Under the pieces are notes generated by a model, which was not told the origin of the DNA, did no database searches, and saw only the letters and a list, made by a program, of their open reading frames with translations. Below, in pieces: positions 1-54,504 of a stretch of DNA of 54,504 nucleotides. Made by a program: the position numbers and the translations under genes. Positions within the stretch are counted from its first letter, which is position 1. The number at the start of each line of letters is the position of its first letter. Source of the stretch: Acidobacteriaceae bacterium (GTDB lineage: Bacteria; Acidobacteriota; Terriglobia; Terriglobales; Acidobacteriaceae); assembly GCA_030038315.1 (NCBI GenBank), contig JASHPD010000033.1:1-54504 (forward strand), given 5' to 3'.

Positions 1-290
1 TGCACGGGTACGCAATCATGCGCCAGGTTGAGGAGCAGACCGGCGGCCGTCTTCGGCTTGGGCCGGGAACCTTGTATGGCTCGATCCAGGCGCTTCTTGA
101 GGGAAACCTGATCGAGGAAATCGACCATCCCGAAGAAGCCGGAACACGCGCCCAACTGCAACAGAACAAGCGCCGCTATTACCGCCTCACCATAGCCGGC
201 CGCAAGCGAGCACGCGCGGAAGCTGAAAAGATGGCCGATCTCCTGCGTGTTGCGCGAGCCAGAAAGATATTGAGGGGGGATTATGTTTGA
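1..290 (+). CDS. PadR-family transcriptional regulator (5' end probably outside the window)
   Basis: Open frame reads HGYAIMRQVEEQTGG..LGPGTLYGSI..RRYYRLTIAGR, the PadR winged-helix signature. Confidence 0.9.
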   Translation, partial: HGYAIMRQVEEQTGGRLRLGPGTLYGSIQALLEGNLIEEIDHPEEAGTRAQLQQNKRRYYRLTIAGRKRARAEAEKMADLLRVARARKILRGDYV

Positions 291-1188
291 AAAGATATAC
301 ACCCGCCTGCTTCTTCTCTATCCTTCGCGTTTTCGCAAGCAGTATAAGGACGAATCCTTGCAACTGATTCGGGATCGTTTGCGCGACGAGACAGGCCTCT
401 TCAACCACGCCCGTCTCTGGCTGGACCTCGTGACGGACCTTTTAACCGGTCTGCCGCAGGCTTACAGAAATTCCTATGCGGCGGAAAAAGCAACGGCGCT
501 ATCGCCCAATATCGAAGGTGTTCCATCCTTCAAAGTTTTGGACGCAGAGCCGTTACGGCGTGGAGCTATTCTCTTTGGCGGAAGCGCGTCGCTGTGCGCG
601 ATTGCAGCCTTTGGATTCGTGATGAATCATCCGCCTGCTTACGCGCCGCTCTCGGGTTCTAATCGGCGGTTGTCTCCCATTGAAGCTGTAATAGCGCGTG
701 TGAATAAAGTCACAAGCCCTGACTCGAATATAGGCGCCGCGAATGAGCCTGCGAATCCCGCTTCCGCGGAGGCAAGCGTGCAACCGCAACCGACGACGCA
801 AGCTATGGCTTCGAGCACTGCCGAGTTCAAAACACCGGAATCCTTACCAGAAATCAACAACGGGATTGCCGAACAGCAGCAAGCGATTTCCATTCGAGTA
901 CAGTCTCCCAATGCGCATTTCTCATATCCAAAGGCAGTGGCAGCGACGACTGCAAGTTTGCCGGAAAGCCCAAAGCCGCTGGAGCCCGTCACGCGTGCGA
1001 AGGTATTTGCGCAGGAACCTGACAAGGGATGTGTCGCGCGTCAGTTGCAACTCAAAGGCTCTGATGGGGCACAGTTAAAGCCGAATCCTTCCAAAACAAC
1101 CGCGCTAGAAGATTGTCTCCCGCACCACAATTCGGTTACTTCACACGCACGGCATCGAACTCGGCAAAGTTCAGGCAGTAAGAAGTAG
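283..1188 (+). CDS. Hypothetical membrane protein coupled to padR
   Basis: Overlaps the padR stop; N-terminal LLLLYPSRFRKQY motif typical of PadR partners; one hydrophobic segment, then a P/A/S/T-rich tail. Confidence 0.65.
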   Translation: MFEKIYTRLLLLYPSRFRKQYKDESLQLIRDRLRDETGLFNHARLWLDLVTDLLTGLPQAYRNSYAAEKATALSPNIEGVPSFKVLDAEPLRRGAILFGGSASLCAIAAFGFVMNHPPAYAPLSGSNRRLSPIEAVIARVNKVTSPDSNIGAANEPANPASAEASVQPQPTTQAMASSTAEFKTPESLPEINNGIAEQQQAISIRVQSPNAHFSYPKAVAATTASLPESPKPLEPVTRAKVFAQEPDKGCVARQLQLKGSDGAQLKPNPSKTTALEDCLPHHNSVTSHARHRTRQSSGSKK

Positions 1189-1208
1189 GAGCTGTAGGCC
1201 GCATACGC

Positions 1209-4157
1209 TTAATCCTTCTTTGTCTTCACCAGCGCTTCGGCAAAGTGGCGCGCCTCACGGCCGCCGAGCTGCGCGATCTGCTCGCGACAACTAAAGCCGT
1301 CGGCTACGACGATGGTTTCCTGCGCGGCCGATTCGACGGCTTGCAGCAGACCGAGATTAGCGATGGTTTTGGAGACCTCGTACTTATCCGCTTCAAACCC
1401 AAAAGGACCGGCCATGCCGCAGCAGGTTGTCTCGATCGGTTCGACGGTTGCACCGGCTTTGCGCAGAAGCGCGATTTCATTGCCAAATCCCCTTCCATCT
1501 CCGCCAAAGACAGCCTTGTGATGGCAGTGGCCGTGAATCAAAACACGCTTGCCTTCGAGCCGTCCCGCGACAGATTCCGGAGCTTTGGCCGCAATCCAGT
1601 CAGCCAGCAGCCAGACCTGCTCGCGAAGTTTTTTTGCGTGCGCATCGTTGGGGAACAGCTCCGGCAGCTCGTCCTTAAAGACGCTGGCGCAACTTGGCTC
1701 AAGGAAAACGAACGGCAGACCTGCATCGATCTGCGGAGCCATGAGATCGAGCACGTTGGCCAGATAGCTCTTTGCCGCGTCGAGCAGGCCGAAATCATAA
1801 AGCGGACGGCCGCAACAGATGTGGCCCTGCGGCGTTTGCACTTCAAAGCCGGCATCGCTGAGCAACGACTCGGCAGAGGTGAGCGCCTGCGGATGGTAGT
1901 AGTTGTTCCACGTGTCCGGCCACAGCAGAACCTCCGGTGCGGCGGATTGCTCGCTCCACGCGCCATTCGTGCGTAAGCGGGTATATGGCCTCTCAGCGAG
2001 CTTTGGCAGTTCGCGCTGCGGTGCAATGCCCACGACGCGCTTGATGAGCGCGCCTGTAAGCGGGCCGGTGAGGACGGCATTCGTCAGCGCCGGCGCAATC
2101 GATCCCCACTTCGCCAGCTTGTCCGCAAAACCGAAGACGTAATGATGCAGCGGTCGCACGCGGCCCTTGTAGCGCTGCGCAAGGAATTCGGATTTGTACG
2201 CGGCCATGTCCACCTGTGCCGGGCACTCGGTCTTGCAGGCCTTGCAGCTCAGGCAGAGATCGAGCGCCTCCTCGACGGACTCGCTGCCGAAGCCTTCCGT
2301 ACGCAGGTCGCCGGCCAGCATCTCCCACAGCAGGCGTGCGCGGCCGCGCGTCGAGTGCTGCTCATCGCCGGTGGCGCGGAAGCTGGGGCACATTACGCCG
2401 CCGGAGGTTTTGCGGCAAGCGCCAACGCCCACGCAACGCTCGGTGGCGCGAGCAAGAGAGCCGCCATCTTTCGCAAAAGCAAAGTGCGGCTCAAATTCCG
2501 TATGCGCCTGCGCCGGAGTGTGGCGGAGGTTTTCTATCGGATCGTAGACGCGCACCGCATCGATGAGCTTGCCGGGGTTCATGCGATTGTCGGGGTCCCA
2601 GAGCGTTTTGAATTCGCGGAAGGCTTCCATCAGCTCGGGGCCGAACATCTTGGGCAAGAGAGCCGCGCGCGCCTGTCCGTCGCCGTGCTCGCCGCTCAGG
2701 CTGCCGCCGAAGCTCAGCACCAGGTCGGCGGCGCGGTCCAGAAACTCACGAAAGTTTTTGATTCCCGTTGGGGTAGAGAAATCGAAATTGATGCGCAAAT
2801 GCACGCAGCCCTGGCCAAAGTGGCCGTAAAGCGCGCTGCGGTAGCCGTACTCGGCCATGAGCGCGGTGAGCTTGCGCAGATACGCGCCGAGATGCGCGGG
2901 CGGAATGCCGGCGTCTTCCCAACCCTCCCATCCGTCGGGCTCGCCGGGGACAAAAACCGTTGCGCCCAGCGCGGACTCGCGCACCGACCAGACGCGCGCG
3001 GCTTCCTGCGTGCTGTAAATGCGAGCGGAAGGAACAACCGGCCAGGCCTGCGCCGCGCGTACCAGCGCCTCAGCCTTTGCCTGTGCTTCTTCGGCAGACC
3101 AGGCGCCCATTTCGACAAGCAGAAAGCCGCCGCCCGCAGGCAGCAACGAGACATTTTCGACGGCGAGATTCTTGCGGCGCATGAAGCTGAGCAGCAGGTC
3201 GTCCATGCCTTCGAGGCCGATAGGCGAGTATTCGAGCGCGCGCGGCACGGCATTGGCGGCGAGAAACGCATCTGGAAAGCCAAACGCTGTGAGAACGCGA
3301 TACGGCGGGCTCGAAACAAGGTTCAGCTTGGCGGAGACGACGCTCGCGCAGGTGCCTTCACTGCCCACCAATGCGCGAGCCACGTGAAAGCCGTTTTCCG
3401 GAAGCAGCTCATCGAGGTTGTAACCCGAAACGCGGCGGGGGATTCTGGGAAACTTCTCGCGAATAAGATTTGCGTAACGGTCGCGGATGCGCGCCAAACC
3501 CGCGTAAATCGCGCCTTCGCGGCCTCCGGCGCGAATCTTCGCCGCAAGCTCTTCTTCGCTGGTTTTGCCCACCATCATGCGCGTGCCGTCGTAAAGCGCT
3601 AGATCGAGCGATTCGACATTGTCCGCAACCTTGCCGCCGAGCAGGCCGTGCACGCCGCAACTGTTGTTGCCGATCATGCCGCCGAGCGTGCAGCGCGAGT
3701 GCGTGGCCGGGTCCGGCGCGTAGGTCAGGTGATGCAGCTCGGCAGCTTCGCGCAAACGGTCAAGCACGATACCCGGCTCGACGACGGCGAGCTTCGCTGC
3801 AGGGTCGATTGCGCCGAGGCGGTTCATGTACTTCGAGTAATCGAAGACCACGGCGACATTCGCGCATTGGCCGGCGAGGCTTGTTCCCGCGCCGCGCGGA
3901 AGCACCGCTGCGCCGACAGCGCGGCACGCGGCGAGCGCGGCTTCAACGTCAGCCGCATCGCGCGGCAGGATCACGCCCACGGGAAGCTGGCGATAATTCG
4001 AAGCGTCCGCCGCGTAAAGCGCCCGCGAGCCCATGTCGAAATGCACTTTACCGCGAATTGCGGCGCGCAGTCGCGCTTCCAGCTCGCGGTGCGCGTCAAA
4101 GCGTTCATGCTCAAGCTGCGGCTGCTGGCCGAGGATGGCAAATGTCGAGGAGGTCAC
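1209..4157 (-). CDS. FAD-binding and [4Fe-4S]-binding oxidoreductase (GlcD/GlcF fusion, YdiJ-like)
   Basis: PRGAGTSLAGQ FAD motif, SGEHGDG, CVGVGAC and CLSCKACKTECP ferredoxin motifs, CCG domains. Confidence 0.92.
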   Translation of the reverse strand: MTSSTFAILGQQPQLEHERFDAHRELEARLRAAIRGKVHFDMGSRALYAADASNYRQLPVGVILPRDAADVEAALAACRAVGAAVLPRGAGTSLAGQCANVAVVFDYSKYMNRLGAIDPAAKLAVVEPGIVLDRLREAAELHHLTYAPDPATHSRCTLGGMIGNNSCGVHGLLGGKVADNVESLDLALYDGTRMMVGKTSEEELAAKIRAGGREGAIYAGLARIRDRYANLIREKFPRIPRRVSGYNLDELLPENGFHVARALVGSEGTCASVVSAKLNLVSSPPYRVLTAFGFPDAFLAANAVPRALEYSPIGLEGMDDLLLSFMRRKNLAVENVSLLPAGGGFLLVEMGAWSAEEAQAKAEALVRAAQAWPVVPSARIYSTQEAARVWSVRESALGATVFVPGEPDGWEGWEDAGIPPAHLGAYLRKLTALMAEYGYRSALYGHFGQGCVHLRINFDFSTPTGIKNFREFLDRAADLVLSFGGSLSGEHGDGQARAALLPKMFGPELMEAFREFKTLWDPDNRMNPGKLIDAVRVYDPIENLRHTPAQAHTEFEPHFAFAKDGGSLARATERCVGVGACRKTSGGVMCPSFRATGDEQHSTRGRARLLWEMLAGDLRTEGFGSESVEEALDLCLSCKACKTECPAQVDMAAYKSEFLAQRYKGRVRPLHHYVFGFADKLAKWGSIAPALTNAVLTGPLTGALIKRVVGIAPQRELPKLAERPYTRLRTNGAWSEQSAAPEVLLWPDTWNNYYHPQALTSAESLLSDAGFEVQTPQGHICCGRPLYDFGLLDAAKSYLANVLDLMAPQIDAGLPFVFLEPSCASVFKDELPELFPNDAHAKKLREQVWLLADWIAAKAPESVAGRLEGKRVLIHGHCHHKAVFGGDGRGFGNEIALLRKAGATVEPIETTCCGMAGPFGFEADKYEVSKTIANLGLLQAVESAAQETIVVADGFSCREQIAQLGGREARHFAEALVKTKKD

Positions 4158-4247
4158 GCTAAGAATCGTAGCCGATACGGGGCTTCCGTACCCGGCCGGC
4201 TTAACACAATTCGGGGTAAAATTAGGGAAAGTTTATCCGGGAGCGTC

Positions 4248-4448
4248 ATGAACTCGAACATCCATTCTCTGAGCGAAAAGATTCAGGCACTCAGCGTCGA
4301 GCAGATTGCCGAAGTCGAGGATTTCGTCGAGTTTCTCCGAGTTCGCAGCCGAGAGCGGGAGTTAACCCGATCCTATGCTGCGATCAGCGCGCCTGCGTTT
4401 GAGGCTGCCTGGAACAACCCGGAGGATGACGCCTACGATGCCTTATAG
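4248..4448 (+). CDS. Putative antitoxin (66 aa)
   Basis: ATG at 4248; IAEVEDFVEFL..AWNNPEDDAYD; overlaps the start of the downstream PemK toxin. Confidence 0.75.
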   Translation: MNSNIHSLSEKIQALSVEQIAEVEDFVEFLRVRSRERELTRSYAAISAPAFEAAWNNPEDDAYDAL

Positions 4449-4773
4449 CTTCGGTGATGTCGTCCTTGTGCGCTTTCCGTTTACCAATCAGATTGCTTTC
4501 AAGCAGCGTCCGGCTGTCGTTGTCAGCAGCAGTCCTTACAATACCTCCAAGCCGGATGTTGTCATTATGGCCATCACAAGCCAGGTGCGTATACCATCGG
4601 GCTTTGCAGAGATGCTGATTGCAGATTGGCAGACGGCAAACCTGCTTAAACCATCCGCGGTTAAGGCTGTTTTCGCCACGCTTGAACAAAGCCTGATTCT
4701 CAAGAAGCTCGGCGTGCTGGCGCCTGCAGACCAAGCTGCGCTTCATCGGCTCATCGCAACGGCTTTGGGATAG
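4438..4773 (+). CDS. PemK/MazF-family toxin
   Basis: GDVVLVRFPF..KQRPAVVVS..MAITSQ motifs; ATG at 4438 after GGAGG. Confidence 0.9.
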   Translation: MPYSFGDVVLVRFPFTNQIAFKQRPAVVVSSSPYNTSKPDVVIMAITSQVRIPSGFAEMLIADWQTANLLKPSAVKAVFATLEQSLILKKLGVLAPADQAALHRLIATALG

Positions 4774-4817
4774 AAACCAATCTCATACTGAAAGCGAAAG
4801 TACCGCGCAGGCCAGTC

Positions 4818-5474
4818 CTAGCGCGCAGGCCACTCCTCGACGACGATGCCGAGATCGTTCAGTTTCTGGATGGCGGCTTCGACGTTGCGGCGGATGACGG
4901 GGCGCTGTTTGCGCGTGGCGTCGGGAGATTCGGCAATGGCCACGACGCGGCCGTAACGCCAGGCGCCGTCGGGCAGTGCGATGAGCGCTTTGGACAGGTC
5001 GGCGAGGCGAATCTGCAGCTCCTGCCTACGCGCGGCTTCGGGACGCAGCATGGTTCCTTCGGTGAGCGTGCTGGTGTTTGCGTCTTCGAGGATGATGCGC
5101 AGGTCGATATGGTCGGTGCCGACGGTGAGAAACGGATTCTTCCACTGCGAGGGCTGATGAATGTTGATGTAGAGGCTCTTGTCCGGCAGCGGAATGTGAT
5201 CGAGAGCGGCGCGCTGGCTTGCGCTTTCCGTCGCGGCGGCCTGGGCCTTCTGCTCAGCCTGGACGGCGGCCTGCTCGGCCTGTTTGGCCGCGCCGGCGAC
5301 CGCCTGCTCCTGCTTGCGGCAGGCCACGGGCGCAACCACAATGGCGGCAACGAAAAAGAGCGCGATAACCGCGGTAATCGTGATTTTCCTGGTCTTATTT
5401 TTGCTGCTCCCGTTCACGGTCCAAGGATAGCAGGGCATCGGCGCGTGCGAAGCTGCGCGAATCAACAAGATCAA
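4818..5474 (-). CDS. Hypothetical membrane-anchored or lipoprotein (start uncertain)
   Basis: Basic then hydrophobic N-region ending VAC; host-like codon usage. Confidence 0.65.
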   Translation of the reverse strand: MILLIRAASHAPMPCYPWTVNGSSKNKTRKITITAVIALFFVAAIVVAPVACRKQEQAVAGAAKQAEQAAVQAEQKAQAAATESASQRAALDHIPLPDKSLYINIHQPSQWKNPFLTVGTDHIDLRIILEDANTSTLTEGTMLRPEAARRQELQIRLADLSKALIALPDGAWRYGRVVAIAESPDATRKQRPVIRRNVEAAIQKLNDLGIVVEEWPAR

Positions 5475-5562
5475 TGCGGGTTTTCAATCCCGGAATCCTG
5501 GTCACGTTTATGTCGATTTGGTACAAGGGCCGGCAATCTCTCATCTGGAGATCTGAGAACCT

Positions 5563-5667
5563 CAGGGGCTAAAGCCCGCAGACTTTTGTGGCTTTGATTG
5601 CCGGGGATAAATCCCCGGCCTACCAGTCGTGCCCTGACACAAAGCAAATTCAAACTGACCCAATACC
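5563..5667. repeat. REP/MITE-like palindromic element related to the one at 44481-44592
   Basis: Palindromes GGGCTAAAGCCC (5566-5577) and GCCGGGGATAAATCCCCGGC (5600-5619); 5625-5667 matches 44550-44592 at 39/43. Confidence 0.8.
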
Positions 5668-5767
5668 AAGGCGCGGTTTGCCCCATGCGAGGTGGTATGC
5701 TGAGGGGTTTACTTTTGCGGCTTCGTGAGGTCGAAGCGCGCATAGACACCGATACGGAGGCGCGCCG

Positions 5768-6157
5768 ATGCCGGAGCACAGGGGGCGGAAACATCATCAG
5801 GACCGGGTGGCGGAGACCTTGCGCGAGGAGATCGGCGCAATGATCGGCGGCGAGCTCTCCGACCCGCGCATCGCCTCCTGCCACGTGAGCGAGGTGGCGC
5901 TGAATTCGGGCGGCAAGTCGGCGCGCGTCTATGTCGAGCTGGATTCGGCGACGCCGGAGATCGACAAGGCGGAAAAGGAGACCGTCGCGGGGCTTGAAGC
6001 TGCGAAGGGCTACATCCGCTATGAGCTCAAGGAGCGGATGGGCGTGCGGCACGTGCCGGATCTGGCCTTCTTTGCCGATCGCTCGGAGCGCTTCCAGGCG
6101 CGCATCGAAGAGCTGATGAGCCGCTCGCGAAAGCGGCAGAAGGCGCACGAGGAATAG
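5768..6157 (+). CDS. rbfA: 30S ribosome-binding factor A
   Basis: RVAETLREEI..LSDPRI..SARVYV..AKGYIR..RHVPDLAF; GGAGG RBS. Confidence 0.93.
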   Translation: MPEHRGRKHHQDRVAETLREEIGAMIGGELSDPRIASCHVSEVALNSGGKSARVYVELDSATPEIDKAEKETVAGLEAAKGYIRYELKERMGVRHVPDLAFFADRSERFQARIEELMSRSRKRQKAHEE

Positions 6158-6162
6158 CTGCC

Positions 6163-7212
6163 ATGAGCTTCCCCGCTCCGAAATCCTTTGGCCCAAAAGG
6201 TGAGGCAGAACCGCAAAACTGCTTTGCCCGGTGGCCTGTCGGCTCCGCTCCGGCCGAGCCGATGGCCGCGATTCTCGACCTGCTGCGGCAGGGCGAGCGC
6301 TTCTTGGTCTGCTCGCACACGCGGCCGGACGGCGACGCCGTGGGCTCGATGCTGGCAATGGGGATGCTACTCGAACAGATGGGCAAGCAGGCCGATCTGG
6401 TCGCAGCCGACCGGGTTCCCGCGGTGTACCGCTCGCTGCCCGGCGCGGAAAAGATTCGCTGGGTGCTGCGCGTGCGGGGAATTTATGACGCGGTGATCCT
6501 GCTCGAATGCGACAGCGTGGAGCGCTCCAGGGTGCGCGGGCTCGAACCGTATTTCCACATCAACATCGACCACCATGCGACGGGCCGCAACTTCGGCCAC
6601 CTGAACTGGATCGACCGCGATGCGGCGAGCGTGGGCGAAATGGTGCACCGGCTGGTGAAAGCCGCCGGGGCCACGGTGACGCCGGAGATGGCCCGCTGCC
6701 TGTATACGACCGTGCTGACCGATACGGGCGGCTTCTGCTACGGCGGCATCCGCGCTTCCACATTTGAGTTTGCGCGGGAGCTGGCCGTAGCCGGCGCGGA
6801 CCCCGTGGCGATTGCGCGCGACATTTATTTCGCTACGCCGGAGTCGAAGCTCCGCCTGCTGGGCGCGGCGCTGAGCACGCTCCAGCACGAGGGCAAGCTG
6901 GCCTGGCTTTGGGTTACCCACGCGGACATGCTGCACGCCAGGGCCGTGGAAGAGGACTGCGAAGGCATTGTGAACTACGCCATCAGCATTGCCGGCGTGG
7001 AGGCCGCGGCCTTTCTGCGCGAGCTGCCCGAGGGACGCATCCGGCTGAGCCTGCGCAGCAAAGGCAAGATCGACGTGGCGGCGCTTGCCGCCGGCCTGGG
7101 CGGCGGCGGCCACGAGAATGCCGCCGGGGTGACGCTGGACGGGCCGCTGGAGCGCGCCACGGCAGAGATCCTGGCCGCGCTCAAGGCCGGCGTGGATGGA
7201 ACACGGGATTAA
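6163..7212 (+). CDS. nrnA: DHH/DHHA1 phosphoesterase (NrnA-like nanoRNase)
   Basis: HTRPDGDAVGS, IDHH, TDTGGF, SLRSK and GGGGH motifs; follows rbfA. Confidence 0.88.
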   Translation: MSFPAPKSFGPKGEAEPQNCFARWPVGSAPAEPMAAILDLLRQGERFLVCSHTRPDGDAVGSMLAMGMLLEQMGKQADLVAADRVPAVYRSLPGAEKIRWVLRVRGIYDAVILLECDSVERSRVRGLEPYFHINIDHHATGRNFGHLNWIDRDAASVGEMVHRLVKAAGATVTPEMARCLYTTVLTDTGGFCYGGIRASTFEFARELAVAGADPVAIARDIYFATPESKLRLLGAALSTLQHEGKLAWLWVTHADMLHARAVEEDCEGIVNYAISIAGVEAAAFLRELPEGRIRLSLRSKGKIDVAALAAGLGGGGHENAAGVTLDGPLERATAEILAALKAGVDGTRD

Positions 7213-7393
7213 ACAGGACGGGCGAGAGTTCCGGGGCGATCCGGATTTTTGCACAGTTTCCGGTGCAGTTCCGGCAAAACGGAAATTTTATTTTGACGGG
7301 AGTTTTTGCTTTAAATATATGATTCCAAATGGATAAATAGAAAATTTTGTAAATTTTCAATTTTTTTCGAGCCTCCACCTGTCCGGAAACTTG

Positions 7394-7427
7394 AAGGCCC
7401 GATTCCGGATTGGAGTCGGGCCTTTTT
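7394..7427 (+). terminator. Intrinsic terminator
   Basis: AAGGCCCGATTCC/GGAGTCGGGCCTT stem followed by a T-run. Confidence 0.7.
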
Positions 7428-7563
7428 CTGATTCCTTAATTTCAGTTATGACGGGTTTCGAGAAATAATCTGCAAATTCGGAGGAAAAATTTGCAGGATA
7501 TCGTTATTCCACTGTCTCTCGAAATCTCTCCAAGCTACAAAGCTCACTGAAAAATCAGATACT

Positions 7564-7676
7564 TAAGGCATTTTCCGGAACACTGTGAGCTTCCGGCCAG
7601 GGGGAAGGCGGATTTTCTTTCGGAACACCCACTCGGCTGTTGCGGCTCCGGTCTACGCCAATCCGGAAAGTGCTTA
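7564..7676. mobile_element. MITE-like element, family A, copy 1
   Basis: Ends TAAGGCATTTTCCGGA / TCCGGAAAGTGCTTA; colinear with 9423-9536. Confidence 0.8.
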
Positions 7677-7862
7677 GACCATGGTTGCGCCTCCTGGCGT
7701 CTTCCGCCATATCCCTGAAGCGCAAGATGTTTGTTGGTATAGTGGCTGGTATCGTAGCTCCAGCTCGCCCACAGGAGCATTTCCGATACCATGCAATATC
7801 TACTCGCGAAGACGAAGAGTCATTGTTAACCTGCAACCATTTTGGGGAATCGAGAGGAAGAT

Positions 7863-9380
7863 ATGAAAATCGCATCTGCTGCTCTTGCGCAAGTTATGCT
7901 GGCGCTCGCCGCCGTTCTGCTTCCTTCTACCGCCTCTGCTCAGCAGATTTCCACCGGCCAGGCAGCCTATGCCGACTGGAATCAGCAATATCCCGGTGCG
8001 CGGCGCAGAATCACCGTGGCGGATATGCCCGCGCCCAACCCGGCAGAGGCCGTCGATAACACGCCGCATCTGATTCCGCGGCCGAAGGACGCCTGGCCCA
8101 TTGCGCTGCCGGGCTTCAAAGTCACGCTCTATGCGGGCGGCGATACCGCCCCGATGCAGCGCGCAGACAACAAGCAGTACATGCAGCGCAGCGGCGGAAC
8201 CTTCACCATGCCGCGCCTGCTTCGCGCCGCTCCGAATGGCGATATCTTTGTCGCCGACTCCGGCGCGGGCTCGATCCTGATTCTGCGCGGTGTGGACGCG
8301 CACGGCCACGCGGCGCAGATTGCGACCTTCATCACAGGACTCGACCATCCCTTTGGCATTGCGTTTTATCCTGCCCGCGATCCGAAGTACGTTTACGTTG
8401 GCAATGCCACAACCATTCAGCGCATTCCCTACCATGCCGGCGACCTGCACGCGGCGGGCGCGCCGGAGACCGTCGTGCCGGACATTCCCGGCTACGCGCA
8501 GTTGAAAGGCGGCGGCCACTGGACGCGCGATGTCGTCTTCAGCAAAGACGGCAGGCGCATGTTCGTCTCCGTCGGCTCGGGCTCGAACATCGACGATCCC
8601 GATACGCACCCGCGGGAGTTTCATCGCGCCAATGTGCTCGAATACACGCCGGACGGCAAGTTCATCAAGGTTTACGCCTCGGGCATCCGTAACTGCGTCG
8701 GCGAAGCCGTCAATCCCATTACCGGATCGCTGTGGTGCTCCACCAACGAGCGCGACAACCTCGGCAATCACCTGGTTCCGGATTATGTAACCTCCATCCA
8801 GGATGGCGGATTCTACGGCTGGCCGTGGTACTACATCGGCGACCATCGGGACCCGCGGCTGCCGCTGCCCTGCGCCAACGGCACCGGCCCGAATCCGCAG
8901 GCTCCGGCATTGACGGCCGAGCAGGCCGCGAACTGCAAACGGGAGGATATCGGCTCCAGGGTCATTGTGCCCGACGTGCTGGTGCAACCGCACATGGCTT
9001 CGCTGGAGATGCTTTTTTATCCCACCACGGCCGAATTCGCGTACAACCCCGCATGTGCGAAAATTCCGCCTGCCTCCCCGTGTCCTCCTGGCGTCGTGCC
9101 CAGCCACGCTTTCCCGCAGGAGTATCGCGGCGACGCCTTTGCCGCCGAGCACGGCTCATGGAACCGCGCGCGCCGCGCCGGCTACGAGGTGATCCGCATC
9201 CCCATGCGCGACGGCCGTTCCGCCGACGGAAGCTATGAAGACTTCCTCACCGGCTTTGTGACCAAAGATGGGCGGGTGTGGGGCCGTCCCGTAGGCGTGG
9301 CCGTGGGCGCGGATGGCGCGCTCTATGTCAGCGACGATGGCTCGCGCAGCATCTGGCGCGTGGCTTACATCGGCAAGTAG
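7863..9380 (+). CDS. PQQ-dependent sugar/sorbosone dehydrogenase family protein (exported beta-propeller)
   Basis: Signal peptide; GLDHPFGIAF, HWTRDVVF, SGIRNCVG, NERDNLG, GFYGWP, EHGSWNR, GRPVGV. Confidence 0.9.
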   Translation: MKIASAALAQVMLALAAVLLPSTASAQQISTGQAAYADWNQQYPGARRRITVADMPAPNPAEAVDNTPHLIPRPKDAWPIALPGFKVTLYAGGDTAPMQRADNKQYMQRSGGTFTMPRLLRAAPNGDIFVADSGAGSILILRGVDAHGHAAQIATFITGLDHPFGIAFYPARDPKYVYVGNATTIQRIPYHAGDLHAAGAPETVVPDIPGYAQLKGGGHWTRDVVFSKDGRRMFVSVGSGSNIDDPDTHPREFHRANVLEYTPDGKFIKVYASGIRNCVGEAVNPITGSLWCSTNERDNLGNHLVPDYVTSIQDGGFYGWPWYYIGDHRDPRLPLPCANGTGPNPQAPALTAEQAANCKREDIGSRVIVPDVLVQPHMASLEMLFYPTTAEFAYNPACAKIPPASPCPPGVVPSHAFPQEYRGDAFAAEHGSWNRARRAGYEVIRIPMRDGRSADGSYEDFLTGFVTKDGRVWGRPVGVAVGADGALYVSDDGSRSIWRVAYIGK

Positions 9381-9422
9381 CGCAAAGAAGGATTGTTCTG
9401 AGCTGCCTCCGGTCGGCATGAC

Positions 9423-9536
9423 TAAGGCATTTTCCGGAATGCTGTGAGCTTTCGGCGAGTGTGAAGGTAGATTTTCTTTAGGAAAATCCACTCGGCTGTT
9501 ACGGCTTCGGTCTACACCGATCCGGAAAATGCCTTA
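9423..9536. mobile_element. MITE-like element, family A, copy 2
   Basis: Perfect 16-bp terminal inverted repeat (TIR) TAAGGCATTTTCCGGA (9423-9438 / 9521-9536); internal hairpin. Confidence 0.85.
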
Positions 9537-11075
9537 AACGCCAGCCGCCGCCGGCAGAATCTCGTCCACATCCACCCACTGCGTCGGGTACTGCCCCGTG
9601 AAGCAGGCCGTACAGAAGCCCCGCTCCTCACCACCGCAGCTCTTCAGCATTCCGTCCAGCGAAAGATAGGCCAGCGAATCCGCCTCAATGAACCGGCAAA
9701 TCTCCTCGACCGACTGGTTGGCCGCGATGAGGTCGCGCTTGCTCGGCGTATCCACGCCATAAAAACACGGCGAAATCGTCGGCGGGCAGCTAATGCGCAG
9801 ATGCACTTCCTTCGCGCCCGCGCCGCGCACCATGCGCACAATCTTCCGCGAAGTCGTCCCGCGAATGATCGAGTCGTCAATGAGAATCACCCGCTTGCCC
9901 TCAAGCAGATTCCGCACCGGATTCAGCTTGAGCTTCACGCCGAAGTCGCGCACCCTCTGCTCCGGCTCAATAAACGTGCGGCCCACGTAGTGATTGCGAA
10001 TCAGGCCAAATCTGAAAGGTATCTCGCTCTTCTCGGCATAGCCCAGCGCCGCCGTAACGCCCGAGTCCGGCACCGGCACAATCACATCCGCCGGCACGCC
10101 CGACTCCCGCGCCAGTTGCCGCCCCATCTGGTCGCGGCTCTCCTGCACCCAGCGCCCGAAGATGCGCGAATCCGGCCGCGCAAAGTAAACATGCTCAAAG
10201 ATGCAGCTCGACCGCGGCACGCCCGTAGAAAACTGCCGGCTCGTCACGCCATCCTGCGTCACCATCACCAGCTCGCCGGGCAGAACGTCGCGCTCATACT
10301 CCGCGCGCAGCAGGTCAAAGGCGCAGGTCTCGGAGGCAAAAACAATCGTATCCGGCCCGTCGGAATTCTTAATCCGCCCCATCGACAACGGCCGAAACCC
10401 ACGCGGATCGCGCGCAGCAAAGATGCGATCCCGCGTCATCATCACAATCGAAAACGCACCTTCCACCTGCGACAACGAATCCGCAATCGCATCCACCAGC
10501 GTGCCCGCCTTCGAGTGCGCAATCAGTTGAATGATGATCTCGGAATCCGAAGTCGTCTGAAAGACCGCGCCGGCGCGCTCCAGCCGGGAACGAACCGTAC
10601 CCAGATTGATGAGGTTCCCGTTATGCGCAATCGCAATCAGTCCCTTGGTCGATTCCACGCGAATCGGCTGCGCATTCAACAGCGCCGAGTCGCCCGTCGT
10701 CGAGTAGCGCGTATGCCCGATCGCCATCGGACCGGGCAGCTTCTGCAGCACGTCATCGGTAAAAATTTCCGAGACCAGCCCCATGCCCTTGATGTTGGCA
10801 AGCTGGCGCCCATCGGCCGTCGCAATCCCCGCCGACTCCTGCCCGCGATGCTGCAACGCATAGAGCGCCAGATAAGCCTGCCGCGCCGCATCCGGGTGCC
10901 CATGAATCGCGCAAACCCCGCACTCCTCATGCAGTTTGGAATCGTCCAGCTTCGGATCTTCTGCATGATTGAATGGGTGCCCCATGTCCCTCGCATTTGG
11001 GGACGTGGGAGCAGAAGCCAATTTCTCTGACTCGTCCGCCTCGCCGAGAACGCCCTGATACAGCAACCGGCTCAT
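9534..11075 (-). CDS. purF: Amidophosphoribosyltransferase
   Basis: [48 protein letters not shown]. Confidence 0.97.
10975..11010. repeat. REP-like hairpin inside the purF N-terminal coding region
   Basis: GGGTGC-CCCATGTCCC-loop-GGGACGTGGG, 10-bp stem with one G:T pair. Confidence 0.6.
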
Positions 11076-13537
11076 GCCGTCACCTCACTGTGGAGTGCAG
11101 CTTCCAGCGATTCCGCCCAGGGCTCACGCAGTTCCTCAAGCGAAGCAGAAAGAAACGGCTGCCGTTCCACATCGATCTCCAGCCGCTTGCCGCCCGTCGT
11201 GCCAATCCGCGCCGCAAAGAAGTTGTACTTCCCGGCGATCTCTTCAATCTCCGCCACAGCCGCAGCCTTCGCCGTCACAACCACCGTCGAAGCCGGTTCC
11301 GCAAACAACCCGAAGAGCGGATGCGCCAGCAGCGACTCATCCTGGTTCACCTTAGCGCCAATCCCGCTGCGCACCGCAGCCTCAGCCAGCGCCACAGCAA
11401 TGCCGCCATCGGAAATATCTTTTGCCGAATGCACCAGCCGACGCTCCGCAAGCTCACGCAACAATTTGTGCAGATCGGCCTCAGCACCAAGATCGAGCGC
11501 CGGAGGCGTACCCCAAACTCCACCGAGCACAACCTTCGCGTACTCCGACGAGCCAAATGCCGCCAGATTCGCCTTTGCCTCCGCATCCGGAGCGTCAGCC
11601 ACCGGCTCTGTTTCCGCTTCCACCGCGTAGTAGCGCATCGGCTCCGGCTTAAACGGAACCTTCAAATCCGGATTCGGCTCTTCGCCACGCGGTACTGGCC
11701 AGAGCAGCACAATCGCATCATCTACAACTCGAAAATCCGCCGGCACAGCCTTCGTCACATCGTCCAGAATGCCGACGATCCCGAGCACCGGCGTCGGATA
11801 AATTCCCTCGCCCTTGGTCTTGTTGTAATTAGTCTTGTTGTGACTGGTCTCGTTGTAAAGCGAAACATTCCCGCCCGTAATCGGCGTACCCAGCGCCGTG
11901 CAGGCCTCGGCAATCCCATCAATCGCCGCCGAAAGCTGCGCCATAATCTCCGGCTTCTCCGGATTGCCGAAGTTCAAACAGTTCGTAGCAGCCACCGGCT
12001 CCGCGCCCGTGCAAGCAACTTTACGAGCCGCCTCAGCCACAGCGTGCATCGCGCCCAGCTTCGGGTCCAGATAACACCACCGCCCGTTGCCATCGAGCGC
12101 CATAGCGAGGCCACGCTCATGCCCGGCAGTCCCCGTGCCCTTGATGCGCATCACGCCCGCTTCACCGCCCGGCCCCTGTACGGTGTTCGTCTGCACCATC
12201 GTGTCGTACTGCTCATGCACCCAGCGCTTCGAGCAGATATTTGAGGAAGCCAGCAGCTTCTTGAGCTCCGCCGTGTAATCGCGATCCTTCGCCAACTCCG
12301 CCAGCACATGCTCCGGCGGGTCCAGCGGCACAGGAGCTTTCCACTCGCCCACTGGCCGGTGATACACCGGCGCATCGTCCGTCAGCGACTCATTCGGAAT
12401 GTCCGCAACCAGCTCGCCATGATGCCGAATCCGCAGCCGAGGCTCCGGCTTCACCGTGCCGACGACAACCGCATCCAGACCCCACTTGGCAAAGACGGCC
12501 AGAACCTCCTGCTCGCGTCCACTTTCGGCAACCAGCAGCATCCGTTCCTGGCTCTCGGAGAGCATGATCTCGTAAGCGCTCATGCCCGTCTCGCGCTGCG
12601 GCACCAGGTTAAGCTCCACGTCGAGCCCCACGCCGCCGCGCGCGCCCATCTCGCAGGTCGAGCAGGTCAGCCCCGCCGCACCCATATCCTGAATGCCGAC
12701 AATCGCACTGGTCTTCATCGCCTCAAGGCAAGCCTCAAGCAGCAGCTTCTCCATAAACGGATCGCCCACCTGCACATTGGGCCGCTTCTGCTCCGAGCCT
12801 TCCTTGAACTCTTCGCTAGCCATCGTCGCGCCGTGAATCCCGTCGCGTCCCGTCTTCGCGCCGACGTAAATCACCGGGTTCCCCGTGCCGCTGGCCTTGC
12901 CGTAAAAAATCTCGTCGTGCCGCACCAAACCCAGCGCAAAGGCATTCACCAGCGGATTGCCGCTGTAACAAGCCTCGAACTTCGTCTCGCCACCGAGGTT
13001 CGGCACGCCGAAGCAGTTGCCGTAGCTGGCAATGCCATCGACAACACCCTCAACAATCGAGTGGTTTTTCGTCACCAGCTCCGGCTCCGTGCCGCGCTCA
13101 ACCGCAAGCGGTCCAAAGCGCAGCGAATCCATCACCGCCAGCGGCCGCGCGCCCATCGTAAAGATGTCGCGCAAAATGCCGCCCACGCCCGTCGCCGCGC
13201 CCTGGTGCGGCTCAATGTAGCTCGGATGATTGTGGCTCTCGATCTTGAAGGCGCAAGCCCAGCCATCGCCCACGTCGATAATGCCGGCGTTCTCGCCCGG
13301 CCCCTGCACCACACGGTCGCTCTTCGTCGGCAGCCGCCGCAGATGCACCTTCGACGACTTATAGGAGCAGTGCTCGCTCCACATCACGCTGTAGATGCCA
13401 AGCTCGGTAAGGGAAGGAACGCGGCCAAGCGCCTTCAGGATGCGGTCATACTCTTCCGCAGTAATGCTGTGCTGGGCCAGCAGCTCCGGAGTGACCTCGA
13501 CAGGCTCGGGGAGAACGGCAGACGGGGCAGGATTCAT
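11072..13537 (-). CDS. purL: Phosphoribosylformylglycinamidine synthase subunit PurL
   Basis: [43 protein letters not shown]. Confidence 0.97.
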
Positions 13538-13680
13538 CGCTCTATCCCCATTGTCGCACGATCTTCATAATTCCCGTCTACCGTCCGGGAGCCCCATTCT
13601 TGTGGAAACTCCGGGGCAACTCAGCGTACAGCGCATCATCCGGCGTATTCACCAGATGCTGGCGCCGCCAATCCACCCTA

Positions 13681-13689
13681 TGCGATACT
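13681..13689 (+). promoter_or_regulatory. Candidate extended -10 box of the original tRNA-Leu promoter
   Basis: TGCGATACT about 20 bp upstream of the tRNA 5' fragment; no convincing -35 box. Confidence 0.4.
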
Positions 13690-13709
13690 CAAAACTGCCC
13701 ACCCAATCA

Positions 13710-13750
13710 GCCGGGATGGCGGAACTGGCAGACGCAGCGGACTCAAAATC
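13710..13750 (+). repeat. attL: 41-bp direct repeat equal to the 5' half of tRNA-Leu(CAA)
   Basis: GCCGGGATGGCGGAACTGGCAGACGCAGCGGACTCAAAATC is identical to 32167-32207. Confidence 0.95.
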
Positions 13751-13877
13751 TCTTCTCCGGCTTTGCACTGCAACGCACCAAACAGCACTACCTCATGCAA
13801 GCACCGCCTTTTCAATCACCTGCAAATTCTTCCGCTGCATCGACTCGAATGGAGTCGCACGAAATTTCCCGGCCAAG

Positions 13878-13897
13878 TGCCACCAAAACTGCCACCG
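13878..13897 (+). promoter_or_regulatory. Putative integrase arm-type sites (left)
   Basis: TGCCACCA-aaac-TGCCACCG with 12-bp period, echoed at 32073-32092. Confidence 0.7.
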
Positions 13898-14005
13898 ATA
13901 TGTCTTTGGCTCATTCCAAATGAATCGGCAGGGTTGAAATTGCAGCGGGCTACTTGATGACGGCGCTACACTGAACGCAAGCTGGTGTAGGAATAATCCA
14001 AACCA

Positions 14006-16378
14006 ATGCCGCCAACTCAATATTGGGCGCACTCTTCGCAATCAGAGAAGTCTTCCCTGGACCCTTATGCGGGTTGGCAGCCTCTTTCTGTTCATTTGGA
14101 GGCTGTTGCTCGACTTTCCAAGCAGTTGGCTTTAACTGCGAAGCCCAAGGATGAATTGCTCGCTCGGATGGCGGAGGTGGCGGGCCTTTTTCACGACTTG
14201 GGAAAATATATGGAAGCGTTTCAACGAATGCTTCTGACTGGCCGCGGACATCCACAACACGCGATTCATGGCGCGATGCTTGCCTACTTCGGCGTGCAGG
14301 GAGCGGCGAGGAGACCGGCACTCGAACCTGTCGCGGCGGTAATCGCCGGGCATCATGCGGGACTGGCGGATCGGAGCAGCCTGAAGGAAAAGCTGCTCAA
14401 CCCGGCTTATCAATGCGAAGCTCAGGGTCTGGTCACAGAGGCAACAGAAGATTGCGAGCCTTTGCATCACGCCCTCTCGGATCTGGATGGGTCTCAGAAT
14501 GTATCGGAACTGATGAGATGCGGCAGCATGGACCTGACCACGCGAATGCTTTTCAGTTGCCTGGTAGATGCGGACAGACTCGATACGGCCGGACGCTCTG
14601 CGAAACAGGAGTCTCTGCGGGCGGATGAGCGGCTGAAGGCATTGCTGGCACACATCGAGAACTTGAAACAGCGGGCAGGAACAACGGCTAAAGACGTAAT
14701 GGCGGCGCGCGCTGCGGTATTGCAGGATTGTCTGGATGCGGCCGCGTGGCCGCATCGGCTCTTCTCACTTTCCGTGCCCACGGGCGGCGGCAAAACGCTG
14801 TCCGCGATGGCTTTCGCGCTGCGGCGCGCCGCGCTTTTTCCTGAGCGCTTCCGGCGCGTTATCGTCGTCATCCCGTATCTGTCTATCATTGAGCAAAACG
14901 CCAGCGTGTATGCAGACATCTTCAGCAAAGACGCACTGCTGGAGCATCACTCCGGCAGCATTCAGAAACTGACGCGAGGGGACGAGAACCACTTCATGCC
15001 CACTCGGGATGCAGAAGGTGACGACGAAAAACAGTTTCAAGAAACCGGTTTGCGGCCGGAGGTGGAGAACTGGGATGCGCCGCTGATTGTAACAACCTCG
15101 GTGCGCTTCTTCGAAAGCCTGTTTTCCAACCATCCCGCCGATCTGCGCCGCGTACACAACATCGCTCGGTCCATCGTGATTCTTGACGAGGTGCAGACGC
15201 TTCCGCGCAGGCTGCTTGGGCCGCTGCTGGGCATGATGGAGGAGCTGGCGGAGGACTGGGATACGAATTTTGTCTTTTCCACGGCTACGCAACCAGCTTT
15301 TGAACGCCCTTCCCACAAAAAAGACCTGCGCTGGGAGCCAGGAACTTTGACTGAGATTATTCGCCAACCGGACGAGTTGCGGCGGAATCTCAAGCGTGTT
15401 GAGTTGCAATGGGAGATTAAATCACCGATCCGTTGGAGCGAAGTTGCTGAGCGGATGTTCGCCGAGCAACAGTGCATGACGATTGTGAACCTGCGCGAGC
15501 ACGCGGTTACGCTTTACAAGGAACTGCTCAAGGCCGCAGCGGCAGATGGTTTGGATCGGGACGGGATTTTTCATCTTTCCACGCGGATGTGCGCGGCGCA
15601 CCGCCTGCGAGTGCTGAAGATAATTCGTGACCGGCTCGGGAATGGCGAAGCGTGCCGTATGGTTTCCACGCAACTGGTGGAGGCCGGCGTGGACGTGGAC
15701 TTTCCGCTGGTGCTGCGCGCACTGGGACCGCTTGATTCCATTATTCAGGCTGCGGGCCGGGCCGACCGTGAGGGCAAAAGAACCGCCGAGATTGGCAGGC
15801 CAGGCGGGAAAGTGGTTGTCTTTCGTCCCCAGGAACATAAGTTGCCTCCGAATGAATATACGGAGGCAACCGGAGTGACAGAAGCTCTTATTGGCGAGGC
15901 GCTGGAGAGCGGTGAAAGTATCCAGGTCGATTCTACTGAGGCGATCCAAACGTACTTTGAGCGGTATTACGGCGCAAGCGGAATCGATCTGGGCGAGCAG
16001 CTCATCGAACATCGTGCACACCGCAATTTTGCAACGCTCGCCGAGCAGTTTGAGATGATCTCAAGCCGCGCGCAGGATGTGCTTGTGCCGGATGACGAAG
16101 AAGCGAAACGGGCGATTGAGGAATTGCGTAGTTTGTCGCAAACACACGAGTTCGATCCAGAAAAGCGTCTGGCAACCGGCCTGCGGTTGCGAGAACTACG
16201 GCGAGAGCTTCAGAGGCATACGGTAGGGTTGAGCCCATCGGAGTTCAAGCGTGCTGAAGGCGTACTGGAATCACTTTCCCTACCAACGGGAGACGAAATC
16301 TGGGTTGCCGTCGATCACGGCTACGATGAGCAGCTTGGTCTGACCTTTGAAACTGGCCCTGCCGTGCTTGTTCTATAA
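14006..16378 (+). CDS. cas3: CRISPR-associated HD nuclease/helicase Cas3
   Basis: HDLGKY, GHHAGL, DADRLD (HD domain); PTGGGKT, DEVQ, STATQP, QLVEAGVDVDF, QAAGR (SF2 helicase). Confidence 0.96.
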   Translation: MPPTQYWAHSSQSEKSSLDPYAGWQPLSVHLEAVARLSKQLALTAKPKDELLARMAEVAGLFHDLGKYMEAFQRMLLTGRGHPQHAIHGAMLAYFGVQGAARRPALEPVAAVIAGHHAGLADRSSLKEKLLNPAYQCEAQGLVTEATEDCEPLHHALSDLDGSQNVSELMRCGSMDLTTRMLFSCLVDADRLDTAGRSAKQESLRADERLKALLAHIENLKQRAGTTAKDVMAARAAVLQDCLDAAAWPHRLFSLSVPTGGGKTLSAMAFALRRAALFPERFRRVIVVIPYLSIIEQNASVYADIFSKDALLEHHSGSIQKLTRGDENHFMPTRDAEGDDEKQFQETGLRPEVENWDAPLIVTTSVRFFESLFSNHPADLRRVHNIARSIVILDEVQTLPRRLLGPLLGMMEELAEDWDTNFVFSTATQPAFERPSHKKDLRWEPGTLTEIIRQPDELRRNLKRVELQWEIKSPIRWSEVAERMFAEQQCMTIVNLREHAVTLYKELLKAAAADGLDRDGIFHLSTRMCAAHRLRVLKIIRDRLGNGEACRMVSTQLVEAGVDVDFPLVLRALGPLDSIIQAAGRADREGKRTAEIGRPGGKVVVFRPQEHKLPPNEYTEATGVTEALIGEALESGESIQVDSTEAIQTYFERYYGASGIDLGEQLIEHRAHRNFATLAEQFEMISSRAQDVLVPDDEEAKRAIEELRSLSQTHEFDPEKRLATGLRLRELRRELQRHTVGLSPSEFKRAEGVLESLSLPTGDEIWVAVDHGYDEQLGLTFETGPAVLVL

Positions 16379-16485
16379 GGTACACGCCAAATTCGCGTGT
16401 TATTGTTTGTCCGGGCCTCTTTACAGTTTCAAATCTTACCTTATTTGTGCCGGGAGATTTCTGCGCGCAAATAGGAGGCAAATAT

Positions 16486-17190
16486 ATGCCCATTCCAACA
16501 ATTCGCGTCCGCGTTTCGGGCGATTTCGCGTGTTTTACGCGGCCCGAGGCAAAGGTAGAGAGATTTTCTTATCCGGTGATGACGCCATCGGCGGCACGCA
16601 ACATCCTGGATTCTATCTGCTGGCGTCCGGAGATGCGCTGGATCGTTACGCGCATCACGGTGCTTAAGCCGATCCGCTTTTTGAGCGTGCTGCGCAATGA
16701 GGTGCAAAGCAAGCTCTCGCCGGCAGTAGTAAAAAAGTGGATGAAAGACCCTGAGCAGTTTACTCCGCTTGTGGCTGGCGCGGGACAGGGGACGGACGGC
16801 ACTCCGCGTAACACCACACTGCTGCGCGATGTCGCCTACTGGATCGATGCCTACCCGCACGTCTTCGACACATCGGGCGATAACACACCCGCAAAATACA
16901 TGGCGATGATGGAACGCAGAATTGAGAAGGGCCAGTGTTTCCATCGGCCGTATCTTGGATGCCGCGAGTTTGCCGCCGAATTCGGGCCGCCGCTCCCGGA
17001 CGATGTTCCGATTGCCGAGACGATGGAGATTGGCCGAATGCTCTATGACATCGCGTTTCTAACGGACGGGAACAAGGCGGCATTCTTTGAGGCGCGGCTT
17101 GTGAACGGCGTGCTGGAGACCCATCCGGAGCGAGCTTTGCCAGAGGCAGAACGCAGGCGGGAGGTGCTCGAATGCTCGTACAAGCGCTAG
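16486..17190 (+). CDS. cas5: Type I-C Cas5 (crRNA-processing Cas5d/Cas5c)
   Basis: GDFACFTRPE.KVERFSY.VMTPSAAR and PYLGCREF; AGGAGG RBS before ATG 16486. Confidence 0.95.
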   Translation: MPIPTIRVRVSGDFACFTRPEAKVERFSYPVMTPSAARNILDSICWRPEMRWIVTRITVLKPIRFLSVLRNEVQSKLSPAVVKKWMKDPEQFTPLVAGAGQGTDGTPRNTTLLRDVAYWIDAYPHVFDTSGDNTPAKYMAMMERRIEKGQCFHRPYLGCREFAAEFGPPLPDDVPIAETMEIGRMLYDIAFLTDGNKAAFFEARLVNGVLETHPERALPEAERRREVLECSYKR

Positions 17191-19067
17191 CAGAATACGC
17201 CGACCATTATCTGAGCGAGGAACTGAGCGACGCGGCATGGGAGATGAAGCCGGTTCCGTGGCGACTCAACATCTCGCGGCAGGGAAGATTCCTGAACGTG
17301 ATGCCACGAATGAAATCTGAGACGCGCGGCAAAAAGGAAGTGCAGGTTCCCATGCCCATGTCCGTTCCGCGCTCGCCTGTGAATCGCAACAGCGGCGAGC
17401 ATCCGCTGCTAGGCACTGACGACATTGCCTATGTGCTGGGCGTGGGGACTTGGACACCCGACAAACCCGCAGACAAGGAAAAGGCTGTAAGGCATTTTGA
17501 AGCATTCGTGGCGCTAATCAACATGGCTGCCACAGAGACAAAAGATGCCGCGCTGGCCTCTTGCACCTCCTTCTATGCCAACGAGGAAGAGATACAAAAG
17601 GCGCGCGAGGCGCTGCGCGAAGCGAAAGCCGGATCGTTGGTGGCCCTTGCTGTAGGAGAGCCTCTGTCCGAGTTGGCGACGGTGGTTGAGTACTGGCGAA
17701 AGCATTACAGCGTTGAGTATGCAAAGCGGGTGTCAGGCAAGCCGAAAAAACGATCTAAAGGCGAGATAGTCGCTGAGTGCATGATCTCCGGCCGGATTGG
17801 TCAGATTGCCCCAACGCATGAACCTATCAAAGGCTTGTCGAACTTGGGTGGGCAGCCGAAAGGCGTGGCACTGATGTCCTTTGATAAGCCCTCCTTTCAA
17901 TCCTACGGTTGGGATAAAAACCACAACAGTCCAGTTTCGCCGGATCGTGCGCTGGCCTATGTGCTCGCTTTCAATGATCTGCTCAAGCAGGATAAGGGAC
18001 GGCGCAAGGACATTGCCGGGATGGGCTTTCTCTATTGGCTCCGTGATCCGAAAGACATCAACGCATTCGATATTCTGGACAGCGCCGACCCAGCAGAGGT
18101 GAAAAAGCTGCTCAGCTATGATCCGCGCGACGTGGACACGAATCGCTTTTACATGGTGGCTGTTTCCGGCAATGGCGGCAGGCTGCGCGTGCATCACTGG
18201 GTGGACATGGCCCTGCCTGCCGTTAAAAAGAATCTTCGCAACTGGCACAGCGAACTGCGCGTCGAGTATCCACAATACGACGGCGAAGAAGCGCCGCCCC
18301 TGCGCTTCAAGCAGTTGCTGGATGTGATTTACAAGAAGAAAACCGCGGAAGACAAGAGAAAGCCCGACAACCAGATAGTGCTCGCACTCATTCTGCGGGG
18401 CATCGAAGGATTGCCACTTGGCCACCCAACCTTGGCCAAGGCGCTTCAGCACCTGCGCAAACTTCCTCATCAGGACAAGAAGCAGGGAAAGGATAGCGAG
18501 CGGCAATCCGACCCCATGTCTCTGGCACGGCTGCGCGTGCCCGTCAGTCTGATTCGCATCTGTGTCAACGATCTCAATCGAAGAAACCGGAAAGGAGAAC
18601 AGCAAGTGAGCGAAGGTTTGGACCCATCCTGCACCATCCCGGCCTATGTCTGCGGGCGCCTGATGGCGGAATTCGAGAACCTCCAACGCGCTTCCAACGA
18701 GAACAAGAACCTCAATTCCTCCATTCTCGACCGCTACTTTGCCCTGGCGTCCACGTATCCATCGGTTGCATTTCCGAACCTGGAGAAACTGGCGCTGCAG
18801 CATCTGCGCAAGTTGAAGCGCGATAAGCCCGGCGCGGCAAGACGCATCAACACGCAGCTCGAGAAATTGCACGATCTGCTCGCTGCATCGCCAGATGGAG
18901 CCTATCCGAAGCAACTCGGTCTTGAAGGCCAGGGCCTCTTTGCTCTCGGCTACTACCACCAGAAAGCAGAACACGCTCGCACGCGGGCAATCGCCGCTGG
19001 TAACAAGCAGTCAAACGGAACCGCTGAAACGACCGAAGCCGAAATCAACGAAGAGGAGACCGAGTAA
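17172..19067 (+). CDS. cas8c: Type I-C large subunit Cas8c/Csd1
   Basis: MLVQAL.EY start, CMISG, LMSFDKPSFQSYG, AYVCGRL, QGLFALGYYHQ; lies between cas5 and cas7. Confidence 0.93.
   Translation: MLVQALAEYADHYLSEELSDAAWEMKPVPWRLNISRQGRFLNVMPRMKSETRGKKEVQVPMPMSVPRSPVNRNSGEHPLLGTDDIAYVLGVGTWTPDKPADKEKAVRHFEAFVALINMAATETKDAALASCTSFYANEEEIQKAREALREAKAGSLVALAVGEPLSELATVVEYWRKHYSVEYAKRVSGKPKKRSKGEIVAECMISGRIGQIAPTHEPIKGLSNLGGQPKGVALMSFDKPSFQSYGWDKNHNSPVSPDRALAYVLAFNDLLKQDKGRRKDIAGMGFLYWLRDPKDINAFDILDSADPAEVKKLLSYDPRDVDTNRFYMVAVSGNGGRLRVHHWVDMALPAVKKNLRNWHSELRVEYPQYDGEEAPPLRFKQLLDVIYKKKTAEDKRKPDNQIVLALILRGIEGLPLGHPTLAKALQHLRKLPHQDKKQGKDSERQSDPMSLARLRVPVSLIRICVNDLNRRNRKGEQQVSEGLDPSCTIPAYVCGRLMAEFENLQRASNENKNLNSSILDRYFALASTYPSVAFPNLEKLALQHLRKLKRDKPGAARRINTQLEKLHDLLAASPDGAYPKQLGLEGQGLFALGYYHQKAEHARTRAIAAGNKQSNGTAETTEAEINEEETE
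18606..19067 (+). CDS. cas11: Internally translated small subunit Cas11c (153 aa)
   Basis: AAAGGAG at 18591-18597, then an in-frame GTG at 18606 ahead of the AYVCGRL helical domain. Confidence 0.75.
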   Translation: MSEGLDPSCTIPAYVCGRLMAEFENLQRASNENKNLNSSILDRYFALASTYPSVAFPNLEKLALQHLRKLKRDKPGAARRINTQLEKLHDLLAASPDGAYPKQLGLEGQGLFALGYYHQKAEHARTRAIAAGNKQSNGTAETTEAEINEEETE

Positions 19068-19969
19068 TGAGCACGATTGAGAATCGCTATGACTTTGTGT
19101 ACCTGTTTGACTGCCAGGATGGCAACCCGAACGGCGACCCAGATGCGGACAATAGCCCGCGTTTCGACCCTGAGACCTTTCAGGGACTTGTCTCCGATGT
19201 TGCGCTCAAGCGCAAGGTGAGGGATTACGTGCTCTACGCATCGGAGGCTGGAGCGATTCCGCAGACGGGCAACCGCATCTTCGTTCAGAGCGGATTTTCT
19301 CTCGAAAGCCGCCAGAGCGAGCCATTCAAGAACTGGAATGGGCAAGGCGATGCACCGAAAGCCGCGGGGAAAAATACATCGCAATCTGACGTTGAGAAGG
19401 CTCGCCAGTGGATGTGCCAGAATTTCTTCGATGTGCGCGCTTTCGGAGCCGTAATGAGCACGACCGATTTTAATTGCGGCCAGGTGCGCGGCCCCGTGCA
19501 GATCACCTTTGCCCGCTCGCGCGACCGCATCCTTGACACGGATCACACCATCACGCGCCAGGCCTACACGACGCAGGCGAAGGCAGACTCCACTTCCGCG
19601 TCAACCGAAATCGGCCACAAGCACACCATCCCTTATGGCCTCTACTTGACGCACGGCTATATCAATCCCGTCTTTGCAGCAAAAACAGGATTCAGCGAGG
19701 ACGACCTGGCGCTACTGTGGAAGGCGCTTGGCAATCTCTTTGACCTGGACCGCTCGGCGGCGCGTGGAACAATGGCGGCACGTGGACTGTATGTCTTCAA
19801 GCATGAAAGCAAGCTCGGCAACGCACAGGCGCAGCGGCTTTTTGAGTCGATCCATGTTGAAAAGAAGCCAGGCGTTGAGACTCCGCGTGCCTTCACGGAC
19901 TACGACGTGCGGCTCCCTGAGCCGGGTTCGCTTTCCGGCGGCATCACGTTCATCGATGGACTTGCATAG
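19067..19969 (+). CDS. cas7: Type I-C Cas7/Csd2
   Basis: NRYDFV, GNPNGDPDADN.PR, SDVALKRKVRDY, FDVRAFGAVM, QVRGPVQ. Confidence 0.97.
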   Translation: MSTIENRYDFVYLFDCQDGNPNGDPDADNSPRFDPETFQGLVSDVALKRKVRDYVLYASEAGAIPQTGNRIFVQSGFSLESRQSEPFKNWNGQGDAPKAAGKNTSQSDVEKARQWMCQNFFDVRAFGAVMSTTDFNCGQVRGPVQITFARSRDRILDTDHTITRQAYTTQAKADSTSASTEIGHKHTIPYGLYLTHGYINPVFAAKTGFSEDDLALLWKALGNLFDLDRSAARGTMAARGLYVFKHESKLGNAQAQRLFESIHVEKKPGVETPRAFTDYDVRLPEPGSLSGGITFIDGLA

Positions 19970-19987
19970 CGGCGGCAAGGCGGCGCA

Positions 19988-20704
19988 ATGTACACGGAAG
20001 AAGAACTCCTTCCACTTTCAGGTCTCCAGCATCTGGCTTTTTGCCAGAGGCGATGGGCGTTGATTCATCTGGAACGCCAGTGGGAGGAGAATCTTTTTAC
20101 CGCCGAAGGTAAGCTGTTGCATGAGAAAGCGCATTCGGCGGAAATTGAATCGCGGCCTGGCGCGCTCATTCGCCGCACATTGCCCTTGCATTCCTTCCGG
20201 CTTGGTCTCTCCGGTCAGGCGGACGTTGTCGAATTTCTGCCATGTTCCGGTTCTGAGCCGGGTGTGCCGATGCCGCGCCGCCGCGGACTCTGGCGGCCAT
20301 ATCCAATCGAGTACAAACGCTCTCGAGACAAGTCGGGCAGCATTGCTTACCGCTTGCAACTCTGCGCACAAGCGCTGTGCATGGAGGAAATGCTCGGCGT
20401 GCGCGTTCCCACGGGCGCTGTCTACGATGGAAAAGCAAAGCGCCGCGAAGAAATCGTCTTTGACGAATTTCTGCGTCGGCAAGTGGAAGAGATGGCTGCG
20501 CGGATGCACCAGATTCTCCACTCCGGCAGAACTCCGCCGCCGGTGTACGAAAAGAAATGTGAAGGCTGCTCGATGAAGTCAATTTGCCTGCCTCTCGCGC
20601 TTGAATCCGGCAGCGCCTCGCAGTACCTGGCGCGCGTCATCAGCGCCAATCTCCGGCAGGAGCCGGATTTTCCGGACGATGAAAAGGAGATGCCTCTGTC
20701 GTGA
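19988..20704 (+). CDS. cas4: Cas4 nuclease
   Basis: LQHLAFC.RRWAL, GQADVVEF, PIEYK, QLCAQALC, C-terminal CxxCxxxxxC. Confidence 0.96.
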   Translation: MYTEEELLPLSGLQHLAFCQRRWALIHLERQWEENLFTAEGKLLHEKAHSAEIESRPGALIRRTLPLHSFRLGLSGQADVVEFLPCSGSEPGVPMPRRRGLWRPYPIEYKRSRDKSGSIAYRLQLCAQALCMEEMLGVRVPTGAVYDGKAKRREEIVFDEFLRRQVEEMAARMHQILHSGRTPPPVYEKKCEGCSMKSICLPLALESGSASQYLARVISANLRQEPDFPDDEKEMPLS

Positions 20705-21720
20705 GAAAGCTTCTCAACACGCTGTATGTCACCATTCCCAATGCCTACCTGAGTAAGGATGGAGAAACCGTGCTTGTCCGTGTGGAGCAGGAAACACGTC
20801 TGCGTGTTCCCATTCATACGCTGGAGGGAATCGTCTGCGTTGGGGTCGTTGCCATGAGTCCTCCGTTGATGGCATTCTGCGCCGAGCGCAGCGTTGGGGT
20901 ATGTTTCCTGAGCGAACATGGCCGTTTTCTCGCACGCGTGCAAGGACCGATTCACGGCAATGTCCTATTGCGCCGCGAGCAATATAGGCAAGCCGACCAG
21001 GATAGAGACTCGGTTTCGATTGCGCGGTCGGTTCTTTCGGCAAAAATTGCCAACTGCCGCACTTCGCTTTTGCGCGCTGGACGTGAGCACGTTTCCGAGA
21101 CAGTGAATCGCGCATCCATTCAGCTTGGACAGTCTCTCCGGCTGCTATCTTCAGCAGCCACGTTGGACGAGTTGCGAGGCGTCGAAGGAGATGCAGCGCA
21201 AACCTATTTTTCTGTATTCGACGAACTCATTCTGCATCAGAAGGAAGATTTCTTTTTCCGCGCACGCAGCCGTCGCCCTCCGCTCGACAATGTGAATGCC
21301 TTGTTGTCATTTCTATATGTTTTGTTGGCGCATGATGTAGCGTCTGCACTGGAAACAGTTGGCCTTGACCCGGCAGTTGGATTTCTTCATCGTGATCGTC
21401 CGGGACGGGCAGGTCTCGCTCTGGATTTGATGGAGGAATTACGCCCAATTTTGGCGGATCGCCTTGCTCTCACACTCATCAATCGCCGTCAGGTTACGCC
21501 AGGAGGTTTTTCCCGTGGTGAATCCGGTGGAGTGCAGATGAATGATGCTACGCGAAAAGAGGTTCTTATTGCATGGCAATCACGTAAGCAGGAAGAGATT
21601 CAGCATCCCTTCCTCAATGAGCGCATACCGTTTGGCCTGATTCCCCATGTGCAGGCGTTGCTGCTCGCACGCTATCTGCGTGGAGATATGGATGCTTATC
21701 CATCTTTCTTCTGGAGATAA
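20701..21720 (+). CDS. cas1: Type I-C Cas1
   Basis: RKLLNTLYVT, LRGVEGDAA, RRPPLDNVNALLSF, GFLH.DRPGR, LALDLMEELR. Confidence 0.97.
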   Translation: MRKLLNTLYVTIPNAYLSKDGETVLVRVEQETRLRVPIHTLEGIVCVGVVAMSPPLMAFCAERSVGVCFLSEHGRFLARVQGPIHGNVLLRREQYRQADQDRDSVSIARSVLSAKIANCRTSLLRAGREHVSETVNRASIQLGQSLRLLSSAATLDELRGVEGDAAQTYFSVFDELILHQKEDFFFRARSRRPPLDNVNALLSFLYVLLAHDVASALETVGLDPAVGFLHRDRPGRAGLALDLMEELRPILADRLALTLINRRQVTPGGFSRGESGGVQMNDATRKEVLIAWQSRKQEEIQHPFLNERIPFGLIPHVQALLLARYLRGDMDAYPSFFWR

Positions 21721-21725
21721 ACAGC

Positions 21726-22016
21726 ATGATGGTACTAGTGACCTACGATATGGGGACTCAAACAGATGCCGGCAGACGACGCCTGCGTCAAATCGCAAAA
21801 CTATGTCAGAATCATGGGCAGCGGGTGCAGTTTTCAGTATTCGAGTGCTTGGTTGAACCGGCTCTTTGGGTAGAATTTCGTGACCGGCTTACAGCCATCA
21901 TTGATCCTGCATCAGACAGTCTTCGCTTCTATTTTCTCGGGTCTAACTGGCAGCGTCGAGTTGAACATGTGGGGGCAAAGCCTGGATACAACCCGGAAGG
22001 TCCGCTTATTCTCTAG
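21726..22016 (+). CDS. cas2: Cas2
   Basis: VLVTYD, GQRVQFSVFEC, DSLRFY. Confidence 0.96.
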   Translation: MMVLVTYDMGTQTDAGRRRLRQIAKLCQNHGQRVQFSVFECLVEPALWVEFRDRLTAIIDPASDSLRFYFLGSNWQRRVEHVGAKPGYNPEGPLIL

Positions 22017-22192
22017 CGCGAACCTGCATTGCACAGCTTTCTTCAGGAGTATCCGCGCTTGATCCATTTCTTTCATTACATTGAAGATATTGCCAAGCAT
22101 ACTTTTCCATATTTGGAAATTACCGGGAACATAAGAACTTTCGCGTAATCAGTACCGTAAATTCAAGAAACCAGAGATGGTATAGTCAAGCC
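22017..22192 (+). promoter_or_regulatory. CRISPR leader
   Basis: AT-rich non-coding stretch between cas2 and the first repeat; the degenerate repeat lies at the opposite end of the array. Confidence 0.8.
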
Positions 22193-24643
22193 GTCGCGCC
22201 CCCACGGGGGCGCGTGGATTGAAACCCCTCTTCCGACAACTCAACAAGTTTCTGCATTCGTCGCGCCCCCACGGGGGCGCGTGGATTGAAACACTTCGGA
22301 TAATTCTTATATACACAACGGCGGTGTCGCGCCCCCACGGGGGCGCGTGGATTGAAACTTTCTTCGATAGTGGTTATCCTGCGATGATGTTCGTCGCGCC
22401 CCCACGGGGGCGCGTGGATTGAAACACAGGTGCTTCCGCAGCCCTTAAATCGTTCGCAGTCGCGCCCCCACGGGGGCGCGTGGATTGAAACATTGGCCGC
22501 ACGGGTAGCGGTAAAACCCAATGCGGTCGTGCCCCCACGGGGGCGCGTGGATTGAAACACAACACCGATGGAAAGCACCTTACGCTTGTTTCGTCGCGCC
22601 CCCACGGGGGCGCGTGGATTGAAACTTCATCCTTATTGGCGCGGTATTCATTATTACCGGTCGCGCCCCCACGGGGGCGCGTGGATTGAAACGTCCTGGC
22701 CGGTATTTAGCGCACCGGCTAACTTGGGTCGCGCCCCCACGGGGGCGCGTGGATTGAAACATTATTTTACGCCGCAAATTTTTTTGTTGATTTAGTCGCG
22801 CCCCCACGGGGGCGCGTGGATTGAAACACAACACCGATGGAAAGCACCTTACGCTTGTTTCGTCGCGCCCCCACGGGGGCGCGTGGATTGAAACATCGGA
22901 ATTTACTTTCCGCAACTCGGCGATTCATGTCGCGCCCCCACGGGGGCGCGTGGATTGAAACAACTAATAAATTCAGTTGTAACTGTCGCAGTTGCGTCGC
23001 GCCCCCACGGGGGCGCGTGGATTGAAACTCCAACTTCAAATAATCTTCTCAATCAGATTTACGTCGCGCCCCCACGGGGGCGCGTGGATTGAAACGCGTC
23101 GGCGTGCGTGCAGCCAACCATCGCAACTTGTCGCGCCCCCACGGGGGCGCGTGGATTGAAACTCAATATCGCGCTCAGCCAATGCTTCGTTAGCATGTCG
23201 CGCCCCCACGGGGGCGCGTGGATTGAAACCACCAGGACTTGCACTTGATCCGCTTTCGCGCGCGTCGCGCCCCCACGGGGGCGCGTGGATTGAAACTCGA
23301 TCCGGACGATGAAGTGTGCTCCACCTGTGGCGTCGCGCCCCCACGGGGGCGCGTGGATTGAAACTTTGGTTGAACCAAATGCCAACTCTTCTTCTTCGTC
23401 GCGCCCCCACGGGGGCGCGTGGATTGAAACTGCAAGCAGGGAGCGCTGCTCAGCACATCCCGATGTCGCGCCCCCACGGGGGCGCGTGGATTGAAACAAT
23501 ATCGCCGTCGCCGCTCGAATCCATCACGGCGTCGCGCCCCCACGGGGGCGCGTGGATTGAAACCTGTGCCCTTGGCGCGCTGGGCTACCGCGTCCTGTCG
23601 CGCCCCCACGGGGGCGCGTGGATTGAAACAGCTTCTCCCAGGCGAACCTCGCGCCCGGCGTGCAGTCGCGCCCCCACGGGGGCGCGTGGATTGAAACATC
23701 ATCGATGAGCGCGGCCGCAAGCCGCATCCTCCGTCGCGCCCCCACGGGGGCGCGTGGATTGAAACCAATGAGCTACGCGGAAGCGCGGGAGATGGTCTTG
23801 TCGCGCCCCCACGGGGGCGCGTGGATTGAAACAGCTTGAGCCGCCACGGTAATAGCCGAAATCAGCGTCGCGCCCCCACGGGGGCGCGTGGATTGAAACT
23901 CTGATGAGCGCATGATTCATCCATCACGGCGCATGTCGCGCCCCCACGGGGGCGCGTGGATTGAAACCCCTCAAAGTAGTATCTAACCCGAGCGCCGGCG
24001 GGTCGCGCCCCCACGGGGGCGCGTGGATTGAAACTGTTTCAGGCCCGTGGCCTGCATTCTCCGGTTTCCCGTCGCGCCCCCACGGGGGCGCGTGGATTGA
24101 AACCCCCACGGCACGTTATAGGGCGCTTGCTTTGTTGTCGCGCCCCCACGGGGGCGCGTGGATTGAAACCTTGAGCAGTTGCGCGTAATCGTCCACGGCG
24201 CTCCAGTCGCGCCCCCACGGGGGCGCGTGGATTGAAACGGTGCTCGCGGTCCTCAAGCGATAGGTTCTCGTGTCGCGCCCCCACGGGGGCGCGTGGATTG
24301 AAACGCGGCATCATCGCGTGGACATGGTGAACTGACCATGGTCGCGCCCCCACGGGGGCGCGTGGATTGAAACAGCACCAACATCCGCGAGTTTCACACC
24401 GGCAAAACGTCGCGCCCCCACGGGGGCGCGTGGATTGAAACTACACCGGCATCAAAAAGCTGATCGACGACGCAAAGTCGCGCCCCCACGGGGGCGCGTG
24501 GATTGAAACGATCAATTCGACCAACTCCAGCAGCGAGCAAATAGTCGCGCCCCCACGGGGGCGCGTGGATTGAAACTACCAGCCGTGGCAGAACGGCTCA
24601 TGGCAGCGCGGTCGCGCCCCCACGGGGGCGCGTGGATTGAAAT
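22193..24643 (+). CRISPR. Type I-C array: 37 repeats of 33 bp (GTCGCGCCCCCACGGGGGCGCGTGGATTGAAAC) and 36 spacers of 33-36 bp
   Basis: Counted by hand; repeat 6 (22526) starts GTCGTG and the last repeat ends GAAAT; palindromic repeat with ATTGAAAC 3' handle. Confidence 0.98.
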
Positions 24644-24680
24644 CCGAGTGCCATTCCAAACTGGTCGAAACGGCACTCGG
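24644..24680. terminator. Hairpin between the array and the convergent PIN gene
   Basis: CCGAGTGCC..GGCACTCGG 9-bp stem immediately after the last repeat. Confidence 0.5.
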
Positions 24681-24714
24681 TAACTGGTTGTTTAACATCA
24701 GTTAATCCTGCAAA

Positions 24715-25176
24715 TTATGATGAGCCGAGTCTTGTTTTCCCTGTTGTTGGAATTTGAGCATCCGGTGCGATTACATGGGCTTTGAGCTTGCGTTGCGGAA
24801 AATCGTTGGGATTGAGCGTAACGATGAAATCGGCATTGCCATCCTCGGCACAAGCGCAGAACGGTTCGTCAAATGGATCAGGCGAAATATCGTATCCTCC
24901 GGCAGACGGAATTTCTTCTGCCACCGAGCGGATCAGGTTGATTGCAGCGCCAATGAGATGAGGCCGCACCTTGCGGCGAGCGAGAATTACCTTGTACTCC
25001 TCAAGGATTTCTTCGTTCACCAGCCATGTAAAGGTGCGGTTGTCGATCCAATCGTGCAGCATCTCAGCGCTTGCAACAAGCGTACCGGGAACGGGCTTCT
25101 TGAATGCAGCAATCCCCGCAACCAGCACGGAAGTATCCACGACGCCTCTAGGCCGTTTTTTCTTCAGGTAGGGCAA
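24715..25176 (-). CDS. PIN-domain putative toxin (PIN_3-like; start uncertain)
   Basis: VVDTSVLV, EEILEEY, DPFDEPF, ADFIVTLN..DF acidic PIN motifs. Confidence 0.85.
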   Translation of the reverse strand: MPYLKKKRPRGVVDTSVLVAGIAAFKKPVPGTLVASAEMLHDWIDNRTFTWLVNEEILEEYKVILARRKVRPHLIGAAINLIRSVAEEIPSAGGYDISPDPFDEPFCACAEDGNADFIVTLNPNDFPQRKLKAHVIAPDAQIPTTGKTRLGSS

Positions 25177-25723
25177 CTACGGTGATCTCCGGTGACTTCT
25201 TTCGTTCGGCGCGATAGCGCTTGATCTCGTCCAGAATGTCCTGCTCCGTAGTTCCCGCCAGATCATCTGCGGCCTGTGAAAAGGTGCGCATGATTTCCTC
25301 TTTCCACTGATTATGCTCGCTCGCCTTAGCGCTCTTGCTCGGCGACTCGACCGCTGGAATTCGAGCTGCTAACTCCGCAGCCAGCGCCTGCACCGGCACC
25401 TCGATCCTGACCGGCTTTTCGCCTCGTAGCGGACGCGAAAGGATGGAGATGTTGCGAGCCTTGCTTATCTTTGACCTGGGCATATCCTTGAAAATCTCCG
25501 TGGTGAACCGTGCCAACAGCGGCACAGAGGTTCCAAGCGATTCTTTCAGGTAAAGGGCTACTTTGGCCTTGAGCAGCGTCGCGGAATCAAAGACGAAAAA
25601 ACGGTCCTGGCGCGGCGGATCGAGTACGCCAAACTGCACCAGATTCTGGAGGTCTTTCGGCGATACCCCTAGAACGTAGCTCGCATCCTTCAGCTTGAAT
25701 TGAACCTCGTTTCGCATAGTCAT
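25148..25723 (-). CDS. MerR-type HTH protein, putative antitoxin or regulator
   Basis: FKLKDASYVLGVSPKDLQNLVQFGVLDP HTH; overlaps the PIN gene. Confidence 0.7.
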   Translation of the reverse strand: MTMRNEVQFKLKDASYVLGVSPKDLQNLVQFGVLDPPRQDRFFVFDSATLLKAKVALYLKESLGTSVPLLARFTTEIFKDMPRSKISKARNISILSRPLRGEKPVRIEVPVQALAAELAARIPAVESPSKSAKASEHNQWKEEIMRTFSQAADDLAGTTEQDILDEIKRYRAERKKSPEITVVALPEEKTA

Positions 25724-25727
25724 CCTT

Positions 25728-25746
25728 TCATCTAAATTTTAGATGA
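25728..25746. promoter_or_regulatory. Palindromic operator candidate
   Basis: TCATCTAAA-T-TTTAGATGA, perfect 9-bp inverted repeat directly upstream of the MerR-HTH gene. Confidence 0.65.
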
Positions 25747-25865
25747 GCTGCGCGCCCGTGGCAAGTGACTCATTTACCGTCTCATTTATCAGGCTCTTCT
25801 GAGCCACCAGACCAATACAAACAAATAGTGTTTGCATTGTCGTCCATTGCACACAGCCACGTCCG

Positions 25866-26195
25866 CTACTCTGATCTGCCGACAGCCCGCTTTTGTACGG
25901 AAAGAGCAGACTTCAGCATAACCTCACGCTTGCGCGATTTTCCTGGCTTGAGATACTGGCGCGCAGTTGATTCCGATGCTTCGATTCCAGCAGAGCGCAA
26001 GCTATTGAGAACAGCTTCCAGAGAATATCCCTTTGTCATCGCTTCCTTTGCTTTTGCGCGCAACGACAAAAACACTTCTTTCCGCGAGTAGATTTTCTCT
26101 TTCGGTGATGGTGGAGTTGCAATGAGTTTGTCAAGCGCTCTGAGCGCGGCCTCCATTACCTCGCCTGTGATGATGTCTTTTCGAGCCATTTTCAT
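25866..26195 (-). CDS. Relaxosome accessory protein (IncQ2 MobC / TraK-position protein)
   Basis: SRKEV..AMTKGYSLEAVLNSLRSAGIEASESTARQYL pattern; divergent from mobB/relaxase across oriT. Confidence 0.7.
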   Translation of the reverse strand: MKMARKDIITGEVMEAALRALDKLIATPPSPKEKIYSRKEVFLSLRAKAKEAMTKGYSLEAVLNSLRSAGIEASESTARQYLKPGKSRKREVMLKSALSVQKRAVGRSE

Positions 26196-26431
26196 TTCTC
26201 CTTGTGTGCTGCAATAACAACTTCACAGTAGCAGTATTGTGATTCGATTGCGATGCACAAGAGGCGCGTCAATACAGGGCAATTCGCATCCATGCGCAAA
26301 TATGCAAGCCCCTTCCTTCCGATGCAAGCTTTTGTCGTAATTTCCTTTTCAACTCGCCAAGGCGCGCCGATACTCATGAAAACCGTTACTTCCGTCTGCA
26401 TAAAGAAATACCGTTCATGTGTCGGAACAGC

Positions 26432-26478
26432 GGTACAGGATGCGGGCTGTACGTAGACAAAGTGTCCGCCCAGCCCGC
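26432..26478 (-). other. Putative oriT with MOB_P nic site
   Basis: Minus strand: inverted repeat GCGGGCTG..CAGCCCGC running into CATCCTG^T (nick near 26436/26435), the RP4/R64-type YATCCTG layout. Confidence 0.7.
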
Positions 26479-26558
26479 CGCCTTCCATGCTCCGCGCTTC
26501 GCTTGTCGCATGAAGGCTCATCCTGAAACACCGAACGCGCCATGCGCAGGGAGAGACG

Positions 26559-26879
26559 ATGACCTTTACGAGACGGAAACAAGAACGCTCCATCATCCGA
26601 TTTGGGATGCGCATGAGCGAAGAGGAGAGCATCCGGCTTCGGGAGGATGCCGAGACTGCGGGACTCACCATGAGCGAGCTGGCGCGGCGGCGCATACTGG
26701 GCCGGCCAGTGATTGCCGATGTGGATGCGACGATGCTCCGCGAACTGCGGAGACAGGGAGGGTTGCTGAAGCTCACCAGCAAGTTGCTGGCGCAGCATCC
26801 TGATGTGGTGCGGGAGTGCGTGGAGGCTATTCGAATTTTGCGTTCAACGATAGAGCGGCTGGCGGCCGGCACGCAATGA
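26559..26879 (+). CDS. Ribbon-helix-helix mobilisation protein (TraJ/MobB-like)
   Basis: MRMSEEE..AETAGLTMSELARRRILGRPV..LRELRRQGGLLK; ATGA overlap with the relaxase. Confidence 0.88.
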   Translation: MTFTRRKQERSIIRFGMRMSEEESIRLREDAETAGLTMSELARRRILGRPVIADVDATMLRELRRQGGLLKLTSKLLAQHPDVVRECVEAIRILRSTIERLAAGTQ

Positions 26880-28846
26880 TCGTTAAGTTCATCGAGAATC
26901 GAAGGATGGAATCGAGCAAAGCTACCCGCATCGGCGTACTGCTCGATTACATCGCTGCCCGCGGGAAAAAGCCAGTCGACAAGGTTGAATCCGTATTTTC
27001 GTCCGGGGATTTCTATTCATCGTCATGGCATGGACAGCGCGCTGAGATGATCGCGCTGGCCCAGGAGGCGGCTCGCAGCAAAGACCCTGTCGATCACTGG
27101 ATTTTCAGTTGGAAGGAAGGCGAATCTCCGACCATCGAACAGTGTCGCGATGCTGTCACACGGCTCAAGCAGCATCTGCGGATGACTCCAGAGCATCTGA
27201 CTATGTGCGCATTGCACAAGGACACCGACAACTATCATCTTCATGTCGTGTTGAACCGCGTTCATCCTGCGACCTACCGCGTAACGGATCGGGGATGGAG
27301 CCGCATTCGGGCACATCGGGCGCTGGCGGAGATTGAGCGGGTACAGGGATGGGAGCCGGAGGCTGGCGCGCGGTATGTTTGCCGGGAAGATGGCAAGATC
27401 GTTCGCCGCTCGAATGATTCGCAGGCAACGCTCCGAGCAAGGACACGGGACCGGGAGATTGCGGCCGGCGAGAAGTCCTGTGAGCGGATTGCTATGGAAC
27501 ACGCTGCTCCAAGAGTATTTGGCGCGGAAAGCTGGCAGCAGGTCCATGACGATCTGTCCTTGATTGGGATGCGCTATGAACTGAAGGGCAGCGGGGCTGT
27601 GCTGTGGGTGGGCCAGCAGCCAATTAAGGCATCTTCTATCGGGCGGGAGTTCAGCAAGACGCGGATGGAGCAGAGGCTGGGAGCATATGAAGAAGATCGG
27701 CAAACCGGCATAAGAAAGCAGGTTCGTCTTGTGCCTCAACCACTCGACACAGATAGCGCACACTGGCAGGAGTATCGGGCAATCCGATCTCGTCGGAAAC
27801 GAGAAAAGAGCCTTGCTGTTAAACAGCAGCGCTCCAAGCATCGCGTCGAGCGCGAGACTCAGCGCGTGGAGTTCCGGGAACAACGCAGAGTGCTGATTGG
27901 AGACGGCTCGTGGCCGGGCTTAGAGCTGAATGTTGCGCGGCATCTACTGGCCGAAGAACAGCGTGGCGAACATGAGGGCCTGAAAGAGCAGCAAGAGAAG
28001 GAACGTGCAGAACTGCGCGGACGCTTTGGCCGACGCACGGGCTATGAACAATACCTGCAGGAGTGCGGAGGGGAGCATCTCGTTCGGGAATGGCGTTATC
28101 GAATTTCGCAGCCGTTGCCGGGAGAGATTTCCGGCGAGGGTGATACATCGCGAGCGGCTCGGGAGCTTCCGGGCTTCCAGGCCTCGATCGAACAATCCTC
28201 CGCCGGACGTGTGCTTGCGATTACATATCGGCGATATAGCACGCTCAATCTGATCTGCTTCCGTGATCGTGGCCGGCGAATCGAAGTCCTTGAGACCACC
28301 GATGAGGCATCCGTACTTGCTTCGCTCAAACTGGCACAACAGAAGTGGGGCACGGTACGGGTGGATGGAACAGCAGAGTTCAAGTATCTGTGCGCGAAGC
28401 TCGCCACTAAGCATGGCATAAGCATTCTGAATCGGGATTTGCAACCGCAGGTCGCGGAGGCTTCCGCCGCCGCACTGCCGAACAACACCTATGAGGTACA
28501 CAAGGCGGACATCCTGCAATATATGAAGGTTCGGAATCCGTCACAGCTCGACTGGATGATTGCCGTGCGAATGCGCGTGACCGGGCACAGCCAGGAAGCG
28601 ATTGCCAAGTCCCTTGCGGAATATGCGCCTATCGGACGTGCAGCCACGGAACGCGACTGGAATCTCTATGCAGAGCGGACTGCGCGTGCGGTCTTCGGCC
28701 CGCGCGGCGACCGCGAGACGCAACGGAATCAATCCAGGAAACCAGTATGGAGAAGCCTCGAAAAGCAGAGTTCACGGGCGGACTCGCTGACGCATAGTGC
28801 AGGAGATTCCCGCACTGGCCGGAGTAAGTCGGAGATTTCCCGGTAA
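26876..28846 (+). CDS. MOB_P conjugative relaxase (TraI/MobA(P)) with extra C-terminal domains
   Basis: MIVK start, LLDYI (catalytic Tyr), HWIFSW..GESP, LHKDTDNYHLHVVLNRVHP 3H motif. Confidence 0.93.
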   Translation: MIVKFIENRRMESSKATRIGVLLDYIAARGKKPVDKVESVFSSGDFYSSSWHGQRAEMIALAQEAARSKDPVDHWIFSWKEGESPTIEQCRDAVTRLKQHLRMTPEHLTMCALHKDTDNYHLHVVLNRVHPATYRVTDRGWSRIRAHRALAEIERVQGWEPEAGARYVCREDGKIVRRSNDSQATLRARTRDREIAAGEKSCERIAMEHAAPRVFGAESWQQVHDDLSLIGMRYELKGSGAVLWVGQQPIKASSIGREFSKTRMEQRLGAYEEDRQTGIRKQVRLVPQPLDTDSAHWQEYRAIRSRRKREKSLAVKQQRSKHRVERETQRVEFREQRRVLIGDGSWPGLELNVARHLLAEEQRGEHEGLKEQQEKERAELRGRFGRRTGYEQYLQECGGEHLVREWRYRISQPLPGEISGEGDTSRAARELPGFQASIEQSSAGRVLAITYRRYSTLNLICFRDRGRRIEVLETTDEASVLASLKLAQQKWGTVRVDGTAEFKYLCAKLATKHGISILNRDLQPQVAEASAAALPNNTYEVHKADILQYMKVRNPSQLDWMIAVRMRVTGHSQEAIAKSLAEYAPIGRAATERDWNLYAERTARAVFGPRGDRETQRNQSRKPVWRSLEKQSSRADSLTHSAGDSRTGRSKSEISR

Positions 28847-28896
28847 ACCAGCGCGACGTCCCACTTAAATTACCCTAGCCCCTAAACGATTTCATC

Positions 28897-29799
28897 TTGC
28901 CTGCCGATTCTGTCGATATGAGATTCCGGAGGCCAGCAAGGATGAGGATGAGGCAATGGACCGAATCAGATGCCGCTACATGGCTTGAACAGTTGACCAA
29001 TTTCGAGATTGTAGGCGACGAAGTCCGTATGAAATGGGATTGGATAGCTCCCGGCTGGCTGTATGAGCCCTATAAATCCCATGCAACCCGCTTGATCGAA
29101 TACGCGCTTCGGAGTACAGAATTGCAGCGAGCTATCGAAGATATGGCCGGCCCGCGCGTCCATCTATCGGGATTGCTCTGGCTCATCTGGGAGTATGTAC
29201 ATCTCGACACACACACCACGGAATTTGACGAGGAGAGGGAAACCATACGTACCTTTCTCGCGCGAATTCCACGGATTAATACGGCCCTGCAAAAACTTCG
29301 GATGAAGGTGGTCGAATTGCGCAACTATGCCAATGAGCGAGATGAGTCTATTGCAGTGCGATTCGCCAGAGACTACGAACCGCCCGTATCGCATTTCGCG
29401 GACTCTGAAGTGAATCGGCTCTCCCGTGTTGTCGATCTACTAGGCGAGTTGACGGATGAGCTTGAATGGTCACGGTGTCGGTTATGGAAACCAATGCAGC
29501 CGGAGATGACTGCTGGTCAAGTCCAGAGATTTACTCTTTACTTCCTCTTTTACGTCGTGGACCAGATGAAGGGAAATCGATACTGGAAGCGCGTTACGGA
29601 GATCATGAATGCCGTCTCCTATCTCCAGGGACATCGGGCGGACAGATACGATGCAGAGACTATCGAAGAAGGCTATAAGGCAATGCGAAAGGACCGCGAG
29701 AACTATCAACAGTCCGTGAAGGAATGGGAGATACTGATCTGGACCAAGCGTAAGGAGATGGCGCTAGCTCTTGAAAGGTTCGCGCTCAACCATCCGTAG
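28897..29799 (+). CDS. Hypothetical helical protein (start uncertain)
   Basis: Long ORF with protein-like composition; no motif recognised. Confidence 0.7.
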   Translation: MPADSVDMRFRRPARMRMRQWTESDAATWLEQLTNFEIVGDEVRMKWDWIAPGWLYEPYKSHATRLIEYALRSTELQRAIEDMAGPRVHLSGLLWLIWEYVHLDTHTTEFDEERETIRTFLARIPRINTALQKLRMKVVELRNYANERDESIAVRFARDYEPPVSHFADSEVNRLSRVVDLLGELTDELEWSRCRLWKPMQPEMTAGQVQRFTLYFLFYVVDQMKGNRYWKRVTEIMNAVSYLQGHRADRYDAETIEEGYKAMRKDRENYQQSVKEWEILIWTKRKEMALALERFALNHP

Positions 29800-29859
29800 A
29801 TTCTGTGCCTTGATTATTCAAGAAGCAATCCCATCGGAGTTTATTTTTCCCATAGGAGT

Positions 29860-30414
29860 TTATTTTTCGAGCGCTAGCATTCGCACGGCTATAAACGCCC
29901 CGGCATTTTCCTCCGGCGAGGACAGATCTCTGAGCAAGTCGAATGCTTCTTCCTCGCCAATTTCCCCATTCCGAAGCCGGCCCAGGATTCGTGTGCTCTC
30001 CATCTTGTACGGCGACCAGCTAGGCTCCTGCCGGGTCGCACAGTGGCCCGGATAGCGGCCGTGCGCCGGGAAGGAAATCCCCAGCAGCGAAGCATCCTCC
30101 TGAAACATCTTGGCGATTCCACGATCCACCGAATTCAGATACTCGCTGGGAAAATCTCGCGTGACCTCTGCACTCATGCCGCCCTCAAAATGCAAGGTCA
30201 GCGAGGGCATGTCCGGGATCCGTTCCAGTATGCTGTCCAACTCGCGCATAGTATCCGGCGAAATCTCCCCCGGCCAGTGGCCTTCGACCTTCAACTGCCA
30301 GCTTCGCCGGAGCGGCTCCAACTCACGCAGCAGATCGATGTTGTCCCCGATATACGATGACTCCATACAACCTCCCTGTCCAGCGCAAAACGCCAGAAGC
30401 AACACATGATTCAA
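29860..30414 (-). CDS. Hypothetical acidic protein (start uncertain, possibly MESSYIG after GGAGG)
   Basis: Largest ORF in the interval; divergent from the excisionase. Confidence 0.6.
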   Translation of the reverse strand: MNHVLLLAFCAGQGGCMESSYIGDNIDLLRELEPLRRSWQLKVEGHWPGEISPDTMRELDSILERIPDMPSLTLHFEGGMSAEVTRDFPSEYLNSVDRGIAKMFQEDASLLGISFPAHGRYPGHCATRQEPSWSPYKMESTRILGRLRNGEIGEEEAFDLLRDLSSPEENAGAFIAVRMLALEK

Positions 30415-30677
30415 GAACTTCCTGATGGGCTCAGAACGAGGAGTAGGTGAGAAAAGTAATGCGTGTGTAGGTGCAGCCGCCCGCTTTTCCTCGTATTTCT
30501 ATTATAGCTTTTCCTAACTTGTTGAGTTACCGAAATCCCGCGCCCGTCTGCCCTGCCTGATTATGAGACAGATTGAACTGTTAAGCGTGTCCGCGTATGC
30601 AACAGGGTATTTTGGCAACGCAATGCGCGACGACTTTACTATCTCGTGCACTTGCGCGCATCGCCGTTGCAATGCGC

Positions 30678-30902
30678 ATGAACACTACAACCTCACTACT
30701 CCATCCACCGCAGCATCCCTTTGAGAAGCTCCTCTACTCTCGAAGGGAAGCTGCACACATCCTGTCCATATCCATCCGCCTCCTCGATTACCTGATCGAA
30801 AAGCGGAGGATCGCAACCCGTCGAATCGGAAGACGCGTTCTCATCACAAGGGCGGCTTTGGTCGCCTTTATCCGTGGAGAACAAAGTTTCGGAAACCGAT
30901 AA
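30678..30902 (+). CDS. Excisionase-family HTH protein
   Basis: LLYSRREAAHILSIS..RRIGRRVLI HTH_17-like motif directly upstream of the integrase. Confidence 0.85.
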   Translation: MNTTTSLLHPPQHPFEKLLYSRREAAHILSISIRLLDYLIEKRRIATRRIGRRVLITRAALVAFIRGEQSFGNR

Positions 30903-30996
30903 ACGACGGCATCTGGAACCAGCAGCGCGACTATGCAACACTGGAGTCCGCTGCTGTGTTCTGCCAGGACATAACAGACTTCATGGACAAGGAGCT

Positions 30997-32124
30997 ATGG
31001 CTAAAGAACAGGAAAACAAAACGCGAGGTGTCTTTGAAAAGGTTCCCGGCTCCGGTGTCTGGTGGATTCAGTATTTCGATACTGAGGGTCGCCGTCATCG
31101 GGAAAGAGTAGGGCGCAAAAGTTCAGCCATCACGCTGTACCAGAAGCGCCGCACAGAGATTGTGGAAGGCAAGAAACTGCCGATTCTTCGGAACGTAGTA
31201 GTCATCCGTTTCGAGGACATCGCCAAAGATGCGCTGGAGTATTCACGCTCTCACAAAATCAGCTTTGAGGATGACCAGATTCGCATGAATCACGTTCTGG
31301 CAGAGTTCGGTGGACGACCGGCGGATGCAATCCGCCCACGCGACATCGAGCGTTGGCTGAACGGTCTCAAACGCAAAGTTGGCAAGGAGCAGGTTCCACT
31401 AAAGCCCGCCACACTCAACCGCTATCGCGCGCTGCTATCGCTGGTCTTTCGGGTAGCCGTGCAAAACGGCAAAGTGCCAACTAACCCCGCGCGGCTTGTT
31501 CGCCCACGGCGCGAAAACAACGCTGTGATCCGCTACCTGCTTCCCGACGAGGAACGGAAACTGCGGATTGCCGTACTGGAGAAATGCCCGCATCATCTGC
31601 CGGAGCTTGATTTGGCGCTCAACACGGGGATGCGGCTCAGTGAGCAGTACAACCTGACCTGGGAACAGATCGACTTCGAGCGGAGGCTCATCACCATCCC
31701 CCGCAGCAAGCATGGCGATCCCCGGTTCATCGAACTCAACGATTCTGCGATTGCGGCGCTCAAGACGGCCCAAAAGCAGGCAAACGACAGTCCAGATGTC
31801 TTTCTGAACTGCTATGGCGAGAAGCTCTCCAATCCGCGTGCATGGTTTGAAGCGGCTCTCAAAAAAGCTGGAATCCAGAAATTCACATGGCACTGCCTGC
31901 GACACACCTTTGCCAGCCGGTTAGTCATGGCTGGCGTTGACCTGCGCACCGTCCAGGAACTGATGGGCCACAAAACCATCCAGATGACCTGCCGGTACGC
32001 CCACCTCGCACCCAAGCACAGACTGGATGCAGTCCAGCGGCTGTGCGATACTAGGGAGACTCAGGAGACAGGTGCCACCACTACTGCCACCAGCACTCTT
32101 GAGGCCACAGCAACGATGCAATAG
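30997..32124 (+). CDS. Tyrosine recombinase/integrase
   Basis: TGMRLSE, SKHG, HCLRHTFAS, LMGHK and RYAH catalytic motifs; AAGGAG RBS. Confidence 0.96.
   Translation: MAKEQENKTRGVFEKVPGSGVWWIQYFDTEGRRHRERVGRKSSAITLYQKRRTEIVEGKKLPILRNVVVIRFEDIAKDALEYSRSHKISFEDDQIRMNHVLAEFGGRPADAIRPRDIERWLNGLKRKVGKEQVPLKPATLNRYRALLSLVFRVAVQNGKVPTNPARLVRPRRENNAVIRYLLPDEERKLRIAVLEKCPHHLPELDLALNTGMRLSEQYNLTWEQIDFERRLITIPRSKHGDPRFIELNDSAIAALKTAQKQANDSPDVFLNCYGEKLSNPRAWFEAALKKAGIQKFTWHCLRHTFASRLVMAGVDLRTVQELMGHKTIQMTCRYAHLAPKHRLDAVQRLCDTRETQETGATTTATSTLEATATMQ
32073..32092 (+). promoter_or_regulatory. Putative integrase arm-type sites (right)
   Basis: TGCCACCA-ctac-TGCCACCA within the 3' end of the integrase gene. 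Confidence 0.7.
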
Positions 32125-32166
32125 GTTTCAAGTAAGCTATTGAATTAACTAAAGTTGCAGTGCAGA

Positions 32167-32254
32167 GCCGGGATGGCGGAACTGGCAGACGCAGCGGACT
32201 CAAAATCCGCCGACCCTTGCGGTCATGGGGGTTCGACCCCCCCTCCCGGCACCA
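32167..32254 (+). tRNA. tRNA-Leu(CAA), intact copy at attR
   Basis: Acceptor GCCGGGA/TCCCGGC, anticodon stem GCGGA-CTCAAAA-TCCGC, long variable arm, GTTCGAC T-loop, encoded CCA. Confidence 0.97.
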
Positions 32255-32403
32255 AACCAGCCAGAAATCACACCTTTCCGCCGGCAGTGCATCCTTTCGC
32301 GGCACAGCGGCTCATCCCGCACCCGGACAAGCGTCTTCTCTTTCATATCTTCGAAGAATCCAACACTGCCGAGGCAGTTCCAAAGACCAGGAAATCGTCC
32401 GAG

Positions 32404-33195
32404 TTACTGAACCGGTTCGGTAACCTGAGCGGTGCGACGGGGCACAGCTACGACTTCGTGATATTGCAGCGCGGTGGAGTGCTCAGGCATGAGGCTGGAG
32501 CAGAGGGTGGAGAGCAGAATACGCATGTCGGAAATGAAGGTCGCGCTCATCATGTATTGCGCGTCAATCCTAGCCTTCAAAGGCTTGATCTGCTCGTGAT
32601 AGAACGTCTCGATCTCGCCTGGAGCCACGCAGGCCAGAATCTCTTCCTCGCGCCGGAAGGCCAGCGTCGCGGCTCCGGTAATTCCGGGGCGATACTCCGG
32701 GCTCAGCTCATCCGCATATTCGAGCAGCTTCGGCCGGGGGCCCACCACGCTCATGTCCCCACGCAGAATGTTGTAGAACTGCGGCAGCTCGTCCAGCTTC
32801 AGCTTGCGCAGCCAGCCCCCAATCCACGTAATCCGCGCGTCGCCGGAATGCGTCAGTCCGACGCCCCGCGGCCCACGCGGAACCACCATGCTGCGGAACT
32901 TGTAGATGGTGAACATGCGCCCATGCCGGCCCACCCGCTTTTGCGCAAAGATTGCCGGCCCGTCGGAGGTGAGACGGATGCAGGCGGCAATCAACAGCAT
33001 CGGGATGCTGAACACAGACAGAACAGAGACAGAGAGCAGGACGTCAAACAGCCGCTTCGATCCGGAAATGCTCCAGCCGGCGGCATCCGCGTGCGTAACC
33101 TGTCCTTCCTGGACGGCTCCGAAACCCTGGACGGAATCCTCCGTTTCGCGTTTCATTTCGCTCAGAATGTCCACCAGCGAATAGTTGGAACTCAT
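32404..33195 (-). CDS. Bacterial sugar transferase (initiating phosphoglycosyltransferase)
   Basis: [45 protein letters not shown]. Confidence 0.93.
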
Positions 33196-33531
33196 CCATT
33201 TCCCCCCGAACGAAACAGCAACACACCCCGAGGCCCGTACAGCAAGGAAAGCTAAGATTACCACATGCCTGCGACCTCTCAAGCTTTCCTGAGCCCATCG
33301 GAAAATCCATGCAAATTCACCTGCAGGAGCCTTGACCCTGAGGATAACCGGCTGAGAAATCTATAAACTTAACTACATTCCTGCCCAAATGGCCCTATCC
33401 GGCCCTGGATACTTTCATCTTTAGCAGGTAAGAACCTGCCGGGCCACAAAAAGTTGCATCTGCCGGATGCAACCCCTGTGCAGCTTTGGACCATTCCCCA
33501 AAAGGAACGTAAGACGGGAATTTCTGCCGTC

Positions 33532-36282
33532 TTACTGAATCACGCTCAAAGCAGCCGCCCCCAGGGCGAATTGCGAGAACAACTGCGACCAATCCAGGAA
33601 CCCGCGCAGCGCACCTGGCCTGAAGGTTTTTTCCGGAACCACGAGCGTATCTCCCGGATTCAGGCGCAGGCTCTCGAAATTGCTCATCCAGGGCGACGAG
33701 GAAAGGCTATCCCGGCTCACCACTTCTCCATCGGCGCGAATAATGAATTCATGACCCTTGTCCGCATTGCGGTTCGGGCCTCCGGCCAGGTGCAGGTATT
33801 TCTTTACCGTTTGATCCGGGTTGTAAAGAAACGAATTCTGGTCATATACCGCGCCGATGACGTTCACATTCGCCGGACGGGAAGGCACGATGAACGTGTC
33901 GCCGTTTTCGAGGGCAATATCCGGAATCTGGACGTTTCCCGCGCTGCCCGGCCGAAACTGCAACACAATTCTGCCCGTCGCCCGGACCTGGCGCAGCTCG
34001 GCGACAATCTGCTGTTCGTTGGTGTTGGCCATCGTGCTGCTGGACAGATCCTGCGCGGTAGAAACCGCCGAGGAGACCATGGCAAGGCTCGATCGCGCCA
34101 TCTGCATGGTGAGATTCTGCACATACTCATCCATGCGCTGCTGCTGAATGCGGCGCGTTGACTCCCGGCGGAATTCCGAACCATAGAGATACGCCTGCGG
34201 GGTCAGGCCGCCGGCCCGTTCCACAAGCTCCCGCAGCGTCTCTCCCGGCCGCGCAAGATACGTTCCCGCGTGGTTGAATTCGCCTTCCAGCCGGATCAGC
34301 TTGCTTTGCTGCGCAACCGGGAGGCGAATATCCGCCTCGGAGAAGATCGTCACTACGTCGCCGGGCTCAAGCTCAAGATCCTGCGCGCTGTCGTGCTGCA
34401 ATACGACGCGGCCAAGATCAAATGGAATGATCTCGGTCTTCAGCGTCTCGCGGTTGAGCCGCTCGATCACCGCGTAATCCCAGTCGATCTCCGGAGCCAG
34501 GAACTGAACCTCCGTTCTTGGACGCTGCGGCGTGCCGGCCGGATAGCCCGTTTGCGGGTTGGCGCCGTTATCTTCCGTCCCGGACCACTCACCCTGCTCC
34601 TGTTGCTCCGCAAGGGCGCCGTTGCTCGCCGCCGGCTGAGGCATGGACTGTCCATTGCTATTCGGCGTCTGTCCAGTCCCCGGCTGACCAGAATAGCCAT
34701 ACCCGTTCTGCGCCATGCCGCACGGTTGCATGGTGCCATTCTGGCCGTAGCCATCGTAGCCGTCCTGCGTATTCTGCGCTCCAGCCACGCCTTGCATCCC
34801 ATTCTGTGTCGTGCCGGATGGACTGTAAGGACCGTATGGACAGGTACGCGTTCCGGTCGGAGGCCACGGCTGAGCCTGCGTCGGCTGGCGTAACTGCCGC
34901 AGCCGGTCATCGGCCTCGAACTCCGGCGTAGGCAACCCGAGCTTCGCCCGGTTCCACCAGTAATCGCGCGTCAGCAGCGATTCCTTATCCGGAATCAAAT
35001 CGCTGATCCGCATACCGCTGTGCCAGCCGAACCTGCCCGGGTTGGCAGTGTTGCCCCGCAACGTAACCGTGTCCTGAAAGCGCGGCAGAATGGCCGTCAC
35101 GCGCACCAGGTCGCCATCGCGCAGCGGCGTAGCCAGCCCCGCAGCATTAAACGGCACGTTCAGCGAGCTCATATCCTGATGCCCGGCAATGCGCCCAATG
35201 GAAATCTGCGTCTGCGATGCGAGAGCCGAACCGCCGCCGGCGTCGGCCAGCAGCTCGCCCACCGTCTCCCCCGGCTTCAATTCGTAAATCCGTTGATTGC
35301 GAACGCTGCCCGTAACGGCAACCTGCGGCCCCACCGGCGGAATGAACAGTACATCGCCGGGCTCCAGCTTCGCATCCTGGCTCTTGTCGCCGCTGGTCAG
35401 GAAACGGTACAGGTCCAGCTCCGTAACCAGCTTTCCATCCCGGCGCAGCTCAATGCGGCGAAGCGACCCCTCTACCGATGGACCGCCGCTGGCAAAAAGC
35501 GCGTCCAGCAGTGTGCTCAGGGAGCTGACCGTGTACACGCCTGGATGCCGCGCCTGCCCGGTCACGTACACCTGGATAGCGCGAATCTGCCCGATGTCCA
35601 CCGTGAGCTGGAAATTGCGGTACACGCGCCCGATCGCGTCATTCAGTTGCCCCTGCAGCGACGAGAAAGCAAGCCCCGCCACATGCACCGGCCCGATATG
35701 CGGCAGATACACCTCGCCCGAGCGGTCCACGCGGAGATTGGCCTGGAAGCTGACCTGGCCCCAAACCCGAATCCGCAGCTCATCCCCCGGTCCGACAACA
35801 TAATCTGACGGCACAGGCGTCAGGTCGAGCGGCGCAAAGGTGGAGGGAACGTTGCGAAAGATCTCCGCGCCAAAGATCGGCAGAACCTGCCCGGTTGCCG
35901 CCGCCACGAACTTCTGAAACTCCGTCAGAGCCTCCGGCGCCGTCCTCTGCGGAATCCCATACATCCGCTGCCTGTTCAGCAGCTCGTTGTCGGTGTAAGT
36001 AGACGGAATCTGCGGCGAAACCTCATTCGTGCCGATCGGTGTGCCCGGCTGCAATGGGTTCTGCAACGACTGCGGTTGTGAAGAAGATGGATTGGCGCAA
36101 GCAGCCGAGCCCGCATTCGCGGGATCGAAACAATCCACTTGCGTTTGAGTGGATTGCGCATCGGAATAAGGATTTTCGGGGAGTCCCTGTTGGGGCCAGG
36201 TCGCGCACGGAACCAGCAACGCTAAAGCCAGGCCGCTGAACAGGCCATACCATTTTTGCTCTCCAAAAAATGAAAACGCCAT
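33532..36282 (-). CDS. Polysaccharide export protein with SLBB repeats (Wza/KpsD-like)
   Basis: DYVVGPGDEL Poly_export motif and repeated SLBB/AGG units; signal peptide. Confidence 0.9.
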   Translation of the reverse strand: MAFSFFGEQKWYGLFSGLALALLVPCATWPQQGLPENPYSDAQSTQTQVDCFDPANAGSAACANPSSSQPQSLQNPLQPGTPIGTNEVSPQIPSTYTDNELLNRQRMYGIPQRTAPEALTEFQKFVAAATGQVLPIFGAEIFRNVPSTFAPLDLTPVPSDYVVGPGDELRIRVWGQVSFQANLRVDRSGEVYLPHIGPVHVAGLAFSSLQGQLNDAIGRVYRNFQLTVDIGQIRAIQVYVTGQARHPGVYTVSSLSTLLDALFASGGPSVEGSLRRIELRRDGKLVTELDLYRFLTSGDKSQDAKLEPGDVLFIPPVGPQVAVTGSVRNQRIYELKPGETVGELLADAGGGSALASQTQISIGRIAGHQDMSSLNVPFNAAGLATPLRDGDLVRVTAILPRFQDTVTLRGNTANPGRFGWHSGMRISDLIPDKESLLTRDYWWNRAKLGLPTPEFEADDRLRQLRQPTQAQPWPPTGTRTCPYGPYSPSGTTQNGMQGVAGAQNTQDGYDGYGQNGTMQPCGMAQNGYGYSGQPGTGQTPNSNGQSMPQPAASNGALAEQQEQGEWSGTEDNGANPQTGYPAGTPQRPRTEVQFLAPEIDWDYAVIERLNRETLKTEIIPFDLGRVVLQHDSAQDLELEPGDVVTIFSEADIRLPVAQQSKLIRLEGEFNHAGTYLARPGETLRELVERAGGLTPQAYLYGSEFRRESTRRIQQQRMDEYVQNLTMQMARSSLAMVSSAVSTAQDLSSSTMANTNEQQIVAELRQVRATGRIVLQFRPGSAGNVQIPDIALENGDTFIVPSRPANVNVIGAVYDQNSFLYNPDQTVKKYLHLAGGPNRNADKGHEFIIRADGEVVSRDSLSSSPWMSNFESLRLNPGDTLVVPEKTFRPGALRGFLDWSQLFSQFALGAAALSVIQ

Positions 36283-36509
36283 TTAGGCACCGATTTTATC
36301 ATGCTGTCTGCAATGAGTTTCCGTTACCTGTAACGCCGGGCTTTGGAAGAATGGCGTCCATGGCCGGCAAAAGCCCCGTCTACAAGAGCGCGTTCTATTT
36401 TCGCATAGCATCCAGTTACAGAGCTGGTACTGGCTTGCTTCTGCGGCCCTTCCAGCTCGACGGCTTAAGAACCTGTAAAATACGGGAAACGCTCTGAGGA
36501 TTAGAATTC

Positions 36510-37784
36510 GTGCAGGACTCAATGGTCACACAAATCTCACCCGTCGAGCAAACAGAACCCGTCTCACGCCCTTCCGGAGACCCGGCTGGAAAAAGCCGTC
36601 AAGGAGGCCGGATTTCTTTGCTCGACCTGCTCGCAATCCTTGCGGAGCAAAAGCGCCTTATCCTTTTGATCACTGTGGCCTTCACGGTCCTATCCGTGGT
36701 TGTTTCTCTTCTCCTTCCGGCGCGATATACGGCAAGAGCGACTCTTCTCCCACCGCAGCAGAGTTCTTCTCTAAGCACTGCTCTCTCAGCGCAGCTTGGA
36801 GATCTTGGAGGAGTCGCGGCTCTGGCGGGTGGAAGCCTTAGCCTTAAGAACCCCAATGACATGTATGTGGGTATGCTGACAAGCCGTACGGTCCAGGATG
36901 CCATGGTGACGGATTTCGGGTTAATGGCGGAGTATCACACTCACTATCTTTCCGATGCACGGAAGACATTTCAGCGTTATGCAACCGTGGATGGCAGCGG
37001 CAAGGACGGCCTCATTCATATTTCGGTCGAAGACCGGAATCCAAAACGCGCCGCAGAGCTTGCGAACGGCTATGTAACCGAGTTCCAGAGGCTTTCAGCT
37101 CATCTGGCAATCACTGAGGCATCGCAGCGGCGGCTCTTCTTTGAGCAGCAGCTTGAAGAGGCAAAAGATAACCTTGCGAACGCCGAAGAAGCGTTGAAAC
37201 AAACGGAGCAGAAGACCGGATTGATTCAGCTCGATAGTCAGGCGCGCGCACTGATCGAGTCTGTCGAATCGCTCCGTGCCCAAATCACCGCCAAGGAAGT
37301 GCAGCTTCAGGCGATGCAAACCTATGCCACAGGCGAAAACCCCCAATATATCGAGACCCAGAAAGAACTGGACGAGCTGCGCGCTCAGTTGGCGAAGCTG
37401 GGTGGATCGGAAAGCGGCTCAGACGCCAGCTTGATCGTACCGAAGGGGCAAGTTCCGGAAGCGAGCCTCGAGTACGTCCGGAGGCTTCGGGATGTTCGTT
37501 ATTACGAAACAATTTTTGACATCCTGGCGCGTCAGTTTGAGATTGCGAAGCTCGACGAAGCGCGGGAAGGAGCAATTATCCAGGTTGTCGATAAGGCAAT
37601 TCCTCCCGATCGGCGTTCATCCCCCAAGCGCAGTCTTATCGTCGCTGTTTCAACCGCCTTAGGTTTTTTGCTGGGAATCCTTGTCGCGCTGGTGAAGGCG
37701 AGCGTTGAAAACATGAAATCGCACGAGGAGACTTCATTCAAGCTCGAGCGGCTTCGACGGTCATTTTCCGGCTCAAAATCTTAA
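36510..37784 (+). CDS. Wzz/GumC-family chain-length determinant
   Basis: ISLLDLL, two terminal transmembrane segments, coiled coil, VVDKAIPPDRRSSPKR. Confidence 0.9.
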   Translation: MQDSMVTQISPVEQTEPVSRPSGDPAGKSRQGGRISLLDLLAILAEQKRLILLITVAFTVLSVVVSLLLPARYTARATLLPPQQSSSLSTALSAQLGDLGGVAALAGGSLSLKNPNDMYVGMLTSRTVQDAMVTDFGLMAEYHTHYLSDARKTFQRYATVDGSGKDGLIHISVEDRNPKRAAELANGYVTEFQRLSAHLAITEASQRRLFFEQQLEEAKDNLANAEEALKQTEQKTGLIQLDSQARALIESVESLRAQITAKEVQLQAMQTYATGENPQYIETQKELDELRAQLAKLGGSESGSDASLIVPKGQVPEASLEYVRRLRDVRYYETIFDILARQFEIAKLDEAREGAIIQVVDKAIPPDRRSSPKRSLIVAVSTALGFLLGILVALVKASVENMKSHEETSFKLERLRRSFSGSKS

Positions 37785-37934
37785 TCCATATCAGGCAGGC
37801 CAATGCGAATTGATTTCGATAGATGGTCGCGCTAATTGAGTTAGCCTGACTTACTTTAGAGGAAGTTCTTTCTGAAGAATCCTGCATCCATTCCACCGCA
37901 CGAATCTTCTTCGAAACCGGAGGAGATTGGGGAA

Positions 37935-39314
37935 TTGCCAAACCTCCAATCACAACAAAGCAAGACGTGGCGCAGCAGAATTAAACATATTACAGGCCTC
38001 GACTGGGCCATTGTATTCACGGCTTCTGCCAGAATTCTTCAGATTCTGGGCAGCACCGGAACTGTGCTCCTGATCGTCAGGTTCTTAACGCCCGTGGAGC
38101 AGGGTTACTACTATACGCTCTACAGTCTGGTGAGCCTCCAGGTCGTCTTCGAGCTTGGCTTTTCTTTCGTAATCCTTCAGTTGGCGGCCCACGAAACCCC
38201 GCACCTTAAGTTCCTGCCCGGAGGCCGTATTCAAGGTAGCGCCATCGCGCGAAGGCGCCTCGCCTCAGTCTTGCAGAAGGTTCGACGCTGGTACACTGCT
38301 GCAGCAGTCTTAATGTTTCTCCTTCTCGCTCCGGCAGGAATGTTTTTTTTTGCGCACCACAATCACGGCAACAAACCTGTGGAGTGGTTCCTTCCCTGGA
38401 CACTTCTCATTCTCATGTCCTCGCTGATGTTCCAGGTGGACCCTCTCTTTTCGTTTCTTGAGGGATGCGGGGAGGTGGCGGAAGTGGCGCACATGCGTAT
38501 GCGCCAGACGGTCACAGGTATTGCCTGCGCCTGGACAGCATTGATTAGCGGCCACGGACTCTTTGCGCCGGCCGCGACGCTGGTCGGGCATTTTTCTATG
38601 GGAGCGTTGTTCCTCTGGCCTCGCCGAAAGTTCCTGCTTATTCTGCTGCGAACGAATGCGGGGAAACATCACGTAAGCTGGGGCAAGGAAATCTGGCCCT
38701 TTCAGTGGAAGATCGCCGTCAGTTGGCTGTGTAATTATTTCACCGCCCAGATCTTCACTCCGGTGTTATTCAGTTTCTGCGGAGCCGTTGTTGCTGGCCA
38801 AATGGGCATGTCCATGAGCATCGTAGGCTCTCTGGGGACAATTTCGCTTGCCTGGATGACGACGAAGTCTGCGCCTTTCGGGATGATGATTCAACGCAAG
38901 CAGACAAAGCTCCTGAATGCACTATTCTTCAAGACACTCCTTCAATCGACCATTCTTATCACCACTGGCGCGGTTTGTTTAGTGGCCGGGGTAAGGTTGG
39001 TCGAGCAGTATTTCCCGAAGCTCGGCGCCCGTATGCTTCCGGTGCCGCTCTTCGCCCTGCTCGCCGTCACTGCAATCAGCATCCATATTGTGCAGAGCGA
39101 GGCTCTATTCCTGCGAGCCCACAAGACCGAGCCATTCCTGGTTCAGTCTATTGTGCTGGCATTCATGGTCTCAGGCGCCGCAGTCCTGTTTGCCCGCCGT
39201 TATGGTGAGGTCGGAGTGACCTTAGGGTATTTCGTAGCTATGGGATTGTTTGCTCTTGCCTCAGGAACGACGATCTTTCGGAGAAAACGCCGTGAGTGGG
39301 GTTACACCCAGTAA
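37935..39314 (+). CDS. Wzx-like flippase
   Basis: Many hydrophobic segments; EQGYYYT..FELG pattern; locus context. Confidence 0.8.
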   Translation: MPNLQSQQSKTWRSRIKHITGLDWAIVFTASARILQILGSTGTVLLIVRFLTPVEQGYYYTLYSLVSLQVVFELGFSFVILQLAAHETPHLKFLPGGRIQGSAIARRRLASVLQKVRRWYTAAAVLMFLLLAPAGMFFFAHHNHGNKPVEWFLPWTLLILMSSLMFQVDPLFSFLEGCGEVAEVAHMRMRQTVTGIACAWTALISGHGLFAPAATLVGHFSMGALFLWPRRKFLLILLRTNAGKHHVSWGKEIWPFQWKIAVSWLCNYFTAQIFTPVLFSFCGAVVAGQMGMSMSIVGSLGTISLAWMTTKSAPFGMMIQRKQTKLLNALFFKTLLQSTILITTGAVCLVAGVRLVEQYFPKLGARMLPVPLFALLAVTAISIHIVQSEALFLRAHKTEPFLVQSIVLAFMVSGAAVLFARRYGEVGVTLGYFVAMGLFALASGTTIFRRKRREWGYTQ

Positions 39315-39376
39315 AATGCGGCCAGCACGTTAAGCAGCTCCAGCAATGCCTGTAACCTTAACACTAGGCAATAAAG

Positions 39377-40816
39377 GTGACCAGTCGCGTGAGTTTGAGT
39401 CAGCAACAATCAGGATGTTTGCCAGTTGCGATAGAGGCAGCGGCATGGCTATCTGCGCTTACTCTGGGCGTCCTTTTGGTTGTGCTGAATGTGCTGGGCA
39501 TCCGCGGTGCGTCGTTGCTCTGCATCCTCTTTATAATTGGGCTCATTTATGCGGCGTGGCGCAATTTCGATGGAGGTCGCCATCCTTGCTTTCTCTTCCT
39601 TGGCATGTTGTTCGTCTTTCAGTGCGGAAGATTGCCGGGCTTCTGGACAGGCTTTCCCGATGACCCATTTATGGCCAGCGGCATGTTTCCTTTTTCAGTA
39701 AGTCTGCCCAGTCAGGAGATCACGTTACTTTTAATTGCTGGATCAGCACTCTTCATTTATATACCGTCCCGATTTACGTATAAGCCAATTGTTTTTACTG
39801 CCGGGATCGAGCAACAATGGCTTCAACCCCTCTATCTGCTGTTGTTGCTGACACTCCCATTTGCGGCCTACAAAAACTATATCTATTTGAGTTTCGTTCG
39901 CAGCCATGGCGGCTATATGGCCATCTATACCGAATCGAAAGCCCTGTTGCAAAGCGCAGGAATCTTAGTACGGTCGGTCGCTATTGTTGGCACAACCGTT
40001 CTACTTTTGCTCTATACGTTCGAGCGGAGAAAGAGATATCTGCTTCTTCTCCTATCGCTGTTCTTTGCGGTATCGACAATGGACTTGCTCATTGGACTTC
40101 GAGGAAAGTTCTTTGTCCAGATTCTTCTTTTGTGGTATGTCCATAACCTCAAAACAGGCAAAAAGTTCAATTTCGCTCCGCTTCTTTCGGCTGCGGCTGT
40201 TATTAGCCTTCTAGCTGCGCTGATTGTTGGATTTCGCACAGAAGGAGAGTTGGATATGGTCGGGCCTCTGGGGTTTCTGTCGAGTCAGGGCGTCTCCATG
40301 AATGTAACTGAGCTGGCTGTCGACAATCGCTCTCTCTTTGCCCCCCGGGCAGGTCGCTATCTGTTCAACGAGGTCCTGGATGCTTTCTCGGCCAATGAGG
40401 CATCTCTACCGGGAAGCAATTTTGACGCCGACCTGAGCGTATTCCTTAATCCGGTATCCGCAGGCGCGGGGTACGGTACAGGCTCATCCTATTTAGCCGA
40501 AGCCTATTTGTTTGGAGGAATCGCCGGTGTAATGACGGCTTCGTTCCTCATCGGCCTTTGCCTTTCTTGGCTTCATTATTGGAGCCGGACATGGGTTGGG
40601 TCCATACTGTTAATAACATCCTTGGGATGGATCATTTACATGCCTCGCATGGGGTTAATCTCACCATTCTCTCTGACAGTCAGAGGATTGATGGTTGTTG
40701 GAGTCGCTGCAGTCCTTGCGATTCCTATCGCAGCCTTCCTGCGGCTTTGCAGCACGCTCAGCACGGTTGATTTTCCCGCGAATGGCGTACTAACTCCGTA
40801 CGCTAAAGGTAAGTAA
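39377..40816 (+). CDS. Wzy-like polysaccharide polymerase
   Basis: Polytopic membrane protein with GLRG and GYGTGSSYLAEAY loop motifs. Confidence 0.8.
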   Translation: MTSRVSLSQQQSGCLPVAIEAAAWLSALTLGVLLVVLNVLGIRGASLLCILFIIGLIYAAWRNFDGGRHPCFLFLGMLFVFQCGRLPGFWTGFPDDPFMASGMFPFSVSLPSQEITLLLIAGSALFIYIPSRFTYKPIVFTAGIEQQWLQPLYLLLLLTLPFAAYKNYIYLSFVRSHGGYMAIYTESKALLQSAGILVRSVAIVGTTVLLLLYTFERRKRYLLLLLSLFFAVSTMDLLIGLRGKFFVQILLLWYVHNLKTGKKFNFAPLLSAAAVISLLAALIVGFRTEGELDMVGPLGFLSSQGVSMNVTELAVDNRSLFAPRAGRYLFNEVLDAFSANEASLPGSNFDADLSVFLNPVSAGAGYGTGSSYLAEAYLFGGIAGVMTASFLIGLCLSWLHYWSRTWVGSILLITSLGWIIYMPRMGLISPFSLTVRGLMVVGVAAVLAIPIAAFLRLCSTLSTVDFPANGVLTPYAKGK

Positions 40817-40852
40817 AAGGACGATGGCTCTCGCACAAGGAACTCGCTCCGC

Positions 40853-42049
40853 ATGAAGCGTAGGTACACGATCTTTATCAACCATCCATCTCATGGACTC
40901 ACCAATTCTGAACCTTGGGGAGATGGTCTGATTGCCTATCAATTTATCGACCGTTTAGCACGACGGGGGCATCAGCTCTACATTGCAACCCCCATTGCGA
41001 AGCTGCGCGGCCCCTTGCAACCGGCTGCGCACCTCCATTTCGTGAAGACATGGAGCAAGTATGAAGTAGCCTATCCTTCATGGAAGCATCGCATCGAATA
41101 CGCCCTTCGTGTGCGGCATCTCTTCCAAAAGCTTCAGAAGCAAATAACGTTTGACATCATCCACCAACTGAATCCGGTGACAAGCGGGGTGAACCTCTTT
41201 CTCCCCACCGGCGGCATACCGTTTGTGACCGGCTTGGTTTGGCCTCAGTGGCCTTCCGCAACGCCACAATCCGGGTTCATAGCGGCGTGCCTCAAAGCGG
41301 CAAGAAATCTTCTCCGCTGGGAACTCTTCCGAAGAGCAGCTTGCATCCTGATCGCAGTTCCAGGCGCGCGAGAGGTTCTCCCTGACTCTCCTTCGATTCA
41401 ATCACGAGTCAAATTACTGCACTGCGGCATCGACACCAGCCATTTCACACCCTCTACAAATCCAACAACCGTGAAAGACTTCGATCCGCATATCCTGTTT
41501 CTAGCCACTCTCAGCCGGAATAAAGGGATCTACGTTCTGTTAGAGGCCTTTGAGTCTGTCGTAAAGCATGTGCCCATGGCCCGCCTGACGATTGCCGGTG
41601 ACGGTCCGGAACGGGAAGGAGTTAAGAAGGCGACAGAGAGATCGTCTGCTGTAGATCGTATAACCATGGTCGGCTCAATTGGGCGTGATAAGGTTGCTGA
41701 CGCTTTCCGATCCTGCGCTGTTTATTGTCTGCCGTCGTTTGGCGAGCCATTTGGACTGTCTGCTCTGGAGGCAATGTCGTGTGGCAAACCTGTCGTAGTT
41801 ACCGCCGCCGGAGGACTGGATTATCTTGTCGATAACCAGGGAGGAGCAAAAGTCCCAGCCGGTGATGCGAAGATGCTGGCAGATGCGCTCATTCGGCTTC
41901 TCCAGAATCCTCTCCTCTGTCAGCAAGCTGGAACTCACAATCGCGAAGTCGTCACTTCTCACTATGATTGGGAAGTTGTGATCGATAAACTGGAACAGAT
42001 ATACGAATCAACTATCCAGGATCGTCATGCAGCTACGAATCGAGATTGA
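40853..42049 (+). CDS. Glycosyltransferase family 4
   Basis: KGI..LLEAF, LPSFGEPFGLSALEAMSCG. Confidence 0.92.
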   Translation: MKRRYTIFINHPSHGLTNSEPWGDGLIAYQFIDRLARRGHQLYIATPIAKLRGPLQPAAHLHFVKTWSKYEVAYPSWKHRIEYALRVRHLFQKLQKQITFDIIHQLNPVTSGVNLFLPTGGIPFVTGLVWPQWPSATPQSGFIAACLKAARNLLRWELFRRAACILIAVPGAREVLPDSPSIQSRVKLLHCGIDTSHFTPSTNPTTVKDFDPHILFLATLSRNKGIYVLLEAFESVVKHVPMARLTIAGDGPEREGVKKATERSSAVDRITMVGSIGRDKVADAFRSCAVYCLPSFGEPFGLSALEAMSCGKPVVVTAAGGLDYLVDNQGGAKVPAGDAKMLADALIRLLQNPLLCQQAGTHNREVVTSHYDWEVVIDKLEQIYESTIQDRHAATNRD

Positions 42050-42181
42050 AGTCGAATTCGGAAAGGGGTCAATCGTACCTATGAAGGATCAGACGGGCTC
42101 TAATACCGCCGTCGACCTTTCTGATCCGCTGCAAACGGCATGTGGGTCTACAGCCAGCGCTCTGCTGGCGAGGAATTCTGT

Positions 42182-43267
42182 GTGATAAGAAGAATTCTTC
42201 TCGTGAGTGTCACCCCTTTCTTCGGAGGCGGAGAAGTTCACTTTGTCAAATTGGTGCGGCTGCTGTCTGAACGTTATCATGTGCGCGCGCTTGTCGTTTC
42301 CTCTGAGGCTGCCCAGCGTCTTCATGACTCGGGGCTGGACGTGGTAAAAACCCCATGCAGGGAAAGGACCTCAGCTCCCATGCGGTATATCAATACCGCA
42401 TGGGAGCTTCTGCATCAGATTCGGACCTTTCGACCTCAAATCGTCCATCTGAATGGACAAGGAGAAAGCTATCTATCTTCTATCCCATGGCTCCTTGGAG
42501 TTCCCATCATTTGTACTCGGCATGTTCCCTTCAACGAGCATATTCGAGGTATCCGTCGCCTGCTCGTTGTCATAAATTTATGCTTGGCGAACCACATAGT
42601 CTGCGTGTCTAGTCTTCTTCGAACACAGCTTTCGAAGGTCGTCTCACCCGATAAACTTGTCGTTATTCCCAACTGGCTCGATCCGGCTCCCGACCCCGTA
42701 CAACACATGCAAAACGGAACAGGGAAGCCTTTTCGTATCCTCTTTGTCGGCAGAATCGAAACCATCAAGGGTATCTTCGATTTAATCGAGGCCATGCGTC
42801 AGGTAAAAAATGCAACACTTGATGTAGTCGGGACAGGCAGCCAGATGGATGCGGCGCGCTCTGCGGCGGCTGGTTTACCGATTACCTTTCACGGATTCCA
42901 GGCAGATTGCGGGCCTTATTATCGAGCTGCCAATTTGCTGGTGTTTCCATCGCATCCTGATCTCGAAGGCCAGGGACAGGTTCCATTTGAAGCAATGGCG
43001 CATGGTTTGCCGTGCCTGATTAGCGATATTGAGGTCGCCTTGGAGACTGCGGATAACGGCGCTTGCGCAGAGGTCTTTCCTTGCGGCAATAGTGCTGAGA
43101 TGGCCCGGAAGATTACGTGTCTTCAATCCGATCCGGCGCGCTTGGAAGAGCTTCGGAGTCTTGGCCTTGCCCGTTTCTTGTCGACCTACACCGTCGATTC
43201 GATTCGTGAGCCTTACTTCCAATTGTTCGACTCGCTTATGCCACAGAAAACGGAACAGCCTTCATGA
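42182..43267 (+). CDS. Glycosyltransferase family 4
   Basis: GGGE, FVGRI..KG, EGQGQVPFEAMAHG. Confidence 0.9.
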   Translation: MIRRILLVSVTPFFGGGEVHFVKLVRLLSERYHVRALVVSSEAAQRLHDSGLDVVKTPCRERTSAPMRYINTAWELLHQIRTFRPQIVHLNGQGESYLSSIPWLLGVPIICTRHVPFNEHIRGIRRLLVVINLCLANHIVCVSSLLRTQLSKVVSPDKLVVIPNWLDPAPDPVQHMQNGTGKPFRILFVGRIETIKGIFDLIEAMRQVKNATLDVVGTGSQMDAARSAAAGLPITFHGFQADCGPYYRAANLLVFPSHPDLEGQGQVPFEAMAHGLPCLISDIEVALETADNGACAEVFPCGNSAEMARKITCLQSDPARLEELRSLGLARFLSTYTVDSIREPYFQLFDSLMPQKTEQPS

Positions 43268-44004
43268 AGCAAACTTGGAAAGATCGTCTCTATCAATCCT
43301 ATGTATCGAGCGGACAGGCGACATTGTCGGCCATAGGTGCCAATTCTGCGGAGTCGGTATATTCGCGTCAGGGCCCTTTCTTGAGATATAGCGTCAAAAG
43401 GTTTCTTGGCTCCGACCGCCAAGCGAGAATTGTGGACCTTGGCTGCGGGCACGGTGGGCTACTGTACTGGCTCCGTCGAGCTGGCTTTCAGAACATTCAA
43501 GGAGTAGACGGATCTGCGGAGCAAATTGCGCTGGCCCATCGCTGCGGAGTTCATGAAGCGCAGTTGCAGACAATGGACTCTTTCCTGCAACAGGCTCCCA
43601 CGGAATCATACGATGTGGTTCTCCTATTTGACGTGCTCGAACACCTCACCGGAGAAGAGATTTTCCAGATTCTCGACGACGTATATCGAATCCTTCGCCT
43701 CGGGGGACGGTGTATCCTGCATCTTCCCAATGCGGAAGGCATCCATGGTTTGCGCTCCCGTTATGACGACTTTACACACGAGCAATCTTTTACTCCACGC
43801 TCGCTGCGTCAGATTTTCTCAACGATCGGATTCTCAGGCGTCGAATGCTTTGAAGACAGACCTCGCGTTCATGGCTTTGCCAGTTTGGCCCGGCGAGTCA
43901 TCTGGGAGCTTGGAACTCTACCTCACCGCCTGCTGTTAGCTGCGGAAGCGGGCGAAACCGGCTTCATCCTCTCAAACAACATGACCGCGATTGCACGCAA
44001 GTGA
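43264..44004 (+). CDS. Class I SAM-dependent methyltransferase
   Basis: VDLGCGHG, GVDGS, DVLEHL, DFTHE. Confidence 0.92.
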   Translation: MKQTWKDRLYQSYVSSGQATLSAIGANSAESVYSRQGPFLRYSVKRFLGSDRQARIVDLGCGHGGLLYWLRRAGFQNIQGVDGSAEQIALAHRCGVHEAQLQTMDSFLQQAPTESYDVVLLFDVLEHLTGEEIFQILDDVYRILRLGGRCILHLPNAEGIHGLRSRYDDFTHEQSFTPRSLRQIFSTIGFSGVECFEDRPRVHGFASLARRVIWELGTLPHRLLLAAEAGETGFILSNNMTAIARK

Positions 44005-44077
44005 ATGCGCCTGTTCTGAAGAGAATACTCACGAGACCGAATGAAACTGCGGGTTACGATCTAGGAGAATCCAGGTC

Positions 44078-44809
44078 ATGGCAAGTTTGTTGCGATTTCT
44101 GAATAAACCCGAGTATATGTTTCGGCCCAGAGCAATTTTTCGTCGAACCGCACGAGCGCTGAGACTCAGAAAAACGAGCAATGTGCGAAAGGTAGTCTTG
44201 CCTTGGGATTTCCTATCGAGGTCGATACGGGGGAGTTTATTGGAGAGGTCCTTTCCGACTGCGGAACGGGAGCATGACAGTTCCGATGAGCGCCCTATCG
44301 AGATCGAAGTTGCGACAACCACACTCGATGCAGTGTTAGGGCAATACAACGAACCTGTAGGCGTACTGAAGATCGACATTGAAGGTCATGAACGGAGTGT
44401 GTTCTCAGCCAGCCAGAAGTCGCTCCTCGCGGGAAAGGTTAGAGATATCATATTCGAAGATTCTTGCGGCATCGATTCGGGGTAGTGGTTCAGTTTGGAA
44501 GCAGGGGCTAAAGCCCGGTTGTTTTATGCGATTCATTCGGCACGACTAAAGTCGTGCCCTGACACAAAACAAATTCAAATTGACCCACTACTCGATTCGG
44601 AGGTAGCGCACCTTCTTTCTATGGCAGGCTATACAATCTTTGGATTGAATCGGACACCAGCCGGTCCGGTACTTTTGGACAAAAAGACCTATGATAACTG
44701 GTTTTTTGCTGCATCACGATCTGGTAATTATCTGGCAACTCGTAATCCTGTTCGCGCCCATCAATGTTTTGCTGGTGGTGGATTCAGGTGCCTGCGAGTG
44801 GGGCGTTAG
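44078..44809 (+). pseudogene. FkbM-family methyltransferase pseudogene
   Basis: TTLD..VLKIDIEGHE motif; two in-frame halves split by a 120-bp insertion containing TAG; no N-terminal SAM motif visible. Confidence 0.8.
44481..44592. mobile_element. MITE, family B, with TIRs and target-site duplication
   Basis: GTAGTGGTTCAGTTTG / CAAATTGACCCACTAC TIR (14/16); flanking (T)CGATTCGG duplicated at 44472-44480 and 44592-44600. Confidence 0.88.
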
Positions 44810-44875
44810 GCTCGATCACGTGTGCGCATCGCGGAAAGAATGCACTGTTTGGTCTGAAGAGTGAAAGGCCGATCA

Positions 44876-45991
44876 ATGACACTCAGAATTGCCATTGATG
44901 GACGGGTCGCTCTGCATACCCGCACGGGCTTTGGAACGATTTGCCACCAGGTCTTGCGCCGTATCACCACCGTGGATATTGAGAACCGCTATTTCTTCTA
45001 TTTTGACCGCGACCCGGGCGATGCGATTCATGCGTATCCTTCGGAAGGGTACGCTTTCGGCGGTTCCTCAGAAGAACTTATCTGGTGTAATACATTTCTG
45101 CCTCGCCAGATGAAGCGGGACAGGATTGACGTCTATGTGACATTTCTCGATAAAGAGATTCCGTATTTTCCGCTTTCGGCAAAAGTGATTTCAATGGTGC
45201 ACGATTTGGCGCGAATCACCTTCCCCGAGCCGGACAGCTATCGCAATCTCGCGCACAAACTTTATTACAACGCCTTGATCCGCGCTTCGGTTTGGCGTTC
45301 AAATCTCGTTCTGACAAACTCCGAATTCTCGAAGCAGGAGATTGTGAGCGCCTTGTCAGCCGACCCGCGCAAGATTCGCAAAATCACGCTTGGTGTGGAT
45401 GCTGCCCGTTCTCAGGATCAACTGGCATCGACTGCAATCCTTCGGAAATACGGCATAACATTCCCCTATATCCTGGCTCTCGGGTCCGCCACACCGAACA
45501 AGAACAATGTAACTGTGATTAAGGCCTTCCGACAGATCGAAGGACAATTCCCCGGCCTGCGCTTGGTCATCGGCGGCAAGAACTGGCTTGGAAAGTCGTT
45601 TCCTCCTGAGTTGTTGGACGAAAAAGTGGTACTCCCGGGGTTTATCGAGGACGCCGACTTGCCTGTTCTATTCAGCGGCGCACAGTTATTTGCATTTCCG
45701 TCCATTCACGAAGGTTTCGGTCTTCCCGTAATTGAGGCAATGGCACATGGCGTACCCGTTATCACGTCGAACGTCACGGCTTTGCCCGAGATTGGAGGAG
45801 ACGCAGCGCTCTATGTTGATCCTGCTTCCGTTTCGGAATTGGCAGAGAAGATGGCCCTTGTCCTCTCGCGAGTCGAAGTGGCGGAAAAGATGAAGCAGAA
45901 AGGCCTTGCGCGCGCGCAGTCTTTTCGCTGGGAAACCACATGCGAAGAGATTGCGGCCGCGTGCAAAGAACTTTGCGGAAGCGCGGAATGA
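44876..45991 (+). CDS. Glycosyltransferase family 4 (mannosyltransferase-like)
   Basis: RIAIDGR, VHDL, TNSEFSK, FPSIHEGFGLPVIEAM. Confidence 0.92.
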   Translation: MTLRIAIDGRVALHTRTGFGTICHQVLRRITTVDIENRYFFYFDRDPGDAIHAYPSEGYAFGGSSEELIWCNTFLPRQMKRDRIDVYVTFLDKEIPYFPLSAKVISMVHDLARITFPEPDSYRNLAHKLYYNALIRASVWRSNLVLTNSEFSKQEIVSALSADPRKIRKITLGVDAARSQDQLASTAILRKYGITFPYILALGSATPNKNNVTVIKAFRQIEGQFPGLRLVIGGKNWLGKSFPPELLDEKVVLPGFIEDADLPVLFSGAQLFAFPSIHEGFGLPVIEAMAHGVPVITSNVTALPEIGGDAALYVDPASVSELAEKMALVLSRVEVAEKMKQKGLARAQSFRWETTCEEIAAACKELCGSAE

Positions 45992-47094
45992 GGCAATCCT
46001 TGCGTATCGCCTACGACGCTCGACTTGCGATTGGAGAATACCGCGGGATGGGGAGTTTCCTGCGTCAGCTCATTGCGGGACACGAAAAGGATTTTATCGG
46101 CCTTTGTGCCCGCGGCGAGCAGGATCGCTCCCTCGCACTGATAGCCTCGGGTTTCAGGCCATATCCACTTTGGGAGCAGATATCTCTTCCCGGATTGCTG
46201 CGAGAGCAAAGCGTGGATGCTTTCCTCGCTCCTTACAATACGGCCCCATTGTGTCTACCTGACAATCTCAAATTAGTGCTGGTGGTACACGACCTGATCT
46301 TCATGGAGCCTCTGCCGCTCTCCCGCTCGCTCTATCAAAATGCCGGGCGCTTCTATCGCAGGCTTATCGTGCCGGCGGCAGTTCGGCGCGCAGATTTACT
46401 CCTTACTGTGTCAAACTTCACAGCGCGCCTGCTGGCCTCGCGATTCAAAATCGGCCGGGAGCGGATACGTGTGGTTCCAAATAGCCTCAGTGAGGTGTGG
46501 TTTGATGAGAAATCCTGCGCTGCGCCTGCAGAACGTTATGTGTTTATGGTGGCCGGAGAAGCTCCCAGCAAAAACTTGAGGCGCGCAATCAGCGCATTCG
46601 CTCAATGCCGGAACCTTGAAAAAGATCCTGGCCTGAGGCTTAAAGTCGCGGGAGTGAAAACCGCATTCCACCCCGCTTTTCAAAACGTGGCCCGGGAATG
46701 CGGTGTCGCTGACCGGATTGACTTCCTGGGATATATTCCTGACTCCGAGATGCGCAGCCTTTATCGAAATGCCGCGTTGTTTGTCATGCCATCGCTCTCT
46801 GAGGGTTTTGGGATTCCTATTCTCGAGGCGATGGCAAGCGGAGCTCCGGTAGCAGCCAGCGATCGTACCTGTTTACCGGAGGTCGGCGGGGATGCGGCTC
46901 TCTATTTCGATCCGGAGTCGGTGGAGCAAATGGCTAAAATCATGCACCAGATTCTTTCGAATCCATCCCTGAGAGATCGGATGTCGGAGTCGGGCCGTGA
47001 ACAATCGCGGAAATTCCATCCTGATCGTGTTCATGCAGGGATTGCCGCTCTCTGGTTAGAGCTTGATACGCGGATCAAGCGCACTGCACGGTGA
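45988..47094 (+). CDS. Glycosyltransferase family 4 (mannosyltransferase-like)
   Basis: RIAYDAR, VHDLIF, PSLSEGFGIPILEAM; ATGA overlap with the upstream gene. Confidence 0.92.
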   Translation: MRQSLRIAYDARLAIGEYRGMGSFLRQLIAGHEKDFIGLCARGEQDRSLALIASGFRPYPLWEQISLPGLLREQSVDAFLAPYNTAPLCLPDNLKLVLVVHDLIFMEPLPLSRSLYQNAGRFYRRLIVPAAVRRADLLLTVSNFTARLLASRFKIGRERIRVVPNSLSEVWFDEKSCAAPAERYVFMVAGEAPSKNLRRAISAFAQCRNLEKDPGLRLKVAGVKTAFHPAFQNVARECGVADRIDFLGYIPDSEMRSLYRNAALFVMPSLSEGFGIPILEAMASGAPVAASDRTCLPEVGGDAALYFDPESVEQMAKIMHQILSNPSLRDRMSESGREQSRKFHPDRVHAGIAALWLELDTRIKRTAR

Positions 47095-47106
47095 GGCGGT
47101 TTCAAG

Positions 47107-48282
47107 ATGATAAGAAAGCGTCTTCTGGTTCTCACTCCCCGATTCCCTTATCCGACGATTGGGGGAGATCGTATCCGCATTCTGCATCTTTGCAGAGCCC
47201 TGTCGGAGCGTTACGAACTTACATTACTGAGTCAGTGTGAGACACGTGAGGAGATGCAGTTCGAGCCGAAAGATGGGCTCTTTTCGAGAATTGAGCGCGT
47301 TTTTCTTCCACGATGGCGATCTTACTTGAATACCGCTCTGGCAATTCCGAGTAATCGTCCGCTGCAATTGGCGTATTACGAGTCAGCACAATTCAGAACC
47401 AGGCTCCATGAATTGGTTGCGCAAAACGATCTGACGCTGGCACACCTCATTCGCACCGGCCAATACATTGAGAACCTCGCCGTGCCCAAAATTTTAGAAA
47501 TGACTGATGCGATCTCGATGAACTATCTGCGGATGCGGGATCTCAGCGGCAACAACAGCCTGAAGAGACTTGTCTATAGAATGGAGCAGCGCCGGCTCAT
47601 GGCGTACGAATTGACAACCATCCGACAGTTTCATCGGGTGTGGCTCACATCTCAGACTGATCGCAATTTTCTTGATCCCTCCCATGCGTATCCCATTGAC
47701 GTAATTCCGAACGGTACCAACCCGGACTCGCTGCCCTTTCACGCCCCGGCTCCAGACGCCCGCGCCATCGTTTTCATCGGAAACATGGCCAGCCTTCAGA
47801 ATGAGGATGCGTGCCATTACTTTGCCCAACAGATATTGCCTGGCATACGAGCGCAGGCCAACGTCGTATTTCGAATCGTAGGCAATGCTCCCGCGACGGT
47901 ACAGCAACGCTTCCGCAAGTATCCGGGCGTAGAGATGACCGGGCGTCTTCAGCATATACAGAGCGGAGTGGAAGGGGCATTCTGCGGGGTGTGTTCGGTG
48001 CGGGCAGCGGCAGGCATTCAAAACAAAATCCTGGAGTATATGGCACTGGGATTGCCCTGTGTTACCTCGATAACCGGATTGGGAGGTGTTGAGGCTGAAC
48101 CAGAGAAGGAATTGCTGGTCTATCGTGATCCTTCCGAGGCAATCCATCACATACTCGCACTCTATGCCGACCACTCATTGCGTTTGAGATTGGCATCCGC
48201 CGGGCGAAAACTCGTGTGTGAAAAATACGACTGGCGAATGGTATATCGATCCATTGTTGATTCCGCCGAAAAGTTAGTGTAG
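47107..48282 (+). CDS. Glycosyltransferase family 4
   Basis: RFPYP..GGDRIR, IPNG, GIQNKILEYMALG. Confidence 0.9.
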   Translation: MIRKRLLVLTPRFPYPTIGGDRIRILHLCRALSERYELTLLSQCETREEMQFEPKDGLFSRIERVFLPRWRSYLNTALAIPSNRPLQLAYYESAQFRTRLHELVAQNDLTLAHLIRTGQYIENLAVPKILEMTDAISMNYLRMRDLSGNNSLKRLVYRMEQRRLMAYELTTIRQFHRVWLTSQTDRNFLDPSHAYPIDVIPNGTNPDSLPFHAPAPDARAIVFIGNMASLQNEDACHYFAQQILPGIRAQANVVFRIVGNAPATVQQRFRKYPGVEMTGRLQHIQSGVEGAFCGVCSVRAAAGIQNKILEYMALGLPCVTSITGLGGVEAEPEKELLVYRDPSEAIHHILALYADHSLRLRLASAGRKLVCEKYDWRMVYRSIVDSAEKLV

Positions 48283-48482
48283 CGCGGGTATAAGCGGGGA
48301 AATTACATCGGACCCCCATGGATCGAAATCCTCTTCGCCATCCCTGGCTCTGGCAAGCTGCGCAACGCGGCTGCACGAATACAATAGATACATCTCTCTG
48401 GCAATATCGGTAGAGGCGGCAGTGGTTCAACGCTGAAAGAAATCAGGTAGCCTATACTACCTGACAAATTCTACGAGGTGAT

Positions 48483-49511
48483 ATGTATCACAACGCTCTC
48501 ATGTCCCCCTCGGCTGCGCACGATGTTGCAATCCTGGGCGGATCAGGTTTTGTGGGACAGCGGCTTACTCCACTCTTGCATTCTGCCGGCATCCGGTTTC
48601 GAATCGGCGATCTGGCTGCTCCATCCGGCTTTCAGCATTTGTGGACACACTGCGATGTACGCGACCGGGCATCCTTACTGCCTGTCCTGCAAGGCGCCGA
48701 TACCATCCTGAACCTCGCCGCCGAACACCGGGATGATGTGCGGCCCATCTCTCGTTATTACGAAACCAATGTAAAGGGCGCTGAGGAAGTTTGTGCCGCG
48801 GCCACGAAAAGCGGAATCAGGCGGATTCTCTTTACCAGCAGTGTTGCTGTATACGGCTTTCAACCGCGGCCAGTCGATGAAAATGGCCCATTTGAGCCTT
48901 TCAATGACTATGGCACAACCAAGCTCCAGGCGGAACATGTCTACCGTGCCTGGGCTCATGAAGATCCCTCGCGCACACTCGTCATGATTCGTCCCACTGT
49001 GATCTTCGGCGAAGGCAATCGCGGAAATGTATATAACCTGTTGCGTCAGATCGCATCCGGCCGTTTCCTCATGGTTGGCGGCGGCGAAAATCGCAAGTCG
49101 ATGGCCTATGTTGGCAATGTAGCGGCTTTTCTGCTCCATTGCCTTACCTTCGGTTCCGGCGTCCATGTAATGAATTATGCAGACCGTCCGGACATGAGCA
49201 CCCGGGAGCTGGTCGGCAAAGTTCGCATGTTGATGGGTTATACAGGCAGGATTCCGGCACTCCCCAAAATGGCCGCGCTTGCTGGCGGGCACATTCTGGA
49301 TGCGATCGCACGAATATCCGGCCGAACTTTCCCCATCAGCGCAATTCGCATTGAGAAATTCTGTGCAAGCACGGAATTTCAGGCCAGCCTGGCATTCGAG
49401 TCCGGTTTTATTCCACCCTTTTCCCTGGAGAACGGCCTGGCACAAACAATCCAAAACGAATTTCAAACCTCATCTCTGTCCGCCTCTGCAATAAGCGGCG
49501 CAACCGAATGA
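48483..49511 (+). CDS. NAD-dependent epimerase/dehydratase
   Basis: GGSGFVG, NLAAEH, TSSVAVYG, YGTTK. Confidence 0.92.
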   Translation: MYHNALMSPSAAHDVAILGGSGFVGQRLTPLLHSAGIRFRIGDLAAPSGFQHLWTHCDVRDRASLLPVLQGADTILNLAAEHRDDVRPISRYYETNVKGAEEVCAAATKSGIRRILFTSSVAVYGFQPRPVDENGPFEPFNDYGTTKLQAEHVYRAWAHEDPSRTLVMIRPTVIFGEGNRGNVYNLLRQIASGRFLMVGGGENRKSMAYVGNVAAFLLHCLTFGSGVHVMNYADRPDMSTRELVGKVRMLMGYTGRIPALPKMAALAGGHILDAIARISGRTFPISAIRIEKFCASTEFQASLAFESGFIPPFSLENGLAQTIQNEFQTSSLSASAISGATE

Positions 49512-49646
49512 GTATTATGTTCCTGCATAACCCGGATGGCCTGAGCAGGAGGCCGGGTAAGCCAATCGAGGGTTGGCATATCTCATCCGAATGTATCCTA
49601 TTTCCGATTGCTTCTTTCGTCTACTGGAAAGCATAAAAACACCGCA

Positions 49647-50732
49647 ATGCCGCACCAGAAAACCATTCTCGTCACCGGCGGAGCCGGATTTGTCGGTTCA
49701 AACTTCGTGCTGCGATGGGTGCGCGAGGGCGGCAGCGCCGTGAATCTCGATCTCCAGACAATTGCCGGAAATCCCGCCAATCTTGCCTCTCTCGCAGATC
49801 ATCCGCGCCATCTGCTGATCCGCGGCGATATCTGCGATGCCGAATTGGTAAGCCATCTCCTGCGCAAGCACAGGCCCATCGCCATCGTGCATTGCGCAGC
49901 AGAAACCCACGTGGACCGTTCGATTCTCGCGCCCGAGGAATTCATTCGCACCAACATCCAGGGCACGTTTACGCTGCTCGATCAGGCAAAAGCATACTGG
50001 GCCTCGCTCGAAGAATCAGCGCGCGGAACATTCCGCTTCCTGCATGTCTCCACAGATGAAGTCTACGGCTCTTTGGGCACCGATCAGCCTGCCTTTTCCG
50101 AGATATCTCCCTACGCGCCCAACAGCCCCTACGCAGCGTCTAAAGCAGCCTCCGATCACCTCGTACGCGCTTATCATCACACCTACGGCCTGCCCACGCT
50201 GACCACTCACTGCTCTAACAACTATGGCCCGTTCCAGTTCCCGGAGAAGCTGATCCCGCTCATGATTCTCCACGTTCTCGAAGGCAAATCCTTGCCGGTT
50301 TACGGAGACGGCCTGAATATTCGAGACTGGCTCTACGTCGAAGATCATTGCTCCGCCATCTGCGCCGTGCTTGCTCATGGTCGCCCCGGCGAAACCTACA
50401 ACATCGGCAACGGCAGTGAGCACACTAATCTCGCCGTGGTCTCTGCCATATGCGATCTCCTCGATGAATTGCGTCCCGGCAAGACCATCGGATCGCACAA
50501 AAAGCTCATGCAATTCGTGCCTGATCGCCCCGGCCACGACCGACGCTACGCCATCGATACAACAAAGATCCAGAAGGAGCTGAACTGGCAGCCGATGATT
50601 CCATTCCACGAGGGCCTTCGCAGGACCGTCGAATGGTATCTCGAAAACAGCGCATGGATTGAGAACGTGCGCAGCGGCGCATACCGGGACTGGATTTGCC
50701 TGAACTACGGCGAAAGAGCCGCGCGCAAATAA
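49647..50732 (+). CDS. rfbB: dTDP-glucose 4,6-dehydratase
   Basis: TGGAGFVG, AAETHVDRSI, STDEVYG, YAASK, NNYGP.QFPEKLIP, DRPGHDRRYAID. Confidence 0.96.
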   Translation: MPHQKTILVTGGAGFVGSNFVLRWVREGGSAVNLDLQTIAGNPANLASLADHPRHLLIRGDICDAELVSHLLRKHRPIAIVHCAAETHVDRSILAPEEFIRTNIQGTFTLLDQAKAYWASLEESARGTFRFLHVSTDEVYGSLGTDQPAFSEISPYAPNSPYAASKAASDHLVRAYHHTYGLPTLTTHCSNNYGPFQFPEKLIPLMILHVLEGKSLPVYGDGLNIRDWLYVEDHCSAICAVLAHGRPGETYNIGNGSEHTNLAVVSAICDLLDELRPGKTIGSHKKLMQFVPDRPGHDRRYAIDTTKIQKELNWQPMIPFHEGLRRTVEWYLENSAWIENVRSGAYRDWICLNYGERAARK

Positions 50733-50777
50733 GATCCGGTCTCGCGCTCACCGCAACCACGCAATGCGCGCGCCGCA

Positions 50778-51761
50778 TCAGATGATGCCGGCCAGGTAGC
50801 TCTCCGCGGGCTCGCTCACTACGGGCTTGCCTGCGCCGGCCTCAAGCACCGAGGGCGAAAGCGTCATCACCGGGCAGGGCGCGTGCGCCATCACTTTGTA
50901 AACCACTCCCTGCCGCGCAATCGCCGCAAAGGCCGAGGCTCCATGCGCGCCCATCACGATCAGGCCGGTGTTACGCTTGCGGCTCAGGTAAAGCACCTCT
51001 TCTGAAGGCTCGCCGGGCACAACAAACGGTTCCGGATGAACCTTCTGCCGCAGCCGCGCCGGCACCAGCGCAAGCAGCCTGCTCTCGATTCCGCTGAAGC
51101 ATTCCTCGGTCAACGGACTCACGCAATCCTGGGGGCGAATCACGTGCTGCACAATCAGCTCCGCGTGGCTGTGCGCGGCCACTTCCGCGGCAAAGGAAGC
51201 CACAAGGCCGCCGGTCTCCATGCGGCTGACGGCGCAAAGCACCGAGCGCGAAGCGCCGCTCTCCGCCGGATGCGCGGCCGACTGCGGACCGACGATATAG
51301 ACCGGCACCGGCGAGCGGCGCAGAACGGATTCCGCCACCGAGCCCACCAGCAGCTTGCCGATGGGCCCCGGCGCGTGCGTGCCCATCACAATGCGGTCGG
51401 CGGATTTTTCCCGCGCGGCGAGCAGAATCTGGTCCGCCGCCGGTCCCGGCCGCACCACAATGCGGCAATGCACTCCCGCCGATCGTGCACGGCGCGCAAG
51501 CGGCTCAAGCGCGTGCGTCTCCGCTCGCTCCATCGCCGCAGGGTCCATGTATTCAAGCTCCGCGCCCAGGCCTTGCTCAAAGCCTGCAAGCGGCGGCGCG
51601 GCGGCGAAATGCAGCTCGCCGGCGTGGAAAAGAATCAATGTGGCATTGTGCTCAACGGCCTGCGCCAGCGCATAGCCGAAGGCCTTTTCATTCACGGGAA
51701 TCTCAGCGGCAAAAAGGATGGTGCCGGGCTTGCTCCACTCCGGCTTCAGAACGGTTGCCAT
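50778..51761 (-). CDS. Universal stress protein (tandem USP domains)
   Basis: IVMGTH..LVGSVAESVLRRSPVPV and a second IVMGAHG..APCPV; GGAGG RBS. Confidence 0.92.
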   Translation of the reverse strand: MATVLKPEWSKPGTILFAAEIPVNEKAFGYALAQAVEHNATLILFHAGELHFAAAPPLAGFEQGLGAELEYMDPAAMERAETHALEPLARRARSAGVHCRIVVRPGPAADQILLAAREKSADRIVMGTHAPGPIGKLLVGSVAESVLRRSPVPVYIVGPQSAAHPAESGASRSVLCAVSRMETGGLVASFAAEVAAHSHAELIVQHVIRPQDCVSPLTEECFSGIESRLLALVPARLRQKVHPEPFVVPGEPSEEVLYLSRKRNTGLIVMGAHGASAFAAIARQGVVYKVMAHAPCPVMTLSPSVLEAGAGKPVVSEPAESYLAGII

Positions 51762-51884
51762 GGGGACCTCCTGGCGGTACACAGACCGGCCTATGGATGG
51801 ATGGACTGACCGATTGCCTCGCGCGGACGGCGCCGGGGGATGCGTGCGCTCTCGCGTTGCTACGATTGTAGCGCCAAAGTAAGA

Positions 51885-51919
51885 CGCCGGCGGCGAAAAA
51901 AGGTTTCCCGCCGCCGGCG
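51885..51919. terminator. GC hairpin downstream of cydB
   Basis: CGCCGGCGGCG / CGCCGCCGGCG 11-bp stem. Confidence 0.5.
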
Positions 51920-51934
51920 CTTGCATTCCGCTCC

Positions 51935-52966
51935 TTACTGCTCTGCCTCCACTTTGCCCTTAAAGCGGCTGTACACAAAAACGATGTAGCAGACCGCCAG
52001 CGCCATGCCGAAGGCCCACCATGCCAGCCCCACCGCCAGCGTATGAGGCCCGCTCAGCGCGCGGCTGAGCGTAATATCGAGCTGCGGCCCGCCGGTTGCC
52101 GGCAGCAGCGTGGGATAAAGTCCAAAACAAGCGCCGGCAAGCATGAAGAAGAGATAAACGCATGAAGCCAGGAACGCCTTCAGCGAGCTTCCCTTCGCAT
52201 TCCACGCCAGAATCCCCGCGAGCGAAGCCGCCACTCCCGCCGGAATCAGAAACATGAAGGGATAGCGGGAATAGTTGTCCAGCATCGCCGGCCGCACCGC
52301 AAGCGTAGCCGCAAGGCTCGCCACGGTCAGCGCCACCAGCGCGATCCACAGCGGCTTCACCAGCTTCCGCGCGCGCCCGGCCAGGTCGCCCGCAACCTTC
52401 AGCGCCACCCACAGCGCCCCATGCAGCGTCAGCGCGATGAGCGCCACCAGCCCGCCGATCACCGTATACCAGTCGAGAATTCCCGGCGTCGGTCCCGGCC
52501 GCCAGTTCGTCCACAGCGGCAGAAAGAAGTACCCATCCGCGCGCAGCGGCACGCCGCGAATCACATTCGCCAGCGCCGCGCCATAGAAAATTGCCAGCAG
52601 CGCGCTCGCCAGCCCGAAGACCCCATCCAGCAGCGCGCGCCAGACGCCCAGGTCGATGTGATTGCGCAGCTCCAGGCTCACCCCGCGCAGTATCAGCAGC
52701 CAAAGCACAATCATCAGCGGCAGGTAAAACCCGCTGAAGGCCGAGGCGTAGAGCAGCGGAAAGGCAAAATACAGCGTCCCGCCGCCGGCCAGCAGCCAGA
52801 CCTCGTTGCCGTCCCACACCGGCCCGATCGAGCGCAAGCTCGCGCTGCGCTCCGCCTCATTGCGAACCAGAAAAAGATGGAGCACGCCCACGCCCAGGTC
52901 AAAGCCGTCCAGCACCACATAGCCGACGATCATGATGGCAACCAGCCAGAACCAGACAAATCCCAT
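51935..52966 (-). CDS. cydB: Cytochrome bd ubiquinol oxidase subunit II
   Basis: LDGFDLGVG, GPVWDGNEVWL, LRGVSLE; AGGAG RBS before ATG 52966. Confidence 0.96.
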   Translation of the reverse strand: MGFVWFWLVAIMIVGYVVLDGFDLGVGVLHLFLVRNEAERSASLRSIGPVWDGNEVWLLAGGGTLYFAFPLLYASAFSGFYLPLMIVLWLLILRGVSLELRNHIDLGVWRALLDGVFGLASALLAIFYGAALANVIRGVPLRADGYFFLPLWTNWRPGPTPGILDWYTVIGGLVALIALTLHGALWVALKVAGDLAGRARKLVKPLWIALVALTVASLAATLAVRPAMLDNYSRYPFMFLIPAGVAASLAGILAWNAKGSSLKAFLASCVYLFFMLAGACFGLYPTLLPATGGPQLDITLSRALSGPHTLAVGLAWWAFGMALAVCYIVFVYSRFKGKVEAEQ

Positions 52967-52997
52967 TTTTTGCTCCTTATTCTTTGCTCCTTCTGGA

Positions 52998-53117
52998 CTA
53001 CAGCAAAACCACAGTAGGTATGTCTCGAAGCCGCAACTGCTGAGTGGATTTTTCCTCAAGAAAAATCCACTTTCCACAAAGCCACAAAAGGATACAGTTA
53101 CTGTGGTTTTGCTCTAG
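52998..53117. mobile_element. MITE-like element between cydA and cydB
   Basis: TIR CTACAGCAAAACCACAGTA / TACTGTGGTTTTGCTCTAG (18/19); internal 11-bp hairpin. Confidence 0.85.
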
Positions 53118-54454
53118 TGGCTCGCGGACGCAAGCTCCGGCCCGCGGCTGATCTCCCGGTACACCAGCACCGTAAACAGCAGCCCCAGCAACAGATACAT
53201 GCCCATGAACCCAATCAGCGTAAACAACCCGTTCCCCGCCGAAACCGTCGGCGAGTAGCCCTCGCTCGTCCGCATCAGCCCATAGATCAGCCACGGCTGC
53301 CGTCCCAGCTCCGCCGTCATCCAGCCTGCGGTGTTGGCAATGTAAGGCAGCGGAAAGGTAATCAGCAGCGCCCACAGCGCCCATCGCGCGCCGTAGAGCC
53401 TGCGCCGCCACAGCAGGAACGCGCAAACAATCATCAGCAGCGCAAACCACGTTCCCAGCCCCGCCATGATGTGGTAGGCGTAGTAGAGCAGCGGCAGCGC
53501 CGTAGGCCACTGGTCGCGCGGAATCTCGTCCAATCCCTTCACCTCGGCCTTCGTCGTGCCATAGATCAGAAAGCTCAGCACATTGTTCACCACAATCGGA
53601 TTGTCGATCTGCTGCGTCTCCTCATTCGGCTGGCCCATCAGCACAATCCCCGCGCCGGCCTCGCTGTGAAAAAGCCCTTCCATCCCCGCAATCGCCGCCG
53701 GCTGGTGCCGCGCCACGTACTTGCCGTGCAGATCGCCGGTGGGAAAGATGATGACGATCGAAGCAATCACGCCGGCAACCACGCCGACCTTGAGAAAAGC
53801 GCGCCCATACTCCAGGTGCTTCCCGTCGAGCAGGTAAAACGCTCCCACCGCCGCCATCACAAACGATGCCGTAACCACCGCGCCCGTCATGTTGTGCGCG
53901 TACTGGATCAGCCCCCACGGATTCGACAGCAGTTGCCAGAAGCTCACCACCTCATAGCGCCCATTCGCCGCCTGGTAAGCCACCGGATGCTGCATCCACG
54001 CATCGGTAACGATGATGAAGAACCCCGAGATCCACGACCCCGCAAAGACCATGAAGGCCGAAAGCCAGTGCAGACGCTTCGAGAGGTGCTTGCCGCCGTA
54101 AAGAAACAAACCCAGAAACGCCGACTCCAGAAAAAAGCTGAAGACGCCTTCCATCGCCAGCGGCTGCCCGATCACACCGCCGGAAACCCGTGAAAACTGC
54201 GCCCAATTCGTGCCGAACTGGAACTCCATCGGAATCCCCGTAACAACGCCCATCACAAAGTTGATCCCGAAGATGCGCCCCCAGAATTGCGCCGCCTTAT
54301 CCCACAGGGCAGCCCTCTCCGGATCGCGCACCCGCAGCGCCGCAGTCTTCAGCACCACAATCAGCAGCGCCAGCCCCATCGTGAGCTGCGGAAAGAGGTA
54401 ATGAAAAGTAATCGTGAAAGCAAAGTGCAGCCGATCGATCAGCTCAGCGTTCAT
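53114..54454 (-). CDS. cydA: Cytochrome bd ubiquinol oxidase subunit I
   Basis: FHYLF, GVVTGIPMEFQFGTNW, FFLESAF, WMQHP, ELGRQPW. Confidence 0.97.
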   Translation of the reverse strand: MNAELIDRLHFAFTITFHYLFPQLTMGLALLIVVLKTAALRVRDPERAALWDKAAQFWGRIFGINFVMGVVTGIPMEFQFGTNWAQFSRVSGGVIGQPLAMEGVFSFFLESAFLGLFLYGGKHLSKRLHWLSAFMVFAGSWISGFFIIVTDAWMQHPVAYQAANGRYEVVSFWQLLSNPWGLIQYAHNMTGAVVTASFVMAAVGAFYLLDGKHLEYGRAFLKVGVVAGVIASIVIIFPTGDLHGKYVARHQPAAIAGMEGLFHSEAGAGIVLMGQPNEETQQIDNPIVVNNVLSFLIYGTTKAEVKGLDEIPRDQWPTALPLLYYAYHIMAGLGTWFALLMIVCAFLLWRRRLYGARWALWALLITFPLPYIANTAGWMTAELGRQPWLIYGLMRTSEGYSPTVSAGNGLFTLIGFMGMYLLLGLLFTVLVYREISRGPELASASH

Positions 54455-54504
54455 GCAGGCTCCCCGCTCAGGCCCAATTTCGTAACCAGTTTCGTACCCG
54501 GCTC

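What the first reader, a model, noticed from the sequence alone, without database searches (positions are those of the whole stretch)
13710..32207. Compact mobilisable integrative element whose main cargo is a full type I-C CRISPR-Cas system
Seen: att repeats, int/xis, a MOB_P relaxosome and oriT, a TA pair, and ~10.6 kb (over half of the element) of intact cas3-5-8c-7-4-1-2 plus a near-uniform 36-spacer array. No T4SS, coupling protein or rep gene is evident. Known: such IMEs borrow a helper conjugation system. Inference: a portable, adaptation-competent immunity module that moves between hosts with its spacer memory. I cannot establish novelty without searches.
Basis: partly seen in the sequence, partly recalled or inferred. 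Interest (0 to 1): 0.85.

Follow-up and report, generated by a model that had tools for sequence, protein, structure and literature searches.

The report
Mobilisable island carrying complete CRISPR immunity
An 18.5-kb mobile DNA island in a likely peat-soil Acidobacterium carries an intact CRISPR immune system and its own transfer-origin genes but no mating apparatus, so it likely hitch-hikes on other conjugative elements; small CRISPR islands of this kind recur across related species and have catalogued precedents.

Summary
Observation confirmed. A perfect 42-bp repeat (13709-13750 / 32166-32207) bounds an 18.5-kb integrative mobilisable element (IME). It holds an integrase and excisionase, an IncQ-2-like MOB_P relaxosome with a conserved nick motif, a likely toxin-antitoxin pair, and intact type I-C cas3-5-8c-7-4-1-2 with 36 spacers (58% of the element). 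No T4SS, coupling or rep gene was found.

The site is empty in 16 of 29 congener loci. Type I-C cas1 occurs in 44 of 400 congeners. Six further att-bounded 20.6-29 kb CRISPR elements with MOB_P or MOB_F relaxases were found. Sister elements are mostly 93-97% identical between species whose purL is 80-82% identical, implying transfer.

Not shown: excision, mobilisation, interference, any protospacer, or travelling spacer memory (no spacer shared among 32 arrays).

Precedents: V. cholerae GI-24, P. aeruginosa I-C ICEs, a catalogued 19-kb I-C IME in Frankia. This scan noted a similar type I-G island on other DNA. Verdict: new variant of a known kind.

The parts
13681..13689 (+). Host-side motif TGCGATACT, likely the extended -10 box of the native tRNA-Leu promoter; now faces attL and cas3
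   Evidence: lies about 20 nt upstream of the intact tRNA in congeners; present in 23 of 29 congener loci; promoter role inferred, the sigma-70 scan found no site
13709..13750 (+). attL core = 5' half (positions 0-41) of tRNA-Leu(CAA), ending just past the anticodon loop
13878..13896 (+). paired TGCCACC motifs, likely integrase arm-binding sites (left arm)
   Evidence: similar paired motifs at both arms of related elements L226-L228
14006..16378 (+). cas3 (HD nuclease-helicase)
   Evidence: TIGR01587 and TIGR01596 over cut-off; motifs intact
16486..17190 (+). cas5c (ORF opens at GTG 16447; ATG 16486 has a ribosome-binding site)
   Evidence: TIGR01876 over cut-off
17172..19067 (+). cas8c, with a candidate internal start for a Cas11-like subunit at codon 479 (GTG 18606, 153 aa)
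   Evidence: TIGR01863 over cut-off; AAAGGAGA upstream of the internal GTG; the Cas11 arrangement is recalled
19067..19969 (+). cas7 (type I-C)
   Evidence: TIGR02589 over cut-off
19988..20704 (+). cas4
   Evidence: TIGR00372 over cut-off
20701..21720 (+). cas1 (type I-C); the only cas1 found in the MAG
   Evidence: TIGR03640 over cut-off
21726..22016 (+). cas2
   Evidence: TIGR01573 over cut-off
22017..22192 (+). CRISPR leader
   Evidence: position; ends resemble the leaders of L047, L053, L055
22193..24643 (+). CRISPR array, 37 repeats of 33 nt (8-bp hairpin), 36 spacers of 33-36 nt, spacer 6 = spacer 10
24715..25176 (-). PIN-domain toxin
   Evidence: PF13470 over cut-off
25148..25723 (-). 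likely antitoxin, overlapping the toxin start
   Evidence: no family hit; paired with the toxin in G128
25866..26195 (-). MobC/TraK-position accessory gene
   Evidence: homologue divergent from mobB in 44 of 80 relaxase loci; no significant BLASTP match to pTC-F14 MobC, so named by position only
26196..26558 (.). oriT region; nick-like CATCCTG on the minus strand at 26436-26442 inside a conserved GTACAGGATGCGGG
   Evidence: the distal part aligns with the pTC-F14 mobC-mobB intergenic region; the YAWCYTG consensus is recalled
26559..26879 (+). MobB/TraJ-like ribbon-helix-helix protein
   Evidence: 52% identical over 71 aa to the pTC-F14 RHH protein
26876..28846 (+). MOB_P relaxase, IncQ-2 MobA-RepB type lacking the primase core
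   Evidence: NF041893 over cut-off; best plasmid hits are pTC-F14 and 11.8-kb Aeromonas plasmids; aligns to pTC-F14 residues 1-520 and 792-866 only
28942..29799 (+). orphan cargo ORF (285 aa)
   Evidence: one homologue at 68% identity among 449 candidates; no Pfam, NCBIfam or PADLOC hit
29860..30414 (-). unexplained ORF (184 aa), may not be a gene
   Evidence: no family hit
30597..30902 (+). excisionase-like HTH_17 gene
30997..32124 (+). tyrosine integrase (ORF opens at 30874), pointing at the tRNA
   Evidence: PF00589; catalytic motifs
32073..32091 (+). paired TGCCACC motifs, likely arm-binding sites (right arm)
32166..32207 (+). attR core; element-supplied 5' half of the restored tRNA
32167..32254 (+). 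intact tRNA-Leu(CAA), the only one called in the MAG

Best explanation
[quoted passage not shown] Shown: the att repeats, an intact-looking integrase, a relaxosome and oriT, the cas set and array, and the empty site in relatives. Inferred steps: (1) Int and Xis recombine the att cores at the anticodon loop, restoring purL-tRNA-Leu and releasing an 18,457-bp circle. (2) The IncQ-2-like relaxosome nicks the minus strand at CATCCTG and hands it to a coupling protein and T4SS from another element; by analogy with RP4 the TA pair, array and cas genes would enter first and the relaxase last. (3) In the recipient the integrase reinserts the circle, and the element supplies the 5' half, and must supply transcription, of the tRNA. 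(4) Cas1-2-4 add spacers at the leader end and Cascade-Cas3 destroys matching phage or rival elements; this host benefit, plus the TA pair, keeps the element. The cas module is exchangeable cargo: the same mob family mostly carries other cargo, and the same cas clade sits on several unrelated backbones.
For: Anatomy. Empty site: purL lies 154-325 bp from an intact tRNA-Leu(CAA) in 16 of 29 congener loci, 173 bp from attL here; a different ~17-kb island sits at the same site in G075. Reversed integration is a family trait: 9 of the 11 best non-self integrase loci have a tRNA just downstream on the same strand, and a 5'-half duplicate was found for 3 of 6 such loci extended. Patchy cas: 44 of 400 congeners. 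att-bounded CRISPR elements in congeners: G167 20.6 kb; G667, G575, G105, G702, G094 at 23-29 kb (MobF and Cas8c confirmed on representatives). Transfer of sisters: G575 vs G702 and G667 elements are mostly 93-99% identical att to att while purL is 80-81%; G167 vs G169 cas is 97% identical on different integrases and tRNAs while purL is 82%. The Cas7 clade holding this protein (11 rows, 97/99) spans IncQ-2-like MOB_P, a second MOB_P lineage, RepA-plus-integrase, integrase-only and no-mob contexts.
Against: No direct evidence of excision: the available runs are contigs that break at the 42-bp core. No near-identical copy of this element was found in another host; its closest cas relatives are 61-88% identical in protein. 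The host's own conjugation genes look broken or scattered: a truncated VirB4 abutting half a coupling protein and a MOB_F relaxase on C35, TrbL hits on two other contigs, no TrbI over cut-off. pTC-F14 has two further genes beyond mobC with no positional counterpart here. No protospacer was found. This element's Cas7 sits on a long branch (0.35 vs median 0.075).
Confidence: 0.75

Rival explanations
1. The element arrived by mobilisation but is now stranded in this lineage: it rarely or never moves, and it is kept only as the host's sole CRISPR locus.
For: No close copy elsewhere. No complete helper in the MAG. The 36-spacer array with a composition shift implies long residence. Decayed elements of this integrase family exist at the same tRNA in G128 and G075.
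Against: The att cores are 100% identical; arm motifs, int, xis, relaxase motifs and the nick site are all intact. The primase deletion is the family form, not decay of this copy (homologues match query residues 1-629). The MAG is 92% complete in 392 contigs, and a helper can be a transient plasmid.
Confidence: 0.17
2. The CRISPR system mainly serves the element, as a weapon against rival plasmids or integrative elements, rather than protecting the host from phage.
For: Precedent: CampyICE1 spacers target competing plasmids (PMC8743540, abstract); ESKAPE MGE-borne arrays target other MGEs (PMC9841420, passages).
Against: None of 2,429 unique spacers from these arrays matched 3.2 Mb of fetched, IME-rich loci at 25 or more identical bases. 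The PLSDB hits shown were other arrays or short chance matches. No phage target was found either, so the target class is open.
Confidence: 0.25
3. Composite or mis-assembly: a cas locus and a small mob-int element sit side by side by chance or by a metagenome assembly join.
For: The MAG comes from low-depth data; no public contig listed spans the whole element.
Against: Both att cores and arm motifs bracket cas plus mob. One contig of run X1 links cas2 and the leader to the toxin gene across the (collapsed) array. The same cas-array-relaxase-integrase-tRNA layout occurs in long contigs of congeners.
Confidence: 0.04

Closest known systems
Frankia casuarinae IME NC_007777:3955805-3975042 (Botelho 2023, PMC10201445, Table S2 row)
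   Same: Automatically called IME of 19.2 kb with cas_type_I-C as its listed defence cargo.
   Different: Actinobacterial. I saw only the table row, so its boundaries, relaxase class and completeness are unverified. The table was cut when stored, so more such rows may exist.
Vibrio cholerae GI-24 (17 kb, type I-E) and VPI-6 (29 kb, type I-F) (PMC6360697; passages and section 13)
   Same: Compact integrase-att islands carrying a CRISPR-Cas system; excision shown by attP/attB PCR.
   Different: Described as non-self-mobilising islands, and the word relaxase does not occur in the paper. Different CRISPR subtypes.
Type I-C CRISPR-Cas on Pseudomonas aeruginosa ICEs/IMEs (PMC9841420; passages)
   Same: Same subtype on integrative conjugative or mobilisable elements.
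   Different: The CRISPR-bearing plasmids and ICEs/IMEs there are 102-430 kb, and the authors note a bias to elements over 100 kb. This one is 18.5 kb and 58% CRISPR.
IncQ-2 mobilisation module of pTC-F14
   Same: Relaxase 40% identical, RHH protein 52%, same divergent layout around oriT, similar oriT sequence.
   Different: Primase core of MobA-RepB missing, no repA/repC, no counterpart of the two genes beyond mobC; chromosomal integration replaces replication. Mobilisation of IncQ-2 plasmids by IncP helpers is recalled, not read.
Elements that replace the 5' end of their target tRNA (Zhao and Williams 2002, seen only as title and citing sentence in PMC6563490)
   Same: The element duplicates the 5' part of the tRNA gene and lies upstream of the restored gene; called considerably less frequent than 3' integration.
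   Different: Here it is a trait of an Acidobacteria integrase family next to Leu, Met, Phe and Ser tRNAs, and the cargo is CRISPR-Cas.

Membership tests
Integrative mobilisable element (IME) | Flanking att repeats with site-specific integrase and excisionase | tested here: met
Integrative mobilisable element (IME) | Relaxase and oriT | tested here: met
   (oriT by conservation, not by assay)
Integrative mobilisable element (IME) | No complete conjugation apparatus of its own | tested here: met
   no T4SS or coupling family among the element ORFs scanned
Integrative mobilisable element (IME) | Empty site in related genomes | tested here: met
   16 of 29 congener loci; other species, not the same species
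Integrative mobilisable element (IME) | Excision to a circle | tested here: inconclusive
   public contigs break at the att core
Integrative mobilisable element (IME) | Transfer with a helper element | not testable with these tools
   indirect only: sister elements far more alike than their hosts
Integrative conjugative element (ICE) | VirB4, coupling protein and mating-pair genes inside the att sites | tested here: not met
Type I-C CRISPR-Cas | cas3-cas5c-cas8c-cas7-cas4-cas1-cas2, no cas6 | tested here: met
   genes contiguous
Type I-C CRISPR-Cas | Hairpin repeat ending GATTGAAAC, leader, array | tested here: met
   33-nt repeat with 8-bp stem; repeat resembles arrays on Nitratidesulfovibrio vulgaris plasmids
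Type I-C CRISPR-Cas | TTC PAM and interference | tested here: inconclusive
   no protospacer found, so no PAM could be read
IncQ-2 plasmid | repA-repB-repC replicon | tested here: not met
   primase core absent; no rep family hit; only the mob module is shared
Type II toxin-antitoxin (PIN) | PIN toxin with overlapping upstream partner gene | tested here: met
   neutralisation untested

The most novel reading that the evidence does not exclude
In peat and soil Acidobacteriaceae, adaptive immunity is mainly a hitch-hiker trait. Type I-C CRISPR-Cas is distributed by a guild of 18-29 kb mobilisable elements built on at least three relaxase lineages and many tRNA targets, with cas modules swapped between backbones and arrays rewritten in each host. 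In this element the reversed tRNA integration also acts as a promoter swap: the host's tRNA-Leu promoter is placed about 320 bp upstream of cas3 with no terminator-like site between, while the host's only tRNA-Leu(CAA) comes to depend on element transcription, coupling immunity to integration and host growth.
Probability: 0.25. Interest if true: 0.7.

Novelty: new variant of a known kind. Interest (0 to 1): 0.46.

Why it matters
Published surveys tie MGE-borne CRISPR-Cas to large elements (over 100 kb in ESKAPE genomes). Here a complete, adaptation-competent system rides on an 18.5-kb hitch-hiker, and the pattern recurs across a common soil genus. That helps explain its patchy CRISPR distribution (44 of 400 genomes). 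It also warns that spacer-based virus-host links in soil metagenomes may reflect an element's earlier host. The element is a small, fully delimited unit on which excision, helper dependence and spacer turnover after transfer could be tested. The concept itself is not new.

Tried and rejected
Protospacer searches found nothing. These were: own genome (best matches 16-21 nt); INPHARED phages (apart from one repeat-array hit, E of 3 or worse); PLSDB (arrays and short chance hits); exact 20-23-nt probes from 5 of the 35 unique spacers in viral contigs (0 of 5); and all fetched loci.

Excision from public data: 9 runs listed, no RNA holder listed; 4 laid, all contigs of one study, one possibly the source sample. 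The X1 contig that runs from the att core into the left arm begins inside the core, so it is compatible with attL and is not evidence of attP. The array was not part of either laid stretch.

Sigma-70 promoter and terminator scans around both att sites gave 0 sites. No CRISPR-like repeat lies outside the array at 10 or fewer mismatches, so there is no sign of a regulatory mini-array. GC content is weak evidence: element 56.3%, left flank 61.0%, right flank 56.0%.

The ESM Atlas did not hold the two unexplained proteins. Zhao and Williams 2002 is not held. The Cas3 tree is the quick version, and L199, L048 and L140 were left out.

Rejected: ICE (no T4SS), integrated IncQ plasmid (no replicon), CRISPR-associated transposon (no transposase among the scanned ORFs, Cas3 intact), and relaxase decay (the primase deletion is family-wide).

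Literature searches listed no paper devoted to small CRISPR-cargo IMEs or to such elements in Acidobacteria; the library lacks most subscription journals. Passages of bioRxiv 10.64898/2026.06.24.734381, PMC7557826 and PMC13323075 added nothing specific.


Full report
OBSERVATION. The window is contig C136 of a 3.77-Mb MAG in 392 contigs, 92% complete. The closest Cas1 relatives are titled Terracidiphilus or Acidobacteriaceae, and the best public holder is a peat metagenome, so the host is inferred to be a Terracidiphilus-like Acidobacterium. A perfect 42-nt repeat at 13709-13750 and 32166-32207 bounds 18.5 kb between purL and a polysaccharide cluster. Paired TGCCACC motifs lie inside both ends. 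Inside are seven cas genes, all over NCBIfam cut-offs with catalytic motifs intact by eye (motif identities recalled), a leader, and 37 repeats with 36 spacers. Then come a PIN toxin with a partner gene, a three-gene mobilisation module, two unexplained ORFs, an excisionase-like gene and a tyrosine integrase. cas plus array is 57.6% of the element. It holds the only cas1 and the only array of this repeat found in the MAG.

INTEGRATION SITE. The repeat is the 5' half of tRNA-Leu(CAA), ending just after the anticodon loop; the intact gene is at 32167-32254. The element therefore lies upstream of the restored gene, the reverse of the usual layout, which PMC6563490 calls considerably less frequent (passages). 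This is a family trait. Of the 11 best non-self integrase loci from 40 relatives, 9 have a tRNA (Met, Phe, Ser, Leu) just downstream on the same strand, 1 has the classical layout and 1 no tRNA. Of 6 such loci extended, 3 show a perfect 5'-half duplicate 5-9 kb upstream and 3 show none in the DNA fetched. Among the 29 best-matching congener tRNA-Leu(CAA) loci, 16 have purL 154-325 bp upstream of an intact tRNA, which is the empty site. G075 has a different ~17-kb island at this site with an 89% 5' duplicate. A motif that precedes the tRNA in congeners (TGCGATACT, 23 of 29 loci) stays at attL and now faces cas3, about 320 bp away, with no terminator-like site between. The restored tRNA, the only CAA reader called (TTG is about 8% of Leu codons in long ORFs), must be transcribed from element DNA. 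The consensus scan found no promoter at either end, so this promoter swap is inference. A tRNA-Leu(UAA) is present and could read UUG.

MOBILISATION MODULE. The relaxase's best plasmid hits are pTC-F14 (typed IncQ2, MOBP) and 11.8-kb Aeromonas plasmids. It aligns to residues 1-520 and 792-866 of the pTC-F14 protein, so the primase core is gone; homologues have the same length, so this is not decay. The RHH gene is 52% identical to its pTC-F14 counterpart. The third gene matches by position only. The intergenic region has a conserved 14-mer whose minus strand carries CATCCTG, an IncP-type nick motif (recalled), in 33 of 33 distinct sequences. The module is common in metagenomes. Of 80 relaxase loci (43-52% identity), 59 have the RHH gene and 44 the third gene, with varied integrases and tRNAs. 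Only 3, probably one element, carry cas genes or an array, in a different arrangement; many of the 80 loci are short. CRISPR is thus occasional cargo of this backbone. No working helper is evident in the MAG: C35 has a truncated VirB4 abutting half a coupling protein and a MOB_F relaxase, TrbL hits lie on two other contigs, and TrbI is under cut-off.

RECURRENCE IN THE GENUS. Type I-C cas1 was found in 44 of 400 congeners. I examined 22 of the 44, chosen mostly for longer contigs. 15 have an integrase hit within the fetched DNA, 8 a relaxase hit, 7 neither (several on short contigs), and 5 are bounded by tRNA-derived att repeats: G667, G575, G105, G702 at tRNA-Met and G094 at tRNA-Glu, 23-29 kb. 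MobF, integrase and Cas8c identities were confirmed on representatives. I ran no background control for integrase proximity, so only the att-bounded cases are firm. Of 7 further genomes extended, G167 has a 20.6-kb element with a 67-bp repeat at tRNA-Val and a different MOB_P relaxase. G169 has that relaxase with another integrase at tRNA-Lys, and G171 has RepA plus an integrase at tRNA-Thr. G170, G168 and G254 show no relaxase (G168 sits among metabolic genes), and G526 has an integrase and tRNA beside cas3. The Cas7 clade that holds this protein (11 rows, support 97/99) mixes five kinds of context. Sister elements are far more alike than their hosts. G575 vs G702 is 94-96% identical over most of the element (86% in the relaxase part), and G575 vs G667 93-99% (65% over about 1 kb of cas8-cas7), against purL at 80-81%. 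G167 vs G169 cas is 97% identical, against purL at 82%. That is good indirect evidence that such elements move between species and swap cas modules. No close sister of this element itself was found (best cas proteins 61-88%).

SPACERS. No protospacer was found in any search, so target class and PAM are open. No spacer is shared among 32 genomes or records, sisters included, though several sister arrays hold only 1-7 spacers. 'Memory travels with the element' is therefore unsupported. The 18 leader-proximal spacers average 47% GC and the older 18 average 60% (Spearman p 0.006). The split is post hoc, and only one other listed array reaches p under 0.01. A recent wave from an AT-rich invader is the simplest reading.

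MECHANISM. Most likely (0.75): Int/Xis excision at the anticodon loop, nicking at oriT, export through a borrowed coupling protein and T4SS, reinsertion at tRNA-Leu, and maintenance through immunity plus the TA pair. The parts and the empty site are shown; every dynamic step is inferred. Public contigs could not test excision because they break at the core. Rivals are a stranded element (0.17) and an assembly join (0.04). Independently of these, the CRISPR system may be aimed at rival elements rather than phage (0.25).

WHAT IS KNOWN. CRISPR-Cas on integrative elements is established. V. cholerae GI-24 (17 kb) and VPI-6 (29 kb) excise (PMC6360697, passages and section 13). Type I-C occurs on P. 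aeruginosa ICEs/IMEs, in a set of CRISPR-bearing elements of 102-430 kb (PMC9841420, passages). CampyICE1 carries a Cas9 system (PMC8743540, abstract). 31% of IMEs carry some defence system (PMC10201445, passages). That paper's Table S2 lists a 19.2-kb type I-C IME in Frankia casuarinae and a 52-kb I-F IME; the file was cut when stored, so unseen rows may hold more. An unchecked note of this scan describes a 24-kb type I-G mobilisable island elsewhere. My searches listed no paper on small CRISPR-cargo IMEs as a class or in Acidobacteria.

VERDICT. Real, intact and well delimited; an IME and a type I-C system by the tests available. The combination has precedent. What is new is the particular backbone (IncQ-2-derived relaxosome, reversed tRNA integration) and the evidence that small hitch-hiking elements repeatedly carry CRISPR-Cas in this genus. 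New variant of a known kind; interest 0.46.

Noticed in passing
window:22193-24643: Spacer GC shifts from about 60% in the older 18 spacers to about 47% in the newer 18; spacer 6 duplicates spacer 10.
   Followed up: partly
L247:1500-8900 (G094): A sister CRISPR-bearing element at tRNA-Glu carries an array of about 30 tRNA genes inside its att sites; a 14-tRNA array lies upstream of a homologue of this integrase in G018, L230.
   Followed up: no
L246:5114-7699 (G575): A MOB_F CRISPR element also encodes a TOTE-type primase-helicase (weak, below-cut-off hit to a CRISPR-associated primase-polymerase model) and Fic proteins.
   Followed up: partly
L047:2930-11314 and L052:115-8499: Cas4-1-2 are 75-88% identical to the window's but Cas3-5-8-7 only 24-48%: adaptation and interference modules have recombined at the cas7/cas4 boundary.
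   Followed up: partly
G000:C35:73-5119 (L013-L015): Truncated VirB4 directly followed by the C-terminal half of a coupling protein and a long MOB_F relaxase ORF: remnant of a conjugative element in the same MAG.
   Followed up: partly
window:26629-30702: One contig of run X4 (depth 3) joins these positions, as if a variant lacked the relaxase but kept oriT; single contig, may be an artefact.
   Followed up: no
window:20393-25102: A 2,292-nt contig of run X1 covers both sides of the array and is shorter by exactly the first-to-last repeat distance (2,418 nt): array collapsed, most likely by the assembler.
   Followed up: partly
L222:16054-17784 (G128): The same TA pair (70-71% identity) lies just downstream of tRNA-Leu(CAA), whose upstream sequence resembles this element's right arm, with only an integrase fragment left.
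   Followed up: partly
window:7564-7673 and 9423-9532; 5625-5666 and 44550-44591: Two other repeat pairs (110 nt at 85%; 42 nt at 93%). The first brackets an unannotated 450-aa ORF and may mark a small insertion; a PemK/MazF toxin gene lies at 4375-4773.
   Followed up: no
window:32404-50732: Wzy-dependent polysaccharide cluster right of the tRNA, lower in GC than the left flank; a sugar-transferase gene also borders the G167 element.
   Followed up: no
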